A DNA stretch of 61,790 bases, filler included, from Sanchytrium tribonematis (taxonomy: Eukaryota): the NCBI GenBank assembly GCA_018985235.1. It is 9 parts of 9 records of this genome, joined end to end, with 100 filler letters (N's around TTAATTAATTAA, not from the genome) between each part and the next. Parts side by side here need not be neighbours in the genome. Positions count along the whole stretch, not along the records: positions 1 to 4,528 come from JADGIG010000710.1; positions 4,629 to 9,145 come from JADGIG010000711.1; positions 9,246 to 13,757 come from JADGIG010000712.1; positions 13,858 to 18,365 come from JADGIG010000713.1; positions 18,466 to 22,968 come from JADGIG010000714.1; positions 23,069 to 27,570 come from JADGIG010000715.1; positions 27,671 to 32,170 come from JADGIG010000716.1; positions 32,271 to 36,763 come from JADGIG010000717.1; 1 more part is not named here. One strand, given 5' to 3'. Every line of letters starts with the position of its first letter. The stretch's first letter is position 1. Below, one piece after another: positions 1 through 61,790 of the stretch. The notes below the pieces were generated by a model, which was not told where the DNA came from, searched no databases, and worked only from the letters and a program-made list of their open reading frames with translations. Position numbers and translations under genes: made by a program.

Positions 1-831
1 AAAGATGATATTTAACAAGGGTCTTGAAGATTCACGTCTAGATTGCATCAGTAATTCATATTGAGGACGATCATTGGGACTAAAACAGTTTGAAAAGACG
101 TGATTTGGATTTCTAATGAAATAGCTTATTTGGAATAATCGACCCATAGAAGCACCTAGTGAATAAATATCTGATTTTAATGCATCAAATGACTCACGAA
201 TATAGGGTGATTTGTGATTTAGAAATGCAAACATGGATGGATAATTTGAAGATTCTTGTTTTTTCCACATTTCTGGTGCCATGAATTCAGGTGTGCCTAA
301 TACTTTTCGTATATATAATTGATTCATGTCACTGGATATGATGGATAATCCAAAATCAGCCAATACAAAGTAATATTTGCCATTTTTAATTTCATAAAAT
401 ATATTTGATATTTTGACATCCATGTGCGCAATAGGTGGCTGTAATGTATGTAAATAATTCAATGCACTTAATATATGCTTTAACAATCTTGTGAGAATAT
501 GTATATCATTCTGAATCATGTCTGCATCACCCAAATAAGATTTCATTGTAAATTTGGCAAATGTTGGATTTGTTAAATGACAATTAGATTCTTGGGATGT
601 CATTTGAATGATATGTAGATGTGGATGTTCATTTAATTGATTTAAATGACTCAATACTTTGATTTCATTGCAAATATCTTTTAAAATGGCTATTTCTTTC
701 ACATGATTGGATTTGATGGATTGGAATGATTTTATAGTTTGATTGGGTATTGATGACTTGTCGATGAATGCGATTGGATCATAAGCTGGAATGCAGAATA
801 ATGCATTTAATAAATTGAAAAACATCAACAT
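1..831 (-). CDS. Protein kinase-like protein with short hydrophobic N-terminus (3' end runs off window); tandem paralog of 934-1788
   Basis: Manual translation from ATG at 831: MLMFFNLLNALFCIPAY...ICNEIKVL...AHMDVKISN...LADFGLS...GTPEFMAPE...SDIYSLG; open to position 1, so absent from the ORF track. Confidence 0.85.
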   Translation of the reverse strand, partial: MLMFFNLLNALFCIPAYDPIAFIDKSSIPNQTIKSFQSIKSNHVKEIAILKDICNEIKVLSHLNQLNEHPHLHIIQMTSQESNCHLTNPTFAKFTMKSYLGDADMIQNDIHILTRLLKHILSALNYLHTLQPPIAHMDVKISNIFYEIKNGKYYFVLADFGLSIISSDMNQLYIRKVLGTPEFMAPEMWKKQESSNYPSMFAFLNHKSPYIRESFDALKSDIYSLGASMGRLFQISYFIRNPNHVFSNCFSPNDRPQYELLMQSRRESSRPLLNIIF

Positions 832-933
832 GGGGTATTTTTTGAAATCATAAAATGATGTGTCATGGCGTGACTTTTGTGCATATTGTGACATATTTGT
901 GTCATTTTGTGCCATTTTGTGACTCATATTTAT

Positions 934-1788
934 TTATTGATATTCATAAAACATTGGCAAATTCACCAAATTAGATGCAGTGGGTCGATATTGTGGATCA
1001 CATTGAGTCATGACATACACCAGTGCTTCATGGGTACTCATTAAATTGCGTGATAATAATAATTCTTGCATTTTTATGTATGTCTCATATTCAAATGTCT
1101 GACATTTTGAAGATTTTAAATTTCCAACAAATCCCTCCATTTTAAACAATTCACCAGCAACAACCCCTAATGCGTAGATATCAGTAAGAATAGCATCATA
1201 ATACGCTTTAATTGAGTTGTGATTTGATGTTTTTTGCCATATTTCTGGTGCCATGTATTTCGGAGTGCCTCTATAATCATTGACCATAATTGAATCATGA
1301 TTATCATGTCCAATACTAGATAATCCAAAATCAGCCAATGTAAAATAAGAGTGATATTTTGAATTTGTATTTTTTAAAATATTGGCTAATTTGACATCTC
1401 TATGCGCTACAGGTGGTGTTAAAGTATGTAAATGGCTTAATGCGACTAGCATATGATAGATTAATGCCATTTTAGATCGATTTGACATGAATCTAGTGGC
1501 ATCACTTTGAAATTGAATCATTGCCAATTTTGCAAATGTTGGATTTTCAGAGTGACAATTGGATTCATGAGATACCATTTGAATAATATGTGGATTCGGA
1601 TGACGCATTAAATAACTTAGTACTTTAATTTCATTACAAATACTATTTAAAATTGAAATTTCTTTCATTTTGAATTTAGAGGGTTGATTTGATAATTCAA
1701 ACGATTTAATGACATAATGATCTTGAAATGTAATAGTTGCTAGTGGATTGGATATCACAATGGCACATATGGAAATTAGATTAAACAT
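934..1788 (-). CDS. Ser/Thr protein kinase-like protein with short hydrophobic N-terminus
   Basis: HRDVKLAN, DFG, GTPKYMAPE, DIYALG and RPTA motifs. Start set at ATG 1788 (MFNLISICAIVIS) by analogy with the paralog; both are preceded by CCCC. Confidence 0.88.
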   Translation of the reverse strand: MFNLISICAIVISNPLATITFQDHYVIKSFELSNQPSKFKMKEISILNSICNEIKVLSYLMRHPNPHIIQMVSHESNCHSENPTFAKLAMIQFQSDATRFMSNRSKMALIYHMLVALSHLHTLTPPVAHRDVKLANILKNTNSKYHSYFTLADFGLSSIGHDNHDSIMVNDYRGTPKYMAPEIWQKTSNHNSIKAYYDAILTDIYALGVVAGELFKMEGFVGNLKSSKCQTFEYETYIKMQELLLSRNLMSTHEALVYVMTQCDPQYRPTASNLVNLPMFYEYQ

Positions 1789-2011
1789 GGGGAAATCGTC
1801 GAAAATGCTAGTGTAACATATTGTGACATTGTGACATTGTGTCACCCAAATACAATGTCTTAAAAATGACATTGACAATATTGATGGCTGATTAATGGCA
1901 CATTTTGAGTCTTCCAGATTGGCTATACAATTTAGAATATTCCATCGATTATCCAATAAAATGAATATAATTTAAAATCAAAATATTGCGTGTTTTACGC
2001 CATCAATTAAG

Positions 2012-3598
2012 ATGCTGCTCTTTCCAACTTTAAACGCACTTTCAGATTGTCAAAATTTACAACAATTCGCAATCAATTTGAATATGCATCTTGTCAATCC
2101 AGTCGTCATGAATCAAATTAATACACAATGTTGTATTGGGTTTGTCAGTGGTGTGAATTGTTATTCAGGGGTGATTGATTCGATTACATGGTCCAATTAT
2201 GGATTAAATGGAACTATGACATCATTTTTACCATCTAAATTGACTAGTTTGGATTTACAACGAAATCAATTGAGTGGATTATTGCCGACAACGGGATATC
2301 CAGCTAGTTTGACATCTCTAGTGCTGAATAACAATCAATTTAATGGGACACTGCCACAATTGCCTGATGCAATGACCTATTTGGTAATTGAAAGCAACAA
2401 ATTTACCAATTTCAGTACACTTCCATTAAATTTAAAGACATTTAGTGCCAGTTTCAATCTGATTAAACGCAAATTTCCAAATGATTTGCCATTAAATTTA
2501 CAATATTTGCGACTACAAAGCAATCAATTATATGGAAATATTAGTAGTTTACCAAATACTTTATTATTCATCGATTTATGTAAAAATTCAATTGGTGGTG
2601 TTTTACCACAATTACCTCCAAATCTCAATTATTTATGGATTTGTACCAATAGATTAGAGAATATAACTTACCCATTACCACAATCATTAGATACATTCAA
2701 TGTAGCAGGCAATTTCATTAAATCCATGGTTGAATTTCCACCCAATATTTTATTATTTTATGCAGATTACAATTTATTTCATGGCAAATTACCCCAATTT
2801 CCAAAATCATTGGAAGCATTGTCCATTTCTCGAAATCAATTATCAGGAGATATCTCAAATATTACTTGTTTCCATATCAATTATAATTCAAAATTAACCC
2901 ACATGATTTTAAATTCAAATCAATTGACTGGAAATATGCCCATTTTACCCCCTAAATTACAAGCATTACTATTAGGTGATAATCCAATGAGTGGTCCCAT
3001 CCAGTGTCTCCCAAATACACTCACGACTTTGCTACTCAATGGTGTCCCATTTACTGGTTCTATTATCATGAATCAGCCAGTGACACTTCAAATTAGTTCT
3101 ACCCATATTCACAATGTAAGTATTCAAAATACTTATAAATTAACCAGTTGTGATATTTCGAATACCCCGATGCTGAATAATCCAAATGCCGCATTATTGT
3201 TTCCAATTTGCACACATTCTATTTTATATCAATATACAGGTAATACAACACCCACTCCACAATGTGTATTGCCATTGACTTCAAGTACTTCTATTTCTCA
3301 AGATATGACACAAGATATTTCAATTATCACTAGAAATATCAAATTGGTGACTCATTTGACGGGTTATTCGTTTCATTCAGTAGATGGATCTAATTTTACC
3401 AGTTTAGTCAATACTACTATGTCATTGTCAACCATTTATCATTTTCAGAAACATGTATTTGAATTTCAATTAAATTTTAAAAATTTGATTCGATTCAACA
3501 TATCACTGATTGTTTTGTGCTTCATCATTTTCAAATCACCGTGGAAACGATTGAAAAGAAGGAAATTAGAGAGGGAAGATATTTATAGTAAATTTTGA
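2012..3598 (+). CDS. Leucine-rich repeat protein with Cys-rich N-cap, S/T-rich stalk and C-terminal TM helix
   Basis: Repeated LxxLxLxxNxLxGxLP/LPQLP units, DC..CC..C cap, hydrophobic ISLIVLCFIIF followed by basic KSPWKRLKRRK. Confidence 0.88.
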   Translation: MLLFPTLNALSDCQNLQQFAINLNMHLVNPVVMNQINTQCCIGFVSGVNCYSGVIDSITWSNYGLNGTMTSFLPSKLTSLDLQRNQLSGLLPTTGYPASLTSLVLNNNQFNGTLPQLPDAMTYLVIESNKFTNFSTLPLNLKTFSASFNLIKRKFPNDLPLNLQYLRLQSNQLYGNISSLPNTLLFIDLCKNSIGGVLPQLPPNLNYLWICTNRLENITYPLPQSLDTFNVAGNFIKSMVEFPPNILLFYADYNLFHGKLPQFPKSLEALSISRNQLSGDISNITCFHINYNSKLTHMILNSNQLTGNMPILPPKLQALLLGDNPMSGPIQCLPNTLTTLLLNGVPFTGSIIMNQPVTLQISSTHIHNVSIQNTYKLTSCDISNTPMLNNPNAALLFPICTHSILYQYTGNTTPTPQCVLPLTSSTSISQDMTQDISIITRNIKLVTHLTGYSFHSVDGSNFTSLVNTTMSLSTIYHFQKHVFEFQLNFKNLIRFNISLIVLCFIIFKSPWKRLKRRKLEREDIYSKF

Positions 3599-3602
3599 TT
3601 TA

Positions 3603-4528
3603 TTATGCTGTAAATTGACTAGTCATTGAATGTTTAGAATGAATTCTCCAAGGTATTTTAATCATCACCATTCCAGTAAACATGACATTTAAACACAATC
3701 TAAGAGTGATTGAAAGTGATCAATTCACTTTAAATGTCTGTGATGGCCATTCATGGTTATTTAAGAGTGAGAAATTGGTAGAAATGGGTTGTTTGGAGGA
3801 GATGATTTGAGAGTCAAAAAGAGTAGAATCCATTTGGGGATTATTTATGGTCAATGCACGACTAGGACCTATATTAGAGGGAATTACGAGTGATTTGAGT
3901 GAGATCTACTGGGGATTGATTCGTTTGACTGGCAAATGCGATAGATTCTAGAAATTCTAAGGATTCTGACAAATTAAAAGATGTACTTTGTGGAATATCT
4001 GTAGTAGGATGATTCATTTGAGATAAAGTGACTGATTTTAATGTTATCAAGGTGCTGGTGGCCAATTTGGAACTAGTTGGATGCGCTGTTTTAACAGTTA
4101 ATAGCCTGGTATAGTTCGCCATAAATGGGATGATGCCACATGTGCTACTATTACTCGCATATACATCATCAATTTTGCAATAACTTTTAAATGTTTTACC
4201 AAACACTCCAGGTGAAATTGGATTGTTACTCAAATCACAAATCAATAAAGTATCATCATATTTGATGATGACATCCAACACCAGATTATTTTGTATAAAT
4301 AATGCAGCAGGGCGTAAAAATGTCAAATTGCCACTCAAGAAATTATTATTGAAATAAATGGTAGTTCCTGTAAATGAGGCATCTGTGCAGCCACTTAATT
4401 GATTACAAGATACATCTAAGGTTGTATCTGTGGCTATAGATTTTGGAATACTGCCAGTTAATAAATTGTGAGACACATTTAAAAATACCAAATTTGACCA
4501 ATTCGGGATCTCACCAATAAGATAGTTA
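3603..4528 (-). CDS. C-terminal part of an LRR-TM paralog; intron 3869-3887; in-frame TGA at 3720-3722 before the TM helix (possible pseudogene or truncated allele)
   Basis: LRRs (LNVSHNLLTGSIP, LDVSCNQLSG). Removing a 19-nt GT-AG intron continues the frame to FKVN*SLSITLRLCLNVMFTGMVMIKIPWR, which matches the paralog tails. Confidence 0.75.
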
Positions 4529-4628
4529 NNNNNNNNNNNNNNNNNNNNNNNNNNNNNNNNNNNNNNNNNNNNTTAATTAATTAANNNNNNNNNNNNNNNN
4601 NNNNNNNNNNNNNNNNNNNNNNNNNNNN
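4529..4628. other. Artificial contig linker (Ns + TTAATTAATTAA). Same linker at 9146-9245, 13758-13857, 18366-18465, 22969-23068, 27571-27670, 32171-32270 and 36764-36863
   Basis: Eight identical 100-nt spacers with stops in all six frames; the enclosed contigs descend in length. Confidence 0.98.
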
Positions 4629-5224
4629 TTCAACAAGATTTCAACATAATTTGTACCTGTCGAAAACAGAGTCATAATTAGCTTAAACCATGGAATTAAC
4701 TCTTTTCGACATTTGTACTTATTTAAATGACAAAAATATAAGTAATCTAAAAAGATACGGGAGCAATTTGTAGGATCTTTCATGAAATGCTCCAAAGAAA
4801 ACTGCTGCAACACGTTTGGAATTTCCGAAAAATCACCATAGTCATGATAGTAGCCCATAGCAACAATTGAAATATGTTCTAGATTGTTAGTCGTCTCCAA
4901 CAAATTCGTCAAGACTGCAAGATTTATGGCATTGGAAATAATGTGACAAAATTGGATTTGGACATTTTTCGGAAATTCATTTATATTTTGAATAAGTAAA
5001 TAGCTGAGATCCACAGAGCAAGGGTCTGAACTTTCGATGTATTGCCTTAAAGTAATTGCGCACATTAATTGATAATTGGGCTGAGTCTTAAATTCCAATA
5101 ACGAATTAAGGAGCTCATTGATAATTGTGGTAGAGTCAAATTTTAGGAGTTCTTCAGATATAGGATATATGGATTTTTGGTCAAATCTTTTGAAAAGATT
5201 TTTTGCAAAGTTTGCTTGTTTCAT
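4629..5224 (-). CDS. Helical-repeat protein, possibly importin-beta family N-terminus (truncated by contig end)
   Basis: QLMCAITLRQYI resembles the IBN_N signature (RQxAAxxLKxxI); otherwise weak. Confidence 0.45.
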
Positions 5225-5272
5225 GATCAAGATTTTTCGCAAAAAAATCAAATCTCCCCTTTAAACTTGTAA

Positions 5273-5853
5273 ATGATTTTTGGTAGCTATTTTAATGCAC
5301 TTCGTAAGTATTCAATTAGACAGTATCTGCATCAGTTCTTAGCTATAAATATTATGGTCGCCTCTGCGTTATACGTTTGGAAAGGTCTGGGTGTTTTGGC
5401 AAATACTCATTCACCTATCGTCGTTGTATTAACGGGTTCTATGGAACCAGCAATTCATCGAGGGGACATATTATTTATTACAAATCATACTAACACTCCT
5501 AGAATTGGAGATGTGGTGGTTTATACTGGGTACATGCAACAGGATGAGAAATTGGCCATTCCTATTATCCACAGAGCATTGCAAATATTTTACAAGCAAG
5601 AAAATGGTAAAAATGAAACATACATTGTTACCAAAGGAGACAACAACCCAGTAGATGATCGTGGTCTGTATCTTCCTGGACAGCATTTTATAAAACGATC
5701 TGAGATGTTGGGCTATTGCAAAGGAAATATCCCACGTAAATTTTCATTAATGTAGACCTGGGAATGATCACAATTTGGCTCAACGAAATACCTCACCTAA
5801 AAAATATTGTAATAGGGTTTTTGTGTGTGTGGACTCTTTTCAGCAAAGAATAA
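5273..5853 (+). CDS. SEC11: Signal peptidase complex catalytic subunit; join(5273..5735,5756..5853)
   Basis: SPIVVVLTGSMEP, PIIHR and TKGDNN motifs. Removing a 20-nt intron restores the conserved tail PHLGMITIWLNEIPHLK...SKE*. Confidence 0.96.
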
Positions 5854-5856
5854 AAT

Positions 5857-6832
5857 TTACTGCAATTTTGTGGGCTGAGTAACAAATCTCGCATCAACTT
5901 CTGTCTCGTCCTTGTCTTCTTCATCTCCGAAAAATTTGACTTTGTATTTGTTTGTTCTATTCTCGGAGGGTGGGCTGACAACTTTGGCTTCGTAAAGCTA
6001 CATAAAATCAAAATACAGAGGTAGTGTCTGGATATAATGCAAAAACAGTAGCTCCTTGCTTGTATTCCGGCCACGACATTGGTTTTTTCAGTTGACGAAC
6101 TCCATCCAATGATTTTACATCTTTCGCCTCTGGTGGTAGTCTCATAATATGTCTGCGGTGCTTTTCGGTAATTTCATCTGGCTCCTCGTAGTCTTGTATG
6201 GTATAAGCTGTCTTATTTGGATTAGGGTTTTCCTCAATTTTTGTGACATAGCCCAAAATCCAATTGCCTTTAATTAGGACCACAACCAAATCACCGATCT
6301 TAATAAGATTGGTGTTCTCCTTAAATTCGACTTCAGGTGGAGTAGTAGTCCTATTGGAATTATTTCTCATTCTTCTAGATGGTGGTCTACTTTCTCGAAG
6401 CTGAGTTTCTTTAAGAGCTTCGGGTATCTTTGCAGTCTCTTCAGGTTTACTCTCTTTAACCTCTATAATGCTTTCTATCGACATTGGCTCTTCTTTGGCA
6501 GAATTTTTCTTTCGATTGGCTTTTTCCGCTTTAGGCGTTTCTTTCAATTTAGGCTTCTTACTTATAACGGTAGCTGGACCTGGTTGCCGCCTTTTGCCAT
6601 CTGGGTGGAAAGTCACAATGTCTTCCGGATCACTGTCCATGCCGTCGTCTGATCGAAATTGCATATCATACTGAAGCAATTGGGTAATTCTGTGACCCAA
6701 TGCTCTTAGTCTTTGAATGTCATGTTGCGTTCTAGTATTTACGCATTTTGAATTTAACGCTTGAAATTCTTGTAGTCGTAAATTAAGAATATTTAAATTC
6801 GCTTCAAAATGGTCTTTCGTAAGTTTAACCAT
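5857..6832 (-). CDS. SGF29: SAGA-associated tandem Tudor protein; complement(join(5857..5997,6017..6832))
   Basis: N-terminal coiled coil. VFALYPDTTS|LYEAKVV...KVKFFGDEE...EVDARFV after removing a 19-nt intron matches the Sgf29 Tudor-2 region. Confidence 0.85.
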
Positions 6833-7106
6833 TCAAACCTAGGAGAGTCAAATGTCTGAAATATTTTAACTCTTCAGATTACTGACACGCGTTTAAGCTT
6901 GTGGTAAATTTAGCAGGTTGAAAAAGAGTAATGAGTTTTTCATTATTAATAGCCGTTTTATCATTGAGACTTATAAAACAAATCGGAAAATTTAATGCGA
7001 TTTTCTGGAAAAGTCAATAAAATAAGTCTCTGTAGTCCCTAATCTTTCGGCTGAATAATTTAGTTTCATAACCCACTTTCTCAAAACGTAACTCATAGGC
7101 CAAAAT

Positions 7107-8450
7107 ATGGATATCAAATATCGAAAATTCCTTAGACTCCGTTTAACTACTCCTTTAAAGATGTTCTACACCAAATTTTCTAAATTGACTTGGTTCCTTC
7201 TCATTTCTTTCTTTATACTATTATGCTGCATTCCCCAAAATACAACTGAATTTGATTTTAAATATTCATGTGAAGAAATGATTTATTCCGATCAAATTGA
7301 CATTTGGCCACAACCTAGTAAATGGCACGGCAACATGACTGCTATGGGTAAACTTAAGCTAAAACATTATGCTTTGAGAGTCGATATGAGCGTCAGATTT
7401 AATTCTACACCAAATTTATATTTTCAAGCTCCAAAAACATATGAGCCATACCGGCATATGCACCAGAAAATAGGTGGCAAAGGAGTGGTGATGCTTGTTT
7501 CTCAAAGTTCATTTAAAATGGTGTATTCAAATATTATAATGATGAGAAATTTTTCAGATATCAGCATTGAATTATTTCACTATGATGAGCTCAAGCTCGC
7601 TCAAGAAATTGTATTTGGCAATATGAAAAATGTAAATGTTGTAAATTTAAAAGATTTGGTGTTTGTAAGTCAACCAATTCAATATGTTGAAAATGCAAGA
7701 AATTATCAATTAAAAAGTGCCTCTATTTTAGCTAGTCAGTTTAACGAGATTCTATTTCTTGATTCTGATAATTTACCAGTCAAAGATCCCGTCGAATTTT
7801 TTGACATGCCAGAATATAAAAAATTTGGATTGGTTTTATGGCCTGATATTTGGAAAACACATCCAAAAAATCCTATTTTTAATATATTTGATAAAAAATG
7901 CTCAAATCAATGGGAAATAGAAGCAGGGCAAATGCTTATACATAAAGAAAAGCACATGAAAACATTATTAATGTCATATTATATTATGCAAGATCGTGGT
8001 TTCTGGTTCGATCTTTTATTTGGAGATAAAGATGTCATGAAATATGCGGCTGACTTTGTCGGACTGAAATACAAAGTTGTACCTTATTTTCCATCATTGG
8101 TTGGCTATTTAGATCGGTTTAAAGGTGACAAATTTTTCTGCGGATTGGTGATGCTCCAAAATGGCTTTGATGGGGAACCGATGTTTTTTCACGCCAACCA
8201 AGTTAAATATAGAGGCAATATTGGAAAGGATTACTTCTTAACAATTCAAAAATATAGATATGCAAATAACAACATGGCACAAATGCCACTGTTGGTGACT
8301 GCTAGTAATGGCAATGGTTGTACCGCATTAGGAGAGAGATCCGGCAACAAATACACTAAGCTAGACCACTTAGTAACTGACGATATCTTGGGGGATTTTT
8401 TAGATAATTGGCTATCCTTGAGAAAAGAATTGCTTGAATCTTGGGATTGA
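7107..8450 (+). CDS. GT71 alpha-mannosyltransferase (Mnn2/Mnn5-like), type II membrane protein
   Basis: N-terminal TM; FLDSDN, WPDIWKT, EAGQMLI and GDKD motifs. Confidence 0.88.
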   Translation: MDIKYRKFLRLRLTTPLKMFYTKFSKLTWFLLISFFILLCCIPQNTTEFDFKYSCEEMIYSDQIDIWPQPSKWHGNMTAMGKLKLKHYALRVDMSVRFNSTPNLYFQAPKTYEPYRHMHQKIGGKGVVMLVSQSSFKMVYSNIIMMRNFSDISIELFHYDELKLAQEIVFGNMKNVNVVNLKDLVFVSQPIQYVENARNYQLKSASILASQFNEILFLDSDNLPVKDPVEFFDMPEYKKFGLVLWPDIWKTHPKNPIFNIFDKKCSNQWEIEAGQMLIHKEKHMKTLLMSYYIMQDRGFWFDLLFGDKDVMKYAADFVGLKYKVVPYFPSLVGYLDRFKGDKFFCGLVMLQNGFDGEPMFFHANQVKYRGNIGKDYFLTIQKYRYANNNMAQMPLLVTASNGNGCTALGERSGNKYTKLDHLVTDDILGDFLDNWLSLRKELLESWD

Positions 8451-8694
8451 CATGTTATAATTTTTGGCAAAATGTTTCTCTGATTATAATTTAAGTAAAC
8501 AATTTATGCACCAAATTGACAAATCTTTCAATTTTTCAAAAAGTAAATTGGGTTATCACCCTAATCACTGAAAACGCTTGAGGATAAATTAAATTGCAAA
8601 TTTTTTATATAAAGCTTCATGAACAATTTATGCAAAGGGCCAGAATTTGAGCTTCTCAAAGACAGATTTATTTTTCTCCCCAAGACCCAAACTC

Positions 8695-9145
8695 ATGAAA
8701 ATATTTCCCATTGAAATTACTGAGAAAATATTGTTTACGTACAATGACAACATGAATAGAGAAGGAATGCTATCGACTTCAAACGAATTAATTCCATCAC
8801 CATGGCTTTTGAACAAAGAATTGACTAAGTTGTATCTCAAGAAGAGGTTTTACAAAAATATGACGAGTTCGCTTTCGAATTTTCTTAAATTATTTACATA
8901 CAAAAATTCAATCTACAATTATTTTGAATGGATTCGCAAGCTAACTATTGTCGAAGATCAATCTTTTATTGTGTCACCTGATTTGCATCTTCCGCTCTCA
9001 AAACTTATAAACTGTAGAGAATTATATGGGCACTTTAAATCTTCTAATACTGCGAAGTTCATTCTTAAAAACATTAGAGAAAGCATAATGAACTTGAAGA
9101 CCCTTGAGCTTGATCTACTGAGAGTTGAAGAGACAGATATTATTC
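8695..9145 (+). CDS. F-box-like protein (truncated by contig end)
   Basis: MKIFPIEITEKILF resembles the F-box start LPxEIxxxI; similar to 55004-56053. Confidence 0.5.
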
Positions 9146-9245
9146 NNNNNNNNNNNNNNNNNNNNNNNNNNNNNNNNNNNNNNNNNNNNTTAATTAATTA
9201 ANNNNNNNNNNNNNNNNNNNNNNNNNNNNNNNNNNNNNNNNNNNN

Positions 9246-9441
9246 CATTCATAAATTGGATATTTACATGAAATCATGTGAAAGACAATTAGAAATACTC
9301 AATGATACATATATCCATGACAATGATGCGCAATTAGAGCATAAATATTGTAAAATAGAGAGGAAATTGGAGAAGTGTAGAAAATACTTTGAGCGAGAAA
9401 AGAGACATGCCAATTTGATGATGTATAGACTAACTCAATAA
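9246..9441 (+). CDS. C-terminal fragment of a hypothetical coiled-coil protein
   Basis: ORF at the contig edge ending in a stop overlapped by AATAAA. Confidence 0.4.
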
Positions 9442-9490
9442 ATAGAATGTGCTTTATAAGCGGCAACATAGAATAGACCTATTTCATAGA

Positions 9491-9993
<503 letters not shown>

Positions 9994-11397
9994 ATGAAAT
10001 TTGGCAACTAGTCTACATCTATTATAAACAGAAACCGAAGCAAAAAGTAGACTATAAACAGCAAGGAAATGCAGCATATAAAGATAAAGATTTTCACGCT
10101 GCTATTGAGAAATATACGCTTGCAATTGAACAGGAACCACAATCCATCTATTATGGCAACCGTGCAGCATCTTATTTTCAATTAAAACAGTACGATTTGA
10201 CCTTAAAAGATTGTGATGAAGCATTACAATTAAATCCAAATTATTCAAAAGGAAGATATCGTAGAGCCCTTTGTTTGCATAAAATGAAGAGATACGAAGA
10301 AGCTATATTGGATCTAGTCGTATTGACTATACTGAATAATACGCAAGAGTATTCTAGAACCATGAATGAGTGGATGATTGGTATTTCAAATTTATTTAGA
10401 AATGGTTTCACAAATGCAAATTGACAAAAGATTACCATCCATCACATTCATCCAATCCTATTTTGACTCTTATTTCTATCAACCCAATATTGAGGATCCT
10501 CAATTACTCAAAATAGTGGATTTGATTAAAAACAAGGAATATAAAAATGCCTTTGATGAACTGTCTAAAATCAATGAATCTACACAAGAATACATTAGAT
10601 TGAATCTATTAGGCACCTTCCACTTTCTATATTATGATTTAGACAAGGCATACGACTATTTGAAGGAATCCATGAAATTGAAATCAAATGTGAATTCACT
10701 CTTAAAAATGGGCAATATCACCATAGAACGAGGTGATTTAGATACAGGCATGACACAACTAAATGAAGCAATTAAATCAGCCAAAGATCCATTAGAAAAA
10801 GCAGATTCGTATTATCACAGGGGCCAAATGTATTTGTTAAGCAACCAATTTACAGAAGCCATTCATGATTTTGATGACGCCATCTCCTATAATAAAGAAC
10901 ACATGTTCGCAAAGATCCAGAAGGCAACGTGCATGTACCGACAAGATAAAAAAGAAGCTTTAAAATTGATGATTTTAACAAAGAAGGAATTTGATGATAA
11001 AAATCCTGGTGCCATAGATTTATACTTGGGTGAATTATTTTTAGATCAAATGAATTTACAGCAAGCTACAAAGTGTTTTGATTATGCTATTGAGAAAACT
11101 GGCAGTCCGTTGGCATTTATCAACAAAGCCATGATTTTAGCACAAAATGATTTGATAGGATGTATGGAGCTATTTGAACAAGCTAAGAAAGCAGATCCAG
11201 ATTGTGATATGATCTATATTCAATACGGGCAAGTATTGACACAAGCAGGGCGTTTTGATCAAGCATTGGATGAATTTGATTATGCGATTCAATTAGCGCG
11301 TACACCAGGTGAATTAACACAATCTATTGGTGCTAAATTACAAGCATTGGGGACGATTCAAGCAGCAGCTATTCAAGAACAAACAAAAATGCCATAA
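9994..11397 (+). CDS. TOM70: Mitochondrial import receptor Tom70 (TPR); intron 10381-10399; start codon unresolved
   Basis: YKQQGNAAYK...YYGNRAASY clamp TPRs. A 19-nt intron joins them to RLPSITFIQSYFDS and further TPRs. An anchor-like IWQLVYIYYKQK precedes them in frame, but without an in-frame ATG. Confidence 0.85.
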
Positions 11398-11412
11398 TAA
11401 ATTGGATTTGAT

Positions 11413-12015
11413 TTATTCTGCTAAAAATGCTTGTGGAAATTGTTCTCTAGGGTTTCTATATGGCGTATTTCTACCTTCTTCATTGATCTTATTGATGGTC
11501 CACTTTAAAGTAGAATGGTTGACAGGGAGATTGTATTTTAATAAATGATATGCGCGTTTACTCAATTCTGGCAATTGGTCTAATTGATCTTTACAAAGTG
11601 ATACGAATTTGGGACATCTAGTGAAATGCTTGACTTGGGCATCTGCACGACCAGATATTTTGAGAGATTTCCCACAAAACTCACATGGATTTCGCGAAGT
11701 ATGCACAGATTTCAAATGTCTCGATTTATCTCCTCGATTCTTGAATTGAGTCCCGCATAAATGACATGCCAAGTAGTCAAATGGTTGAGGATATGATTCA
11801 TATTGGGGCGTGAATGTAATCGGAGTCAATTCTTGGTATTTTAGATTTGGTTTGTAAACAAAGGATGTATCAATTGGAGTAAAATACTCTGGATCATTCA
11901 TGAATGATGAACCAGAAATAGAGTAGCTTCCATCTATATTTTTAATGAAATTCATTTTTACAATTGAAATGGGTAATTTGTGCAAAATTGACGCGACTTG
12001 TTGAAAGCTGGTCAT
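11413..12015 (-). CDS. C2H2 zinc-finger protein
   Basis: CHLCGTQF...RHLKSVH and CEFCGK...HFTRC. Confidence 0.8.
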   Translation of the reverse strand: MTSFQQVASILHKLPISIVKMNFIKNIDGSYSISGSSFMNDPEYFTPIDTSFVYKPNLKYQELTPITFTPQYESYPQPFDYLACHLCGTQFKNRGDKSRHLKSVHTSRNPCEFCGKSLKISGRADAQVKHFTRCPKFVSLCKDQLDQLPELSKRAYHLLKYNLPVNHSTLKWTINKINEEGRNTPYRNPREQFPQAFLAE

Positions 12016-12070
12016 CTCAAATGAATTCAATTTATTATAATGCTGAATAGCTTGTATTTATGTGCATTGG

Positions 12071-12832
12071 TCAATAATTCATCCAAATTATCAAAGAAAT
12101 CAACCAGGAAATGAAAATGCAACTAAATACCCATATTTTGGCCACTTCTACTTGTGCTACATCTCTAGCAACACTGCTGATGGTTGTGTAGCACCCAAAG
12201 AACCCATCCGCAATAGCAATGATCACAGATGATTTCGTAGTAAATTTGTACAAAAGAATTAAACCCAATGTTCCAGTGAAATTAATGAGAAATGTGCCTA
12301 AATAAACTCGATACTTGACATTTGGATTATTAATGAATGATACAAGATATCTACAGAGTACGCCAAATGGACTCAGCAAGAGCGGCAATGCGAAATCAGT
12401 AAAATCTAATAATGATAATACAAGACAAATGATCAACGAAGCATAGCCCATCAGTGCGTAAAGAAACTTACAGGGTATTTCTGATGGCGTTGGAATAATT
12501 AAACAAGCTTTAAATCCTAATTTAAAAGCAGCAACAAATAATGAAAATGTGGGTAGCAGCCATAAAGATGCCCAAGATGGATCTAATTGAACCAATATGT
12601 AAATCCAACCACTAAATGTTGTAATTGATCCACAAAGTGCCAATGCAATGTATTTTTCATCAGGATGATTAGAAGAAATGCCCATAATAAAAGAGCCGAC
12701 CATTTGGATAATAAGATTTGCAGATAATTGATTATAATAAGTAGTAGTCCATGAGAATTTGATGAGCAATCTGATCAATGTGCCTAATTGAGATAGAATT
12801 ATCAAGAATCCAATTTTCATAAACCAATTCAT
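12071..12832 (-). CDS. FEX1: Fluoride exporter (tandem CrcB/Fluc domains)
   Basis: GTLIR...LCGSITTFS and GVLCRY...GTFLINFTG...GFFGCYTTIS CrcB signatures. Confidence 0.88.
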   Translation of the reverse strand: MNWFMKIGFLIILSQLGTLIRLLIKFSWTTTYYNQLSANLIIQMVGSFIMGISSNHPDEKYIALALCGSITTFSGWIYILVQLDPSWASLWLLPTFSLFVAAFKLGFKACLIIPTPSEIPCKFLYALMGYASLIICLVLSLLDFTDFALPLLLSPFGVLCRYLVSFINNPNVKYRVYLGTFLINFTGTLGLILLYKFTTKSSVIIAIADGFFGCYTTISSVARDVAQVEVAKIWVFSCIFISWLISLIIWMNY

Positions 12833-12921
12833 GTTTCAGCTGCAATTTGGCAAAATTAATAAATGTGTTGCATTGACACACTCAATAAACTAGTCATGTC
12901 GTATATGTACTTATTTATTGG

Positions 12922-13221
12922 TTATAAAGTATCAAAATGGCCATATATCTCCAATAAATTGTCAAAATATAGCTCATCAAAGCTGTTACAATGTCCTTTC
13001 TCTTTCTTATGCTCTAAATCACTCATTTCACTCTCTAATGTTCTTTTCAAGCTGGATAAAAATACCGGGTTAGAGTGTTTTGCACGGACTAATGATCTTC
13101 TTATCATATTTGGATTACATTGTTCAGCAATTGCAAATTGAATGTATTCGTTTGGTTTATATGGGGAATCATCGATCAACAATGTTGGTTCTTGATATTT
13201 TTGAAAGATTGGTAGCTTCAT
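12922..13221 (-). CDS. Hypothetical protein
   Basis: 99-aa ATG ORF with upstream CCCC motif and downstream AATAAA. Confidence 0.5.
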   Translation of the reverse strand: MKLPIFQKYQEPTLLIDDSPYKPNEYIQFAIAEQCNPNMIRRSLVRAKHSNPVFLSSLKRTLESEMSDLEHKKEKGHCNSFDELYFDNLLEIYGHFDTL

Positions 13222-13857
13222 ACTAAAACGGGGACTGATTTGTTAAAAGAAAATTGTAGAATTTTAGAAACCCACTTGATTGGCTTATAATTAATGACAA
13301 GTCATAAATGAAGATTTACCATGATTGATCAAATTGAATTGAATTTTTTCAATTAATCTTTCGAGTTTAATGAAATTTATATTGAACTACCTCTAAATAT
13401 GCACCCATGATAGCAGACTAGGAGAATTCTCTTTAACTAAAATTTAAAATGTTTTCAATGATCTGAGCATGAAGTTCAAAAGATGGTTGTAAACTAACAA
13501 GTCAGATCCTCAATGCAGTAATGTAACTCTCTGTAATGCTCTTAGCGAACGAAGTGTCTTCTCCTTGATTTTTCATTATTGACCTCTCTGTATTCTTGGA
13601 TTAATCTGTTTGAACTTGTGATCAATTCAAGTGATTCAATATGTATTGACGAATAGAAAATTGACGTTGACTTGCTTATTGGTGTCCTGTGATTGGATAT
13701 TGCCACATTTATTTTTGATAGATGAAAAGTCGTTCCCCTTGAATCATCCTCTTCATGNNNNNNNNNNNNNNNNNNNNNNNNNNNNNNNNNNNNNNNNNNN
13801 NTTAATTAATTAANNNNNNNNNNNNNNNNNNNNNNNNNNNNNNNNNNNNNNNNNNNN

Positions 13858-13968
13858 AACGAAATAATCAGTATTTGTATACTTAATATCCAATTCGGTA
13901 GCAAATTGTATGACTTGTTTACAATCTACAGAGACAGCACTTAGTAATGATAAAAGAAGCGTGTTCAT
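13858..13968 (-). CDS. N-terminus of a tandem LRR paralog (truncated by contig end)
   Basis: MNTLLLSLLSAVSVDCKQVIQFATELDIKYTNTDYF is nearly identical to the start of the gene at 16883. Confidence 0.85.
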
Positions 13969-14065
13969 TCTTCAAAATGGGTCAGTGGCTTGGAAAAAAT
14001 AAATTGGAAGCCAAAAGACTTTAAAAATTCTGATGCAGAAATCCCTTACGTAAAAATAGTTTTAT

Positions 14066-16883
14066 TTAAAATGCTGATTGAGGATATTGCTTGCTTGTTC
14101 TTTTCTTCTTTTGTCGCCCCAATCGATTTGCAAACAATGTCATAATAAATAAGCCATCCACAGATAATTTGACAATCATCTGCCATGTCCAATGTAATTG
14201 AAATGGGCGCAATCCAAATTTTGTCAATGTGGTCCCTGCAACATTCGCCAATGTGAATGTACTGCTTGTTGCAAATGAGTTATCAGTAGTTTCATTGGAT
14301 GAAAGCAATGTGGTTCTTTTGAATGGAATACGTGTTATGACTAAATAAATGCAAATTACTGGATGGGGCATCATTTTGCAATTCTGAGCTAAAGGCTGAC
14401 CATTCTGCTGTGTTTGCTGGTACAGAGACAGTAAATTCTGCTGATTTACTACTTGTCACAACTATTTCAGTAGAATCCCCACTTGTTTCTCTTGTAAAAC
14501 TACTTGAAATAGTTGTGGAAATCAAACTACTCGATAAAACAATTTGCAATTGCAATGGTTTTGGGGTCAAATAATACTTTTTACACATGGTGTAATTACC
14601 AATAAATGTGCTATTCAGTAATGGATTATAAGAAACATCACAATTTGTTAAAAGTGTGGTATTTTTAATTTCAATGCTTGAAATATTTGTATTTCCTAAA
14701 ATCAATGTTTTAGGATGATTTACGAATAATTTATCGTTAAAAGTATTACCCTCTCGTGCATTATCACCCAATACAATTGTCTGTAATGAGTCAGGGAATG
14801 TTGGTAATGGACCAATGAAATAATTGCCTTGAATTTGCAATTCTGTCAAATTGGGTGGCAATGGTGGTAAAACACCTTTGAGTCCGCAATACATCAATTC
14901 AACACTAGTGAGAGTGCTTGGTAACGAAGATACATCTCCTTTCAAATCCAAATTGGTCATTTTTAATGTTTCTAATCCCTCTTCAAATTTTGGTAATGCT
15001 CCACCAATATTGATATTTCCGACTTCAAAATATTTAATATGACCCGGAAGAGTAGGTGGCAACTTGGCAGTCTGATTAAATTTGAATGAAATCTTCAAAG
15101 TTTGCAAAGAAGGAGGAATATCTTCCACATCAAACACATATCCATTTACAGTGTTTAAAATCAATTGATCAATTTGGTTTATGTTTAAAGCTGTGACATT
15201 TTGATTGACACAAGTGACTGTGCCATATGGATCATCACAGCAATTCTCTTCCACCAGAAATGGGGGAGATAAATTCATTTTATGAAACATTCTGAGGACA
15301 TATTTGCAAGAATCCAAATAAGAAGGTTCTGTATACCACTGATATTGTGTTTTACAATTTGTAAAATTACCCATTTGATTTTGAGGAATCATATTATATG
15401 AAACATCACAAAATAATGCCGTTGTACCCGGTTTTGCCCATATTTTATCAATAAAATTGCTTCTAAATCTAAAATAAATGGGTCGACTTGAATAAAAACC
15501 AGTCATATCGATGACACCTTTGATCTGATTATATGACAAATCAATAAATTCGATTTGACTTCCTTGTAACTCATTTTCAACAGCTGTAAATTGATTCTGA
15601 CTGACTCTCAAGGTTTTTATGGATAAAATATTGGGAATAGTTCCATTTAATCGATTTCTGTCAAGTTGCACTACTTTTAGATTGGGAGGCAATTTGCCAG
15701 AAATGGGTCCCGTTAATTGATTGTCATACAATTCTAATGAATTTAGATTCACTAAATGGGATAAATCTGGAAAAGGCCCAGTAATCTGGTTCATTCTCAA
15801 CTCTAAAATATTCAGGGTGTTGGGCAATAAAGTGCCATTTATAGTTCCATTCAAGTTTTGTTCATAAAATTGAATACTACTGATTCTATTTGATGAACAA
15901 CCATAGAATCCATCACAGCAATTTTGGCTATTTTCGATCTTATTGAAGTAATCCGGACTTGTTAAATGCATGTTTAATTGTTTTAAAAATTGAATAAAAT
16001 TGGGACAATCTGGAGATGGAGTGGTTTTCAATGAATAAGAACATCCATATGGTTGAAGGGCCAATAAATCATTATTATTTGACGTATCAAATTGGATATA
16101 TCCAATATTGCAGGTCTTCAACTTTTGAGGATTCAAGACAAATAAATTGTCAATTTTGTTGAAAGCGATGTTCAAACTGGTGATATTGGGAGAAGCAATC
16201 GTTAAATTGCCAGTAATTTGATTTCCACGCAATTGTAATTCTTTAATGTGCTTAAAATCAAAGGAGATAGGGCCATATAAATGAGAAAACTGCAAATCCA
16301 AAAATTCAATGGTATCTGGTAGATTTGGAAACCGACGTGGTACATAATTGACATAGGAATACAATCCGTTATTGTACAATGTCTTCAAATTCATGGCATT
16401 CTTTGGATAAATATCATAAATATGACCATACAAATCAATATATTCCAAAGAATCTGGTAAAATGGGTAAATTGGGTGGATTTGTCTCGTCATAATCACCC
16501 AATATAAAGTATGTCAAATTGGGAAATGCATTTAGATTGAATCTAATGTAGTTTGCTTCTGTTAAATCCATAACTTTGAGAGAATCGGGTAATTTCGTAA
16601 TCATCATGGATTTCGTGCTATATGCCAAGTCTAACACGCGTAAACTGGGTGGTAGAATGATATTGGGATGTGTTGCTTGCTTATAATCACTCGTAAATCC
16701 CCAATGGATCTCCGTCACCGTCTCATTTTGACAAACAACTCCAACTCCTAAACAACAATCTTGCTCATACTGAATGAAATAATCAGTATTTGTATACTTG
16801 ATATCCATATCTAATGCCAGTTGAATGACCGTGGGACAATCCACAGAGACAGCGCTAAGTAATGTCAAAAGTAGCGCGTACAT
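14066..16883 (-). CDS. Large secreted/TM LRR protein with three capped LRR modules; complement(join(14066..14340,14360..16883))
   Basis: Signal peptide and three DC/SC..CC..C caps each followed by LRRs. A 19-nt intron joins the S/T stalk to the TM plus basic tail (WQMIVKLSVDGLFIMTLFANRLGRQKKKR). Confidence 0.88.
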
Positions 16884-16941
16884 TTAAAGGTGGCTCGATT
16901 CGGAATCGAAAACGATCCAAAATCAATCAAATAAAATCAAT

Positions 16942-17706
16942 TTATTTCAAAAACAATAGCAGTAATAACAACAAACTAGGCTGTAATTGAAATCCATCTG
17001 CTTTTTGATTTATGGGTCTAATGGCTGCAAATGTTTGTGTTTTATACACTGACGTTGTTTTATCATCCATAACAGTCTGTGTCAATGCATAACTCACAAA
17101 ATACTCCACAGTTTTTGATGGATCTTTGTTTTGAATGGCTTGTGACGGTGTTTGAACAATCACATCTCCTTTCGGTTTCTCACTTAAAATTGGTGCATTT
17201 GGAGGAATAATAGGTGTTTGTTGTGTTTCTGATAAGACTGGTTGATTTGATGATGGTTGAATGAGATTTTGTTGAGCAGGAGGATTGGAAGTAGGTGGAG
17301 AAATGTTGCTTGGGTTATTAGTAGGGTTGTTTGTTGGATTATTGGGTGGATTATTGGATGTACTAGTTTGTGAGTTGCTAGTTGGATTTAATGGTGGCTG
17401 CGCGGGAGTGTTGCCTTGTGTTGTAGTTGTTGATGATGGCGGAGATGTAGTGCCTTTATTATCACTGTTACTCGTAGCTAATGGTAAAAAGAATGGCTGC
17501 TTAGGTGGATTATTTGTAAGATCTGGTTTTTGGCTATTTTGAGTCACAGGCGTATTTTGAGTGGCAATTTTAACGGGTGGATTTGTAGGCGGATTTGCTG
17601 GTGGATTGGATGGGGGATTGGATGGGGGATTTGCTGGTGGACTAGGTGGATTTGATGCTGTATTTTGATTATTGGTGTTTGCAACTTGAGAATTTGGAGT
17701 ACTCAT
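16942..17706 (-). CDS. Pro/Asn/Thr-rich surface protein with C-terminal hydrophobic (GPI-like) tail
   Basis: NPP repeats; ends SLLLLLLLFLK*. Confidence 0.75.
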   Translation of the reverse strand: MSTPNSQVANTNNQNTASNPPSPPANPPSNPPSNPPANPPTNPPVKIATQNTPVTQNSQKPDLTNNPPKQPFFLPLATSNSDNKGTTSPPSSTTTTQGNTPAQPPLNPTSNSQTSTSNNPPNNPTNNPTNNPSNISPPTSNPPAQQNLIQPSSNQPVLSETQQTPIIPPNAPILSEKPKGDVIVQTPSQAIQNKDPSKTVEYFVSYALTQTVMDDKTTSVYKTQTFAAIRPINQKADGFQLQPSLLLLLLLFLK

Positions 17707-17948
17707 CTCCCAGTTTCTTCCTTGTAAAAAATACCAGTTGCAATTGCATCATAAATGCAAACATTAAAAGCTGCTCTGCTCCTGTAAAATTGTCGCAGAA
17801 TTCACAGACCTACTAGTACGAAGTGTGATTGGATGTAAGTTCTATAAATGTTCTTTATTGGAACTGTTAAAGGTGTTTTGGGTGAATTTCCTGTGAAATG
17901 TCTGCGTGAGTAGTTAAATAGAGAGGAGTACTACAAATCTACTTTAGA

Positions 17949-18365
17949 ATGACTCTTTTATTACTTTTTGCGTTGCTCGCATTGTCTACAAGTCCATCAG
18001 GACCTATCAACGAACCAGGACAACCAGATATTGATGCAATTTATAAAGACGCGAGATATCTAAATTGGGTTACTGGACCTATAGCTAAGACAGAGGTAAA
18101 AAAAATTGCCCAATTATTAGCTTTAAAAGAAGTTGGTCAATCAATTCCCATTGGCATCCAATTTGATGTTATCGATAAATACCTTGAATCGTATCCACAT
18201 CTGAAAAAAGAGGTGAAAAGGCAAGAGATGTATATCAATATTAGAAGTTGGTATCGAGAATATGTCGATTGGAAGATCATTCCCGATATTGCCGTTACAA
18301 TTAAGGAGATGTTGACTGAAATCAAAAACTTAAGAAAAATTGCTGAAATTAAATTTAAATATGCT
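17949..18365 (+). CDS. Secreted hypothetical protein (truncated by contig end)
   Basis: Signal peptide MTLLLLFALLALS; frame open to the linker. Confidence 0.65.
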
Positions 18366-18465
18366 NNNNNNNNNNNNNNNNNNNNNNNNNNNNNNNNNNN
18401 NNNNNNNNNTTAATTAATTAANNNNNNNNNNNNNNNNNNNNNNNNNNNNNNNNNNNNNNNNNNNN

Positions 18466-21400
18466 ACCATCTTTTGGCAACACTATTATTTACAATGATA
18501 AAGATTGGCAATTGTGCCTCTACAATGAACCTGAATTAAAAGCAAGAGAGATTGAAAAGATTGAGAAATTCATTATTGATCGAGGTGCCATCCATTTTGT
18601 AAGAACTGGAAAATATCACTTTTCCAAGTTGGCTAAATTCTATTGTGAGTCTTATTCAGGAATTATGTGCTTATCTGAACTTCAAAGTGAAATTAAGCAG
18701 GCTGAATGGGTGTCCAAAATTAATGACAAAATCAAAAGCAACCAAAAATTAAATGCGGACAACATTGTGCACACTGATGAAGAAGATAGCAAGATTGGAA
18801 TGCATAAAGTAGTCACTCCAAAACCACGTCCAAAGCACCAAGTAGAATTGACTAAAGATGAATCGATGATGGACATTGACAAGTCCCTTTTGAAAGAAAA
18901 GAGCAAGGAAATGGATGATAGATCAAAAAAGACCCAATCAAGCAAGAAAATCCAGTCTTTTAAAATCGTAGTTGACAATGTCTCCAGAATGCACAAGTTC
19001 AAAAAGAATTTAAAAATCAAACATTGCATTGATGACAAATTAAACCCCTCAATCATCTACTACAATATGACTCGTGTACTGGATACTGATTATGACAAGT
19101 TAATCGAACCAGACTCAACATTGTTTATTGTGGCTGATGCAAAATTAGATCATCATTTTGAGTACAAATCTGGAAAATCTCAAGCCACTTCAATGATGGT
19201 TCCAGTGAAGACCAACATTTTTGACCTATTACCAATGTTTGTTGTCAACAACACCGAAAAGTACGATATTTTATTCAATGGAGTGAAATTGGATCCTGTT
19301 TTAGGTGGAATGAAAATCCTTACGTTAGAGGACAAATCTGGTGCTATTAAAGCAGTAAATTCAGTTTCTGCTTATGTGCCACGTTTTCGTTTGAATTTAT
19401 TTTCACTTTTTCATGCCATTACAAGCATCCTTCCAATATTATGCATTTTGATGATGCCATCCACTTACTCCTTTAATTTGAAATTCTGCGGCCAATCTTT
19501 TCACATTGACGGTGCTGAGACTGTACAGGACTTGGCAATTGATTTGATTGCACGTGGATTGCCATCGGGTCAATTTATTTTTGAAGGAGAACAAATGCCA
19601 TTGGGAACCAAATTAGAGGATAAACACAATAATAATATATTTTATAGAACAATAGATGTACCAACAGAATCCAATAACACCGAAGTACAAACTTTGAAGA
19701 TTGCCAGATGGAATATCAATGGACTCGCTTTTAACATTTCTGATGTACAGGATCTGATTATTAAAAATAATCTAGATCTCTGTTTCTTGAGTGAATGCAA
19801 AATACGCCATGATTACCCGTTACCCCCAAATGCCACCTACTTCAATTTAGATAAGAATAATCAAAATACTCGATATGGATGTGCAGTATTCGTAAATCCC
19901 CAAAAATATGCCGTTGGTGATTTAAATGTATATGGGTCACCTTCACATGTATCAGTCAAGATGCAATCAATAGAAATCTTGTTTATTTACCGTATCCTTG
20001 CTATTTCACCAATGGAATGGTTGGATCAAGTCAAGCCATTATTATCCCCCAAGACATTTGTTTTTGGGGATTTTAATATCAACAAACTCATTGCACTAAC
20101 AACAGAGCAACTATCATTCTTTGACTCTATGGCAGCTCTTGGATTCTATCAATTTGACATCCCAAATGAATATGGATACACTTTCTTGAAAAATGGAAGA
20201 ATTGGACTTGACGACTACGCATTTTATTTAAATAACACCTCTTATTGAATCAATGATGCTTATTATTTTGATAGATTTGATCTAAGTGACCACATGGGAA
20301 TGATTTTTGAGATAGAATTGGATAATTCAGAAGTGTTAATTTATCCTAAAAGAAGTCAATGGAATGTGGGTAAATTACAGGATGATCAAGTAAAATATCA
20401 ATATAAGCATGATTTAGATTTGCTAATAACACAAAACACTGAATTGCCCAAGAAATGCTCATATTTGATAATTTAAATCTTGACCCACAAATTCGTTTTG
20501 AAGCATGCAATAATATAGGAAATGACCTGGTCAGAATGCTTAATATTGCTGCCAATAATAATTTTGGTAAAACACGCAAAAGATATGGTATTAAATGCTC
20601 ATCTTTAACAGATGTGACCACAAACAGATTATTGGGTAATAACGACATAGCTAATAAAATAATAGAAAAAGCACGCAAGTTGGCAATGAAGAAATATAAA
20701 AAGGACATGGATAAGCTACCAACTGGGCATTATCAGAAAATCATTAAAATCGCAGCTCGTCGCAAGGGGATTAGTAGACAATATTTAGATAGACTGAAAA
20801 TTGTAGACCACCTGGAACAATGGCAACCCAAATGGGCACTTGAAGATGATGTACATGATGCATTTATTCCTAATTCACTACCCAATGTTGATTGGAATGA
20901 CTGCTCAATGGAAGATTTTTTGCAAATTCTCATGAAAACACCCAAATCCAAATCAACAGGTGATGATGGGGTTAAAAATGAGCTTTTACATGAGTCTAGT
21001 GACAGATTTAAGTCCCTTTTATGTAAATACATGAACTTAATAGGGAAACATGGGATGGTGCCTGATTTGATGAGATATTCTCTGATCGTACCCGTTCACA
21101 AGGGCCGCACAAGTAATTATGAAAGCATATTAGAATATAGGCCTATTGGACTGGTGTCTACACTTCGTAAGCTTTTCGAATTGATGTGGAAACCTCGTTT
21201 ACTAGATTTTTTACACACGAAAGAAAACCAACACGGTTTCAAAACAGCCGCAAGCACACTTGATGCTGCCTGGTACCTTCAAAACAGATTAATGGAAATG
21301 GGTTACAACCCTGATGAGCATCTACTAGTAAAGGGCGACGTAACTGCTGCTTTTGATTCAATTGAATATGAGCCAATGATGGAATTATTTGAGGGATTAA

Positions 21401-22968
21401 ATATGCCAGATAACTACAAATCACTCATAATTAATCTATGCACTCGCCAGAATATTCAACTACTCATTGGAGATATTAAATCGCAGTCTCGTGGATGTGG
21501 TCGTGGTCTGTTACAAGGGACAACAATTTCACCCAATATCTTCACTAAATTAGTAGACATGGTAATGGATGGGATGGACATTTTATCAGTATGGTTTGCA
21601 GATGACATTATATATGCTATTAAAAAGACAGAATATAATCAAGTGCTACTGGATATCCAATCTAGACTCTCAAGAATTGGGCTCACATTCAATGAATCAA
21701 AAACATACCCGCTGACCCATGACTTTGAGTACTGGCTTGGTTTTACTGTAAATTGCCACGGAATTAATGGGAACCAACAAGCAACTAGAAATCTACAAAA
21801 AGCTAAGAATAAGCTCAGAAATGCTCGCAATCTCGGAATTTTTAAAAATGCAGCTAAAAGCAGTCATTTATTACGCTATATTGGAAGTAGCTTGCTTCCT
21901 GTACTTGATTATGGCCTTGGATTGCATGATCCAATCCCTGAAATCGCCATGAAATTCGATGTCTTTATAAATTCCGCTGTAAGGACCCTATTGGGGATCC
22001 CATTCCCAACTCCCATAGCTGATATACGTGAATATTGTGGCTATTCATCCTACCTGGAGCGATGGCATTGTTTACAAGCAAAATTTAAAAACAGAGTCGC
22101 AGTTAAACAAAATCAGCTAAAAAGCATTGAATTTGCTCCTAAACCCAGATTTTCATTCACAATGGACAAGCAACTATCCAAACAAGCAGTTAAACATCCA
22201 TTTTTAAACCAAATATTCACACAAAAGTATCCAAACAGGACGATGGACTGCAGCAAATGCAATGGAACCCATAAATTCGTAAACAAACTATTTCAATGTC
22301 ATTCATTTCAATTTAATAATGAGTTGGATTCAATTTGCAATTTACATGAGGGCGAAACTGTGATTCAAATCCCCCCTGATTGGACAGCAACTATTCAAAG
22401 TTATCAAAATCAAATGATTTGTGATGAAATACACGTTTACAGTGATGCGAGTGTCCATAAATCACCTTTCAATAATGCAACTTCAGCATTTATTGTCATC
22501 TCAAAAGCGAATTATGCATTTAAAGTACACAAATTAAGTCACCTACAAATTGCTGATTCTACCAGAGCAGAAATATGCGGTCTAGCCAATTCAATTATCC
22601 ACTTAAACCAGCACTTTGACACCCAAAATCCCAGAATCACATTCTTCTGTGACAATAAAGCAGCAAATAGTAGTTTTATAGATGCTATGAATGGATCAAA
22701 ACCTCTTTATAATATTTACAGTATTGATATTATTAGTCAAGTATTAAATATGCTGCAACCATCTATGCAATTCAAATATGTGAAGGGACATGATCACTCA
22801 AATCCCCAAAATATCAACCACTTAGTTGATTATCTTACGCATTACCATTCACAAGCCGATATTAGCATATTGAAGTTAAATTATTAACCCAAAATACAAA
22901 GCAATGATGCGCAAAAGAAAAACAAAAGAGAGAAGAGACGTATTTCGACTTGAATTTTTGAAAGAAAG
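18466..22968 (+). mobile_element. Non-LTR retrotransposon: N-terminal extension with Ubl-like domain(s), APE endonuclease, RT, Cys/His knuckle-like motif, RNase H; interrupted by one TGA and one frameshift
   Basis: APE: WNINGL, FLSE, GDFN, YTF, LDD, SDH. RT: YRPIGL, QHGF, DVTAAFDSI, GLLQG, WFADD. Knuckle: CSKC..H..C. RNase H: YSDAS, RAE, CDN, KGH, NHLVD. Frame open from the contig start. Confidence 0.93.
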
Positions 22969-23141
22969 NNNNNNNNNNNNNNNNNNNNNNNNNNNNNNNN
23001 NNNNNNNNNNNNTTAATTAATTAANNNNNNNNNNNNNNNNNNNNNNNNNNNNNNNNNNNNNNNNNNNNATTTGGACAATAAATGTTGTGAAAAAATGTGT
23101 TTGAAATTTATGACAAGTTATAAAAGACATTGCACATGTTT

Positions 23142-25295
23142 TTAATTTTTATTTACTTTTTTTTTCTTTTTGATAGGATTTGTGTAAGGATTAACACCTA
23201 TGATTTCTAATATGTTTGTCAAGGAACGGCTCATAGTGACGGAGGATTTTTGAAATACAGTTTTTTGGCTCCTTTTATCATTAACTAAAACAGAAAGTGT
23301 ATTTAAAAATTCTTTTCTTAATTGTTGTATATTCAAGAATATGTTTCGATCTATATTTGCTAAATGACCAAAATATTCCAACGAAAAGCAATTAACAAGT
23401 GTTAGTATACCACAACTATGACCATCTTGCTGTTTAACAGCATCCAGGATTATAATTTCAGATTCGTAATCCGGAAATAATTCAAAAAAACTCATAATCG
23501 CCTCTTCGTCAGAACCTCCCAAAGAGTCTGCAATCGAAGCTCTAATGGTGTTATTTTCAAGTGTAAATTTTGCGCAAAACCAATGATTAGTAGTAAATAT
23601 CATAGCTGTTATTGGAAGTTCCAAAAAATTAAGCATTTGTTGACTACTTAGCTCACTGCTTAAGCTTTCTAGAGCCTGTACTATTTGTCTCAAGTCTATC
23701 GGGTACAATGTAAATCTGCTTAATTTTTGTCTTGATTGTGCGAGTTGCTGATAAAAGAATTCTAGCATTAAGCCCATGCAAATTTCATTTAAATATAAGG
23801 CAGAATCATTATACGTGGAACTACTACTATTTAATCTAAGGCAATTAAAGTCCTCCTCTTTTAAACCTTGTGTTAATATATTGATACAATATTCTCTCTT
23901 TAAATGGTCTTTTGATTTGCTGACATTTGGTTTTTCTTTCCTTATAAATGTGACACTCGATGTACTTGAGTGGTTGCCAATGGAGGATGATTTTCCATAG
24001 TCATCTTCAGATGTCTTGAGGTTGGATTCCGTATGAATTTTCAAATGATTCTGGACATTTCTTTGCTTGAGATACAGGTCTTTCAAATAAACTACAAATA
24101 AATCACTTTGATCTTTTGAATATATATCTAGTGCTTTAAAACACTCAACAAGTGGTCTCTGCACACCAAAAATATCATTTAAAATTTTGTAAGCTTTTTT
24201 AGATTCCAAATCACTCAGTAATCTAACATCTTCTACATTCCTACTTAACAAATTTTTGGAACATACTGATAAATAGCTGCTAATTAGTCTGGGGTCATTG
24301 GCCTCAGTATTGAAACAAATTTCAAACTTTTGCTTGTATTCTAAAAATGTTTTAGAATATTGTCTTGCAATCACTTTGAAATGATATCTCAGAGTAAGAT
24401 CGTCAATACGAGATATAAAAGAAGTTAAAATGGGGTAGAATGTCTCATTCGGCAATAGGATACTTGAAATCACGACAAACTGATTATTGATATTACTTAA
24501 TAAATAGGTTTGGAAACCCATACATTGGTTCTTAGATACCAGATTCTCCATGCTTTCCGACTGATGCGTTATATTGAAGTATTGTGACTTTCCATTTGAA
24601 ACAACATCAAAATGGCATTTTTTTAGATGGCTGGTATCTCGACTATACGTCATCAATTCATCGACAGTTGAAGTATAAGTTATACTAAGACAATCCTTTA
24701 CAACACAAAGATCACTCGGAGGTCCAGAACTGAGTCCCAAAGTATCGACAAAACAAATTTCATGACCATGTGGATTTGGAATAAACAGAATGCCATATAA
24801 TCGATTTCTAAATACTTTAAGAAAGCACAACAAAGCAAAATTGCACTTTACATATGTCATATAATGACCGCAATCTGGCAAAGGGCATTCAATATTATTG
24901 AAAGATTCTAAGTTTTCAATTGAGACATTGGATTCTGCCAATTTGATACTTTGACAATTGCTGCATTCATAGTGTGACGCACACAAAGATGTACTATGAT
25001 GATGGTAATTATTTTCAGAGCTCAAATATGCGTTAAGGTCAGAATTATCCAAATAAACATACGATTGCGGATAATTCATTTTGGAGAATTCCAGATATCT
25101 TTCATTTAAAACCTGATTATCAGGACTCTCGTAATCATGTAGCAAGTAGAACTTTAGCACTTTATTCGGTCTTTTAAATTGGAATGCCATTGAAGCGTTC
25201 TTTTGATAATTCTCCCAGCTCAGAATAGTAGAAGCAACGCTAATCTTTGTATTATATCTAATGTATTCCGGTGACAGCGGGTTTGATATTGACAT
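23142..25295 (-). CDS. Probable transposon-derived protein: GCM/WRKY-like Zn domain, degenerate MULE-like segment and C-terminal Ulp1 (C48) cysteine protease
   Basis: Protease motifs NHWF, ADSLG and QQDGHSCG are clear. The N-terminal C..C..C..CP..C..C..HGH pattern and the VISSILLPNET segment are weaker. Confidence 0.65.
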   Translation of the reverse strand: MSISNPLSPEYIRYNTKISVASTILSWENYQKNASMAFQFKRPNKVLKFYLLHDYESPDNQVLNERYLEFSKMNYPQSYVYLDNSDLNAYLSSENNYHHHSTSLCASHYECSNCQSIKLAESNVSIENLESFNNIECPLPDCGHYMTYVKCNFALLCFLKVFRNRLYGILFIPNPHGHEICFVDTLGLSSGPPSDLCVVKDCLSITYTSTVDELMTYSRDTSHLKKCHFDVVSNGKSQYFNITHQSESMENLVSKNQCMGFQTYLLSNINNQFVVISSILLPNETFYPILTSFISRIDDLTLRYHFKVIARQYSKTFLEYKQKFEICFNTEANDPRLISSYLSVCSKNLLSRNVEDVRLLSDLESKKAYKILNDIFGVQRPLVECFKALDIYSKDQSDLFVVYLKDLYLKQRNVQNHLKIHTESNLKTSEDDYGKSSSIGNHSSTSSVTFIRKEKPNVSKSKDHLKREYCINILTQGLKEEDFNCLRLNSSSSTYNDSALYLNEICMGLMLEFFYQQLAQSRQKLSRFTLYPIDLRQIVQALESLSSELSSQQMLNFLELPITAMIFTTNHWFCAKFTLENNTIRASIADSLGGSDEEAIMSFFELFPDYESEIIILDAVKQQDGHSCGILTLVNCFSLEYFGHLANIDRNIFLNIQQLRKEFLNTLSVLVNDKRSQKTVFQKSSVTMSRSLTNILEIIGVNPYTNPIKKKKKVNKN

Positions 25296-25346
25296 GTTTT
25301 ACTGAAGAAACAGGGGTAAAATCAAATTTAAAAAAGTCTTTATTAA

Positions 25347-26393
25347 TTAATCCATATAATCATTTGATGTGGCAGATTCAGGCTGTAAAATCCCATCTTC
25401 TGATACTTCATTTGTTTGGCTTTCAATAAGATTTTCCTCATCGACATTGAGCCATGGATCGCTACTTCTTGGAATATAGTCAAATGTGTCCCATTCGCAA
25501 TTATCCCAGTCATAGTTATTAGATTTTTGGATATAATGTGTCAATATGTTAACAGACTCATTTTTTAGAAACGGTGGCAAATCACCACGTGGATCGTATC
25601 TGTATCTTCCAAATACACCTTCACTTTCACCATACAGCATCATTTTTAGTTTAGAAATGTCAACATGAGGAAATTTAATAGTGGAAATTTGGTCAATAAA
25701 AATCATCAATTTTGCGATATCGATGTAATTTTCTTTATATTCTGAATTTAGTAGACCATCAACCACCACATCATAATATTTTGCAACTTGATTAAACACG
25801 TTGCATTTTAATGTTTTGTAGTACATATATGAATTTTTTGAAAAAGCCCGATCCACTTCATCATGTAGTGCATTGACTGGATCGTCTAATAGTGCTAACG
25901 GGTCCCTGCTATTCAATACAAATGAGTCATCATCTGCATACGAGCTTGTTTCACTCTCATCTTCCGCTATATTTGGAGACGCTTCTTTCTTGTCTTCAAA
26001 ACAACCCAATTCTTCGCTAAGTTTTGTAAGAAATTTTAAAAGTTTTTTTGGATTTTCTTTGCGCTCAGGTTTTATTGGTTCTAAGAATAAATCCAAGTTT
26101 TCACTTAAGTTTTTCCAAAATTGATTATCAAAAGTTCTTAAAGTACTTCGAGTTAGATTGATTATTTTTAAATAGTTAACTTCTAATTTTCTATTAAAAA
26201 GTTCATTTACCATTATCGAATCTTGCATCACTTTGTTTCTTAAATATGAAGCTCTAAAATCAGGAAAGAAGTAGAACTCTCTCTCTAAGTGAAATTGAGT
26301 GAGGTCCTTGGTGCTCTTCATGCGGTATAAGTATTTTTTATCATAATCTTCAGAACAAGATGATAAAGGCGATCTCTTTACTTCTAATTTCAT
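25347..26393 (-). CDS. Hypothetical acidic protein
   Basis: 348-aa ATG ORF; no recognised motif. Confidence 0.6.
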   Translation of the reverse strand: MKLEVKRSPLSSCSEDYDKKYLYRMKSTKDLTQFHLEREFYFFPDFRASYLRNKVMQDSIMVNELFNRKLEVNYLKIINLTRSTLRTFDNQFWKNLSENLDLFLEPIKPERKENPKKLLKFLTKLSEELGCFEDKKEASPNIAEDESETSSYADDDSFVLNSRDPLALLDDPVNALHDEVDRAFSKNSYMYYKTLKCNVFNQVAKYYDVVVDGLLNSEYKENYIDIAKLMIFIDQISTIKFPHVDISKLKMMLYGESEGVFGRYRYDPRGDLPPFLKNESVNILTHYIQKSNNYDWDNCEWDTFDYIPRSSDPWLNVDEENLIESQTNEVSEDGILQPESATSNDYMD

Positions 26394-26522
26394 GTTTCAG
26401 TTCTTCTCCGAAAGATGTGCGAAAACTTTAAGTTCACGTACTATTAAACAATCTTCACTTAGACTCGAATTTTAGTCCTCGTTAGCCCACATTTTTATTC
26501 ATTCTGTTTCCCCTTGCAACCG

Positions 26523-27506
26523 ATGTCAATTATTACAAACTCAATCAGTGATCCAAACACATGGGCATCATTTTATAAGCATGGCTATATTCATTTAAAA
26601 CAAGTATTATCAAACCAGATAATAAGTAAAATTAATAAAAGTATTGAAAAATGTGAAGAAAATGTACTAAAAACGAATCCCATATCAGAATTTACTGAGA
26701 TTTTTAGTCATTTTCAACAAGCTAAAAGAAGCAAAAGCACAGTAGGTACAATGGAGCAGATAATTGATCATTATCGGCTTCAAGCAGAAATCAACATTAA
26801 GAAGTCCCCGTTTAATGTTCTTCACAAAGAAATTCAAAATCTCGTAGTTCAAAAATCGAAGCAATGGAAAATGAATTGGACATTGGTAGATTGGGTAGTT
26901 CTACAAAGTCGACCTGGTGGTCCGGAACAGATGCCTCATACCGATTTTATCTCACAGGAAATATTTGAGACTACATCGTTGGGGAGAATGCAGGCTAGTA
27001 TTTTAGTTGGTTTAATGGACTCCAAAATTATATTGTATCCCGGAAACTTCATTTATTACAATGATTGTGATCGATTTGAACTACAGTTTAAAAAAGGTGA
27101 TCTAGTGTTATTTCGTGGAGACTTAGTACATAGTGGTGCATCATATGACGAGATAAATTATCGCTTACATGCATATCTGACAGATTTGAAAATTGAGCAT
27201 TTTCAGAATTTGACCCAACCAGCTATTTTAAAGACTTATATCTGTGAGTTTTGCTTTGAATTTACTGGGTCCCACCATAATCTCGTATTACATTTTATTG
27301 ACTGCAAAGGAATTGTAAAATTAGAAGAAATCAAAAAACAAAAAGAAGATTTAAAACAAGATTCAAAACATAATATTTGCTGTGATTTTGAAAACTGTGA
27401 CTATATCGGGAAATCATTAAATAATTTAAGAGTCCATAAAACAAAAAAGCATCGCAAAAAACACAAATATGAAAAAAACAAAATTAAGTCAGGCGCGAAA
27501 CGTTGA
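26523..27506 (+). CDS. PhyH-like 2OG-Fe(II) dioxygenase with C-terminal zinc fingers and basic tail
   Basis: GYIHLKQV, QMPHTDF (HxD), GDLVHSGA (distal H), YRLH; CEFC..H..C and CDFENC..H..H; K-rich NLS-like end. Confidence 0.82.
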   Translation: MSIITNSISDPNTWASFYKHGYIHLKQVLSNQIISKINKSIEKCEENVLKTNPISEFTEIFSHFQQAKRSKSTVGTMEQIIDHYRLQAEINIKKSPFNVLHKEIQNLVVQKSKQWKMNWTLVDWVVLQSRPGGPEQMPHTDFISQEIFETTSLGRMQASILVGLMDSKIILYPGNFIYYNDCDRFELQFKKGDLVLFRGDLVHSGASYDEINYRLHAYLTDLKIEHFQNLTQPAILKTYICEFCFEFTGSHHNLVLHFIDCKGIVKLEEIKKQKEDLKQDSKHNICCDFENCDYIGKSLNNLRVHKTKKHRKKHKYEKNKIKSGAKR

Positions 27507-27670
27507 CTCGAATTGACACTTTAAAACACGGATGTGTTCAGTTGATTCTACCGCTCTACATAAAGAAATGNNNNNNNNNNNNNNNNNNNNNNNNNNNNNN
27601 NNNNNNNNNNNNNNTTAATTAATTAANNNNNNNNNNNNNNNNNNNNNNNNNNNNNNNNNNNNNNNNNNNN

Positions 27671-27928
27671 TTCAAATGGGTATCCTTTGAGAACAGGACA
27701 TTGTAAATAATTATCTTTTGGTGGTTGGATGACTATTTTGGAATGTTTATTGTTGGATTTACCAGCATAAAATGAAATCAAATCTTCATTTGGATCACAT
27801 TGTTTGGTCAATGAGTATAACCAGTGAGCAAAGAAGGTCACCAATAAAAATGTGAGAGCTATTTTGATGTTGTTTGGTTTAGATTGTTTGAAAATTGGGA
27901 GATTTGATTTTGATTTGGATGAATACAT
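27671..27928 (-). CDS. N-terminus of a type II membrane protein (truncated)
   Basis: Single TM IALTFLLVTFFAHWLY after a short basic N-terminus. Confidence 0.55.
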
Positions 27929-28076
27929 GTTGTTTCAAGGAGTAAAAACGAGGAAAAACACATGTGTGACGACGTGTTGATGGGATCTTGGCCTGTTGGA
28001 ATGAATAAATGCTATAAACTTAATTTTGATTCTAATGTTACTAATTTTTAAAACACGTCAAATTGACCCTTAAAAC

Positions 28077-29972
28077 ATGTACAAACCATTAGATCGCTCT
28101 TACGAACTTGAAATGTTTAAAAGAACAGTGGAATATGGAAATTCTTGCAAAGAAAGAACAAAATCAAAGGGAGATGCATTTATTGCGACAAATCATGGCA
28201 TTCCTGTTAAATCTTGCAAGGAGTATGAAAATTATTCTCCGATTACGTTGAAAGAAATGAAATTGAATCATGTTCACGAGAAAAAGATTTTGGTTTGCCA
28301 AACAATTACTCACCCAGATAAGAGAGTTTCAATCATGGCAATTGTTGAAGATAATGATGCAAATGTGGCACTTTTGGCACTTTACAACTATAAAAGCGGT
28401 GTTTCTGAGCATCAATCTCTTCCAATTGGCTCTATTATTGGAATTAAAAATCCTTTCTTAAAAGAATTTGTTTCTGGTCAAATAGGAATTCGGGTTGATA
28501 ATCCAGATACTATACTCGAATTATCACCAAATGACCCATTACTGATTTCAGTGAATTGGGATCGACCGTTTTTAGGCCCAATATTAAATGCAGAGAATTT
28601 CAAAGAAAGGGGAAACCTGGAATTCAAAAATGGCAAATTTGAAGCTGCTGCTGATCTTTATAGCAAGGGATTAGATCTGGAGCCAACTCATTTTAATCTA
28701 AAATCTAATAGATCAATGGCATACACGAAATCGGGTATGTTGGGTCTTGCAGAATTAGATTTGTTGGATTTATTAAAAATTGACGGTGCTCACATTAAAT
28801 CATTTTTAAGATTGATTGACATATACTATAAGATGCAAAAATATGATAAATCATTGCAGTATATTGCCCTGCTAGATGAGGTGTCTCCAAATCACAAAGA
28901 AGTAAAAAATTATAGGCTCAAAATTCCAATCAGAATAAAGGAACAAGAGCTTGGAGAATATGATTTTAATGCAATGTATTTAGAATCTATAGAGGAGCTG
29001 GCTTCCATGAATCTAGACCACGCGAATTATGAAAACAATATCGAAATCAAAACATCCAAATTTGGCAAAGGATTATTCGCCACGGCTGATATTTCTATTG
29101 GTTCACTCATTTTAGTTTCCAAAGCCATCTCATACTCAAAGAGAAGCAAAGATTTTGTAGAAATATCTGTCCAACAAGATAATAGACTCAGTTTAGGGGA
29201 TAGTTTGGCAAATTCACAAGAATTATTTCGAAAATCACGGGATCCATTCATTAAACAACAGATCTGTCTATTGACTGGTAAAAATCAAAGGTACAAGATT
29301 GAAGAATTGAACAAAGATGCAGTTTTTGATATAGCAGAGACAAATGCATTTCACTTGAACCAGACGAGTGGCGTCTTTATTTATCCATCTTTTATCAACC
29401 ATTCCTGCATTCCAAACACATTTAGATTCTTTTTGGGTGATTTTATGATTATTCGAGCACAGCGCAACATCAAACAGGGAGAAGAATTATTCAATTTGTA
29501 TGCTCCAAGTGATGGTTCTTTAGAAATGAGAAGAAAAGTATTCAAAACATTCTCATTTGAATGCACATGTGAATTATGCCAATTGGACGACAGACTGGTG
29601 AAATTTGACTTTAAAAACAACAAATTAAAGAAATGGCTAAAAAATCAACTAAACAAAGATCACAGCGAATCAGAGACAGATGCTTTGCGGCTGAAATTAA
29701 TCGCTATTTATAGCAAACAAACTACCATTGATGCGAGTCAAATGTTGAAATTATTACGACCAACACCCACGAAAATTCTACATCAGGTATTTTATTCGGG
29801 TTTGATGGAGGAAATAGGTGATAGAGAATGGATTGATAAGGTTTACTACAAAGGAGTCTCTATTGAGCAGATTGTCAAAAATGTCAGATTGAATGACGAA
29901 AAAGATCTGAGAGCTTATTTAAACTCGAAATCAGAAGTGGAGGCAGCCCGTGGCATCAAGCTTAATCAATAA
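28077..29972 (+). CDS. TPR- and SET-domain protein
   Basis: FKERGNLEFK TPRs; GKGLFATADI, FINHSCIPN, GEELF..Y and post-SET FECTCELC. Confidence 0.9.
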   Translation: MYKPLDRSYELEMFKRTVEYGNSCKERTKSKGDAFIATNHGIPVKSCKEYENYSPITLKEMKLNHVHEKKILVCQTITHPDKRVSIMAIVEDNDANVALLALYNYKSGVSEHQSLPIGSIIGIKNPFLKEFVSGQIGIRVDNPDTILELSPNDPLLISVNWDRPFLGPILNAENFKERGNLEFKNGKFEAAADLYSKGLDLEPTHFNLKSNRSMAYTKSGMLGLAELDLLDLLKIDGAHIKSFLRLIDIYYKMQKYDKSLQYIALLDEVSPNHKEVKNYRLKIPIRIKEQELGEYDFNAMYLESIEELASMNLDHANYENNIEIKTSKFGKGLFATADISIGSLILVSKAISYSKRSKDFVEISVQQDNRLSLGDSLANSQELFRKSRDPFIKQQICLLTGKNQRYKIEELNKDAVFDIAETNAFHLNQTSGVFIYPSFINHSCIPNTFRFFLGDFMIIRAQRNIKQGEELFNLYAPSDGSLEMRRKVFKTFSFECTCELCQLDDRLVKFDFKNNKLKKWLKNQLNKDHSESETDALRLKLIAIYSKQTTIDASQMLKLLRPTPTKILHQVFYSGLMEEIGDREWIDKVYYKGVSIEQIVKNVRLNDEKDLRAYLNSKSEVEAARGIKLNQ

Positions 29973-30071
29973 ATGACTCTTTAAATCACGATCTAAAAGG
30001 CTAAACAGGCCAATTATTGCAATTTAGAGGATTTCATATTTACTCGTTATTTTTTGAAACATCATTTTAAA

Positions 30072-31439
30072 ATGTCACTCAAAGGATTGACCAAAGCCAT
30101 GAACAGATTGCCCCAACATCTAAAAGAAAAGACAGGTAATACATCAGATATCACATCTGATTCAGATTACACATTAATCTTAAATGCTTTCAGAGTATTT
30201 GAATCTTCCATCCAAAATGTGCATTTGAGTGGAAATAAATACGCTAAACAACTCCAAATCATGTTGGAACAACTATGTGACTACTGTGAACACATTGAAG
30301 ATGTTCTACGTGGTGATTTAGCAGGTACACCCGTCCAATCCTCTGAAAATGTCATGACTCCAGTTGAAATCACATCTGTGAAATCCTGTATTGAGGGTAT
30401 CAAAGTGCAAATTCAACCTCAATTAGATGAATTACTCAAAATCATCAATAAATTGGAGCAGGTCATCAAATTAAACCAAGGCATTGAGAAAACATTGATC
30501 AAACGAGACCACAAGCGAGTAGATTATGACAGATACAAGGTGGATGTTGTGGAAATGGATAAAAGAAAGGCTAACAACACATTTACAGTCAAGGAAGAAA
30601 AGAAATATCAAGAAGTTTCCAGTAAATTTAACACGGCTGAATATGAATATAACCAGATTCACAATGAATTAAAACAACAATTGCCAATGCTGATTCAACT
30701 AAAACCCACTCTAGTAGAGCCAGTCTTATTTCAAATGTTCCAAATCCAATCTCAATTATATTCTTTATTAGCCAACAATTTACCACAATCTTTGTGCCAG
30801 ACTCCTCTAGATCAATTATTAAGTGAAATTGAAAGTGCTGATGCCACGATTAGACAATTAGAGACTATTTCTGGCACTTCTCCAGCCAGTTTAGGACGAC
30901 AAAATAGTAAAAACAGCAAAAACAATTCAAATGAGAAATTACAACAATCTAGTGCCAGTTTACCCGCTGTTCAACCCATGAGACCACCTAGTGATGTGAG
31001 ACAGAATCCATTTGAAAGTCCTCCTAAATACGAGCAAGATTTACAGCAAGAATTAGCAGGCAGAAAACAATCATTAAATGGCCAACAAATTATGCCACAG
31101 GTGAATAAACCCACTCAACAACCCCCACAGCCAGTCCAATCTGCTCCACAGCCAATGCAGCAACCACAATATCCATCTGCTATGGGTGCTGCGCCAGTAG
31201 GTGCCAATCCATGGGCAACTCAACAAAAACCACCTACCATTGCCCCAAAACCACAATCTAATAATCTGACAGCCATTGCCCTATTTGATTTCCCAGGACA
31301 AGAACAAGGTGATTTATCATTCTCAAAAGGAGATTTAATCACAGTGATTGAAAAGACCAATTCTGTAGATGATTGGTGGAAGGGTAAAATTGGAAACAGA
31401 ACTGGCATGTTTCCTGCTAATTATTGCCAATTGAAATAA
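30072..31439 (+). CDS. RVS167: BAR-SH3 amphiphysin
   Basis: MSLKGLTKAMNRLP, KRDHKRVDYDR (BAR); ALFDF...DWWKG...GMFPANY (SH3). Confidence 0.88.
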   Translation: MSLKGLTKAMNRLPQHLKEKTGNTSDITSDSDYTLILNAFRVFESSIQNVHLSGNKYAKQLQIMLEQLCDYCEHIEDVLRGDLAGTPVQSSENVMTPVEITSVKSCIEGIKVQIQPQLDELLKIINKLEQVIKLNQGIEKTLIKRDHKRVDYDRYKVDVVEMDKRKANNTFTVKEEKKYQEVSSKFNTAEYEYNQIHNELKQQLPMLIQLKPTLVEPVLFQMFQIQSQLYSLLANNLPQSLCQTPLDQLLSEIESADATIRQLETISGTSPASLGRQNSKNSKNNSNEKLQQSSASLPAVQPMRPPSDVRQNPFESPPKYEQDLQQELAGRKQSLNGQQIMPQVNKPTQQPPQPVQSAPQPMQQPQYPSAMGAAPVGANPWATQQKPPTIAPKPQSNNLTAIALFDFPGQEQGDLSFSKGDLITVIEKTNSVDDWWKGKIGNRTGMFPANYCQLK

Positions 31440-31457
31440 ATTTATTTTAAAAATAAT

Positions 31458-32170
31458 TTATTCAAGATTTTCAAAGATATTGTTGCTTGCATAGCCATGC
31501 ACCATCACATCCCCATCATAAGTGGTTGTATAAATCATATTACTAGACACAGATACTGTCACATAGACAGATTTCTCAGATTTGAAGTAATTTTGATTTT
31601 GAGGTTTCAGCCAATCAAAACACTCATAGGGTCCTGCTTGTAATTTGATGCTGTGTGATGTATATTTGATGCCACAAATAGTACTGCCATAAAGAGACAT
31701 GGTCTGAAATAGTAAATCACTTGTCAATAATGTCCAATCTGAACTAGAATGATCAGAATTGGATAAATTAATGTAAAACACGCCAGATTCATTAGACATG
31801 AAAATATGTTTGTCAAATACACTAATAGACAAGAAATTACCATTAAATGACTGCCATTTGACATTGGATGAGTCTGGAATATCACTGGTTAAATCTAAAC
31901 AATTAATTTGATTTTGATTTGCTGCACACAATAATCCACCGTGTATACTGATTTGAATAATATCGAATGAGACAGGGAAGCGTGTCCAGTCTCCATTATC
32001 TTCAGAGGATCCACAATATATTGATTTAGAATCCCCATATTGCAGAAAACACAAATCTGTTCCATTTTGTGGATTTGGGTCCATTGTTAAGAATTGAGAC
32101 TTGACATAGGTCCAGTCTTTCTTCAAGTATGACCAATTGGAAGTCATCCGTGGACTACATTCAATCATAT
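31458..32170 (-). CDS. Hypothetical protein with tectonin-like beta-propeller repeats (5' probably truncated)
   Basis: Recurring W...ISI/ISV...LC units about 40 aa apart. Confidence 0.45.
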
Positions 32171-32270
32171 NNNNNNNNNNNNNNNNNNNNNNNNNNNNNN
32201 NNNNNNNNNNNNNNTTAATTAATTAANNNNNNNNNNNNNNNNNNNNNNNNNNNNNNNNNNNNNNNNNNNN

Positions 32271-33010
32271 CTGTATGCGATAAAATCTTTTTCAATTACT
32301 TCAGAGTCACTTTTTTCATTATATAAGCGATGATTCCAATGGTCCCAAACTACAAATTCTACACCAAATTTTTCCTTCAATTTGGATTTCAAAACTCCAA
32401 CCGTATCTGTTGCTGGAATTTTAATTTCATAGAGTTTGTCATGAAATACTAAGATTTCCATACTGGTAGGTATTGGAACAGAAACAAATTGAAAAGGGTC
32501 GTATGTAATTGAAATATGATTGCAATTTTGGCATTGGACTGTTCCTTTGAATTGCCCTCCAAATAAATCAAGAATTGCTGAATCGAATCTTTGTTTAGAC
32601 TTTTTCCATACAAGAACTGGGTCTGGATTCTGATCATTTTCATCAATTTCAATAAGCTCGGGATTCTTTTCAACAAAATTGGATTCTTCATGAAGTTCAT
32701 CAAGCAAAAAAACTAAAAGTTCGTGTGTGTCTTGTTGTCCATAACCACGAAATAACGAATTTCTATTTGCGACTAGAGATTTAATGTGACTTGGAGTAAA
32801 TGAAGAACTTTGACTCAGACTGTGACTTGCAAAAGCTGCCAGTGCATTTAAAAGATCTACCCTTTTAATTTTCTTCTGTTTGCCTTCAATTTCACCGAGG
32901 TAAAACTTTTCTATCAGATAACCTTTGATGAATAAATCACTGCTAATTATGCACTGCAAGGCCGAGTTCATAAAACAAGTATTACCAAGATTATTCAATC
33001 CAGCTGGCAT
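32271..33010 (-). CDS. Ubiquitin C-terminal hydrolase, USP4/15/Ubp12-like (truncated)
   Basis: Cys box GLNNLGNTCFMNSALQC; QQDTHELL; CQNC..TYDPF. Confidence 0.93.
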
Positions 33011-33167
33011 ATTCTAAATGTTGCAACGAGGAGAAATTTTGAAAAAAATAGCGGCCAAAAATACATGCTTAAAAGTGTTGCATTTGCTTTCAAAAAATAC
33101 CCAGCTCTTAAGTGTCGTTTTCAAACTCTACAATACAAAATTCCAATTCTCCTTAGTTTTGTATTTT

Positions 33168-35447
33168 ATGACTCTTTGTGATGTCACTTTTTCTCTTTCT
33201 AATCAATTAAATCAATTGTATACCATATCCACAAGATCTCAATTTGTTGACATGCTAGAGGCTTACCTTTCTGTTGGTTCTTTACAGTTGACTGACACAA
33301 CTCATCGAATTCTAACTCCAAGCGAGTGGCAAATTATCGAATTTCCAATTATGATTTCGGAAATGCCCTGTGACGTAAAGCTTATATTAAAATTTAAAAA
33401 TGTGATGCAAGAAATTTCCGTTTTCAATGAAAATAAGCTTTTGCGAAACGGACACCACTCCATCAATTTTGGAGACAAGACTTTTCCGAAATTGCAAATA
33501 TTAGAAAGCAAACTTCGACAGTATGAAAGGGGCGAAATAGAACGGGACTCAAAGCTTGATGGAATAATAATCCAAAAAGTCCAAGATGAAATGGACAGTT
33601 TCTATTTGAAGGACAATTTCGTATGCATTCAATTCCCATTATTCAAATTTCCGGTCATATATAACGAAGAATTTGTGGAGAATAAGTCTCAATATTTTTC
33701 AAAATACTATGACCCTGAGATATATTTGGACAATATAATTGAGGAAAAGCATCGTAGATTAGCAAGAGGGACCAGAAGTGGCTTCGTAGATAAATCTTTA
33801 AAGCCTAATTCTAATACTAGAGATGAAATTGCAAGAATTATTCAACTACCTAGCACTAAACAATTAAATAGCGACGAACGTGATCTGATTTGGACTTTTC
33901 GCTATTACCTGCTCAAAAATAGAGCAGCTTGTTCAAAATTTATAAAAAGTGTGTATTGGAATGACGCATTTGAAAGCAAGCAGGCAATGGAGTTGCTTTC
34001 CCAATGGGAAGAAATATTGATAGCAGATGCGCTTGAATTATTAGGTTCTGATTTCGAAGATATATTTATTAGAAAATTTGCAATCGATCGTTTAGAAAAG
34101 GCAAACGACACAGACCTTTCGATGTACCTAATTCAACTAATACAAGCAATCAAATATGAACATTTCAAGCAAGGCTCGTCTCGACAATCAGCTGTAGAAA
34201 TAGTCAATTTCTTAAATAGTTCTGTTGACACGGATGAAATTTTGTATTCGTCTCCGCTTGTAAGATTTCTCACAGACAAATGCTGTTCAAATGAGGAACT
34301 GGTTTATAAATACTACTGGTACATTAAATGCGAAGAAAGCGATTCTAAATATGGATTGTTGTTTCAGCAGTTGGAACAATTTGTATTCAAAAACATTTCA
34401 AATCAAGACATAAAGGACACTATTAGAAGACAAAGAGATATTGTCAAATATTTGTGCAGTATATCAAGCAGTCTTAAATTATCAAAAGAGCAAAGACTTC
34501 GCAAAATAGAGTGGCTTCAAGAAGCTTTAGCAGATCCCAAAAACGGTCTAAATGTATTTCCGAGTATGAAATTTCTATTAGATTCTGAAGTCGTTGTAAC
34601 TGGAATTGTTCCTGATAAAGCCTCACTTTTTAAAAGTCAATTAATGCCCTTAAAGCTTACATTCACATGTGATGATGGTGGAGTTTATCCATGTATTTTT
34701 AAGATGGGTGACGACATGAGGCAGGATCAGTTAGCCCTTCAATTAATTCGTTTGATGGATAATTTATTGATTCAGGACAACTTGGATTTGAAGATTCTCA
34801 CTTATAATGTACTTGCCGTATCTGAAAAAGTGGGATTGGCAGAATTTATCGAGTCTAAACCACTCTCAGAGATTTTGGATAAGAACAACGGCCTTCTTGC
34901 ACCGTATTTATTACCTCCAAATTGTAAAGAGCTGCCTGCTCAAACGATGGATACTTTTTTAAGAAGTTCTGCTGGTTATTGTGTAATGACATTTATCTTG
35001 GGTGTCGGTGATCGTCATTTGGATAATTTGTTACTTACCAAAGAAGGCAGATTATTTCATGTCGATTATGCTTATATACTTGGATTAGACCCAAAGCCAT
35101 TTCCTCCAAGCATGAAAATTTGTAGAGAAATGCTGGATTTAATGGGCGGTATTAATGCACCCAATTATGTGAAATTTAAGCAATATTGCTTTACTGCTTA
35201 CAACATTTTGAGAAACCATTCAAATTTGATTATTCATTTATTTTCTTTGATGAAAGATGCTAATCTTCCTTCTATTCAAATTGATCCTGATCAAAGCATA
35301 ATAAAGATACAAGAAAAATTTAGAATGGATTTAAATGAAAAAGAGGCGACCGAGTATTTTGATCAACTGATAACAGAATCGGCAACTGCACTGGCTCCTC
35401 AAGTGATTGAAAGTATTCACAGATTTGCACAATATTGGCGTCGCTGA
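33168..35447 (+). CDS. VPS34: Class III phosphatidylinositol 3-kinase
   Basis: DPEI..N.IEEKHRRLAR, IWTFRYYL, FKMGDDMRQDQL, GVGDRHLDN, DPKPFPP and C-terminal HRFAQYWR. Confidence 0.96.
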   Translation: MTLCDVTFSLSNQLNQLYTISTRSQFVDMLEAYLSVGSLQLTDTTHRILTPSEWQIIEFPIMISEMPCDVKLILKFKNVMQEISVFNENKLLRNGHHSINFGDKTFPKLQILESKLRQYERGEIERDSKLDGIIIQKVQDEMDSFYLKDNFVCIQFPLFKFPVIYNEEFVENKSQYFSKYYDPEIYLDNIIEEKHRRLARGTRSGFVDKSLKPNSNTRDEIARIIQLPSTKQLNSDERDLIWTFRYYLLKNRAACSKFIKSVYWNDAFESKQAMELLSQWEEILIADALELLGSDFEDIFIRKFAIDRLEKANDTDLSMYLIQLIQAIKYEHFKQGSSRQSAVEIVNFLNSSVDTDEILYSSPLVRFLTDKCCSNEELVYKYYWYIKCEESDSKYGLLFQQLEQFVFKNISNQDIKDTIRRQRDIVKYLCSISSSLKLSKEQRLRKIEWLQEALADPKNGLNVFPSMKFLLDSEVVVTGIVPDKASLFKSQLMPLKLTFTCDDGGVYPCIFKMGDDMRQDQLALQLIRLMDNLLIQDNLDLKILTYNVLAVSEKVGLAEFIESKPLSEILDKNNGLLAPYLLPPNCKELPAQTMDTFLRSSAGYCVMTFILGVGDRHLDNLLLTKEGRLFHVDYAYILGLDPKPFPPSMKICREMLDLMGGINAPNYVKFKQYCFTAYNILRNHSNLIIHLFSLMKDANLPSIQIDPDQSIIKIQEKFRMDLNEKEATEYFDQLITESATALAPQVIESIHRFAQYWRR

Positions 35448-35500
35448 AATAAATTTTTACGATTCTTAAAAAAATCGGGGAGAACAATTGTAACAAGAAA

Positions 35501-36763
35501 ATGCCATCACAAAGAGACGCACAAACACTTTTATTGCCTGGTGACAGATTTTCTGGTCTTGATGTTAGAGCACAGAATGTTACTGCTGCACAATCATTAG
35601 CAAACATTGTGAAAACAAGTTTGGGACCAATGGGCCTTGACAAAATGATGGTAGATGATATTGGAAATGTAACAATTACCAATGATGGCGCTTCCATCTT
35701 ACAATTGCTAGAAGTTAAACACCCAGCTGCTCAGGTTCTAGTTGATTTGGCACAACAGCAAGATGAACAAGTAGGAGATGGTACAACTTCAGTGGTGATC
35801 ATTGCTGCTGAATTGCTAAAGAAAGCCCAAGATCTTGTGATTAGTGGACTTCATCCTACTACAATCATGACTGGTTATAGAATAGCATGTAAAGAAGCGG
35901 TGCGATTTATCAAAGACCACATGACGATATCAACGACACAATTGTCTAAGGAAGATTTGCTGGCCATTGCCAAGACGTCTATGGCGTCTAAGATCTTGAA
36001 TATTCATTCAAAACGGTTTTCAGAGATGGTTGTAAACGCAATGTTAGCCGTTGAAATTTCTGTTAACGGTAAGCCTAAATTCCCTGTCGCAAGTGTAAAT
36101 GTTCTTAAAAGTCATGGTAAAAGTGCCTTGGAATCGCAATATATCAATGGATATGCCTTGAATTGCACTATCGCTTCTCCGAACATGCCGAGATCAATCA
36201 AGAATCCAAAAATCATGTGCTTAGATATGAATTTGCAAAAGGCAAGAATGCAAATGAACGTGCAGATTGTTGTAGATGATCCATCACAAATTGAATCTAT
36301 TAGACAGAGAGAGTTGGATATCACAAGTGAGAGAATCAGCAAAATGATCAAGTCCGGTGCAAATGTTGTTCTGACCACAAAAGGAATTGACGATATGTGT
36401 CTGAATTACTTCAGCGATGCAGGAGTAATGGCCGTGAGACGAGTTGCAAAGGAAGATCTTAAAAGAATTGCCAAAGCATGCAATTGTCAAATTCTAAATA
36501 CTCTAAGTGATCTGGAAGGAAATGAGATAGTGGATCCAAGTTGCTTAGGTACTTCCAAATCGATTCAACAAATTCGTATTGGTGATGACGAGTGCTTGGT
36601 TATTGAGGAGCCTGTTAACAAAGCTGCCTCAATAATTCTTAGAGGAGCTAATGATTTCATGTTGGAAGAAATGGAAAGATCTTTGCATGATGCTTTGTGT
36701 GCCGTGAAAAGAGCAATGGAATCTAGCAGTGTTGTAGCCGGTGGTGGTTGTGTTGAAGGTGGT
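35501..36763 (+). CDS. TCP1: T-complex protein 1 subunit alpha (truncated)
   Basis: ANIVKTSLGPMGLDKMMVDDIG, GDGTTSV, LKSHGKS and GYALNCT. Confidence 0.96.
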
Positions 36764-36953
36764 NNNNNNNNNNNNNNNNNNNNNNNNNNNNNNNNNNNNN
36801 NNNNNNNTTAATTAATTAANNNNNNNNNNNNNNNNNNNNNNNNNNNNNNNNNNNNNNNNNNNNTTTACCTCTTTGTTGAATATTGATTCTGAATGGGTTT
36901 TAATTTCCTCATCGCTCTCGCTAGAAAACATGGAGAAAATTGAAATAATCAAT

Positions 36954-38691
36954 TTATTTTCTCAAGACAGATTTGGCAGAATATGTCTGCAATTCACTGC
37001 CAGGAACAAACGTAAATCCTACAAATTGTTTTTGCACTGATTCTGATAGCCTAGCTTCTTCAAAAGAGTCTTTAGGCATTTCGTTAGTGAAAACTTCATC
37101 AAAATTACTTGTGTCACCTGCTGCTGCCACTCTGGGTTTGAATGGTGGGACAATTTGCTTTTTGTAGAGCTTTTCAAAATCAATTTCCTGAAAAAAAGCA
37201 TGTCCTTTAATTTGGGATTCGTTAAATCTCTTAGCTGGATCCTTTTCAATTATACCTGATAAAATATTTACCGCTAATGGTGACATATAACCAGGAAATA
37301 CGACCTGATCCGTCATAATTCTTTTGTACATAACCTGTATGTTTTCATCATAGAATGGGGGAAGTCCAGTAATCATCTCGAATAACAAAATTCCGAGTGT
37401 CCACCAATCTATCGATTTTGTATAGCCCTGGCCGTGGAGAACTTCAGGGGCCAGATATTCTGGTGTTCCACAGAAAGTGGACGTTTTATCTTCTGTATTT
37501 GTATTAATTTTGCATAATCCAAAATCACATAATGCAATATGACCTACACCATCAAGTAAAATATTTTCAGGCTTAAGATCTCGATCTAAATAAATATTGT
37601 TTACAAATTATATTGTATTTATGTAGACATTCCAGTGCCAGCACCAGCTCTGCAGCATAAAATTTTGAACGCACCTCGCCAAATCGACCCTCGTTTTGAA
37701 GATGGTGGAATAATTCCCCACCATTAATAAAATCGAGGCAGAAGTACAGTTTCTCAGGGGTTTGAAATGAAAATTTGAGAGAAACAATAAAAGGATGGTT
37801 GATTTTTGCCAAAACCTGCCTCTCCGCCAAGGTATGTTCAACCTCGTCAGTCTCCACTATGTGGCTTTTCTTGATAATTTTCATAGCGTAAACACGGCCA
37901 GTATCTTTTTTTCGAACCTGCATAACTTTCCCAAATGATCCTTTCCCAATGACTTTCATCAATTCAAAATCTTCCATTGTGATTGCTTTACCAGCAGGTC
38001 GAGCAAGGCTTAATTGCAAATGGATTTGACCAGGTGTTTTTCCTACGGGAAGAGGAACTGGTGGATGAACAGTGAGCCATATGTCTACTAGTTTTTCGTA
38101 AACAGTTGGAATTGGAATAATAACAGATCCTAAAAGTACGTCTTGTTGCTCCAATGTATTTTCAGTGACTTTAATAGACTTTTTCCTATCCCTGGCTCTA
38201 CCAGCTTGTTCTTCTAGCGCCTGTACTTGTCTTCTATCTTCTTCCTCGTCAACTGTCTTTTGATAGACATTCAAAATTAGTTCAGCTTCTCTTGTGAAAT
38301 CAAATGAAACCTTTGCTTTCCAGGTTGGAGTATCCATTTTACCACTACTGGAGAACATGGTTATTTCATTTTTGTCATACTGAATGACTACATAGGGATT
38401 ATAATAGATAAAATCCATATTTCCTTGTTTAAATTTTTTTTCTCTTTGATCTGTAGGGATTTTGTCTAATACACCTAACGGAATATAGAGATTTTTGGCT
38501 TCAATAACGCGACAAGAGAAAATACCAAGACTGTCGCTCTTATCTGTTTTATCTAGCTTTTCAGTTAAGTTGGTTTTTACGGGAGCTGGTGACACCTCCT
38601 CTTTCTTTTCAGAGGGAGATTTTGGAGATTTTACATCTTCAACATCAACACCAGAAGGTGTCTTTTTAAAAATTTTATTTAGTAGACCCAT
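36954..38691 (-). CDS. C2-domain AGC kinase (Ypk1/Gad8-like); complement(join(36954..37585,37605..38691))
   Basis: VIGKGSFGKVMQVRKKDT. A 19-nt intron splits IIY|RDLKPEN. CDFGLCK, TFCGTPEYLAPE and hydrophobic motif FVGFTF follow. Confidence 0.94.
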
Positions 38692-38724
38692 ATAAATCTC
38701 AATTGTGGCTTACCTCCTCCTTTT

Positions 38725-39498
38725 TCAACTGTAAATGTCTGAACGTACATGATCCATAATAGACATGGCGCTGCGTACTTCATTCAAATAATCCAAGTCA
38801 ATATCAGCAACTAACAGTTCCGGCTTGTTTGATCCCCTAGCCAAAATCTTTCCAAAAGGGTCAATAATTAGACTATTTCCAAATGATTCTCGCGTCACAT
38901 GTTTACCCACTTGAGCAGCTGCAATAACAAAGCATTGAGTCTCAATAGCTCTTGCAATCAGTAGAGGCTCAAAATGAACTCCAGTTTTCATGGTAAAAGC
39001 ACTTGGGAAACTCAAGCATTGTGCACCCATTTCCCTCAGCTTCATGCAAAATTTGGGGAAACGTATATCGTAGCATATTCCTAGACCTAAGTATCCAACA
39101 GGAGTATCTGCTAATTTGATATGGTCACCAGCTTCGAATCTATCGCTTTCTTTTAATAGTTCAAATAAGTGAATTTTATCATATTGTTCTATCAAATTGC
39201 CTTTATGATCCAAAATGATTTGCCTGTTCCTATATTTGGTATTGTTTGAAGACAAGGCGTGTATTCCGATGCTCATCCACATAGAAAAATTTTTCGACAA
39301 ATTTTTCAATTCTGAATTGATATCATTATATTCTCCCTCCATAAAATCACTGCATTCAGGAAAGAAAATCATTTTGCAGTCTTTGCTTCGAGCCTCTTTT
39401 ACCATCTTTGTAATAAGTTGGAGGTTCTCTGTAGTATTGGGACCAGAGCAGATCTGAGCAACAGCTATTTTTACTCGTTGCATGGAGAAATTTGACAT
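38725..39498 (-). CDS. Nitrilase-family amidase (Nit1-like deaminated glutathione amidase)
   Basis: FFPEC, YDKIHLF and ICYDIRFP (E-K-C triad); ARAIETQC. Confidence 0.9.
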   Translation of the reverse strand: MSNFSMQRVKIAVAQICSGPNTTENLQLITKMVKEARSKDCKMIFFPECSDFMEGEYNDINSELKNLSKNFSMWMSIGIHALSSNNTKYRNRQIILDHKGNLIEQYDKIHLFELLKESDRFEAGDHIKLADTPVGYLGLGICYDIRFPKFCMKLREMGAQCLSFPSAFTMKTGVHFEPLLIARAIETQCFVIAAAQVGKHVTRESFGNSLIIDPFGKILARGSNKPELLVADIDLDYLNEVRSAMSIMDHVRSDIYS

Positions 39499-39516
39499 TA
39501 GAATTGCAAAATTTAT

Positions 39517-39932
39517 TCAATGTTTAACACGAGTCAAAATGTCCCATTTGGCTGAATCATTATAGTGCTCAAATGATAGCAACTTCATGTTATCGTCGTA
39601 AGTGAATAAATGCAATTGAAAGTCAACAATTTTGTTTCCTGTTGGCTTATGTGTCATTTCTGAATCAATCAATGCAGCCACCTGGTTTCCACCTTCCATC
39701 AAATTCTTGACTTCAAAGCGATGGAAATCGAAATTTTCCGCCAACATTGTAAAAAACTCTGCGCATTCAGCCTTTCCAAATCGAGGCTTATACACTTCAA
39801 TTTTTCGCTTGGGACTATCAGGCAAACTATCGTCCCATTTAATTATTTCGTGCATATGAGACACCATTCCTGTCACATCGCGCTCAGCAAACATTTGATA
39901 GATTTGGCCTGTCAACTCTGCAAATTTCCCAT
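39517..39932 (-). CDS. SnoaL/NTF2-like (ketosteroid isomerase-like) protein; start unresolved
   Basis: IYQMFAERDV...W...G..ECAEFF...EGGNQVAAL...TG...HLFTYD...FEHYND pattern of SnoaL-like proteins. Confidence 0.75.
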
Positions 39933-40106
39933 ACAAGGGGAAAGGGACAGCATCCACTAACCGTATTAAGGAGCATCATATGATATCCCATAGACTAAAT
40001 TAAAAATTCAATTCTAAATAATAGAAGCACCTTAAAACCTCTTTATTACCCCATTTTCTGTTTAACCGTAGATACGACAACCCGATTCATCACAGATTGT
40101 GAAACG

Positions 40107-41864
40107 ATGACACAATCAAGGATAAATGAAAAGCTCCAACAAGATTTAAGAAACCTGATGCTCAAGTATTCCAAATTAGAGTCTAACGAAAAAACAGGAA
40201 CTGAACAGAATTATGACTCGAATGCTGTAGAATTTAACTTGTCTAGTACAATTAATTCTTCGTTTTTAGATTCAAGTAGCACTATAAGGCTTGATGAACA
40301 ATTTGAATTTTATGGGCTGGAAGTACATATGGAGGTATTGGTTGCATATCTAGACGCCTTCCATCGAATTGAAATCGATAATGGTTGTTTTTTTGATGAG
40401 CATAAATTGAAACACTACGATTTCAAATATCGCATCGATTTTTTGAAGTTTTCTCATCATTGTCCTGCCTTGTCAGAATATTATATAAATGGACAGCATA
40501 AGGAAATGGAACTTATATTCAATTTGGCAAGTTCCAAATTTGTAAAAGATGAGGAATTTCTCTTTGAAAATTTGAAATGCAATGTCACTTTTTTTAATAT
40601 GGCAATATCTGTGCCAATTTTTCGCTCAATAGAGTATCAAGAAAGTTTGAAAATGTGCAGGCTACACGGCAGAGTAGTGAGATTATTGCCTTTAACGAAA
40701 TTGCCATACAAGAGATTATACAGTTGTAAAAGTGACTCCTGTAGAAACAGAACGATGATTACCTTGAGACCTCAAATCTCTAAATCAAAGCTGATTATCA
40801 GGCAAGAATTTAATTGCTTTGAACAATTTATGGTAAGCACAGTATCAGAAATGAAATGTATTTCTTGTGTGGCGAAACTCGAAGAAAGCATTAGCGAAAG
40901 ATGGTATACAAACAGACAAGCAGCTCTGGTCTCTGTTAATGCTGGATTATATTTACAAAATGCGTTAGTATATTTCGACGACGATCAGTTTAATTCAATC
41001 AATTTGCTAGATAATCTTATCATGTATGGTTTCGTTGAAAAAACAAATATCGAAGGTGCAGCATTTGGAAAGAAAAAGAAGTATCTAGGAATATCACACA
41101 GATATGCCTTGAAAATATGCGCCATTGAGAAGTGCAATAAGGTGCCAAAAAATTTATTTCCTTTCATTCACGCCAATTACGGAAAATTGTTGAAGATCAT
41201 ACTCAGTTGTTGTACAGCGTATCCTTTGGTCAACAATAAGAGCCTCCTTGTCCGTTTTACATGCAAATCCGAAGAGCAGTATCATCTACGCTTTTTTTTA
41301 AGAAATATGGCGACATTTGACGAGAGAAACTACTCCAAAGTTCAATTGGAAGAATTTGTACAATATCAGGGTTCAAATGTAGTGTTTTTTAATCCTACTA
41401 AAAAGTGGAGCTTCAACCTGATGGATCAACTTTCTTGCAGTAATATTCAAATGTGTATTATTTGGATAGACATTGACTGCGTTTGCAAAGAATATGATTT
41501 GGACTTGTTGAGGTTAAAATCTATATATTTTCCTTTAAAAATCGAAAATTTGGATGACTGTGATTTTATTTTTCCTGATTTAATGATTCAACATGATACG
41601 GATGCGGACATTTGCGAAGAGACAAGTTTTGAGTTTACGTTAAATGATAATCTTACTTTGGAGTTCTCAAAAGCTTTAGCGACCGTCTTAGATTGCAACT
41701 TAAATGACTATGTCGTTGCAAATATTCACTATCTAATGAATGTTGCAAAAAACCAACCAATTGACATGTTGAAGTGCTCCCTTTGTGAGCATTATTACGG
41801 AGAGCCTTACTGCAATCCCGAGCAGCATAGATCTTCTTTGAGGGAATATTTTCAAATAACTTAA
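40107..41864 (+). CDS. MCM N-terminal OB/Zn-domain protein without recognisable Walker motifs (MCMDC2-like)
   Basis: GRVVRL...YSC...C...CISC..KLEE..SER...RQ...VYF.DD...G matches the MCM OB/Zn region; no Walker A seen. Confidence 0.55.
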   Translation: MTQSRINEKLQQDLRNLMLKYSKLESNEKTGTEQNYDSNAVEFNLSSTINSSFLDSSSTIRLDEQFEFYGLEVHMEVLVAYLDAFHRIEIDNGCFFDEHKLKHYDFKYRIDFLKFSHHCPALSEYYINGQHKEMELIFNLASSKFVKDEEFLFENLKCNVTFFNMAISVPIFRSIEYQESLKMCRLHGRVVRLLPLTKLPYKRLYSCKSDSCRNRTMITLRPQISKSKLIIRQEFNCFEQFMVSTVSEMKCISCVAKLEESISERWYTNRQAALVSVNAGLYLQNALVYFDDDQFNSINLLDNLIMYGFVEKTNIEGAAFGKKKKYLGISHRYALKICAIEKCNKVPKNLFPFIHANYGKLLKIILSCCTAYPLVNNKSLLVRFTCKSEEQYHLRFFLRNMATFDERNYSKVQLEEFVQYQGSNVVFFNPTKKWSFNLMDQLSCSNIQMCIIWIDIDCVCKEYDLDLLRLKSIYFPLKIENLDDCDFIFPDLMIQHDTDADICEETSFEFTLNDNLTLEFSKALATVLDCNLNDYVVANIHYLMNVAKNQPIDMLKCSLCEHYYGEPYCNPEQHRSSLREYFQIT

Positions 41865-41873
41865 TAAATCTCC

Positions 41874-42734
41874 ATGTTTACTGTACTTTTGAGAGGGCAA
41901 TTGATTTCAATTTTGCTGACTCTCTGCTCTACTACATCACAATTTTTAGGTCCATATAAAATACCCACTTTCCAGTTATTTATAACCTATTTAGTCTTAT
42001 GTATTTATGTTATTTACTATAAAAGTATTCCAAGGCATTGGACATACTCATTAATTGCGTTCTTTGATGTGATGGCAAATTATTGTCTAATCAAGGCTTA
42101 CCAATATACAGATCTTTTGAGCATATCACTATTGAATAGACTGAGCATTCCAATAGTCATGATTCTTTCAAAATATTTTCTTAAAACAAGATACACAAGC
42201 AGAAATTATATTGGCATGCTAATATGTGTATCTGGATCCTTGCTAGTTGTTTATAGCGACTATCAAAAAAAGTCTGGAACAGGAAGTTGGATTGGTGATG
42301 TTTTGTGCGTTGTTGGTGCTTGCCTGTATGCTTTAGCCAACACTTTGCAGGAATATCTAGTAAAAGAATCGACTATTCCAAATTATTTGACAAGTATTGG
42401 AGGATATGGTGTTGTCTTTGCTGGAATTTTGCTAGGTATAGAATATAAAGAAATGGCACATTTTAAAATAGATCAAATCGGTGTTATATATATGTTAGTT
42501 TTCGTAACAAGCATGTTTTTCTTGTACTCTTGTGTGCCTAGATTTATTATGAATTCTAGCGCAACCTTATTTAACTTATCAATATTGACTTCCGACATCT
42601 ACAATTTGCTTGTGAGTGTTTTTATATTTGGAATTGAGCTTACATGGCTCTATGCTGTAGCATTTGCTATAATTTTGATTGGTATCTATTTGTTCCACTC
42701 AAGTGGTAAAGATTCTGAAGTCAACATTGTCTAA
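41874..42734 (+). CDS. SLC35F-family (DMT/EamA) transporter
   Basis: GQLIS, DVMANY.LIKAYQYT, GD...GACLYALAN.LQE and SATLFNLSILTSD. Confidence 0.9.
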   Translation: MFTVLLRGQLISILLTLCSTTSQFLGPYKIPTFQLFITYLVLCIYVIYYKSIPRHWTYSLIAFFDVMANYCLIKAYQYTDLLSISLLNRLSIPIVMILSKYFLKTRYTSRNYIGMLICVSGSLLVVYSDYQKKSGTGSWIGDVLCVVGACLYALANTLQEYLVKESTIPNYLTSIGGYGVVFAGILLGIEYKEMAHFKIDQIGVIYMLVFVTSMFFLYSCVPRFIMNSSATLFNLSILTSDIYNLLVSVFIFGIELTWLYAVAFAIILIGIYLFHSSGKDSEVNIV

Positions 42735-42782
42735 TGTAGAATTATTTTGAACTTGTAAATTCATCTGTAGATGAAAAATAAA

Positions 42783-43349
42783 TTATTTATTAAGATTAAG
42801 CTGGGAAATCTTGACAGGCAATGTGATTGCACTTTCAAAATCAACAGACTTAAGACCTAATGTATATGCTAAATTCCCACGAATATATTTAACAGTTACT
42901 CTTTCAATATTTGGATATTGTTTGTTTTGCAGTATATTCCTTCTAACTGCATTCAATAAATTCTCATCAAGAAGCTTGTGATCTGCATTTGGATCTGTAC
43001 TCAAAGAAGAATCGTAAGCTTTACACATGCCAAGACATTGTTCCCACAATTGTTTGACTAATTTTTGCTGAGGAACATCCATTCTTGCCAAACGATCTTC
43101 AACATCATGAAAGATCAAATCTATTGTGTTTTTAGTCAAAGGCTGATTCGATTGCAGCGGATGTAAAAACATCCATAAATGAAGAATCTGTGATGAAAAC
43201 CATAATTGAAAGGAATCTGGTAATTTCGTTTGAGATGATATAAAATGTTCAAATTCGGTAACGGGGGCCTTTAAACTATGCTGAATTTGTAAACCTACTC
43301 TATTGTAATAATTCTGCTTTGTGTTAAATAACTGTAGAAAGCGATTCAT
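42783..43349 (-). CDS. CBP3: Cytochrome b chaperone Cbp3/UQCC1
   Basis: LPDSFQLWF...LHLWM, DVEDRL, AYD and AVRRNI. Confidence 0.8.
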   Translation of the reverse strand: MNRFLQLFNTKQNYYNRVGLQIQHSLKAPVTEFEHFISSQTKLPDSFQLWFSSQILHLWMFLHPLQSNQPLTKNTIDLIFHDVEDRLARMDVPQQKLVKQLWEQCLGMCKAYDSSLSTDPNADHKLLDENLLNAVRRNILQNKQYPNIERVTVKYIRGNLAYTLGLKSVDFESAITLPVKISQLNLNK

Positions 43350-43483
43350 TGTTTTCTCCGCAAATTCGAATTTTACTTAGAGGGCTGCAAGATATTATCA
43401 CAGATGTTTGTGAAAATGAAATCGGTGATATATTCTGGTGTACAAGACATTCTCACATTACTCAAGTATATTGTACGACAATA

Positions 43484-44869
43484 ATGATGTCATATTTCGC
43501 AAACTCGGTTCCCCTTCAAATGTCAAAAACGAAAGACCCACAATCCAATGTTCTTAAAATTACAGCTTACACCTTTGGGCTATGGACCGGATACGTTTTG
43601 TATACATTAAATTTGCAGGAATATTTTCCGGCGGTCCAAACATTTTACCCTAACGATTATCGAATGATTGCTGCACCATGTGGAATGCTTCTTGGGACTT
43701 TGATGACACCCACATTTTTAGACAGATATAAGCTTAGACATGTATTATATTTTGGCGCTTTTGTCTCAATATTAAGTTGTGCAGTGATGCCTTTTGCATT
43801 TGCACCAGAGGTAATTATTGTTGATAGAATATTTTTTGGTATAGCTTTGGGTCTGCTGCTAACTAAATTTTGTATTTTTGTGAGTATGGTGGTTCCAAAT
43901 GAAAGAATATTAGAATATACGATTGATTTGATTGTAGGCTTTGCAGGTGGGTGTACACTAGCAAACGTAATCAGCTTGGTGTCATACAGTGAAAATGTAT
44001 TTAGTAGATCATTCAGAATACCTTACTTTATTGCAATTGCTTTGATTCTTCTCTGGACAGTGTGGGTCTCATTATTTTTGCCAGAAAGTCCTTTATTTTT
44101 TATTAAAGAGGGAAATGACGATGCAGCTGGCAGAATAATTGCTGCTTTTTACGGAAAGCCAAGCAGCCACCAGGATATTCAATCAAAGATCAAATCTGCT
44201 AAAGAGGCAATCAAATCTGCCTCACTGAAGAGTCCTACTCTAATCACACCATTAAATGCCAAATTTCGTTCCAAGACTCTAATATCAGCAACTTTATTGT
44301 TTTTTACATTTGCAAGTTACCCTGCAACGCTACTGTTTTACGGTATTAAAACTCTTAATACAGATTTCGATGGCCAAACAAAAATCACCATATCTCTAAC
44401 TTTTACTACTATATTTTTCGTTTTTTCGTTTTTTAGCAAAAAGCTGATTATGAAATTTAAGAGAAAAAATTCAATGTTGGCATCTGCCGTGGTTCTTTCC
44501 CTGTTATCTCTGATATTGTGTTTTTTAACAATTTCAAAGAGTTATATTGTTGCAATTATAGTGCTGGGATTATCTTCTGGAATTGCATCAATTTGGCTTG
44601 CTATTTCACTTGCTACAGTTATGCAAATTTTTGACGAGGATGCCAAGTCAAGATCTATTGCATTATCATTAGCGTGCGCTTGGTTCGGGGCGATTTTGGT
44701 ATTTTTATTCGATATTTTATTGTCTGAATATACTGTATTTTTAATGACTGCACTTTCACTTATATCTTTAGTATGGATCAAAGTTTCACCACTACCAGAG
44801 CAGCATCATTTAAGTGCTTATGAGACTTCAAGAAGAGAGTTGCTAAGGCAAGATTCTTCTCAAAAATAA
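43484..44869 (+). CDS. MFS sugar-porter-like transporter (start 43484 or 43520)
   Basis: About 12 TM segments; LPESP motif; FKRK loop. Confidence 0.82.
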   Translation: MMSYFANSVPLQMSKTKDPQSNVLKITAYTFGLWTGYVLYTLNLQEYFPAVQTFYPNDYRMIAAPCGMLLGTLMTPTFLDRYKLRHVLYFGAFVSILSCAVMPFAFAPEVIIVDRIFFGIALGLLLTKFCIFVSMVVPNERILEYTIDLIVGFAGGCTLANVISLVSYSENVFSRSFRIPYFIAIALILLWTVWVSLFLPESPLFFIKEGNDDAAGRIIAAFYGKPSSHQDIQSKIKSAKEAIKSASLKSPTLITPLNAKFRSKTLISATLLFFTFASYPATLLFYGIKTLNTDFDGQTKITISLTFTTIFFVFSFFSKKLIMKFKRKNSMLASAVVLSLLSLILCFLTISKSYIVAIIVLGLSSGIASIWLAISLATVMQIFDEDAKSRSIALSLACAWFGAILVFLFDILLSEYTVFLMTALSLISLVWIKVSPLPEQHHLSAYETSRRELLRQDSSQK

Positions 44870-44879
44870 ATTTAGATAT

Positions 44880-45275
44880 TTACTCATCTTCATCTTTCTC
44901 GAGTAGTTCTCTAGCCTTTCTAAGAGCTTCACCTTCGTTTTTATAATGCTGTTTCCTATGGTCAACAAATTCTTCATCTTCTTCATTAGCTTCCTTATCA
45001 GATTGCTCATCGCTCTCACTCCAGTCGTCCACAACCTCATCTACCAATTCCTTCGGCTGCATTTGAGGCTTAGGTAGGTGAGGGCTACTCACAGCTTCCT
45101 CCAATTTCAGAGTAGGAATGCCTTCCTTATTTAATAATTGATCTCTTTCCACATCGTACCTGATAAATGGTGTTTTAGGCTCTTCAATCTTTGGATTCCC
45201 CTGAAATTGCTTATTAAACTCTAAATTGTCTTCATCGAATCGCACATGAGAGTGAGCTGTCGTTGGAGATGACAT
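44880..45275 (-). CDS. Protein phosphatase 1 inhibitor-2 (Glc8-like)
   Basis: VRFDEDNL, KIEEPKTPF and F..HRKQHYKNE. Confidence 0.88.
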   Translation of the reverse strand: MSSPTTAHSHVRFDEDNLEFNKQFQGNPKIEEPKTPFIRYDVERDQLLNKEGIPTLKLEEAVSSPHLPKPQMQPKELVDEVVDDWSESDEQSDKEANEEDEEFVDHRKQHYKNEGEALRKARELLEKDEDE

Positions 45276-45371
45276 GAATTATAATCTGTAACAAATGAAA
45301 CTGGGATGAAATCTTGAGTTCGATTTTTTTTTTAAATGTACCAAAATGGGGAATAAATTTATTAATTATAT

Positions 45372-45572
45372 TTATAAATTTAGCATAGCTTTCAGCTCTT
45401 CGGTTTTCCCTTTTTTTGTTGGAGTAGTATCTAATCCAGAACTTTTTCGATTCACGAGTAGCTGAGGAGTCGGTAAATCCATTGGGTTTGGAGCATTTTG
45501 AAATTCTGGTGATGCGTAGTATTTTTTGCCTTTCGAAGAACTCATTGATTGAAATTTCGAGGGGACAGACAT
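45372..45572 (-). CDS. Small PNRC/Edc1-like decapping cofactor
   Basis: YASPEFQNAPNPMDLPTP resembles YAGxxFxxSPxPxxLPxP; terminal LKAMLNL helical motif. Confidence 0.65.
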   Translation of the reverse strand: MSVPSKFQSMSSSKGKKYYASPEFQNAPNPMDLPTPQLLVNRKSSGLDTTPTKKGKTEELKAMLNL

Positions 45573-45865
45573 GACTTTTTATTTGGATTTTAAATTAAAA
45601 TATTTGATTGGTCAATATCATCAAAGGTGATTGAAAGTTTTCTATTAGCGAACTGAAATTAAAGTCTGCAAAATGATCACTGAGCACCGAGCTCTTTTAT
45701 CATTTTAAGATAAAAAGCGCTAGATTGCAAACTATGTTGTAGGGTTCGAATTGCGTCACATCTAAACACGTGATTGATACTGTGTGACTTCACAAGTTTT
45801 AAATGGAAACACATCCAATTTGCCACGCAAAAATACCGTGATTTGTTTAATTTGTACTAGCCAGC

Positions 45866-46849
45866 ATGAAAAAAAAGAAAACAAATTCATTTTCTTATTG
45901 GAATGAAGTTTTAAATTATCCGTTCCATAGCAAATTAGGGTATGCCATATTCACTTTGAATACCATTGTGATTATAATATCAATGATCAATGTTCTTTTA
46001 TCTACCATGTGGAGTTATATTGATTCTGAGGCTGCCAGGGATAAATTTGTTATTATAGATCTATTAACAAATGTTTATTTCATTTTTGAGTGGATCATCA
46101 GAGTCTACACTTCCAAAAACAAAACTAAGCTATTAAAATCTAAGATAGTATGGCTTGAGGGTCTTTCTAATTTGGTAATAATAGCAGACATAGAATTTTT
46201 AATTTCAAGTAGAAATGATTGGATTATAACTGGATGGGTGCCGCTGCTTTGTACTATTAGATGTTTTAGACTCTGCAGATTATATTGGCATTCATTTCAA
46301 CTTCAGCTAGCCTGGAAAGCTGTCCGTCAAGCGAGAGATGGTCTGATTATGATGATTGTTTTGTCTTGTATATCTCTATTATTTTTAGCAAATATACTCT
46401 ATTTTGCGGAAGAACTCTCCTGCGAAACTAGAAACAATGTGAGGTACTACATTTCTGGTCCAGAAGTAGGGAAACCATGTGCATTTCAAAGTCTGTTTGA
46501 TGCCTATTGGTTTACGGTCTGTTCAATCACAACAACTGGCTATGGCGATATTGTCCCAAAAACAGCACAGGGAAAGACTATTGCTGCTTTTGTTATGCTA
46601 CTTGCTGTTGTAATGTTTACCTTTCCGATCACAATAATTAGTGCTCATCTAACAGAAATATATATGAGAGAAAAACAGAGGAGACGGTTCAAAAAAAATA
46701 ACGTCATAGATCCCTCTCTCAGCACGAAAAATGTCTGCAAAACATTGATATCAAAATGTGAGAATGATATAGAATTGATTACAAAACAACTTGTTCAATT
46801 GCAAAGTATTTTGTCGCAAGTATCAAAAAATACTGACCTTTCTGACTAA
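45866..46849 (+). CDS. Voltage-gated (6TM) potassium channel
   Basis: S4-like IRCFRLCRL; pore TTTGYGD; S6 FPITII; C-terminal coiled coil. Confidence 0.92.
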   Translation: MKKKKTNSFSYWNEVLNYPFHSKLGYAIFTLNTIVIIISMINVLLSTMWSYIDSEAARDKFVIIDLLTNVYFIFEWIIRVYTSKNKTKLLKSKIVWLEGLSNLVIIADIEFLISSRNDWIITGWVPLLCTIRCFRLCRLYWHSFQLQLAWKAVRQARDGLIMMIVLSCISLLFLANILYFAEELSCETRNNVRYYISGPEVGKPCAFQSLFDAYWFTVCSITTTGYGDIVPKTAQGKTIAAFVMLLAVVMFTFPITIISAHLTEIYMREKQRRRFKKNNVIDPSLSTKNVCKTLISKCENDIELITKQLVQLQSILSQVSKNTDLSD

Positions 46850-47006
46850 TAAACACAATTTGTTTAACTTTTATTTGACTCAAATTATTAACTTTTACCT
46901 GAAATAATTTACGCAGAAGAAATAACACGTATTTGATAATTAGTCTGGCCATGCTTTGAATTAAAAGTGAAACATCAAAATCAAAGATCACGTGTGACTT
47001 TACCCT

Positions 47007-49568
47007 ATGGTTGCCCCTTTCGCACAGATCAATTTTAATAGATTTGCGATCTATTGCAATTACTCCTTGATGACAAATTGGTCTGCGTTACAATTACACT
47101 GCCAGACTTTGATCAAAGACTTTTCTGAAAGTGGGTATGAAAAGCACCTTTTGGGTGGTAACATCACTGCTTCTAATCTCACTGTCTCTCAACAGGATGG
47201 ATGTCTTAAAGCAAAAGATGCCAAACAGTCTGACTTTTGGACTTCTTTTGATACATGTCAAAGTCACCGATATTTGTGGGTTCATTTAGACGTCGACGTT
47301 GATGCTTCATTCAAAGTTAAGACAAAGGACTGTCAGGACGTTGAACAAACTCATGAAGTGAGCTGTTCGAATGGCACATGGTCCACTCCAAGTGGTACAT
47401 ATTACGATGGTTTTCTTATAAAAGTCACCGGGATCAAGAAATTTCATTTAGAAGAATCCAGTGTGGATGAATGGAAATTGAAGAAATTATCTTTTGTTGA
47501 CTGCCCAATGCCAGGAGATTCTGACTATAAGCATCCAGAAAACTACACAATTGGTGTTCAAAATGGTACAGGTAATGTGAACTGGACTATGGCTAAGAAC
47601 CACACTGCCAATGGAACTATCAATTGGGATATGGCTAAACATCACAATGGCACCGCACAAGTCAATTGGGACATGGCAAAACACCATAATGCTACTGCAA
47701 ATCTAAAATGGGAAATGGCTAAAAATTGGACTGGAGATGGAAAAGTTGACTGGAAGTTGGCTTCTACCCATAATGGAACCGCAATTTACAATGAAGGTCT
47801 AAAGACGAAGGATCCTGTAACTTACCCTCCTCAAAATGCGCCTGCTTCTAATGGTTGGGTATCACCGCCTTCATCACCAGAACCAGTGAAAGCTGCAGTA
47901 CCTACTCCTATCGTTGACCCAAAGCCATGGACAAGAGAAAACATTTACGGAAACTGTTTTGCTTTGCCTATTCACGATTTTAATAAGTCATTATCGGATG
48001 TGGAGTTTTCAAACTACTCAGCCCGTGTTTTAGGCTCTAAAGGGGAGATTAAATACGCTACTGGAACAAATGAATTACCATTTGACTTACAATGGTACGA
48101 CATGTTGTTAATCGAATTCACTGCGACCGCTGGAACTGCCTTTACAGTTGAGTTAGAGCAAAATAATAAGTGGCATAAGTCTCCTTATTCTAGAATTGTC
48201 ATTCCTGACAATAGACATAGAAGCGTGTTATTAGATTTAAGCGAATTTAAATGGGAAAACAAATGGACCACCGGCATCAAGTTTAGCTCTTTTACTGGAG
48301 AATTGAAAATCGACTTCACCAAAATTAGTTTTTTGAATTGCAACCATGTTGACAAGGTTGAAACACCTGCTTTACCTGTTTGCACGGCACAAAAGATTGT
48401 TTTGAATGACTTCTTTACCGGAGAGAAAAACAGAAATAGAAGAGGATTGAGAATGGGTTGCGATGGAACTGCTGAGTACATCACTTTGAATAATGGCTCA
48501 TTAGAATTGAAACCATATCAAAATTCAACCAACCAAACGTATTGGTACACAAACATTGGTACTCCTTGCTTTAATCAATCTTTAAGTGAATTTAAAAGAC
48601 CTAGTTTAGAAATTGAGGTGAAAGCACCTGCTGGTTCGTTGTATGATATTCAATTGGAATTCGCTGACAAATGCTGGTCAGAGAAAGGAGATTATAGCAG
48701 ACAGAACTACACTGTTAAGCAAGTCCCTAGTGCTGCGTATGCTCAACATGTCAATGACTCAGTTCAAGCATTGAGAATCCCTCTAGAAAGCTCTGAATTC
48801 TTAAACTTGTTTAGTCTTTATCTCATGAATATCCACTCCACTGGCTCGTTAGTGTTAAATCACATTCATATCGTTGATGTTGCTTGTAGATATGAAGTAA
48901 TTGCACCTACTCCTACTCCCACCACAACAACTAAAAACATTGCAGCACCTGCGCCACTTCCTGCAACCAACTACACTATCCCAGCTCCACTTCCATCCAA
49001 TGGCTCTGTAGAAAACTACACTGTTCCTCCAAGCCCTCCATCAGAACATAAGGTTAAGAAATATTATGCTTTGAACAACTTTACTTCCAATGATCCTCAA
49101 AAGAACATCAGAGGATTTAAAATGGGATGCGACGGTACTGCAAATTACTCTCAAGTCGCAAATGGTACATTTGAGTTAAATTCTTACGATCCTAAAGATA
49201 ACACTACCGCTAATACTTATTGGTACACAAATGTTGGTGCTCCTTGTTTTGCTCAAAACTTTACTGATTATAAGAAACCTGCTATTGAAATTCAAGCTTT
49301 TGCTGTAGCAAATACTACGTTTGAGATACAATTGCAATTTGCAGATTCATGCAATCACACTGAAAGAGATCATTACAAAGTTAAGCAATTCCACTCAAAA
49401 GATCTGGCTCAATGGACTTCGGACTGCGACAAATATGTCCACATCCCTGTTGATCATGATGATTTCCACAATTTATTTAGCATTTATTTGTTGAATATCG
49501 ATTCTAAAAACTCTATCAAGTTGGATCATATTCATGTTGTTGATCTTGACGACGATGCTACTCAATAA
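47007..49568 (+). CDS. Large modular extracellular-type protein with repeated beta-sandwich-like domains, Pro/Thr linkers and 14-aa tandem repeats
   Basis: Two clearly homologous modules (MGCDGTA...YWYTNxGxPCF...IQLxFAD.C), two more divergent ones, and many NxT/S sites. Confidence 0.75.
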   Translation: MVAPFAQINFNRFAIYCNYSLMTNWSALQLHCQTLIKDFSESGYEKHLLGGNITASNLTVSQQDGCLKAKDAKQSDFWTSFDTCQSHRYLWVHLDVDVDASFKVKTKDCQDVEQTHEVSCSNGTWSTPSGTYYDGFLIKVTGIKKFHLEESSVDEWKLKKLSFVDCPMPGDSDYKHPENYTIGVQNGTGNVNWTMAKNHTANGTINWDMAKHHNGTAQVNWDMAKHHNATANLKWEMAKNWTGDGKVDWKLASTHNGTAIYNEGLKTKDPVTYPPQNAPASNGWVSPPSSPEPVKAAVPTPIVDPKPWTRENIYGNCFALPIHDFNKSLSDVEFSNYSARVLGSKGEIKYATGTNELPFDLQWYDMLLIEFTATAGTAFTVELEQNNKWHKSPYSRIVIPDNRHRSVLLDLSEFKWENKWTTGIKFSSFTGELKIDFTKISFLNCNHVDKVETPALPVCTAQKIVLNDFFTGEKNRNRRGLRMGCDGTAEYITLNNGSLELKPYQNSTNQTYWYTNIGTPCFNQSLSEFKRPSLEIEVKAPAGSLYDIQLEFADKCWSEKGDYSRQNYTVKQVPSAAYAQHVNDSVQALRIPLESSEFLNLFSLYLMNIHSTGSLVLNHIHIVDVACRYEVIAPTPTPTTTTKNIAAPAPLPATNYTIPAPLPSNGSVENYTVPPSPPSEHKVKKYYALNNFTSNDPQKNIRGFKMGCDGTANYSQVANGTFELNSYDPKDNTTANTYWYTNVGAPCFAQNFTDYKKPAIEIQAFAVANTTFEIQLQFADSCNHTERDHYKVKQFHSKDLAQWTSDCDKYVHIPVDHDDFHNLFSIYLLNIDSKNSIKLDHIHVVDLDDDATQ
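47559..47780 (+). repeat. About five imperfect 42-nt (14-aa) tandem repeats, consensus HNGTxxVNWDMAKH
   Basis: Seen directly in the translation. Confidence 0.85.
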
Positions 49569-49601
49569 AGAATATTATAGTTTGAAATAATTTATTTTGC
49601 T

Positions 49602-49781
49602 TCACTGAAATGCTAGGAGACCATGTCTTTGTTTGAACCCAACTCGATACTTACTGAATTTATCATCCGGAGAGAATTTGGCTGGATGAGCAGAGTTGTT
49701 TTGAGTATCGCTGCTCTTTTCTTTTAAAGTGTAAACTCTTTCGTTTTTGTCATTCAAAGTGTAGTGAAGTAGAAGGGACAT
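49602..49781 (-). CDS. NOP10: H/ACA snoRNP subunit Nop10
   Basis: LHYTL...RVYTLK...SAHPAKFSPDDKFSKYR..KQRHGLL. Confidence 0.95.
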   Translation of the reverse strand: MSLLLHYTLNDKNERVYTLKEKSSDTQNNSAHPAKFSPDDKFSKYRVGFKQRHGLLAFQ

Positions 49782-49815
49782 TGTTCGTTTTGCAAGGGTC
49801 AAAGTCTAAAAGGGG

Positions 49816-50655
49816 ATGAATAACAGATTGGAACTATCATCTACTAACGATATTGGTTCCGATAACTACAATTCTTCTGTATCCGAAGAGGATCATCAGT
49901 CAAACGAATCTGGCGTATCAGAGACTGACAATAAACTTGATAATAGCGAAGAAACTGACAAAATAGACCAAAATGAAATTCGAGAGGCAGTAATTGCCCA
50001 GAAGCAGCTCTATAGTAGTCTGTTAGAACAAAGAATTAGATTGCAAAAGAAAATACAGTATCTTAATGATGATGAGGCAGTCAAATTAATTCCTAAAATC
50101 GAAGTGGAAAATAGATTACAGAATTATATTGAGAGTGCTGGATTAAGCACCTCTTCATCTTTGGACAAGTTGGACGCCTTGTATGATACTTTACTAAATG
50201 AGAGTCAACAAGAAACTAAATTAAAGGGAATGCAGCCTATTTCTGAGCAATTACAGCAAATTTTGCTGAAGGACGAATCTAGGTTATTGAAAAAAACTCA
50301 ATTGAATCGTCTAACTAAGGTGGAAGACGAATCTGTTTTTGACGAGAGCGATTTTTACGCCATGATGTTGAAAGAATACCTCGAGCAAAAATCAAATTCT
50401 CCTGAGAATCAAGCAAAGATTAAAAAATTTAAGCAGTCCATCAAAGTGCACACAAGAGAAGTTGATCGAAAAGGTACCAAGGCAAGAAAACTTAATACAG
50501 AAAAGATACATGAAAAGATTAGGGGACTAGTGCCTACTGTAAAGCATTACAAGGGTCTCTGGGAATTTGAAAATATTGATATGTTAGTCAATGGATTATT
50601 TGGTCAATCGGGCATTGCGAATGACGAAGATGTTGGAGAATTCAATGTGTTTTAA
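49816..50655 (+). CDS. BFR2: Bfr2/AATF ribosome biogenesis factor (compact)
   Basis: LLEQRIRLQK; FDESDFY..MLKE; VDRKGTKARKL...HEKI. Confidence 0.85.
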   Translation: MNNRLELSSTNDIGSDNYNSSVSEEDHQSNESGVSETDNKLDNSEETDKIDQNEIREAVIAQKQLYSSLLEQRIRLQKKIQYLNDDEAVKLIPKIEVENRLQNYIESAGLSTSSSLDKLDALYDTLLNESQQETKLKGMQPISEQLQQILLKDESRLLKKTQLNRLTKVEDESVFDESDFYAMMLKEYLEQKSNSPENQAKIKKFKQSIKVHTREVDRKGTKARKLNTEKIHEKIRGLVPTVKHYKGLWEFENIDMLVNGLFGQSGIANDEDVGEFNVF

Positions 50656-50660
50656 TAAAT

Positions 50661-51695
50661 TTATTTTACATATGGTAGAATATTGTCATTTACAAGTGTT
50701 ACAATTTGCTCTGCAACTAAATACAATTTTGAAGGGTTTTCCAGCACCTCGAGCCTAAGGCTTTCGCAAATATTCAACTGATAGATTGAGCCCACATTTA
50801 TAAAATCCATATAAATTATATCCAATAGCTTCTTTTCTCCACAGCGTTCAAAATCCTCATACACTCTAAGAAATTTAACATTTTCCTCGCAAAAAAATTG
50901 CCTAGCAGTTTCTTCCAGATAATCGATATTATAGAATGTTCCCATTACTTGAATATTTCGAGTTTGCAATTTGTAATTAAGAAAGTAGAGAATGGGATAG
51001 TAAGCACCCCAAAATATAAAGTTTATACCTTGAAATGTGTTATCTAGTGAGTAATTCACCTCAAAATGGATCCTAGATAAAACCAAGACAATAGCAATTA
51101 TAATTGTACAAACAAATTTTCCCAAAAGTTCATTCCTCATACCGATTCTGTCCTTAACATTATAATGTATGATGCCGATGACGAATGTCACCTCGAGTAT
51201 CATTAAAGCTATAGTAACTCCATAGCTAATTACAAATGGGTGTTCTTCACACCTAAAATCAAAATCCGGTTCCTCCAAAGCTATAAAATTGTAAATCAAA
51301 GGTATACCCTCACTCAAAATTAAGGCCACTGCTGCAAATAATATACACCGACTTTTTCGAATCTTGTTCTTTTCATCCCACAGAAATCGAGTTAAATATT
51401 TGATACTACTTTTTTCTTCCACTAAGTAGTTGAAAATAAATGTTGTTCTAATAATATATACAACTAGTGCGATGGTGGATACAAATTGAATAGAAATACA
51501 AGGGGAATGGGTCCAGGATAGTATGAGGGAGATATATGAGGAGAAAAGCCCTAACAATAAGAGTTTTGGTCTCCTTTTTGATATAATCAATTTCTTGTAA
51601 TTCACTAATAGAAAGATCAATCCAAGTACAAAAAACACTGTTAATGATATGATCATTGCTACGGAATCTAATATACTTTTATTTTTATGTGACAT
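50661..51695 (-). CDS. Multi-pass (about 7 TM) protein with C-terminal RGS domain
   Basis: Hydrophobic helices, then FCEENVKFL...IY..FI...YQLNI (RGS). Confidence 0.8.
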   Translation of the reverse strand: MSHKNKSILDSVAMIISLTVFFVLGLIFLLVNYKKLIISKRRPKLLLLGLFSSYISLILSWTHSPCISIQFVSTIALVVYIIRTTFIFNYLVEEKSSIKYLTRFLWDEKNKIRKSRCILFAAVALILSEGIPLIYNFIALEEPDFDFRCEEHPFVISYGVTIALMILEVTFVIGIIHYNVKDRIGMRNELLGKFVCTIIIAIVLVLSRIHFEVNYSLDNTFQGINFIFWGAYYPILYFLNYKLQTRNIQVMGTFYNIDYLEETARQFFCEENVKFLRVYEDFERCGEKKLLDIIYMDFINVGSIYQLNICESLRLEVLENPSKLYLVAEQIVTLVNDNILPYVK

Positions 51696-51883
51696 TATAG
51701 CTTTTCGGGCCTACCAAGAGGACGTTCAACCAGATAGATATTATGGACCACATGGTCAAGCAATGTCTTATCAAAAGGCCGAAATCAAATTCATGCAAAT
51801 ATTTTTATGATTATTTGAAATCTTAAGAATATCTCAGTGAGAATGCCAGAAATTTTTTATGTTGAACGTCAATTTTAGATAGA

Positions 51884-52888
51884 TTACACATGTATCAACA
51901 AGTTTTCGCGGACCATTTGAATGACCTCGTCGTATGCTAAATGCAGTGTGGTAGGATCGTCAAGAATAGAAATTCTAGTTTTTTCACATAAATTTAGTTG
52001 AAATTTAGACTTCCTTTTTATAAAAGAGTTGATGATTTCATTCAAAATCAGTTCATCGGGCTCAAATTGATACTCATAATATTTTTGTAAGAATAAGATA
52101 TTCTCGGAACAAAAAAATTGCTTTCCCACCTTCATTAAATCCGAAAAATCATGTTGTTCGTCAGGCAATAACAAAGTTCTGTTTCTTCGTTTAAAATAAG
52201 CTAAATAGATGAGAGGGTACCATACTCCCCAAAATATAGCTATTATTCCGATAGTGAGATCGATATAAATTGTTGGGAAAGGAAATCTTTTTTGTAAAAT
52301 TTGAGAAACGATCCCGACTAACATAGCCGAAAAAACTCTTCCAATAACCTCGTTTCTCATCCCAATACGATCCTTTACTTTTTGTCTAAACATAAGGCCA
52401 ATGAAAATTAGTCCTGCTAATATAAAAATGAAAATGAATGGTAGACGAATATAGGGAGGGTATATTTCACAAGTGTATTGGGAGACATGTTGAATCACAT
52501 TATACGCCGCCATAGCACCTAAAGATAAAACCAAATCAACAGAGCAAATCAATAATGACTGCAATTTTCGTAATTTGTGATGTTCTCCCCAAAATAAATA
52601 GTTGAAAGATTTGACCCAACATTTTTTTTCACTCAAATAATTGTAAATGTAAGCTGTTCGAAGCAATGAAATGTACAGTAGAATAATAGTCAATGCCTGA
52701 GTCAGCATACAAGGTACGCCGCAGATCTGCAACACTGTAATAGTAAACCAAAGCCACTGATCTACAAATAGTAAATGTGGTAATCTTCTGGCAATGACTA
52801 CATGATTCACATGATACAGTTGAATAGAGAAGCCAGAAATGAAATAAAATAAGAGGACAAATATCGTCCAAAGTGGTAATTCGAGCAT
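51884..52888 (-). CDS. Multi-pass (about 7 TM) protein with C-terminal RGS domain, tandem paralog
   Basis: Shares VKDRIGMRNE with its neighbour; FCSENILFL...FQLNL. Confidence 0.8.
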   Translation of the reverse strand: MLELPLWTIFVLLFYFISGFSIQLYHVNHVVIARRLPHLLFVDQWLWFTITVLQICGVPCMLTQALTIILLYISLLRTAYIYNYLSEKKCWVKSFNYLFWGEHHKLRKLQSLLICSVDLVLSLGAMAAYNVIQHVSQYTCEIYPPYIRLPFIFIFILAGLIFIGLMFRQKVKDRIGMRNEVIGRVFSAMLVGIVSQILQKRFPFPTIYIDLTIGIIAIFWGVWYPLIYLAYFKRRNRTLLLPDEQHDFSDLMKVGKQFFCSENILFLQKYYEYQFEPDELILNEIINSFIKRKSKFQLNLCEKTRISILDDPTTLHLAYDEVIQMVRENLLIHV

Positions 52889-52946
52889 GAAGATTAGGGT
52901 GGTTTTAGATCAATCTCCACGCAGAGAAAAAAACAAATAGTGCTAT

Positions 52947-54721
52947 TTAATTTATTGACAATGCTGTGACTATAAATTTCATAAATAAATAAAGATTGAA
53001 TAAAAATAAAAATATCAGAACTGCTAAAATAACTTCATCGATATTTAGTGACGAAATCCAAAAGGTGAATGCAACTTTCGCTTCCGTGATCTTGGAAATT
53101 TCTTCAACGCTTCCCTTTCGCTTTTTCTTCGCTTTAGATATGCCCTTGTCTATTTGGTCCAGCGCATCACTATAAAACTTCTTGACTCTATCGGATACTC
53201 GTTTATCAACTTTAGATTCTTGGAAAACTGTCTTCTTGTAGTCTACTCGAACACTTACGGACAATTTTGAATGCTTTCCCTCGTTTAAAATTTCTACCCT
53301 ATGAAGGGAAACATAATTTGGTACGTTTTGACTAGATGACACAGGTATACCAGAGCTTTGAATTTCCACCAAATACCTTTGTTAATATAAAATTACTTCT
53401 CATTTTCAACTGAATTTACGAGATAATGAATATCTGAAAATTTAAAAAGCTCGGTTGGGCGATTCACCTTGTAAGCAATAGTACGTGAATTGCATTTAGA
53501 TTGAGTACCTGATATAGTATCTTTGTAGAGTACCTCCGACCAGTGTGTTATTTCGAGGTCAATGGCACCCTGACTTTGTAAGGTTCGCTGTAAAAGTGGA
53601 GATTCGAATAGAAATCGGTAAATATACTTTGGTTTAAGCTTGATCAGCTTTTCAAAAACAATCATTTTAAATTGAGAACCGATGGGAAGATTTGACATAG
53701 AGGGTACACTTAGTAATGGCTTCAGTAATTTATCTACGTCGGGAGAACCGGGAACATAAGGTTTTGGTGAGGGACTATTTTTACCAATATCCTCCGCTAT
53801 AACATTTAGACTGTCCATAGTTTTGCTGATAGAGATAGAACTTTTTTGTCTTGGTTTGGTTTTTTCGGTAATTTGAGCCTGAATAGTAGCTAAACTTTTA
53901 CCCATGTTGGACCAAAAAGCTTTAACAGGATCATTTGGATTAAGCTGAAGTGCAGCTTGATTATCCTTCTTATCTTCGGAGGCTGATTTTATATCAATGA
54001 CATCTTCAAGAGCTTCTTTAATTTTCATTGGTGTATTTGCACTTTGGATCGTGGGGGATTTGCTCAAATCTATATCAGCACTTGCAATTCTAGAAATGCT
54101 TTCTTGTTCCCCCAATAGCTTTTCCTGTAGAGTTGATCCAATGTCGTCCTCCTCACTATTTTTTAAAGCATTTGTGACCGAAGATTTCGGAAACACAATT
54201 TCTTCTTGACTATTCGACATGTTAGGAATCTTGAGAGTGGATTCCCCAATAAGAGCCGCATACTCTTTACAAGAATCTTCCCAGTAGAGCTGCATTAATT
54301 TATGAGCAGCGTTCCTTTTTAAAAACGATACAAATGTGTAAAAATTTTGAGTAGTGTAAATCCTAATTGCGTTGGGAAATACACTTGCTGTATTTCTCTT
54401 TTCTATATTGACAATATCGTGCAAGTAAATTTTAATTTTTACAACATTTGCAGCATCCTGTCCAATATATCCTAAAATGGACTTGTTTACGATCAGTCTT
54501 CCCGTGTTGGTCGTATTCTCCAGGCAGCATGTAAATATTTGATTCATATCCAGCTCTTGTAGCTCAAATTCTAATCGCAATAATTCCAAATCAATTACGT
54601 CAATACCACTCTTTGTTTGGATTTCGTTCGGGGAATTTAAATCTGATTGCGAAGAAAATCTTCTATTCTTGTGTTGCTGTAAATCGGTTAAGGCATCAAT
54701 CGTTGGCGATAACGAGGACAT
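52947..54721 (-). CDS. GRAM + VASt (StARkin) + TM sterol-transfer protein (Lam/Ysp2/GRAMD1-like); complement(join(52947..53376,53397..54721))
   Basis: GRLIV...IEKRNTASVFPNAIRI...FVSFLKR (GRAM); ITHW..RTIAY. A 20-nt intron joins to the C-terminal part and TM. Confidence 0.82.
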
Positions 54722-55003
54722 TTTCTCTTGATTATGTATTTGATGGAAAGAAATTTGGGAGCTGTAACAAAGGAGGCGCCTCAATTTTAAACCCCTGCGA
54801 CTAGGATTTTTAAATGACCTTTTCAAAAAATTTACCAAAATGGTCCCCAGCACATAAATTTCATTTGCTGAAATAATGTAGAGTCAAGATCCAGATGGTT
54901 TCCATGAAATTGAACGATCATGCGAGTGACTGGTGCATTTTCAAACATGTGATTGACGACGCTATCATTTATAACGAAGCTGTGGCTCCAATGCAACCAA
55001 AAC

Positions 55004-56053
55004 ATGGCAACTCCTTTGAATTTACCAGAAGAGATTATTCTGAACATTTTAAGATTTAATCCGAGATCCATGTTCTTGCTAAACAAAGATTACACAAAAA
55101 AGTATTTGATGCCAAAATATGCAAAAGTTTACTATCAAAAGAATTGCATAATTCCGATATTTAAGAAAACAACTAGACGAAGTGTATTCAGATACGAGCA
55201 ATGGATTACGAATTTCGGATTTTTTTTTCATTTTGGAAAATATTCAAGAAATGATTTTGCTTGTTTTAAATATTTAACCAGGTGTTACACATTTGACATA
55301 TTTGTTCGTCATTCGGAATTACCCGATCAAGATTTTATGCTGTCCTTTGATGGTGCTTCAATGGATGAAATCATCGAAATTCTTAACAATATTAATACCG
55401 AATATGAAGAATTTCATACTTTATTGAAAAAATATGACTGGAAAAAATTATCAGGTCTACATGCACTAAATTTGGGAGATGCTTCTAGCCAGGAACTGAA
55501 AAATCTCACCAGATTGTCACTATTTTATGCTAATTGCTATGAACTAGAAAATTTATATTGCCCCAACATCAAAGAGCTTAAAATTCATGAATTTGAGTCC
55601 GTTTCAATTGACTGCCTCCATAAATCATTTCCAAATTTGGAATATCTAAAAGTCGGAGCAAATGATGCTATTAAATGTACTGAGTTGCCAGCAAAACTTA
55701 AAGCGCTCGAAGTGTCATTCATTCACAATAATATTACTTTACCTTCGTCTTTTAAAACAGTGGAACATTTGACAGTCAAAGTACCGTATCCTCATTTCGA
55801 CAAAACTTTGTTAGACGAAATGGTGAGACTTACTTCATTTAACCTTGTTGTTGGCAGACAGTTGGCCATTAGCAACAGAATGCTTTTTGATGACCAATAC
55901 CGCCTGTTTTCGTTTTCAAATTTTACAGTTGGAATCGTGGATGTCAAATACACATGCGATACAGCCATGGTTAAGCAATTGATGCAATTAATAGGAGTTG
56001 AAAAAACATTAGAAATTTCAAAGCTTATCTCAAGTCGAATTTATTCACGTTAA
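55004..56053 (+). CDS. F-box-like/LRR protein
   Basis: LNLPEEIILNIL, followed by LRR-like CPNIKELKI and FPNLEYLKV. Confidence 0.65.
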   Translation: MATPLNLPEEIILNILRFNPRSMFLLNKDYTKKYLMPKYAKVYYQKNCIIPIFKKTTRRSVFRYEQWITNFGFFFHFGKYSRNDFACFKYLTRCYTFDIFVRHSELPDQDFMLSFDGASMDEIIEILNNINTEYEEFHTLLKKYDWKKLSGLHALNLGDASSQELKNLTRLSLFYANCYELENLYCPNIKELKIHEFESVSIDCLHKSFPNLEYLKVGANDAIKCTELPAKLKALEVSFIHNNITLPSSFKTVEHLTVKVPYPHFDKTLLDEMVRLTSFNLVVGRQLAISNRMLFDDQYRLFSFSNFTVGIVDVKYTCDTAMVKQLMQLIGVEKTLEISKLISSRIYSR

Positions 56054-57805
56054 TTTCATACGAAGCGCTGTAGACTTTAAATCTTCCTTATCCTGCAATA
56101 AAACTATTGATACTTTAGATTTAAATGCCGAAAAATACATAGACTGTCCATTTTCGTTCTTATATTCCAAAATAAATGCAGAAAATGGTAGATTGGCTAC
56201 AACAGCTACAAATTCGGGTCTCAAGTTTTTGAAGTGGTTCAGTCCTTTGATCAAATTAACCAAAGAATTATAGTCAATTGGGATTACAAATGTTTCCTTA
56301 TATTCGTTAAGCATTCTTAATATATCTGGCAGAGATTCGTCATGAAATCGAGGTGCTTCCCTTAATTCCAGGTCCTCCGTTTTGTCTACCACCACTGAAC
56401 CACGCAATCCGCTGATTAATTTGCATCCGGAGTTAACTATGAATAGGGATACACTGTGTACGGCGACATTGTAACAAAATTCACTAAAATAAAAAAAGCC
56501 TCTATTTCTACCACCACTACTTACAGCTGTAAATCTATGGTTGGCATATTTTGTAAATGGAAACATTTCGCGCATTCTAGTATCTGCTTGGGAGTTTGGT
56601 TGTAGAAAAAAAGCCTGAAAATTATCAGCTCTTTGTATATACTCACGAAATAATCCAGAATTAAGCTCAGGCAATTTGTATTTGGCACGATACTCATCGA
56701 TCGGTTTTGTCTTGGGTCCATAATCTATCTCCTCAAGCTTTTCAAACAGACATACAAAGAATCCACCAGTATTATTGTCATGAGGATAAATTCGAACGCA
56801 ATCCTCTATATTGAAGTTCGAAATATCGCTACCTGGAAGCATAGCCTTTACTTTTGAAGCATTAGATTCTGTAATATAGTGCTTTGGAATTGTCCAGCTT
56901 TTAATTCCTTCGCGTGTCTTGAATTTCCCAAGAATATTTCTACATTTTACCAACTTTATTTTCCCGCCAAAATGCTTGAGCAAGTTATAAACCACAGCCT
57001 CATTTTCTACTGGATTCATTGAGCAGGTGCTATAAACCATTTTACCACCTACTTTTAACATATGAATTGCTCTAATAGCTATTGCCAATTGCATAGGATG
57101 TAATCCAATAGCGTCATTTGGACTCCAGCGATTCCAGACATTTACATTTTTTCGCGTCGTTCCATCACCCGAACAAGGTACATCACATAAAATTTTGTCA
57201 AAATACAAGGGTTCAACTTCACTAGAAGCATTTCTAAAATAGGGAAAAGGAAACTTCTGGCCATTATGACATGTAAATAATATATTACTAGGGCAAACCA
57301 CTTTAAGTTGATGAATAAGCATCGAAGCTCGTTTCTTATTTGCATCATTTGCAATTAATATGCCTGTACCATTTAGTGCTTCTGCGAGTTGGCTTGTTTT
57401 AGATCCAGGAGCCGAGCACATATCTAGTACCGCATCATTTTCCTTGACATCCAGAATAACAGGAGGAATCATGCTTACCGTTTCGGCTCTCCAGATTCCG
57501 CCAATATTAGTTTCTGCAGACACAAAGTCATATATGTCTGATTGTCTAAATTCTTTCTTTCCATATGGAGTTTGATATCCATGAGCTAGAAACGGTAGAG
57601 GTTTTAAATCTATTTTAGACTTTGTCCATTCGAGATGATTTTTCGTTAATCGAAACGATATAGGCAACAATTCTTGCATTATTTTAAACATTTCATCAAG
57701 CTCTTTTTCGTCAAGTAAATTTTGGCATTTGTAATATTCATAAAACTTTTTGTTTTCTCTGATTGTTGACCGATGATCCTGTTTGCGCTCTTTTTCGGAT
57801 GTCAT
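56045..57805 (-). CDS. NCL1: tRNA m5C methyltransferase (Trm4/Ncl1/NSUN2)
   Basis: VSMIPP, VLDMCSAPGSKT, ILCDVPCSGDGT, VYSTCSMNPVENE and PHDNNTGGFF. Confidence 0.94.
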   Translation of the reverse strand: MTSEKERKQDHRSTIRENKKFYEYYKCQNLLDEKELDEMFKIMQELLPISFRLTKNHLEWTKSKIDLKPLPFLAHGYQTPYGKKEFRQSDIYDFVSAETNIGGIWRAETVSMIPPVILDVKENDAVLDMCSAPGSKTSQLAEALNGTGILIANDANKKRASMLIHQLKVVCPSNILFTCHNGQKFPFPYFRNASSEVEPLYFDKILCDVPCSGDGTTRKNVNVWNRWSPNDAIGLHPMQLAIAIRAIHMLKVGGKMVYSTCSMNPVENEAVVYNLLKHFGGKIKLVKCRNILGKFKTREGIKSWTIPKHYITESNASKVKAMLPGSDISNFNIEDCVRIYPHDNNTGGFFVCLFEKLEEIDYGPKTKPIDEYRAKYKLPELNSGLFREYIQRADNFQAFFLQPNSQADTRMREMFPFTKYANHRFTAVSSGGRNRGFFYFSEFCYNVAVHSVSLFIVNSGCKLISGLRGSVVVDKTEDLELREAPRFHDESLPDILRMLNEYKETFVIPIDYNSLVNLIKGLNHFKNLRPEFVAVVANLPFSAFILEYKNENGQSMYFSAFKSKVSIVLLQDKEDLKSTALRMKLT

Positions 57806-57961
57806 TTTGTATGTTTACTCCTTATGAAACACTGACAATATATTTTTGTATAACTTCATTTTTTTGATATGAACTCCACTAATATTTATACTTAATATTA
57901 TGGGAAGTGGGAACAAATTTAAATGAATTCTTGAGAATTTTTTCTTCCCATTGGATAGAAA

Positions 57962-57983
57962 CACGTGATGGGGGTATAAAAAG
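57962..57983 (+). promoter_or_regulatory. Putative U3 promoter: E-box CACGTG and TATAAAAAG
   Basis: The TATA element begins about 29 nt upstream of the predicted U3 5' end. Confidence 0.55.
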
Positions 57984-58003
57984 AAATTAATCCCCAAAAA
58001 CTT

Positions 58004-58190
58004 AAGACCGTACTGTACAGGATACATGTATAGTTAATATCTAGTGTTTAGTCATCTGACTAGGTACCTTGATCAGCTCAGAAGGTGATATTTTCGTTGT
58101 AGAGAAGAGGGACAACTGCATTTAGCAATGGATGATCTTGCTCGTAGTCGTATGACATTAAGCATCTCTACAACGGTATCTGATGAGTTG
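58004..58190 (+). ncRNA. U3: U3 snoRNA (about 187 nt, intronless)
   Basis: 5' AAGACCGTACTGTACAGGATACATGTATAG resembles GAC/box A'/box A. Terminal stem CAGCTCA(58074-80)/TGAGTTG(58184-90) closes C'-like GAAGGTGA and box D CTGA. An 11-bp stem pairs 58095-105 with 58165-175. Box C-like GGATGA at 58130-35. Confidence 0.85.
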
Positions 58191-58316
58191 CCCTAATCAA
58201 TCTTTTTCTAATTAATAATCTTTTCTAACAGTCAAACCGCTCGATAACTTCAGTAGGCTCAAAAGATCACTATAAAATTTTAATCACAAAAGGAGTTCGA
58301 CGAAACAGTATCTTGA

Positions 58317-58619
58317 ATGATTGAACAACTCAAGAAAATTCCATTTGATTTAAGATTAAAAAGGTTAATATATAATTGCAGAAAAAGAGGGATTGTAGAG
58401 AACGAGTTGATTTTGAGCAATTACCTGAAGGAACACGATGTTTCTGAAAATGAAATTGACGACATGGAAAAGCTATTGATGAAACCAGATTGGACATTAT
58501 ACAGAGAATTGACTGGTACAGGTGGCGTTGGTCTTATGGAGAAGCTTCAGAAGTATACTCACCAACGAAGACCATTGCGAATGCCCGAACTTGAACTTTC
58601 GAAATATTCTAAACCATAA
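58317..58619 (+). CDS. SDH5: Succinate dehydrogenase assembly factor 2
   Basis: KRLIYNCRKRGIVENELIL...PDWTLY. Confidence 0.9.
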   Translation: MIEQLKKIPFDLRLKRLIYNCRKRGIVENELILSNYLKEHDVSENEIDDMEKLLMKPDWTLYRELTGTGGVGLMEKLQKYTHQRRPLRMPELELSKYSKP

Positions 58620-58626
58620 ATTTTAT

Positions 58627-59259
58627 TTAATTAGATCGCGTGGATTTTAGCTTCATTAAAATTGAAAGCCCGTCAGCTATAAAAGTGATGTATATAAGAT
58701 GTCCTAAGATGATCAACCAGGACGTATTTTCGCATGCTGTTTTCCATATCCTCTGATTACTGACTTGTGGATCTACTGAGGCTGTACACGCTATACCTCT
58801 TATATTGATCGGCCTGCTATCATTTGTTAGTGGGAATAGAAAGCCAATTGAAGAAACTGCCCAGATCAAGACGAAGGCAAAATCTATGAAGCAAGTGACT
58901 TTTAAAAATTCTCTACTAGACATTATCTCGAAAAGTCTTGTTTTCTTGCTTTCGGTTGAACCGCCTTGTTCTATCGTTTTAGAAATAGTAGCAACAAAGC
59001 GAAATAAAAGAAAAAATAAAGTTGTGTATACTAATGATACGATCGTCAGAGTGAATGTGAAATCTTGTCTAAACGTATAAACCTCAGAAGATGATGGATA
59101 CGAAGGCGAAGATAAGTCTCCGATATTTGCTTTCAAAATGCTTTCGTTTTCTTTAATCAAGATTATCATTGTCAGCGTAAATATTACTTGTAATATGTAA
59201 ATGAAAGGTCTCTTGTTGACTTTTCTGCTTTCCTCTGATTCCGAATCTTCTTCAAACAT
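58627..59259 (-). CDS. 4-TM (MARVEL-like) membrane protein
   Basis: Four hydrophobic helices; paralogous to its neighbour (YP...Y.FRQ.FT, CTAS...W..C). Confidence 0.7.
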   Translation of the reverse strand: MFEEDSESEESRKVNKRPFIYILQVIFTLTMIILIKENESILKANIGDLSSPSYPSSSEVYTFRQDFTFTLTIVSLVYTTLFFLLFRFVATISKTIEQGGSTESKKTRLFEIMSSREFLKVTCFIDFAFVLIWAVSSIGFLFPLTNDSRPINIRGIACTASVDPQVSNQRIWKTACENTSWLIILGHLIYITFIADGLSILMKLKSTRSN

Positions 59260-59324
59260 CTTTCGAATTGTGGCCTATCAACAAAAGCTACAAATGTGAC
59301 TAATTTATTCATATGATCCATTCT

Positions 59325-59957
59325 CTATTGACTTTTATTTAAGTAAAGCAAGCCGAAAATCCCGCTGGATAAATAGGATATGCTCAGCGTATATTCAATG
59401 ACAATCAAGCTATTGCAACTGTTGCAGATCTCCAGCCAAGGCTTAGGGTCTTGCAATCTATCATCCTGAGAAGCCGTGCAACTGACGCTCTTGACATCGA
59501 TTGGTGTGTCTTGATCTATTATAGGAAATAGAAACCCACTTGCAACTCCTACACATAAGAGAATCAGTAAAAAATCAATAATAACACCAGCCTTGGTTAT
59601 TAATTTGTTGGTTCTTGTATATCTTCTTTTTCTTAAATCTACGTCAAGACTGTCATCATCTTCGGAGGATTTCCCTGATTTTAATACTAAAAAGAAACCA
59701 CTTAACAATGCAGCATACAGTATACATAAAACAGACAATGCTAAAGTGAATTGCTGTCTGAATACGTATAATTGATCTCTGTTGGGATATAAGCTACTGG
59801 GCAGTTTATATAAGTTTCGACTGATTAAATTAAGATTATTTGTAGTTAAATAAACCGCCGATGCACTCAAAATAAGCTGGATAAGCTTAAAGCTCACTCT
59901 TTTATCGAAAGGTTCATTTGGATTCTCGTTTTCAATGATACTGGAATTTTCCGACAT
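59325..59957 (-). CDS. 4-TM (MARVEL-like) membrane protein, tandem paralog
   Basis: Same motifs and same length (210 aa) as 58627-59259. Confidence 0.7.
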   Translation of the reverse strand: MSENSSIIENENPNEPFDKRVSFKLIQLILSASAVYLTTNNLNLISRNLYKLPSSLYPNRDQLYVFRQQFTLALSVLCILYAALLSGFFLVLKSGKSSEDDDSLDVDLRKRRYTRTNKLITKAGVIIDFLLILLCVGVASGFLFPIIDQDTPIDVKSVSCTASQDDRLQDPKPWLEICNSCNSLIVIEYTLSISYLSSGIFGLLYLNKSQ

Positions 59958-60004
59958 TTTTGATTCAGTGATGTTTTTGACCCAAATAGAAATTTTAAAG
60001 AAAT

Positions 60005-61285
60005 TTATTCCTGCATAGATTCAAAGCTGTTTGTAGAGCTTGACTTTTTTAAGTCAGAAAATGGGTCTGCTTTTAGCTTAAGCATATTATCTACAGACTC
60101 AGGAGATTTCATTAATGTATCAATACAGGTTGGTAGATCACCTTCGTTTGTATCGACAATCATTGCATCTATTTCAGAGGTTTCTGGTTCTTTAGATTTA
60201 GTGTGACCAATAACTTTCACCAATTTGCTTGCATCCACGTTATTAGTGAAAGTTGTTTTTAAGGTATCAGAGGAAATCGTCCTTGAATTATTACCAGCTA
60301 ATGGTAAACTGAGGCTAGACACGTAGGGTGCTCGTTGATAGCTTAATTCTGGGCTATATCTTATCGGGCTACTGAAATCGCCCCCCTTTCTCTTGAACTT
60401 ATTAGGAGTCCTATTAAGAGTAATTTTTGGAGTTCTGCGAATAGGACTCTGAATAATGACTCGATCTTGCCTTATGGTTGGCTCTCTTTCCAAAATAGAT
60501 TCTTCGACGTCTTGCTTCAAGGCGTCAGCAGCAAATTGTTCCAATCTCTGATTTTGAAGCAGAAGTACCTCCTCACTATCATATGGCTTACCAACACAGA
60601 CCGGAGCAGATTGAGCCTCAGAATATGGCTTAGCCCCACCGGGTATACTGTATTCAAAAGTGGGACCAAAATTCACTTTTACCGCTCCACCTTTCCATAT
60701 TCCAATTGCAGGATAATATGTGCCTAAATACAGTGAGGGAAATCCCTTTACAATCTGTCCATTAATAAAGTAAGTTATTCTGCTCCCTTCTTTCCAAATC
60801 TCCACTTCTGGCTGATTTACCGTAGTACACCCATAAAGCTTCTTCGGATTCCACCTTCTGCTGATCAATATCGCTTCTTCTTCTTCAGTTTGACTATCAG
60901 GCAGTTCTATTAATATTCCTACAGTATCTCCAACTTTAAATCCGATTCTACTTTCAAAAGTTTCTCTGGCAATGGCTTGGTGGTATAAGCGACCCGTATT
61001 TGAAAATCCATATCCAAAACTATCATAGCCAGGGTAAGACTGGAGATCTGCACTTATTTGAGCAAATCCAACACGACAATGACCTTCTATCAATGTAATT
61101 TCATAATACCAGGATCCACTAATGAGTGCAAAATTTCCTTTTCCAGTTCTCCATCCCATGTTGTTTTTAATAACATTGGCTTCTCTTTGAATTTGGGGTG
61201 CTGAAAGAACATTTTCTTTGCTAATGGTGACAGGGTCAGTCAAGGTATTTTGTAAATCGCAATATAATTCGTAACGAAATGACAT
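60005..61285 (-). CDS. SPRY-domain protein, Ash2L/Bre2-like
   Basis: WYYEI..GHCRVGF...DLQSYPGYDSFGY; YYPAI...VKVNFGP.F. Confidence 0.78.
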   Translation of the reverse strand: MSFRYELYCDLQNTLTDPVTISKENVLSAPQIQREANVIKNNMGWRTGKGNFALISGSWYYEITLIEGHCRVGFAQISADLQSYPGYDSFGYGFSNTGRLYHQAIARETFESRIGFKVGDTVGILIELPDSQTEEEEAILISRRWNPKKLYGCTTVNQPEVEIWKEGSRITYFINGQIVKGFPSLYLGTYYPAIGIWKGGAVKVNFGPTFEYSIPGGAKPYSEAQSAPVCVGKPYDSEEVLLLQNQRLEQFAADALKQDVEESILEREPTIRQDRVIIQSPIRRTPKITLNRTPNKFKRKGGDFSSPIRYSPELSYQRAPYVSSLSLPLAGNNSRTISSDTLKTTFTNNVDASKLVKVIGHTKSKEPETSEIDAMIVDTNEGDLPTCIDTLMKSPESVDNMLKLKADPFSDLKKSSSTNSFESMQE

Positions 61286-61313
61286 ACAAGGAGATTTAAA
61301 GCTTTGCTAAAAT

Positions 61314-61733
61314 ATGACAAATGGAGCAATAAAACTCAGACTGCCCGATGAGATCTGGTCATTGATTTGTAACAATAGCTTCGAATTGGCGTGGAAGCTG
61401 CAACATCACAAATTGATGAGTCAAATATCTAAAAATTACCACGTTTCCATGACAATCAAGCTGCAAAATGGCAAATACATTTTCAATTTATACCGCGACA
61501 TTATATGGAGATTTAAATCTAGAAATTACGAAGGAATTATCGGACTTCAGTTAATACCTGATTTGTTCTTAAAGCAAGTACTGATGTGGACACTAGAAAT
61601 TGACAATATTGTTTTAAAATGTCCCGGAAACATAAGTGTTAAAGCATCTGACTTAGTGGATCTTTACACACGAATAGGGAAACCAATTTTTGTAAGCAAT
61701 TTTGAAAGCATTAAAGAAAACTCGCTGGCTTAA
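61314..61733 (+). CDS. Small F-box-like hypothetical protein
   Basis: LRLPDEIWSLI N-terminal motif. Confidence 0.45.
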   Translation: MTNGAIKLRLPDEIWSLICNNSFELAWKLQHHKLMSQISKNYHVSMTIKLQNGKYIFNLYRDIIWRFKSRNYEGIIGLQLIPDLFLKQVLMWTLEIDNIVLKCPGNISVKASDLVDLYTRIGKPIFVSNFESIKENSLA

Positions 61734-61790
61734 ATTTTAAAACCAATATACTTTAACTTCAAACTAAAGTAAAGATTAGCCCTGATTCTT

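What the first reader, a model, noticed from the sequence alone, without database searches (positions are those of the whole stretch)
3869..53396. Ultra-short 19-20 nt spliceosomal introns with an invariant A at -6
Seen: seven introns, each restoring a recognisable protein frame. 3869-3887 GTAATTCCCTCTAATATAG; 5736-5755 GTAAATTTTCATTAATGTAG (Sec11); 5998-6016 GTATTTTGATTTTATGTAG (Sgf29); 10381-10399 GTATTTCAAATTTATTTAG (Tom70); 14341-14359 GTAATTTGCATTTATTTAG; 37586-37604 GTAAACAATATTTATTTAG (splits kinase Y|RDLKPEN); 53377-53396 GTAATTTTATATTAACAAAG. All start GTA and all have T at -8 and A at -6 (YTWAYNWAG). I found no longer intron. Known: typical fungal introns are several times longer; similar sizes occur in chlorarachniophyte nucleomorphs and heterotrich ciliates. 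Inference: a length-measuring, remodelled spliceosome with the branch point fused to the 3' splice site and a lariat loop of only 14-15 nt. Standard gene finders would miss these introns. 3n (18/21-nt) introns without stops would be invisible to my method.
Basis: partly seen in the sequence, partly recalled or inferred. Interest (0 to 1): 0.88.

Follow-up and report, generated by a model that had tools for sequence, protein, structure and literature searches.

The report
Shortest fungal introns, in a sanchytrid
Genes of this algae-parasitising sanchytrid fungus are interrupted by 19-20-base segments that sit exactly where related proteins run on without a gap, so they are very likely spliceosomal introns, probably the shortest yet seen in fungi, though no RNA was available to prove they are cut out.

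Summary
All seven 19-20 nt GTA...YTWAYNWAG segments are present. For Sec11, Sgf29, Tom70 and Ypk1/Gad8 the proposed cut ranks first among 81, 291, 60 and 141 possible GT/GC-AG cuts and gives gap-free alignments; a fifth completes a VASt domain; two in LRR genes are weaker. The window is a sanchytrid fungus (clade with Amoeboradix gromovi, 100/100). Other sanchytrids break at the same codons; two read-through tails decode to 19-nt introns, one with A forced at -6. Other relatives lack the Tom70, Sgf29 or Ypk1 intron. No RNA was available. Tiny introns with A at -6 are known (Stentor), and Yarrowia fixes its branch A at -6, so this is a new variant, not a new kind. 'Remodelled spliceosome' is only partly backed: the published A. 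gromovi annotation keeps U1-70K, U2AF, BBP, SF3B1 and Prp8, but lists no Slu7 or Prp18, which yeast needs only for longer branch-to-AG distances. My searches found no report of sanchytrid introns; published sanchytrid proteins were called without intron models and are truncated there. The scan earlier noted 26-29 nt (Rozella) and ~37 nt (Neolecta) introns, not these.

The parts
5736..5755 (+). 20-nt intron, phase 1, in signal peptidase Sec11 (gene 5273-5853)
   Evidence: Ranks 1 of 81 cuts; gap-free with 9 full-length homologues; relatives P0123, P0124 break at the same codon
5998..6016 (-). 19-nt intron, phase 0, in Sgf29 (gene 6832-5857)
   Evidence: Ranks 1 of 291 cuts; gap-free with uninterrupted P0254-P0256; P0257 breaks at the same site and decodes best to 19 nt with A at -6
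10381..10399 (+). 19-nt intron, phase 1, in Tom70 (gene about 10007-11397)
   Evidence: Ranks 1 of 60 cuts; gap-free with uninterrupted P0243-P0245; X1 contig covers it with no listed difference
37586..37604 (-). 19-nt intron, phase 1, splitting the Tyr before RDLKPEN of the Ypk1/Gad8 kinase (gene 38691-36954)
   Evidence: Ranks 1 of 141 cuts; P0002-P0004 break at the same codon, P0002 decodes to 19 nt with 20 of 20 exon-2 residues matching, P0121 reads straight through
53377..53396 (-). 20-nt intron, phase 2, AAG end, in a GRAM-VASt-transmembrane (Lam/Ysp2-like) gene (54721-52947)
   Evidence: Joins a 495-codon frame to a 143-codon frame without early Met whose top Pfam hit is VASt positions 95-150, E 0.0067; longer cuts not excluded by homologues
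14341..14359 (-). 19-nt intron, phase 1, in an LRR protein gene (16883-14066)
   Evidence: Top matrix score; adds 91 codons with a moderately hydrophobic stretch and basic tail like the paralogue at 1976-3598, but similarity is not significant (E 0.06)
3869..3887 (-). 19-nt candidate intron, phase 1, in a partial LRR protein gene (4527-3720)
   Evidence: Motif match that beats all 559 other sites in leave-one-out; adds 49 codons; no homologue to pin the junction; weakest by frame evidence

Best explanation
Seven 19-20-base GTA...AG segments interrupt genes of this sanchytrid fungus, four of them exactly where related proteins run on without a gap, and they are likely introns cut out by the ordinary major (U2-type) spliceosome, which likely branches at the fixed A six bases from the end and would take the AG right behind it. 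Shown: sequences, junctions, conservation or clean absence in other sanchytrids, lineage. Inferred: U1/U6 read a weak GTAWWY donor; U2 pairs with a degenerate YTWAY box; the acceptor is set by the 3-nt spacing after the branch box, with no room for a polypyrimidine tract; the lariat loop is 14-15 nt. Because donor and branch motifs are weak, total length (19-20 nt) probably supplies much of the specificity. More tentative: the second-step factors Slu7 and Prp18, needed in yeast only for longer branch-to-AG distances, have been lost or have diverged, while U1, U2AF and BBP are kept. The lineage is intron-poor (7 in 50 ORFs, about 0.13 per kb of coding DNA) and appears still to be losing or gaining introns.
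For: Junction ranking 1st in 4 of 4 testable genes; gap-free alignments; same-codon breaks in relatives for Ypk1 (3 of 4 relatives reaching the site), Sec11 (2 of 3; the third breaks 5 codons earlier), Sgf29 (1 of 4), none for Tom70 (0 of 3); back-decoding gives 19 nt for P0002 and P0257, A at -6 forced in P0257, and T-8/A-6 in A. gromovi P0004 if its stop is the acceptor; 3 of 6 phase-1 read-through tails stop at intron nt 12-14, where TAA falls in a 19-nt intron (P 0.003-0.018); leave-one-out 6 of 7; invariant A P 0.0026; X1 contigs show no indel over the 3 introns laid; clade with A. gromovi 100/100; core spliceosome in A. gromovi annotation; Slu7/Prp18 dispensable at short distance (passages).
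Against: No transcript, no lariat. Branch box matches TACTAAC at only 2-6 of 7 positions, and 4 of 7 have T at -7. The T-8/A-6 positions were picked from these same seven. P0124 starts GTT, not GTA, and P0004's length is 11, 20 or longer. Two LRR introns lack homology support. No snRNA in the window and no genome to search, so all spliceosome evidence comes from a sister species' intron-blind, about 92% complete annotation, where a miss is weak. Only 62 kb seen: longer introns elsewhere are possible.
Confidence: 0.8

Rival explanations
1. The introns are real, but the A at -6 is not the branch point; the YTWAYNWAG block is an extended 3' splice-site signal read by U2AF (as TTTCAG is in C. elegans) and branching is at another A, for example -7 or -10.
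For: Poor match to the U2 pairing consensus (2-6 of 7), A at -10 in 5 of 7 and at -7 in 3 of 7; both U2AF subunits kept in A. gromovi; C. elegans precedent.
Against: -6 is the only position with A in 7 of 7; the Sgf29 intron has no A at -7 or -10; A at -6 is forced in P0257; Stentor and Yarrowia place the branch A there.
Confidence: 0.1
2. The segments are true introns but are spliced poorly, as in microsporidia, so most transcripts retain them and the stop or frameshift acts as a throttle on expression.
For: Microsporidian short introns splice at under 20-25%; Mikrocytos 16- and 17-nt introns at 63% and 37%; all 7 here are non-3n, so retention would shift the frame.
Against: They sit in core genes (Sec11, Tom70, Ypk1), and the sister species keeps a fairly full spliceosome. 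Not exclusive with the best explanation.
Confidence: 0.2
3. The breaks are amplification or assembly errors, or inactivating insertions in pseudogenes, that happen to look like GT-AG introns.
For: Fragmented assembly with an apparent mis-join near 10007; the motif alone is at background level; X1 may be the source of this DNA, so it is not independent.
Against: Same-codon breaks with different letters in several other sanchytrids; exact GT-AG ends giving gap-free proteins in 4 of 4 genes; both exons conserved; no indel in X1 contigs.
Confidence: 0.02
4. The segments are removed or bypassed without the spliceosome (DNA-level excision, ribosomal bypass, tRNA- or Ire1-type splicing).
For: Very small size; patchy presence among relatives.
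Against: Canonical GT-AG in 7 of 7; junction sliding 0-1 nt in 5 of 7, so no flanking direct repeats as a rule; X1 DNA contigs show no joined form; major spliceosome present in the lineage.
Confidence: 0.02

Closest known systems
Heterotrich ciliate tiny introns (Stentor coeruleus; PMC9505925, passages read)
   Same: GT-AG, AU-rich, narrow size, putative branch A at -6 (10th of 15, 11th of 16 nt); most common intron GUAAUUUUUAUAUAG closely resembles these; snRNAs and most proteins kept
   Different: 15-16 nt against 19-20 nt; unrelated free-living ciliate; backed by annotation of thousands of introns
Chlorarachniophyte nucleomorph introns (as described in PMC10245619, section 7 read)
   Same: 18-21 nt range covers these lengths
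   Different: Relict endosymbiont nucleus, more than 800 introns in about 300 genes; here a main nucleus with 7 introns in 50 ORFs
Mikrocytid introns (Mikrocytos mackini; PMC10245619)
   Same: Parasite, few introns, two adjacent lengths only
   Different: 16-17 nt; rhizarian; spliceosome cut to 17-19 proteins with only U2, U4, U6 found, whereas A. gromovi keeps U1 proteins, U2AF and BBP
Microsporidian introns (Encephalitozoon cuniculi; PMC6349667 and PMC2483917, passages)
   Same: Fungal-related parasite, intron-poor, very short GT-AG introns
   Different: [quoted passage not shown]
Yarrowia lipolytica fixed branch-to-AG spacing (PMC2483917, passages)
   Same: Fungus with branch box 2 nt before AG, which puts the branch A at -6, and no polypyrimidine tract
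   Different: Long introns (median 204 nt) with a strict ACTAAC box; here 19-20 nt with a degenerate box

Membership tests
U2-type (major) spliceosomal introns | GT...AG ends | tested here: met
   7 of 7
U2-type (major) spliceosomal introns | Removal restores the conserved reading frame exactly | tested here: met
   4 of 4 genes with homologues, rank 1 of 60-291 cuts; 1 more by Pfam; 2 LRR cases untestable
U2-type (major) spliceosomal introns | Branch adenosine in a U2-pairing box | tested here: inconclusive
   Invariant A at -6 (P 0.0026) but 2-6 of 7 matches to TACTAAC; U2 sequence unavailable
U2-type (major) spliceosomal introns | Segment absent from mature mRNA, released as a lariat | not testable with these tools
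   No RNA holder listed
U2-type (major) spliceosomal introns | Major spliceosome encoded by the organism | tested here: inconclusive
   No genome held, no snRNA in window; Prp8, SF3B1, U2AF, BBP, U1-70K listed for the sister species A. gromovi
Heterotrich-type tiny introns | Length 15-16 nt | tested here: not met
   5 of 7 are 19 nt, 2 of 7 are 20 nt
Heterotrich-type tiny introns | A fixed at -6 in an AU-rich intron | tested here: met
   7 of 7, GC 15-32%
Microsporidian short introns | Strong GTAAGT donor and CTAAYTT branch box | tested here: not met
   No G at +5 in 7 of 7; C at -9 in 1 of 7 (reference motifs)
Chlorarachniophyte nucleomorph introns | 18-21 nt introns at high density in a relict algal nucleus | tested here: not met
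   Size fits, but host is a fungus and density is about 0.13 per kb
U12-type introns | RTATCCTT donor and TCCTTAAC branch box (consensus recalled, from no call) | tested here: not met
   None of 7 carries either
Sanchytriomycota (host lineage) | Clade with Amoeboradix, sister to Blastocladiomycota; small AT-rich genome | tested here: met
   Ypk1 tree 100/100 with A. gromovi, weak 66/85 with Paraphysoderma and Allomyces; GC 34.4%; one gene, 22 rows

The most novel reading that the evidence does not exclude
Sanchytrids as a phylum carry only 19-20 nt introns, the shortest in Fungi and below the medians reported for animals, spliced by a spliceosome that keeps U1, U2AF and BBP but has dropped the Slu7-Prp18 second-step ruler and defines introns almost wholly by length and a fixed branch-to-AG spacing: a natural minimal substrate in the yeast's own kingdom, and a hidden cause of truncated or missed genes in the published sanchytrid gene inventories.
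Probability: 0.35. Interest if true: 0.87.

Novelty: new variant of a known kind. Interest (0 to 1): 0.72.

Why it matters
It adds an independent origin of introns of 20 nt or less, this time in true fungi, with the same A at -6 as in Stentor, which suggests a shared geometric floor of the spliceosome. Fungal spliceosomes are the best-studied ones, so the sanchytrid snRNAs and branching or second-step factors can be compared residue by residue with yeast structures, making the question of how short an intron can be directly testable. It also matters in practice: sanchytrid proteomes were called without intron models, so a share of their proteins (7 of 50 ORFs here) is truncated, which may affect gene-loss claims for this phylum.

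Tried and rejected
Whole genome: none held, so no genome-wide intron census or snRNA search. Sequencing runs: one DNA holder X1, possibly the source; no RNA holder listed, which says nothing on expression. JGI metagenome scan with the sanchytrid Ypk1 alignment: 458 stretches matched a pattern, 5 loci, 30-57% identity, none sanchytrid-like, not used. Rfam: 0 matches at E up to 1. PDB searches for the Lam-like gene: nothing below E 0.19. Protein Atlas unavailable. Bare motif count: not discriminating. Other motif hits rejected as introns by frame: 40058-40075, 12298-12314, 55075-55093, 61648-61667, 54315-54331, 5304-5323 (inside the Sec11 frame). 44343-44363 (21 nt, in frame, MFS transporter) left undecided, judged exonic from the recalled family motif only. 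High-scoring 22-40 nt matrix hits (50216-50254, 42755-42794, 41860-41881, 43967-44004, 38660-38682) are antisense, intergenic or would break an open frame. The third LRR translation printed had a frame slip at the junction; one search gives the right one. The label 'fixed a priori' is too strong: those positions came from these introns, so I cite the any-column test. Papers seen: PMC8371127 (passages; Supplementary Data 1 searched, A. gromovi sheet whole, S. tribonematis sheet cut early; two large supplements unreadable and could mention introns), PMC13644364 (part 1 of 3 and passages), PMC10245619 (section 7, passages), PMC9505925, PMC2483917, PMC6349667, PMC13685798, PMC10459994, PMC10622942, PMC10158995, PMC10711555, PMC8476143 (passages only). 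'Not in print' rests on searches; subscription journals are mostly outside the library.
Full report
Observation. The window is nine contigs joined by N spacers, GC 34.4%, 50 main ORFs. All seven segments are present as described: 5736-5755 and 10381-10399 on +, the others on -. All start GTA and end YTWAYNWAG. The motif by itself is at background level in this AT-rich DNA (8 hits at 19 nt, 6 at 20 nt, 2-7 at other lengths), so I tested frames and homology.

Junctions. Each segment joins a long open frame that closes within 1-22 codons to a downstream frame of 32-332 codons. A motif-free scan of ORF ends lists all seven as the shortest or second-shortest joining pair. For four genes I scored every GT/GC-AG pair near the break against homologues: the proposed intron ranks first of 81 (Sec11), 291 (Sgf29), 60 (Tom70) and 141 (Ypk1/Gad8), and the spliced proteins align without a gap at the junction. 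For 53377-53396, exon 1 holds a GRAM domain and exon 2 has the C-terminal part of VASt as top hit (E 0.0067), fitting a Lam/Ysp2-type protein; longer cuts are not excluded. The two LRR cases have only motif and frame support. A matrix built from six introns ranks the seventh above all 559 other 19-20 nt GT-AG sites in 6 of 7 trials. An invariant A column arises in 0.26% of interior shuffles. Contigs of run X1 show no indel over the three introns laid, but X1 may be the source of this DNA.

Organism. The closest named relatives are EukProt proteins of Amoeboradix gromovi (Ypk1 78%, Tom70 63%, Sgf29 41%) and one of Sanchytrium tribonematis (Sgf29 37%); the best full-length hits for Ypk1 and Sec11 are from Paraphysoderma. 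A Ypk1 tree of 22 rows puts the window with A. gromovi and three unnamed proteins at 100/100, weakly sister to Blastocladiomycota. It is a sanchytrid distinct from A. gromovi; I do not fix the species.

Relatives. Database proteins of sanchytrids are unspliced ORF calls (the published sets used TransDecoder on genomic contigs), so their tails show introns. Ypk1 of P0002, P0003 and P0004 breaks at the same codon as here, P0121 reads through it but breaks 42 codons later, and P0005 diverges before the site and was left out. Sec11 of P0123 and P0124 breaks at the same codon, P0125 slightly earlier. Sgf29 of P0257 breaks at the same site; P0254-P0256 are uninterrupted. Tom70 of P0243-P0245 is uninterrupted. 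Back-decoding eight tails: P0002 fits 19 nt with 20 of 20 exon-2 residues (score 108 against 13 for the next length); P0257 fits 19 nt best, with A forced at -6, on only two exon residues; A. gromovi P0004 fits 20 nt with T-8 and A-6 if its stop is the acceptor, but 11 nt or over 20 are possible; the other five give no length. Three of six phase-1 tails stop at intron positions 12-14, where TAA lies in a 19-nt intron (P 0.003-0.018). Against a strict rule, P0124 starts GTT. So tiny introns are shared across sanchytrids, and single introns are present in some and cleanly absent in others.

Mechanism. Shown: the sequences and junctions. Inferred: excision by the major spliceosome with branching at -6 and a 14-15 nt loop; acceptor chosen by fixed spacing; length as a main specificity cue, since no donor has G at +5 and the branch box matches TACTAAC at 2-6 of 7 positions. 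I could not search this genome. The published eggNOG table for A. gromovi lists Prp8, SF3B1, U2AF35, U2AF65, BBP, U1-70K, U1A/U2B, Luc7, Prp40, Yju2, Cwc25, Isy1, Prp17, Prp22-type and Prp2-type helicases and cactin; it gave no hit for Slu7, Prp18, U1C or Prp39 by name or by KOG/KEGG identifiers that I recalled. Slu7 and Prp18 are dispensable in yeast when the branch point lies close to the acceptor, and Prp18 has been described as a ruler setting a minimum distance (passages). Their loss would fit a branch A at -6, but a miss in an intron-blind, 92% complete annotation is weak evidence.

Comparison. Introns this short are known from heterotrich ciliates (15-16 nt, putative branch A at -6), mikrocytids (16-17 nt) and chlorarachniophyte nucleomorphs (18-21 nt). 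Among fungi and animals the reported minima are microsporidia at about 25 nt and myxozoans at a median of 22. Yarrowia lipolytica already fixes its branch A at -6 but has long introns. Density here, about 0.13 per kb of coding DNA, is a tenth of the 1.30 per kb reported for Allomyces in conserved genes (different method). The segments work like Stentor's introns and belong, by every feature I could test, to U2-type introns; they fail membership of the heterotrich, nucleomorph and microsporidian sets on length, host or motifs.

Novelty. Searches for sanchytrid, Amoeboradix, Sanchytrium or Sanchytriomycota with intron found no discussion of their spliceosomal introns; in the two main papers the word occurs only in a reference title. 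A 2026 paper lists only Microsporidia as the fungal exception below 30 nt. Unread supplements and subscription papers may hold a mention. This scan's earlier notes cover Rozella (26-29 nt) and Neolecta (about 37 nt), none on sanchytrids.

Verdict. Real with high probability (about 0.93 that the four pinned segments are spliceosomal introns, 0.8 for the full best explanation), a new variant of a known kind, probably the shortest fungal introns, unproven at RNA level. Interest 0.72.

Noticed in passing
window 9990-10010: Tom70 lacks an in-frame start and the N-terminal membrane anchor seen in relatives; an X1 contig matches from 10007 on but has 135 other letters before it, so the calmodulin-Tom70 join is probably a mis-assembly.
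   Followed up: partly
window, all seven introns: Six of seven introns lie in the 3' half of their genes (63-90% for five measured; the partial LRR gene is near its end), opposite to the 5' bias usual in intron-poor genomes (recalled); small sample.
   Followed up: partly
P0121, P0125: Sanchytrid relatives have breaks starting with GT at other sites: Ypk1 after CGTPE and Sec11 a few codons before the site here; likely further tiny introns.
   Followed up: partly
PMC8371127 Supplementary Data 1, A. gromovi NODE_116: The branchpoint-bridging protein appears as two ORF calls on one contig, perhaps split by a tiny intron.
   Followed up: no
P0257 versus window 5857-6832: An Sgf29 named from Sanchytrium tribonematis is only 37% identical to the window's yet shares its intron site, while A. 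gromovi's (41%) lacks it: paralogues or several sanchytrid species in the data.
   Followed up: no
window 18467-22887: Non-LTR retrotransposon-like element: endonuclease domain and reverse transcriptase in two ORFs; a possible source of reverse transcription for intron loss.
   Followed up: no
window 1976-3598, 3720-4527, 14066-16883: Three related secreted-type LRR proteins with Ser/Thr-rich stalks; all have an I-T-R motif at or near the place where two of them carry the intron.
   Followed up: partly
window 39517-39975: SnoaL-like ORF whose Pfam match starts before its first Met; no tiny intron found upstream.
   Followed up: partly
window 1-1971, 50661-52909, 58627-60020: Tandem paralogue pairs: two divergent kinases, two membrane proteins with a C-terminal region that looks RGS-like (recalled; no Pfam hit), two four-helix membrane proteins without Pfam hit.
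   Followed up: no
window 13273-13464: A second, about 91% identical copy of this non-coding stretch exists among X1 contigs.
   Followed up: no

Follow-up and report, generated by a model that had tools for sequence, protein, structure and literature searches.

LINEs with a single ORF can carry a 2A peptide N-terminal of the APE endonuclease, sometimes with a PHD or a tract of 90-115 aa in between (PMC3708506). Those described as bearing 2A are L1Tc/Ingi, some CR1, L2, Crack and RTE, and the passages cited propose that 2A separates the upstream functions and limits the polymerase (PMC3708506, PMC3894237). Ta11 L1 of plants and the oomycete L1 elements are described with a C-terminal RNase H of archaeal type and a Cys motif that lies upstream of it, otherwise downstream (PMC5348765). 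Outside the LINEs, Ty1 Gag is reported to pass via SRP and the ER lumen with a proposed return to the cytosol (PMC3945221), HBV precore can re-enter the cytosol once its signal has been cleaved (PMC9300162), and signal peptidase is used on a polyprotein at the HCV core-E1 junction (PMC5402940).

The window analysed here, a stretch of DNA of 61,790 nucleotides from Sanchytrium tribonematis, consists of contigs of ~4.5 kb strung together with N spacers, one of which carries the element described below. As in the 2A-bearing LINEs, a single ORF has a short putative processing signal N-terminal of APE and a small domain before APE; unlike in those elements, a much longer part precedes APE (519 aa in the related protein P0003), a ubiquitin-like domain (Ubl) is predicted as the small domain, and the signal resembles a peptidase site and not a ribosomal skip. 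A D(V/I)ExNPGP or NPGP motif was found upstream of APE in none of nine family proteins, and a related NPGP motif in 3 of 24 distant RT matches. The order APE-RT-Cys motif-RNase H is shared with the Ta11 and oomycete L1 elements, a likeness of domain order that stands apart from clade placement. These differ from the present element in their archaeal-type Arg at the variable active-site position of RNase H, where a His was read by eye in the window and in P0003, and in having a separate ORF1, with no Ubl reported in the passages cited. In Ty1 Gag, HBV precore and HCV core-E1, as in the scheme proposed here, SRP or signal peptidase acts on a polyprotein that handles nucleic acids, and the first two also resemble the scheme in a cytosolic return. 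Experiments support those cases, which concern structural proteins of viruses or of an LTR element; here the polymerase half of a LINE would be concerned, by prediction. We tentatively read the locus, at a little under even chance, as a single-ORF LINE with a predicted Ubl directly before APE, in which the helix preceding the Ubl is an internal signal sequence cut by the host signal peptidase.

Domain order of the element and its relatives

The 4.5 kb contig displays the domain order of an APE-RT-Cys/His-RNase H non-LTR retrotransposon (Table 1). As in APE-type non-LTR elements, APE is N-terminal of a non-LTR RT (Pfam Exo_endo_phos and RVT_1), and dispersed, diverged and truncated copies were found; six named contigs bear fragments of the family, and the copies are for the most part broken. 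The element is a broken copy from an APE-type LINE family, likely of S. tribonematis. Translation placed the Ubl and hydrophobic segments in the frame of APE, as originally predicted, and APE is reached (~19694) after 409 in-frame codons counted from the contig start at 18467, in agreement with the claim of at least 400. Two lesions were identified in this copy, a stop codon inside APE and a frame change near 20441, and a further frame change near 22881 is a probable third. The absence of a separate ORF1, which had also been claimed, is not readable from the window, because the element's contig begins within the ORF and the window is made of joined contigs.

Table 1. Features of the element, in positions of the window
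Feature	Coordinates	Strand	Basis or remark
Whole contig between N spacers	18466-22968	+	Broken non-LTR retrotransposon copy; both contig ends cut the element
N-terminal helical domain, C-terminal part	18467-18760	+	Helices at residues 22-92, pLDDT ~60-73
Charged low-complexity linker	18761-18949	+	Sequence; pLDDT <40
U1, ~63 aa, conserved	18950-19138	+	Aligned in window, P0031 and P0003
U2, ~74 aa, conserved (earlier proposed as a weaker second Ubl)	19145-19366	+	z 3.7 vs P0003
Hydrophobic helix, predicted internal signal sequence or signal anchor	19397-19453	+	Residues 311-329; Kyte-Doolittle over 19 residues (KD19) 2.19
Predicted signal-peptidase (-3,-1) site	19463-19474	+	Cut between residues 335/336, before 19472
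U3, predicted ubiquitin-like beta-grasp, without C-terminal di-glycine	19472-19657	+	Structure model; five homologues 21-38% identical
APE endonuclease	19694-20330	+	Pfam Exo_endo_phos E 9.5e-7; stop at 20246-20248
Reverse transcriptase region	20443-22248	+	RVT_1 E 1.1e-19; Pfam core 21133-21747; follows frame change near 20441
Cys/His motif C-x2-C-x3-H-x8-C, upstream of RNase H	22249-22299	+	Read in window and P0003 translations
C-terminal RNase H, D-E-D-H-D type by eye	22423-22884	+	Pfam RNase_H E 3e-4, below curated cut-off

The RT region is 38-59% identical to that of P0003 per 100 residues, and the nearest other RTs are 18-27% identical; its best PDB matches were R2 (E 8e-13) and L1 ORF2p (E 1e-9). 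The RNase H matched 3h08 in the PDB (E 0.002-0.004).

P0003, from S. tribonematis, is an unbroken single ORF of 1621 aa with the same domain order, 43% identical over the RT part, and the order is conserved over diverged subfamilies: five further fragments (<50% identical; four from S. tribonematis, one from a metagenome) retain parts of it. A profile of the extension matched seven proteins at E <=0.001 among 1.84 billion, namely six EukProt proteins of S. tribonematis on six different contigs (P0003, itself part of the query, among the seven) and one ENA metagenome fragment. A word-indexed protein search with the extension alone, at near lengths, scored none of 4327 candidates, and narrow patterns revealed no related loci in JGI metagenomes or IMG/VR. 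The sequencing-run listing gave one DNA run with the element (possibly the source sample) and no RNA run. We attribute to chance two weak PDB profile matches, PP1 regulatory subunit 10 (E 0.01) and MENT.

Sequencing run X1 contained 35 contigs at >=80% identity to the element, with several divergent versions of the 3' part. Only one contig at this identity covers U1-U3, as against several divergent ones over the 3' part, a pattern that would suit an assembly chimera, or a LINE that inserted once, in frame, into a host gene for a Ubl or membrane protein. However, one X1 contig runs from 18573 to 19886, through the junction of U3 with APE, and shows zero differences (X1 is perhaps the source sample), and the other 3' contigs diverge within APE, which is consistent with 5' truncation. 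Moreover, P0003 has the order too, as have fragments from five other contigs (each <50% identical or in a separate cluster), and U3 reads through to APE without a change of frame in the window, P0003, P0034 and P0032. A one-off event is largely refuted by P0003, P0032 and P0034, and we hold it to be very improbable.

The predicted ubiquitin-like domain and the region upstream

The original prediction of an unusual LINE architecture is supported on both points that could have overturned it: a beta-grasp fold is predicted for U3, and comparison with other copies showed that the Ubl-before-APE extension recurs in P0003 and in fragments on other contigs. The U3 model is of the form strands-helix-strands, with a pLDDT of 71-89. 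Its best VIA match was a ubiquitin variant (rmsd 2.7, 70 residues aligned), at a Z of 8.4 that is just above the range called common by the tool, and among the VIA matches listed 45 of 50 were ubiquitin, SUMO or other beta-grasp domains aligned to U3. The Foldseek matches for U3 were all ubiquitin-like (probability 1.00; best E 0.0036, none at E 0.001). Identity in the structural alignments to ubiquitin-like folds was just about 8-26%, and Atlas feature scores to Ubl clusters, which serve as leads only, were 0.79-0.81, with none for P0003. U3 had no match to the Pfam ubiquitin family and PDB sequence searches with single and profile queries returned no ubiquitin for it; profiles A1, A3, A4 and A7 matched neither ubiquitin nor ORF1 in the PDB. 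For the alignment to ubiquitin first made by eye there is a predicted fold but no statistically supported sequence match. The C-terminal di-glycine, hallmark of a modifier that is conjugated or cleaved by DUBs, is absent from U3 in the family alignments. A Pfam SAM_EPH match on U3 (E 0.05-0.13) was far below cut-off and was rejected.

Conservation extends upstream of U3. U2, the supposed weaker second Ubl, is conserved in the family (5/1000 shuffles against P0003), but no homology to U3 was detectable: hhalign of U1 and U2 to U3 performed no better than 16 control blocks (U2-U3 probability 0.13), and the U2 model, built from a three-sequence alignment, displays partial strands at a pLDDT of ~40 (all <50). 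U1 has a z of 2.4 against P0003 and a model pLDDT <50; its fold is possibly beta-grasp. Homology of U1, U2 and U3 as internal repeats reached significance neither in shuffles nor with hhalign. Single-sequence AlphaFold of U1-U3 had a mean pLDDT of 34 with no Foldseek match, and the VIA comparison barely tested U1 and U2. The N-terminal helical domain, which is ORF1-like by position only, is kept in P0031, P0033 and P0035, and the last of these, a near-identical copy, extends it by 174 upstream residues; the pairwise similarity of the window to the P0003 N-terminus was not significant (z 0.3). No RRM, coiled-coil, CCHC, PHD or esterase match was obtained for this domain in Pfam or among PDB sequences, the modelled part being its helical C-terminal portion only. 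VIA matches of its helices to spidroin and AdnB (Z about 7) fall within the range of common helical arrangements and were set aside.

Like the Crinkler (CR) effectors (PMC5289972, PMC12957317), the element has transposon links, comes from a fungus-like parasite and sets a beta-grasp domain, here a predicted one, ahead of a nuclease. A cut before U3 would yield a Ubl-nuclease with the header-toxin layout of Crinklers (PMC5289972, PMC12957317), and sanchytrids are described as parasites of algae (PMC10459994); secretion might then carry the Ubl-headed nuclease-RT to the algal host, where it would act as a Crinkler-like effector or serve horizontal transfer. Yet LxLFLAK and HVLV motifs were found in none of the nine family proteins, nor was there any Crinkler-type Pfam match; a motif of the LxLFLAK type is also missing from some CR headers according to the passages cited (PMC5289972 / PMC12957317). 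U3 is internal, beginning at residue 444 of the complete P0003, and would become N-terminal only after the predicted cut. It is followed by APE-RT-RNase H, whereas the passages cited list Crinklers with REase, HNH, kinase or peptidase domains. This cargo is a full retrotransposition set, the copies are mostly broken as in an ordinary transposon, and a polymerase in the lumen would be separated from its RNA. The effector chimera originally envisaged finds no support in the sequence, and we regard secretion into the host as improbable.

The hydrophobic helix and a putative signal-peptidase site

In signal-peptidase substrates, a hydrophobic core precedes a site with small residues at -3 and -1. 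The hydrophobic stretch that had been noted between the two Ubl-like segments proved to be the most hydrophobic 19-mer of the ORF, and its counterpart in P0003 (KD19 1.80) is likewise the top hydrophobic window of that protein; over 12 residues the best value is 2.2-2.6 in all four sequences that contain the entire stretch. The sequence of the helix is the least conserved part (z -0.6, window vs P0003), with hydrophobicity retained. Such stretches are not rare, as a KD19 >1.6 occurs within the first 400 residues in 8 of 24 distant RT matches. An intron in this T-rich region was considered and rejected, because the frame stays open in the window, P0003, P0030 and P0031 although the region differs in length.

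In all six sequences, small residues occupy -3 and -1 in register immediately before the first strand of U3 (S, A, S, G, A and S at -1; T, T, V, A, L and A at -3), with -2 free. Together with the retained hydrophobicity, this register lends indirect support to the original idea of a product that may be membrane-tethered or proteolytically processed. The background for such a match is about 8% per position, and all rows satisfy the (-3,-1) rule in 2 of the 118 columns with >=5 rows, a loose rule that was applied post hoc to related sequences and with Leu admitted at -3; the second qualifying column is an A-x-G within the Ubl. The small residues could merely reflect packing ahead of strand 1. 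Elsewhere in the window, a different contig has a signal-peptidase-like gene, seen as a weak Pfam S26 match (E 0.004).

If the helix is an internal signal sequence, the ribosome would dock at the ER as it emerges. Cleavage by signal peptidase would leave the N-terminal, ORF1-like part (U1, U2) cytosolic on the membrane, and the other product, Ubl-APE-RT-RNase H, would start exactly at the Ubl. Because hydrophobicity scans found no second membrane segment that could return the polymerase to the cytosol, a step of slip-back or retrotranslocation would be required: much of the Ubl-headed polymerase would be routed into the ER and removed, and the fraction that slips back or is retrotranslocated would carry out target-primed reverse transcription. 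The junction would be the counterpart of the 2A peptide at the same position, separating the halves and keeping the polymerase scarce; we can only guess that the Ubl offers a handle to proteasome or p97 machinery, or folds fast and so acts as a brake on translocation. With greater reserve, we suggest that the host signal peptidase and ER translocon may stand in for a stop codon or 2A to split the fused ORF1-like/polymerase polyprotein and to ration its Ubl-headed polymerase, in the boldest form with export toward the algal host.

The same helix might instead be an uncleaved anchor, re-entrant or amphipathic, with both ends cytosolic; the entire polyprotein would be tethered, along with its RNA, at the ER, the nuclear envelope or lipid droplets. 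The polymerase need then not cross a membrane, and the helix is marginally hydrophobic for a full transmembrane segment: insertion energies were +0.6 and +2.6 (on a crude scale), and the helices of the window and P0031 contain a proline. Membrane targeting has also been proposed for LINE ORF1 esterases, in the passages cited (PMC4120745). An anchor of this kind leaves the in-register small residues at the Ubl start (6/6) unexplained, however, and would keep the ORF1-like and polymerase parts at 1:1; we consider it unlikely, though of some weight.

A further reading gives the helix no membrane role: it would belong to a soluble, folded U1-U2-helix-U3 module, and the Ubl would be a protein-binding, RNA-binding or degradation module of a cytosolic polyprotein. 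The helix is modelled (residues 311-328) at a pLDDT of just ~45. The charges flanking it (+2, +1, +1 and +1 on the N side; +1, +1, -1 and +3 on the C side) do not fix its orientation, and glycosylation sequons in the C-terminal part of P0003 occur about as often as expected (8 vs 9.0 +/- 2.7), so that neither provides a clear topology or a lumenal signature. Yet a packing helix would be expected to retain some of its sequence, and here it is the helix that has diverged most, at a distance from U2 that ranges between about 35 and about 56 residues among relatives. A soluble module therefore appears rather unlikely to us.

Meaning for single-ORF LINEs

Literature searches returned no LINE with a Ubl before APE; a prior description is possible in Repbase or in Zhang et al. 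2016 (CR effectors), which lay outside their scope. New here are a helix whose hydrophobic character is kept without its sequence, and the small residues at -3 and -1 at the start of the Ubl in six of six sequences. Even if the helix is uncleaved, a domain of predicted Ubl fold before APE, in subfamilies just 21-38% identical, would be an accessory domain for which we found no report in a LINE.

How single-ORF LINEs yield many RNA-packaging proteins but few polymerases is partly answered, 2A being the known solution. A conserved helix, a cleavage-type site and a Ubl at the junction equivalent to that of 2A point to a second, ER-based solution, which may operate in a very divergent retrotransposon family that persists in a highly reduced fungal genome.

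Conservation of the domain order before the endonuclease

The element, on the contig at 18466-22968, is an APE-type non-LTR retrotransposon. P0001, its first frame, matched Pfam Exo_endo_phos (E 1.6e-5; E 9.5e-7 with the domain alone as query), and P0002, its second, matched RVT_1 (E 1.1e-19), carries a C-x2-C-x3-H-x8-C motif read by eye, and ends in an RNase H domain matching Pfam at E 3e-4, under the cut-off, and PDB 3h08 at E 0.002-0.004. In X1, a DNA sequencing run that may be the source sample itself, there are versions that lack the stop between the frames and the frame change, so the copy in the window belongs to a family and has itself decayed. Contigs of about 4.5 kb, placed end to end with spacers (N44-12 bp-N44), make up the window artificially, and gene adjacency across the spacers is therefore not real. 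The window's G+C content, 29-41% per kb, agrees with the 34.64% reported for S. tribonematis (PMC8371127), a member of Sanchytriomycota and the likely host.

Features of the window
Feature	Position	Strand	Description
Protein kinase genes	1-1971	-	two, tandem, related, divergent; second Pkinase E 2.6e-24
LRR protein 1	1976-3598	+	leucine-rich repeats, signal-like N-terminus, Cys-rich cap; related to 2 and 3
LRR protein 2	3874-4528	-	as LRR protein 1
LRR protein 3	14292-16883	-	as LRR protein 1
Signal peptidase catalytic subunit-like gene	5273-5752	+	other contig than element; weak Pfam S24/S26, E 4e-4 and 0.004
Pro/Asn/Thr-rich ORF	16942-17748	-	hydrophobic tail at end; unrelated to element
Divergent ORF	17922-18365	+	signal-like N-terminus, no Pfam match, cut by contig end; unrelated to element
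P0001	18467-20245	+	593 aa, open at contig start, carries APE
X1 contig	18472-18602		131 bases, shared; forks at 18602 into window path and P0035 path
U1	18950-19138	+	unit before APE
U2	19145-19366	+	unit before APE
Hydrophobic helix	19397-19453	+	between U2 and U3
U3	19472-19657	+	unit before APE
Stop	20246-20248	+	first interruption of element
Frame change	near 20441	+	second interruption of element
P0002	20443-22884	+	RT, Cys/His motif, RNase H
718-aa ORF	23142-25298	-	no Pfam match at E 0.01; Cys/His clusters upstream of C-terminal pattern
Ubiquitin-specific protease fragment	32271-33010	-	weak internal ubiquitin-family match, E 0.044
N runs	4529, 9146, 13758, 18366, 22969, 27571, 32171, 36764		spacers

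Elsewhere in the window, the leucine-rich-repeat proteins, two of the three with Pfam LRR/FNIP matches, look like an expanded surface-protein family. The 718-aa ORF ends in a His...Asp...Gln-x-Cys pattern, which by eye we take to be like that of Ulp1-type cysteine proteases, and is possibly transposon-derived.

Searching for long proteins gave three matches among 2235 candidates, the best being P0003 (43% identity to the RT-RNase H query over 99% of its length), in which the conserved domain order is carried by a complete, unbroken ORF of 1621 aa. P0003 aligned with P0001 from U2 through APE (E 7e-68). In comparisons of the two by 1000 shuffles, U3 scored z 24, U2 z 3.7 (reached by 5 shuffles) and U1 z 2.4 (27 shuffles, alignment out of register); by 500 shuffles, the N-terminal domain (z 0.3) showed no significant similarity and the helix sequence (z -0.6) none. 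A profile of the extension, the codons before APE, had seven matches at E up to 0.001 among 1.84 billion representatives, P0003 included. Six are S. tribonematis proteins in EukProt, whose names are assembly nodes and say nothing on expression; the only one from outside the species is P0032, an ENA fragment. The relatives each hold parts of the same order: P0031 extends from the N-terminal domain through U1 and U2 to the helix, the N-terminal domain is present in P0033 and P0035, the helix and U3 in P0030, and U3 continuing into APE in P0034 and P0032. U3 homologues share 21-38% identity. Judged from these alignments, the arrangement is old and common to several subfamilies, which removes the one-off in-frame insertion that the original prediction had allowed for, and makes an artefact scarcely credible. 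Counting against a shared arrangement, only one X1 contig at 80% or more identity spans U1-U3, against several for the 3' part; the remaining 3' contigs branch off within APE, which fits 5' truncation without proving it. P0035 matches 44 of the first 45 residues of P0001 and then, compared by eye, continues like the X1 loose end at 18602; the fork there indicates a near-identical copy that has the 5' part and then, through a deletion, a truncation or a rearrangement, leaves the element's sequence.

The next RT relatives (18-27% identity; two more from the long-protein search and 22 from another) gave no match to the U1, U2 or U3 profiles in any of the 24. PDB scores to the R2 and L1 RTs were both low. 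In plant Ta11 and oomycete L1 elements, too, a Cys motif precedes the C-terminal RNase H (PMC5348765); the RNase H of the element has, by eye, a His where theirs has Arg, and the likeness is one of domain order.

Predicted fold of the unit adjoining APE

No ubiquitin-family match to the units was found by sequence in Pfam or among PDB sequences. Atlas feature matches to Ubl clusters scored 0.79-0.81, a range often reached by shuffled proteins, and did not recur with P0003. Folding from the single sequence gave pLDDT 34 and a model without structural match; with the 8-row alignment A3, residues 341-400 reached pLDDT 71-89 in the order strand-strand-helix-strand-strand-strand. Against 48,161 chains, VIA-align placed a ubiquitin variant on top (Z 8.4, rmsd 2.7, 70 of 79 aligned), and 45 of the 50 rows listed were ubiquitin, SUMO or other beta-grasp domains matched to U3. 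Every Foldseek row was ubiquitin-like with probability 1.00 (best E 0.0036, none at E 0.001). The ubiquitin-like fold of U3 is thus a well-supported prediction, as originally proposed, although its ubiquitin identity by sequence did not hold; U3 lacks a di-glycine end. The weaker upstream copy proposed earlier, U2, is conserved, but its Ubl identity is unproven: the U1 and U2 models stayed under pLDDT 50, and homology to U3 was no better than in 16 control blocks.

The hydrophobic helix and a candidate processing site

The hydrophobic stretch noted earlier is borne out as the most hydrophobic 19-mer of P0001 (residues 311-329, KD 2.19); that of P0003 lies at residues 418-436 (KD 1.80). In all four sequences spanning the whole stretch, a 12-residue core (KD 2.2-2.6) ends 3-8 residues before U3. 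The residue just before the first strand of U3 is S, A or G in 6/6 sequences, and two residues further back T, V, A or L in 6/6, the intervening residue varying; we take this pattern to be of the signal-peptidase type. Every row satisfies the rule in two of the 118 columns with at least five rows (background about 8% per position), the rule having been fitted after the data were seen and the six sequences being related; the second such column is an A-x-G within the Ubl.

Our tentative reading, somewhat short of an even chance, is that the helix is inserted at the ER and signal peptidase cuts before U3, splitting the N-terminal part from a scarce Ubl-headed polymerase. Several hundred residues would already have been made in the cytosol when the helix emerges; on entering the membrane its C-terminal end would face the lumen, following the general behaviour of signal anchors, and the cut directly before U3 would separate the N-terminal part from the polymerase. 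The bulk of this polymerase would be eliminated, with a little returned to cytosol and nucleus. The helix is rather unlikely to be an uncleaved anchor, and still less likely to be part of a soluble module. Against the cleavage reading, insertion energy was marginal on a crude scale, flanking charges did not decide the orientation, sequons were at chance level and no second membrane segment was found; in addition, a hydrophobic 19-mer occurs in the first 400 residues of eight of the 24 distant LINE proteins, in three of them before a 2A-type motif. In P0019, P0022 and P0024, distant RT matches from ENA, the stretch ends in NPGP, with His-Pro at the consensus Glu-x position.

The candidate cleavage site shares its position before APE with the 2A peptides of single-ORF LINEs. 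In those elements a PHD or a tract of 90-115 aa sometimes separates the peptide from APE (PMC3708506), and the peptides have been proposed to ration the polymerase (PMC3708506; PMC3894237); some 2A-like peptides also act as signal sequences (PMC4981915). The family lacks the 2A motif and is not a 2A element. ER passage and return are described for Ty1 Gag (PMC3945221) and HBV precore (PMC9300162). The retroelement-effector chimera first suggested was not upheld: by the accessible descriptions (PMC5289972, PMC12957317), Crinkler identity fails by motif, by profile and by header position. A Crinkler-like Ubl-nuclease layout would exist only in the predicted cleavage product; secretion of that product toward a host, which this layout would favour, is very unlikely.

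Literature searches showed no LINE with a Ubl or signal-peptidase site before APE, although Repbase or Zhang et al. 2016 could describe one. The words 'ubiquitin' and 'transmembrane' never occur in a survey covering the ORF1 domains of CR1, L2 and Jockey (PMC4120745), nor do 'transpos' and 'repeat' in the main text of the S. tribonematis genome paper (PMC8371127); a search for sanchytrid transposons gave general papers alone. Processing before U3 is a testable, unproven proposal, and the Ubl-headed arrangement is a real, conserved variant of LINE architecture, apparently new to the literature.
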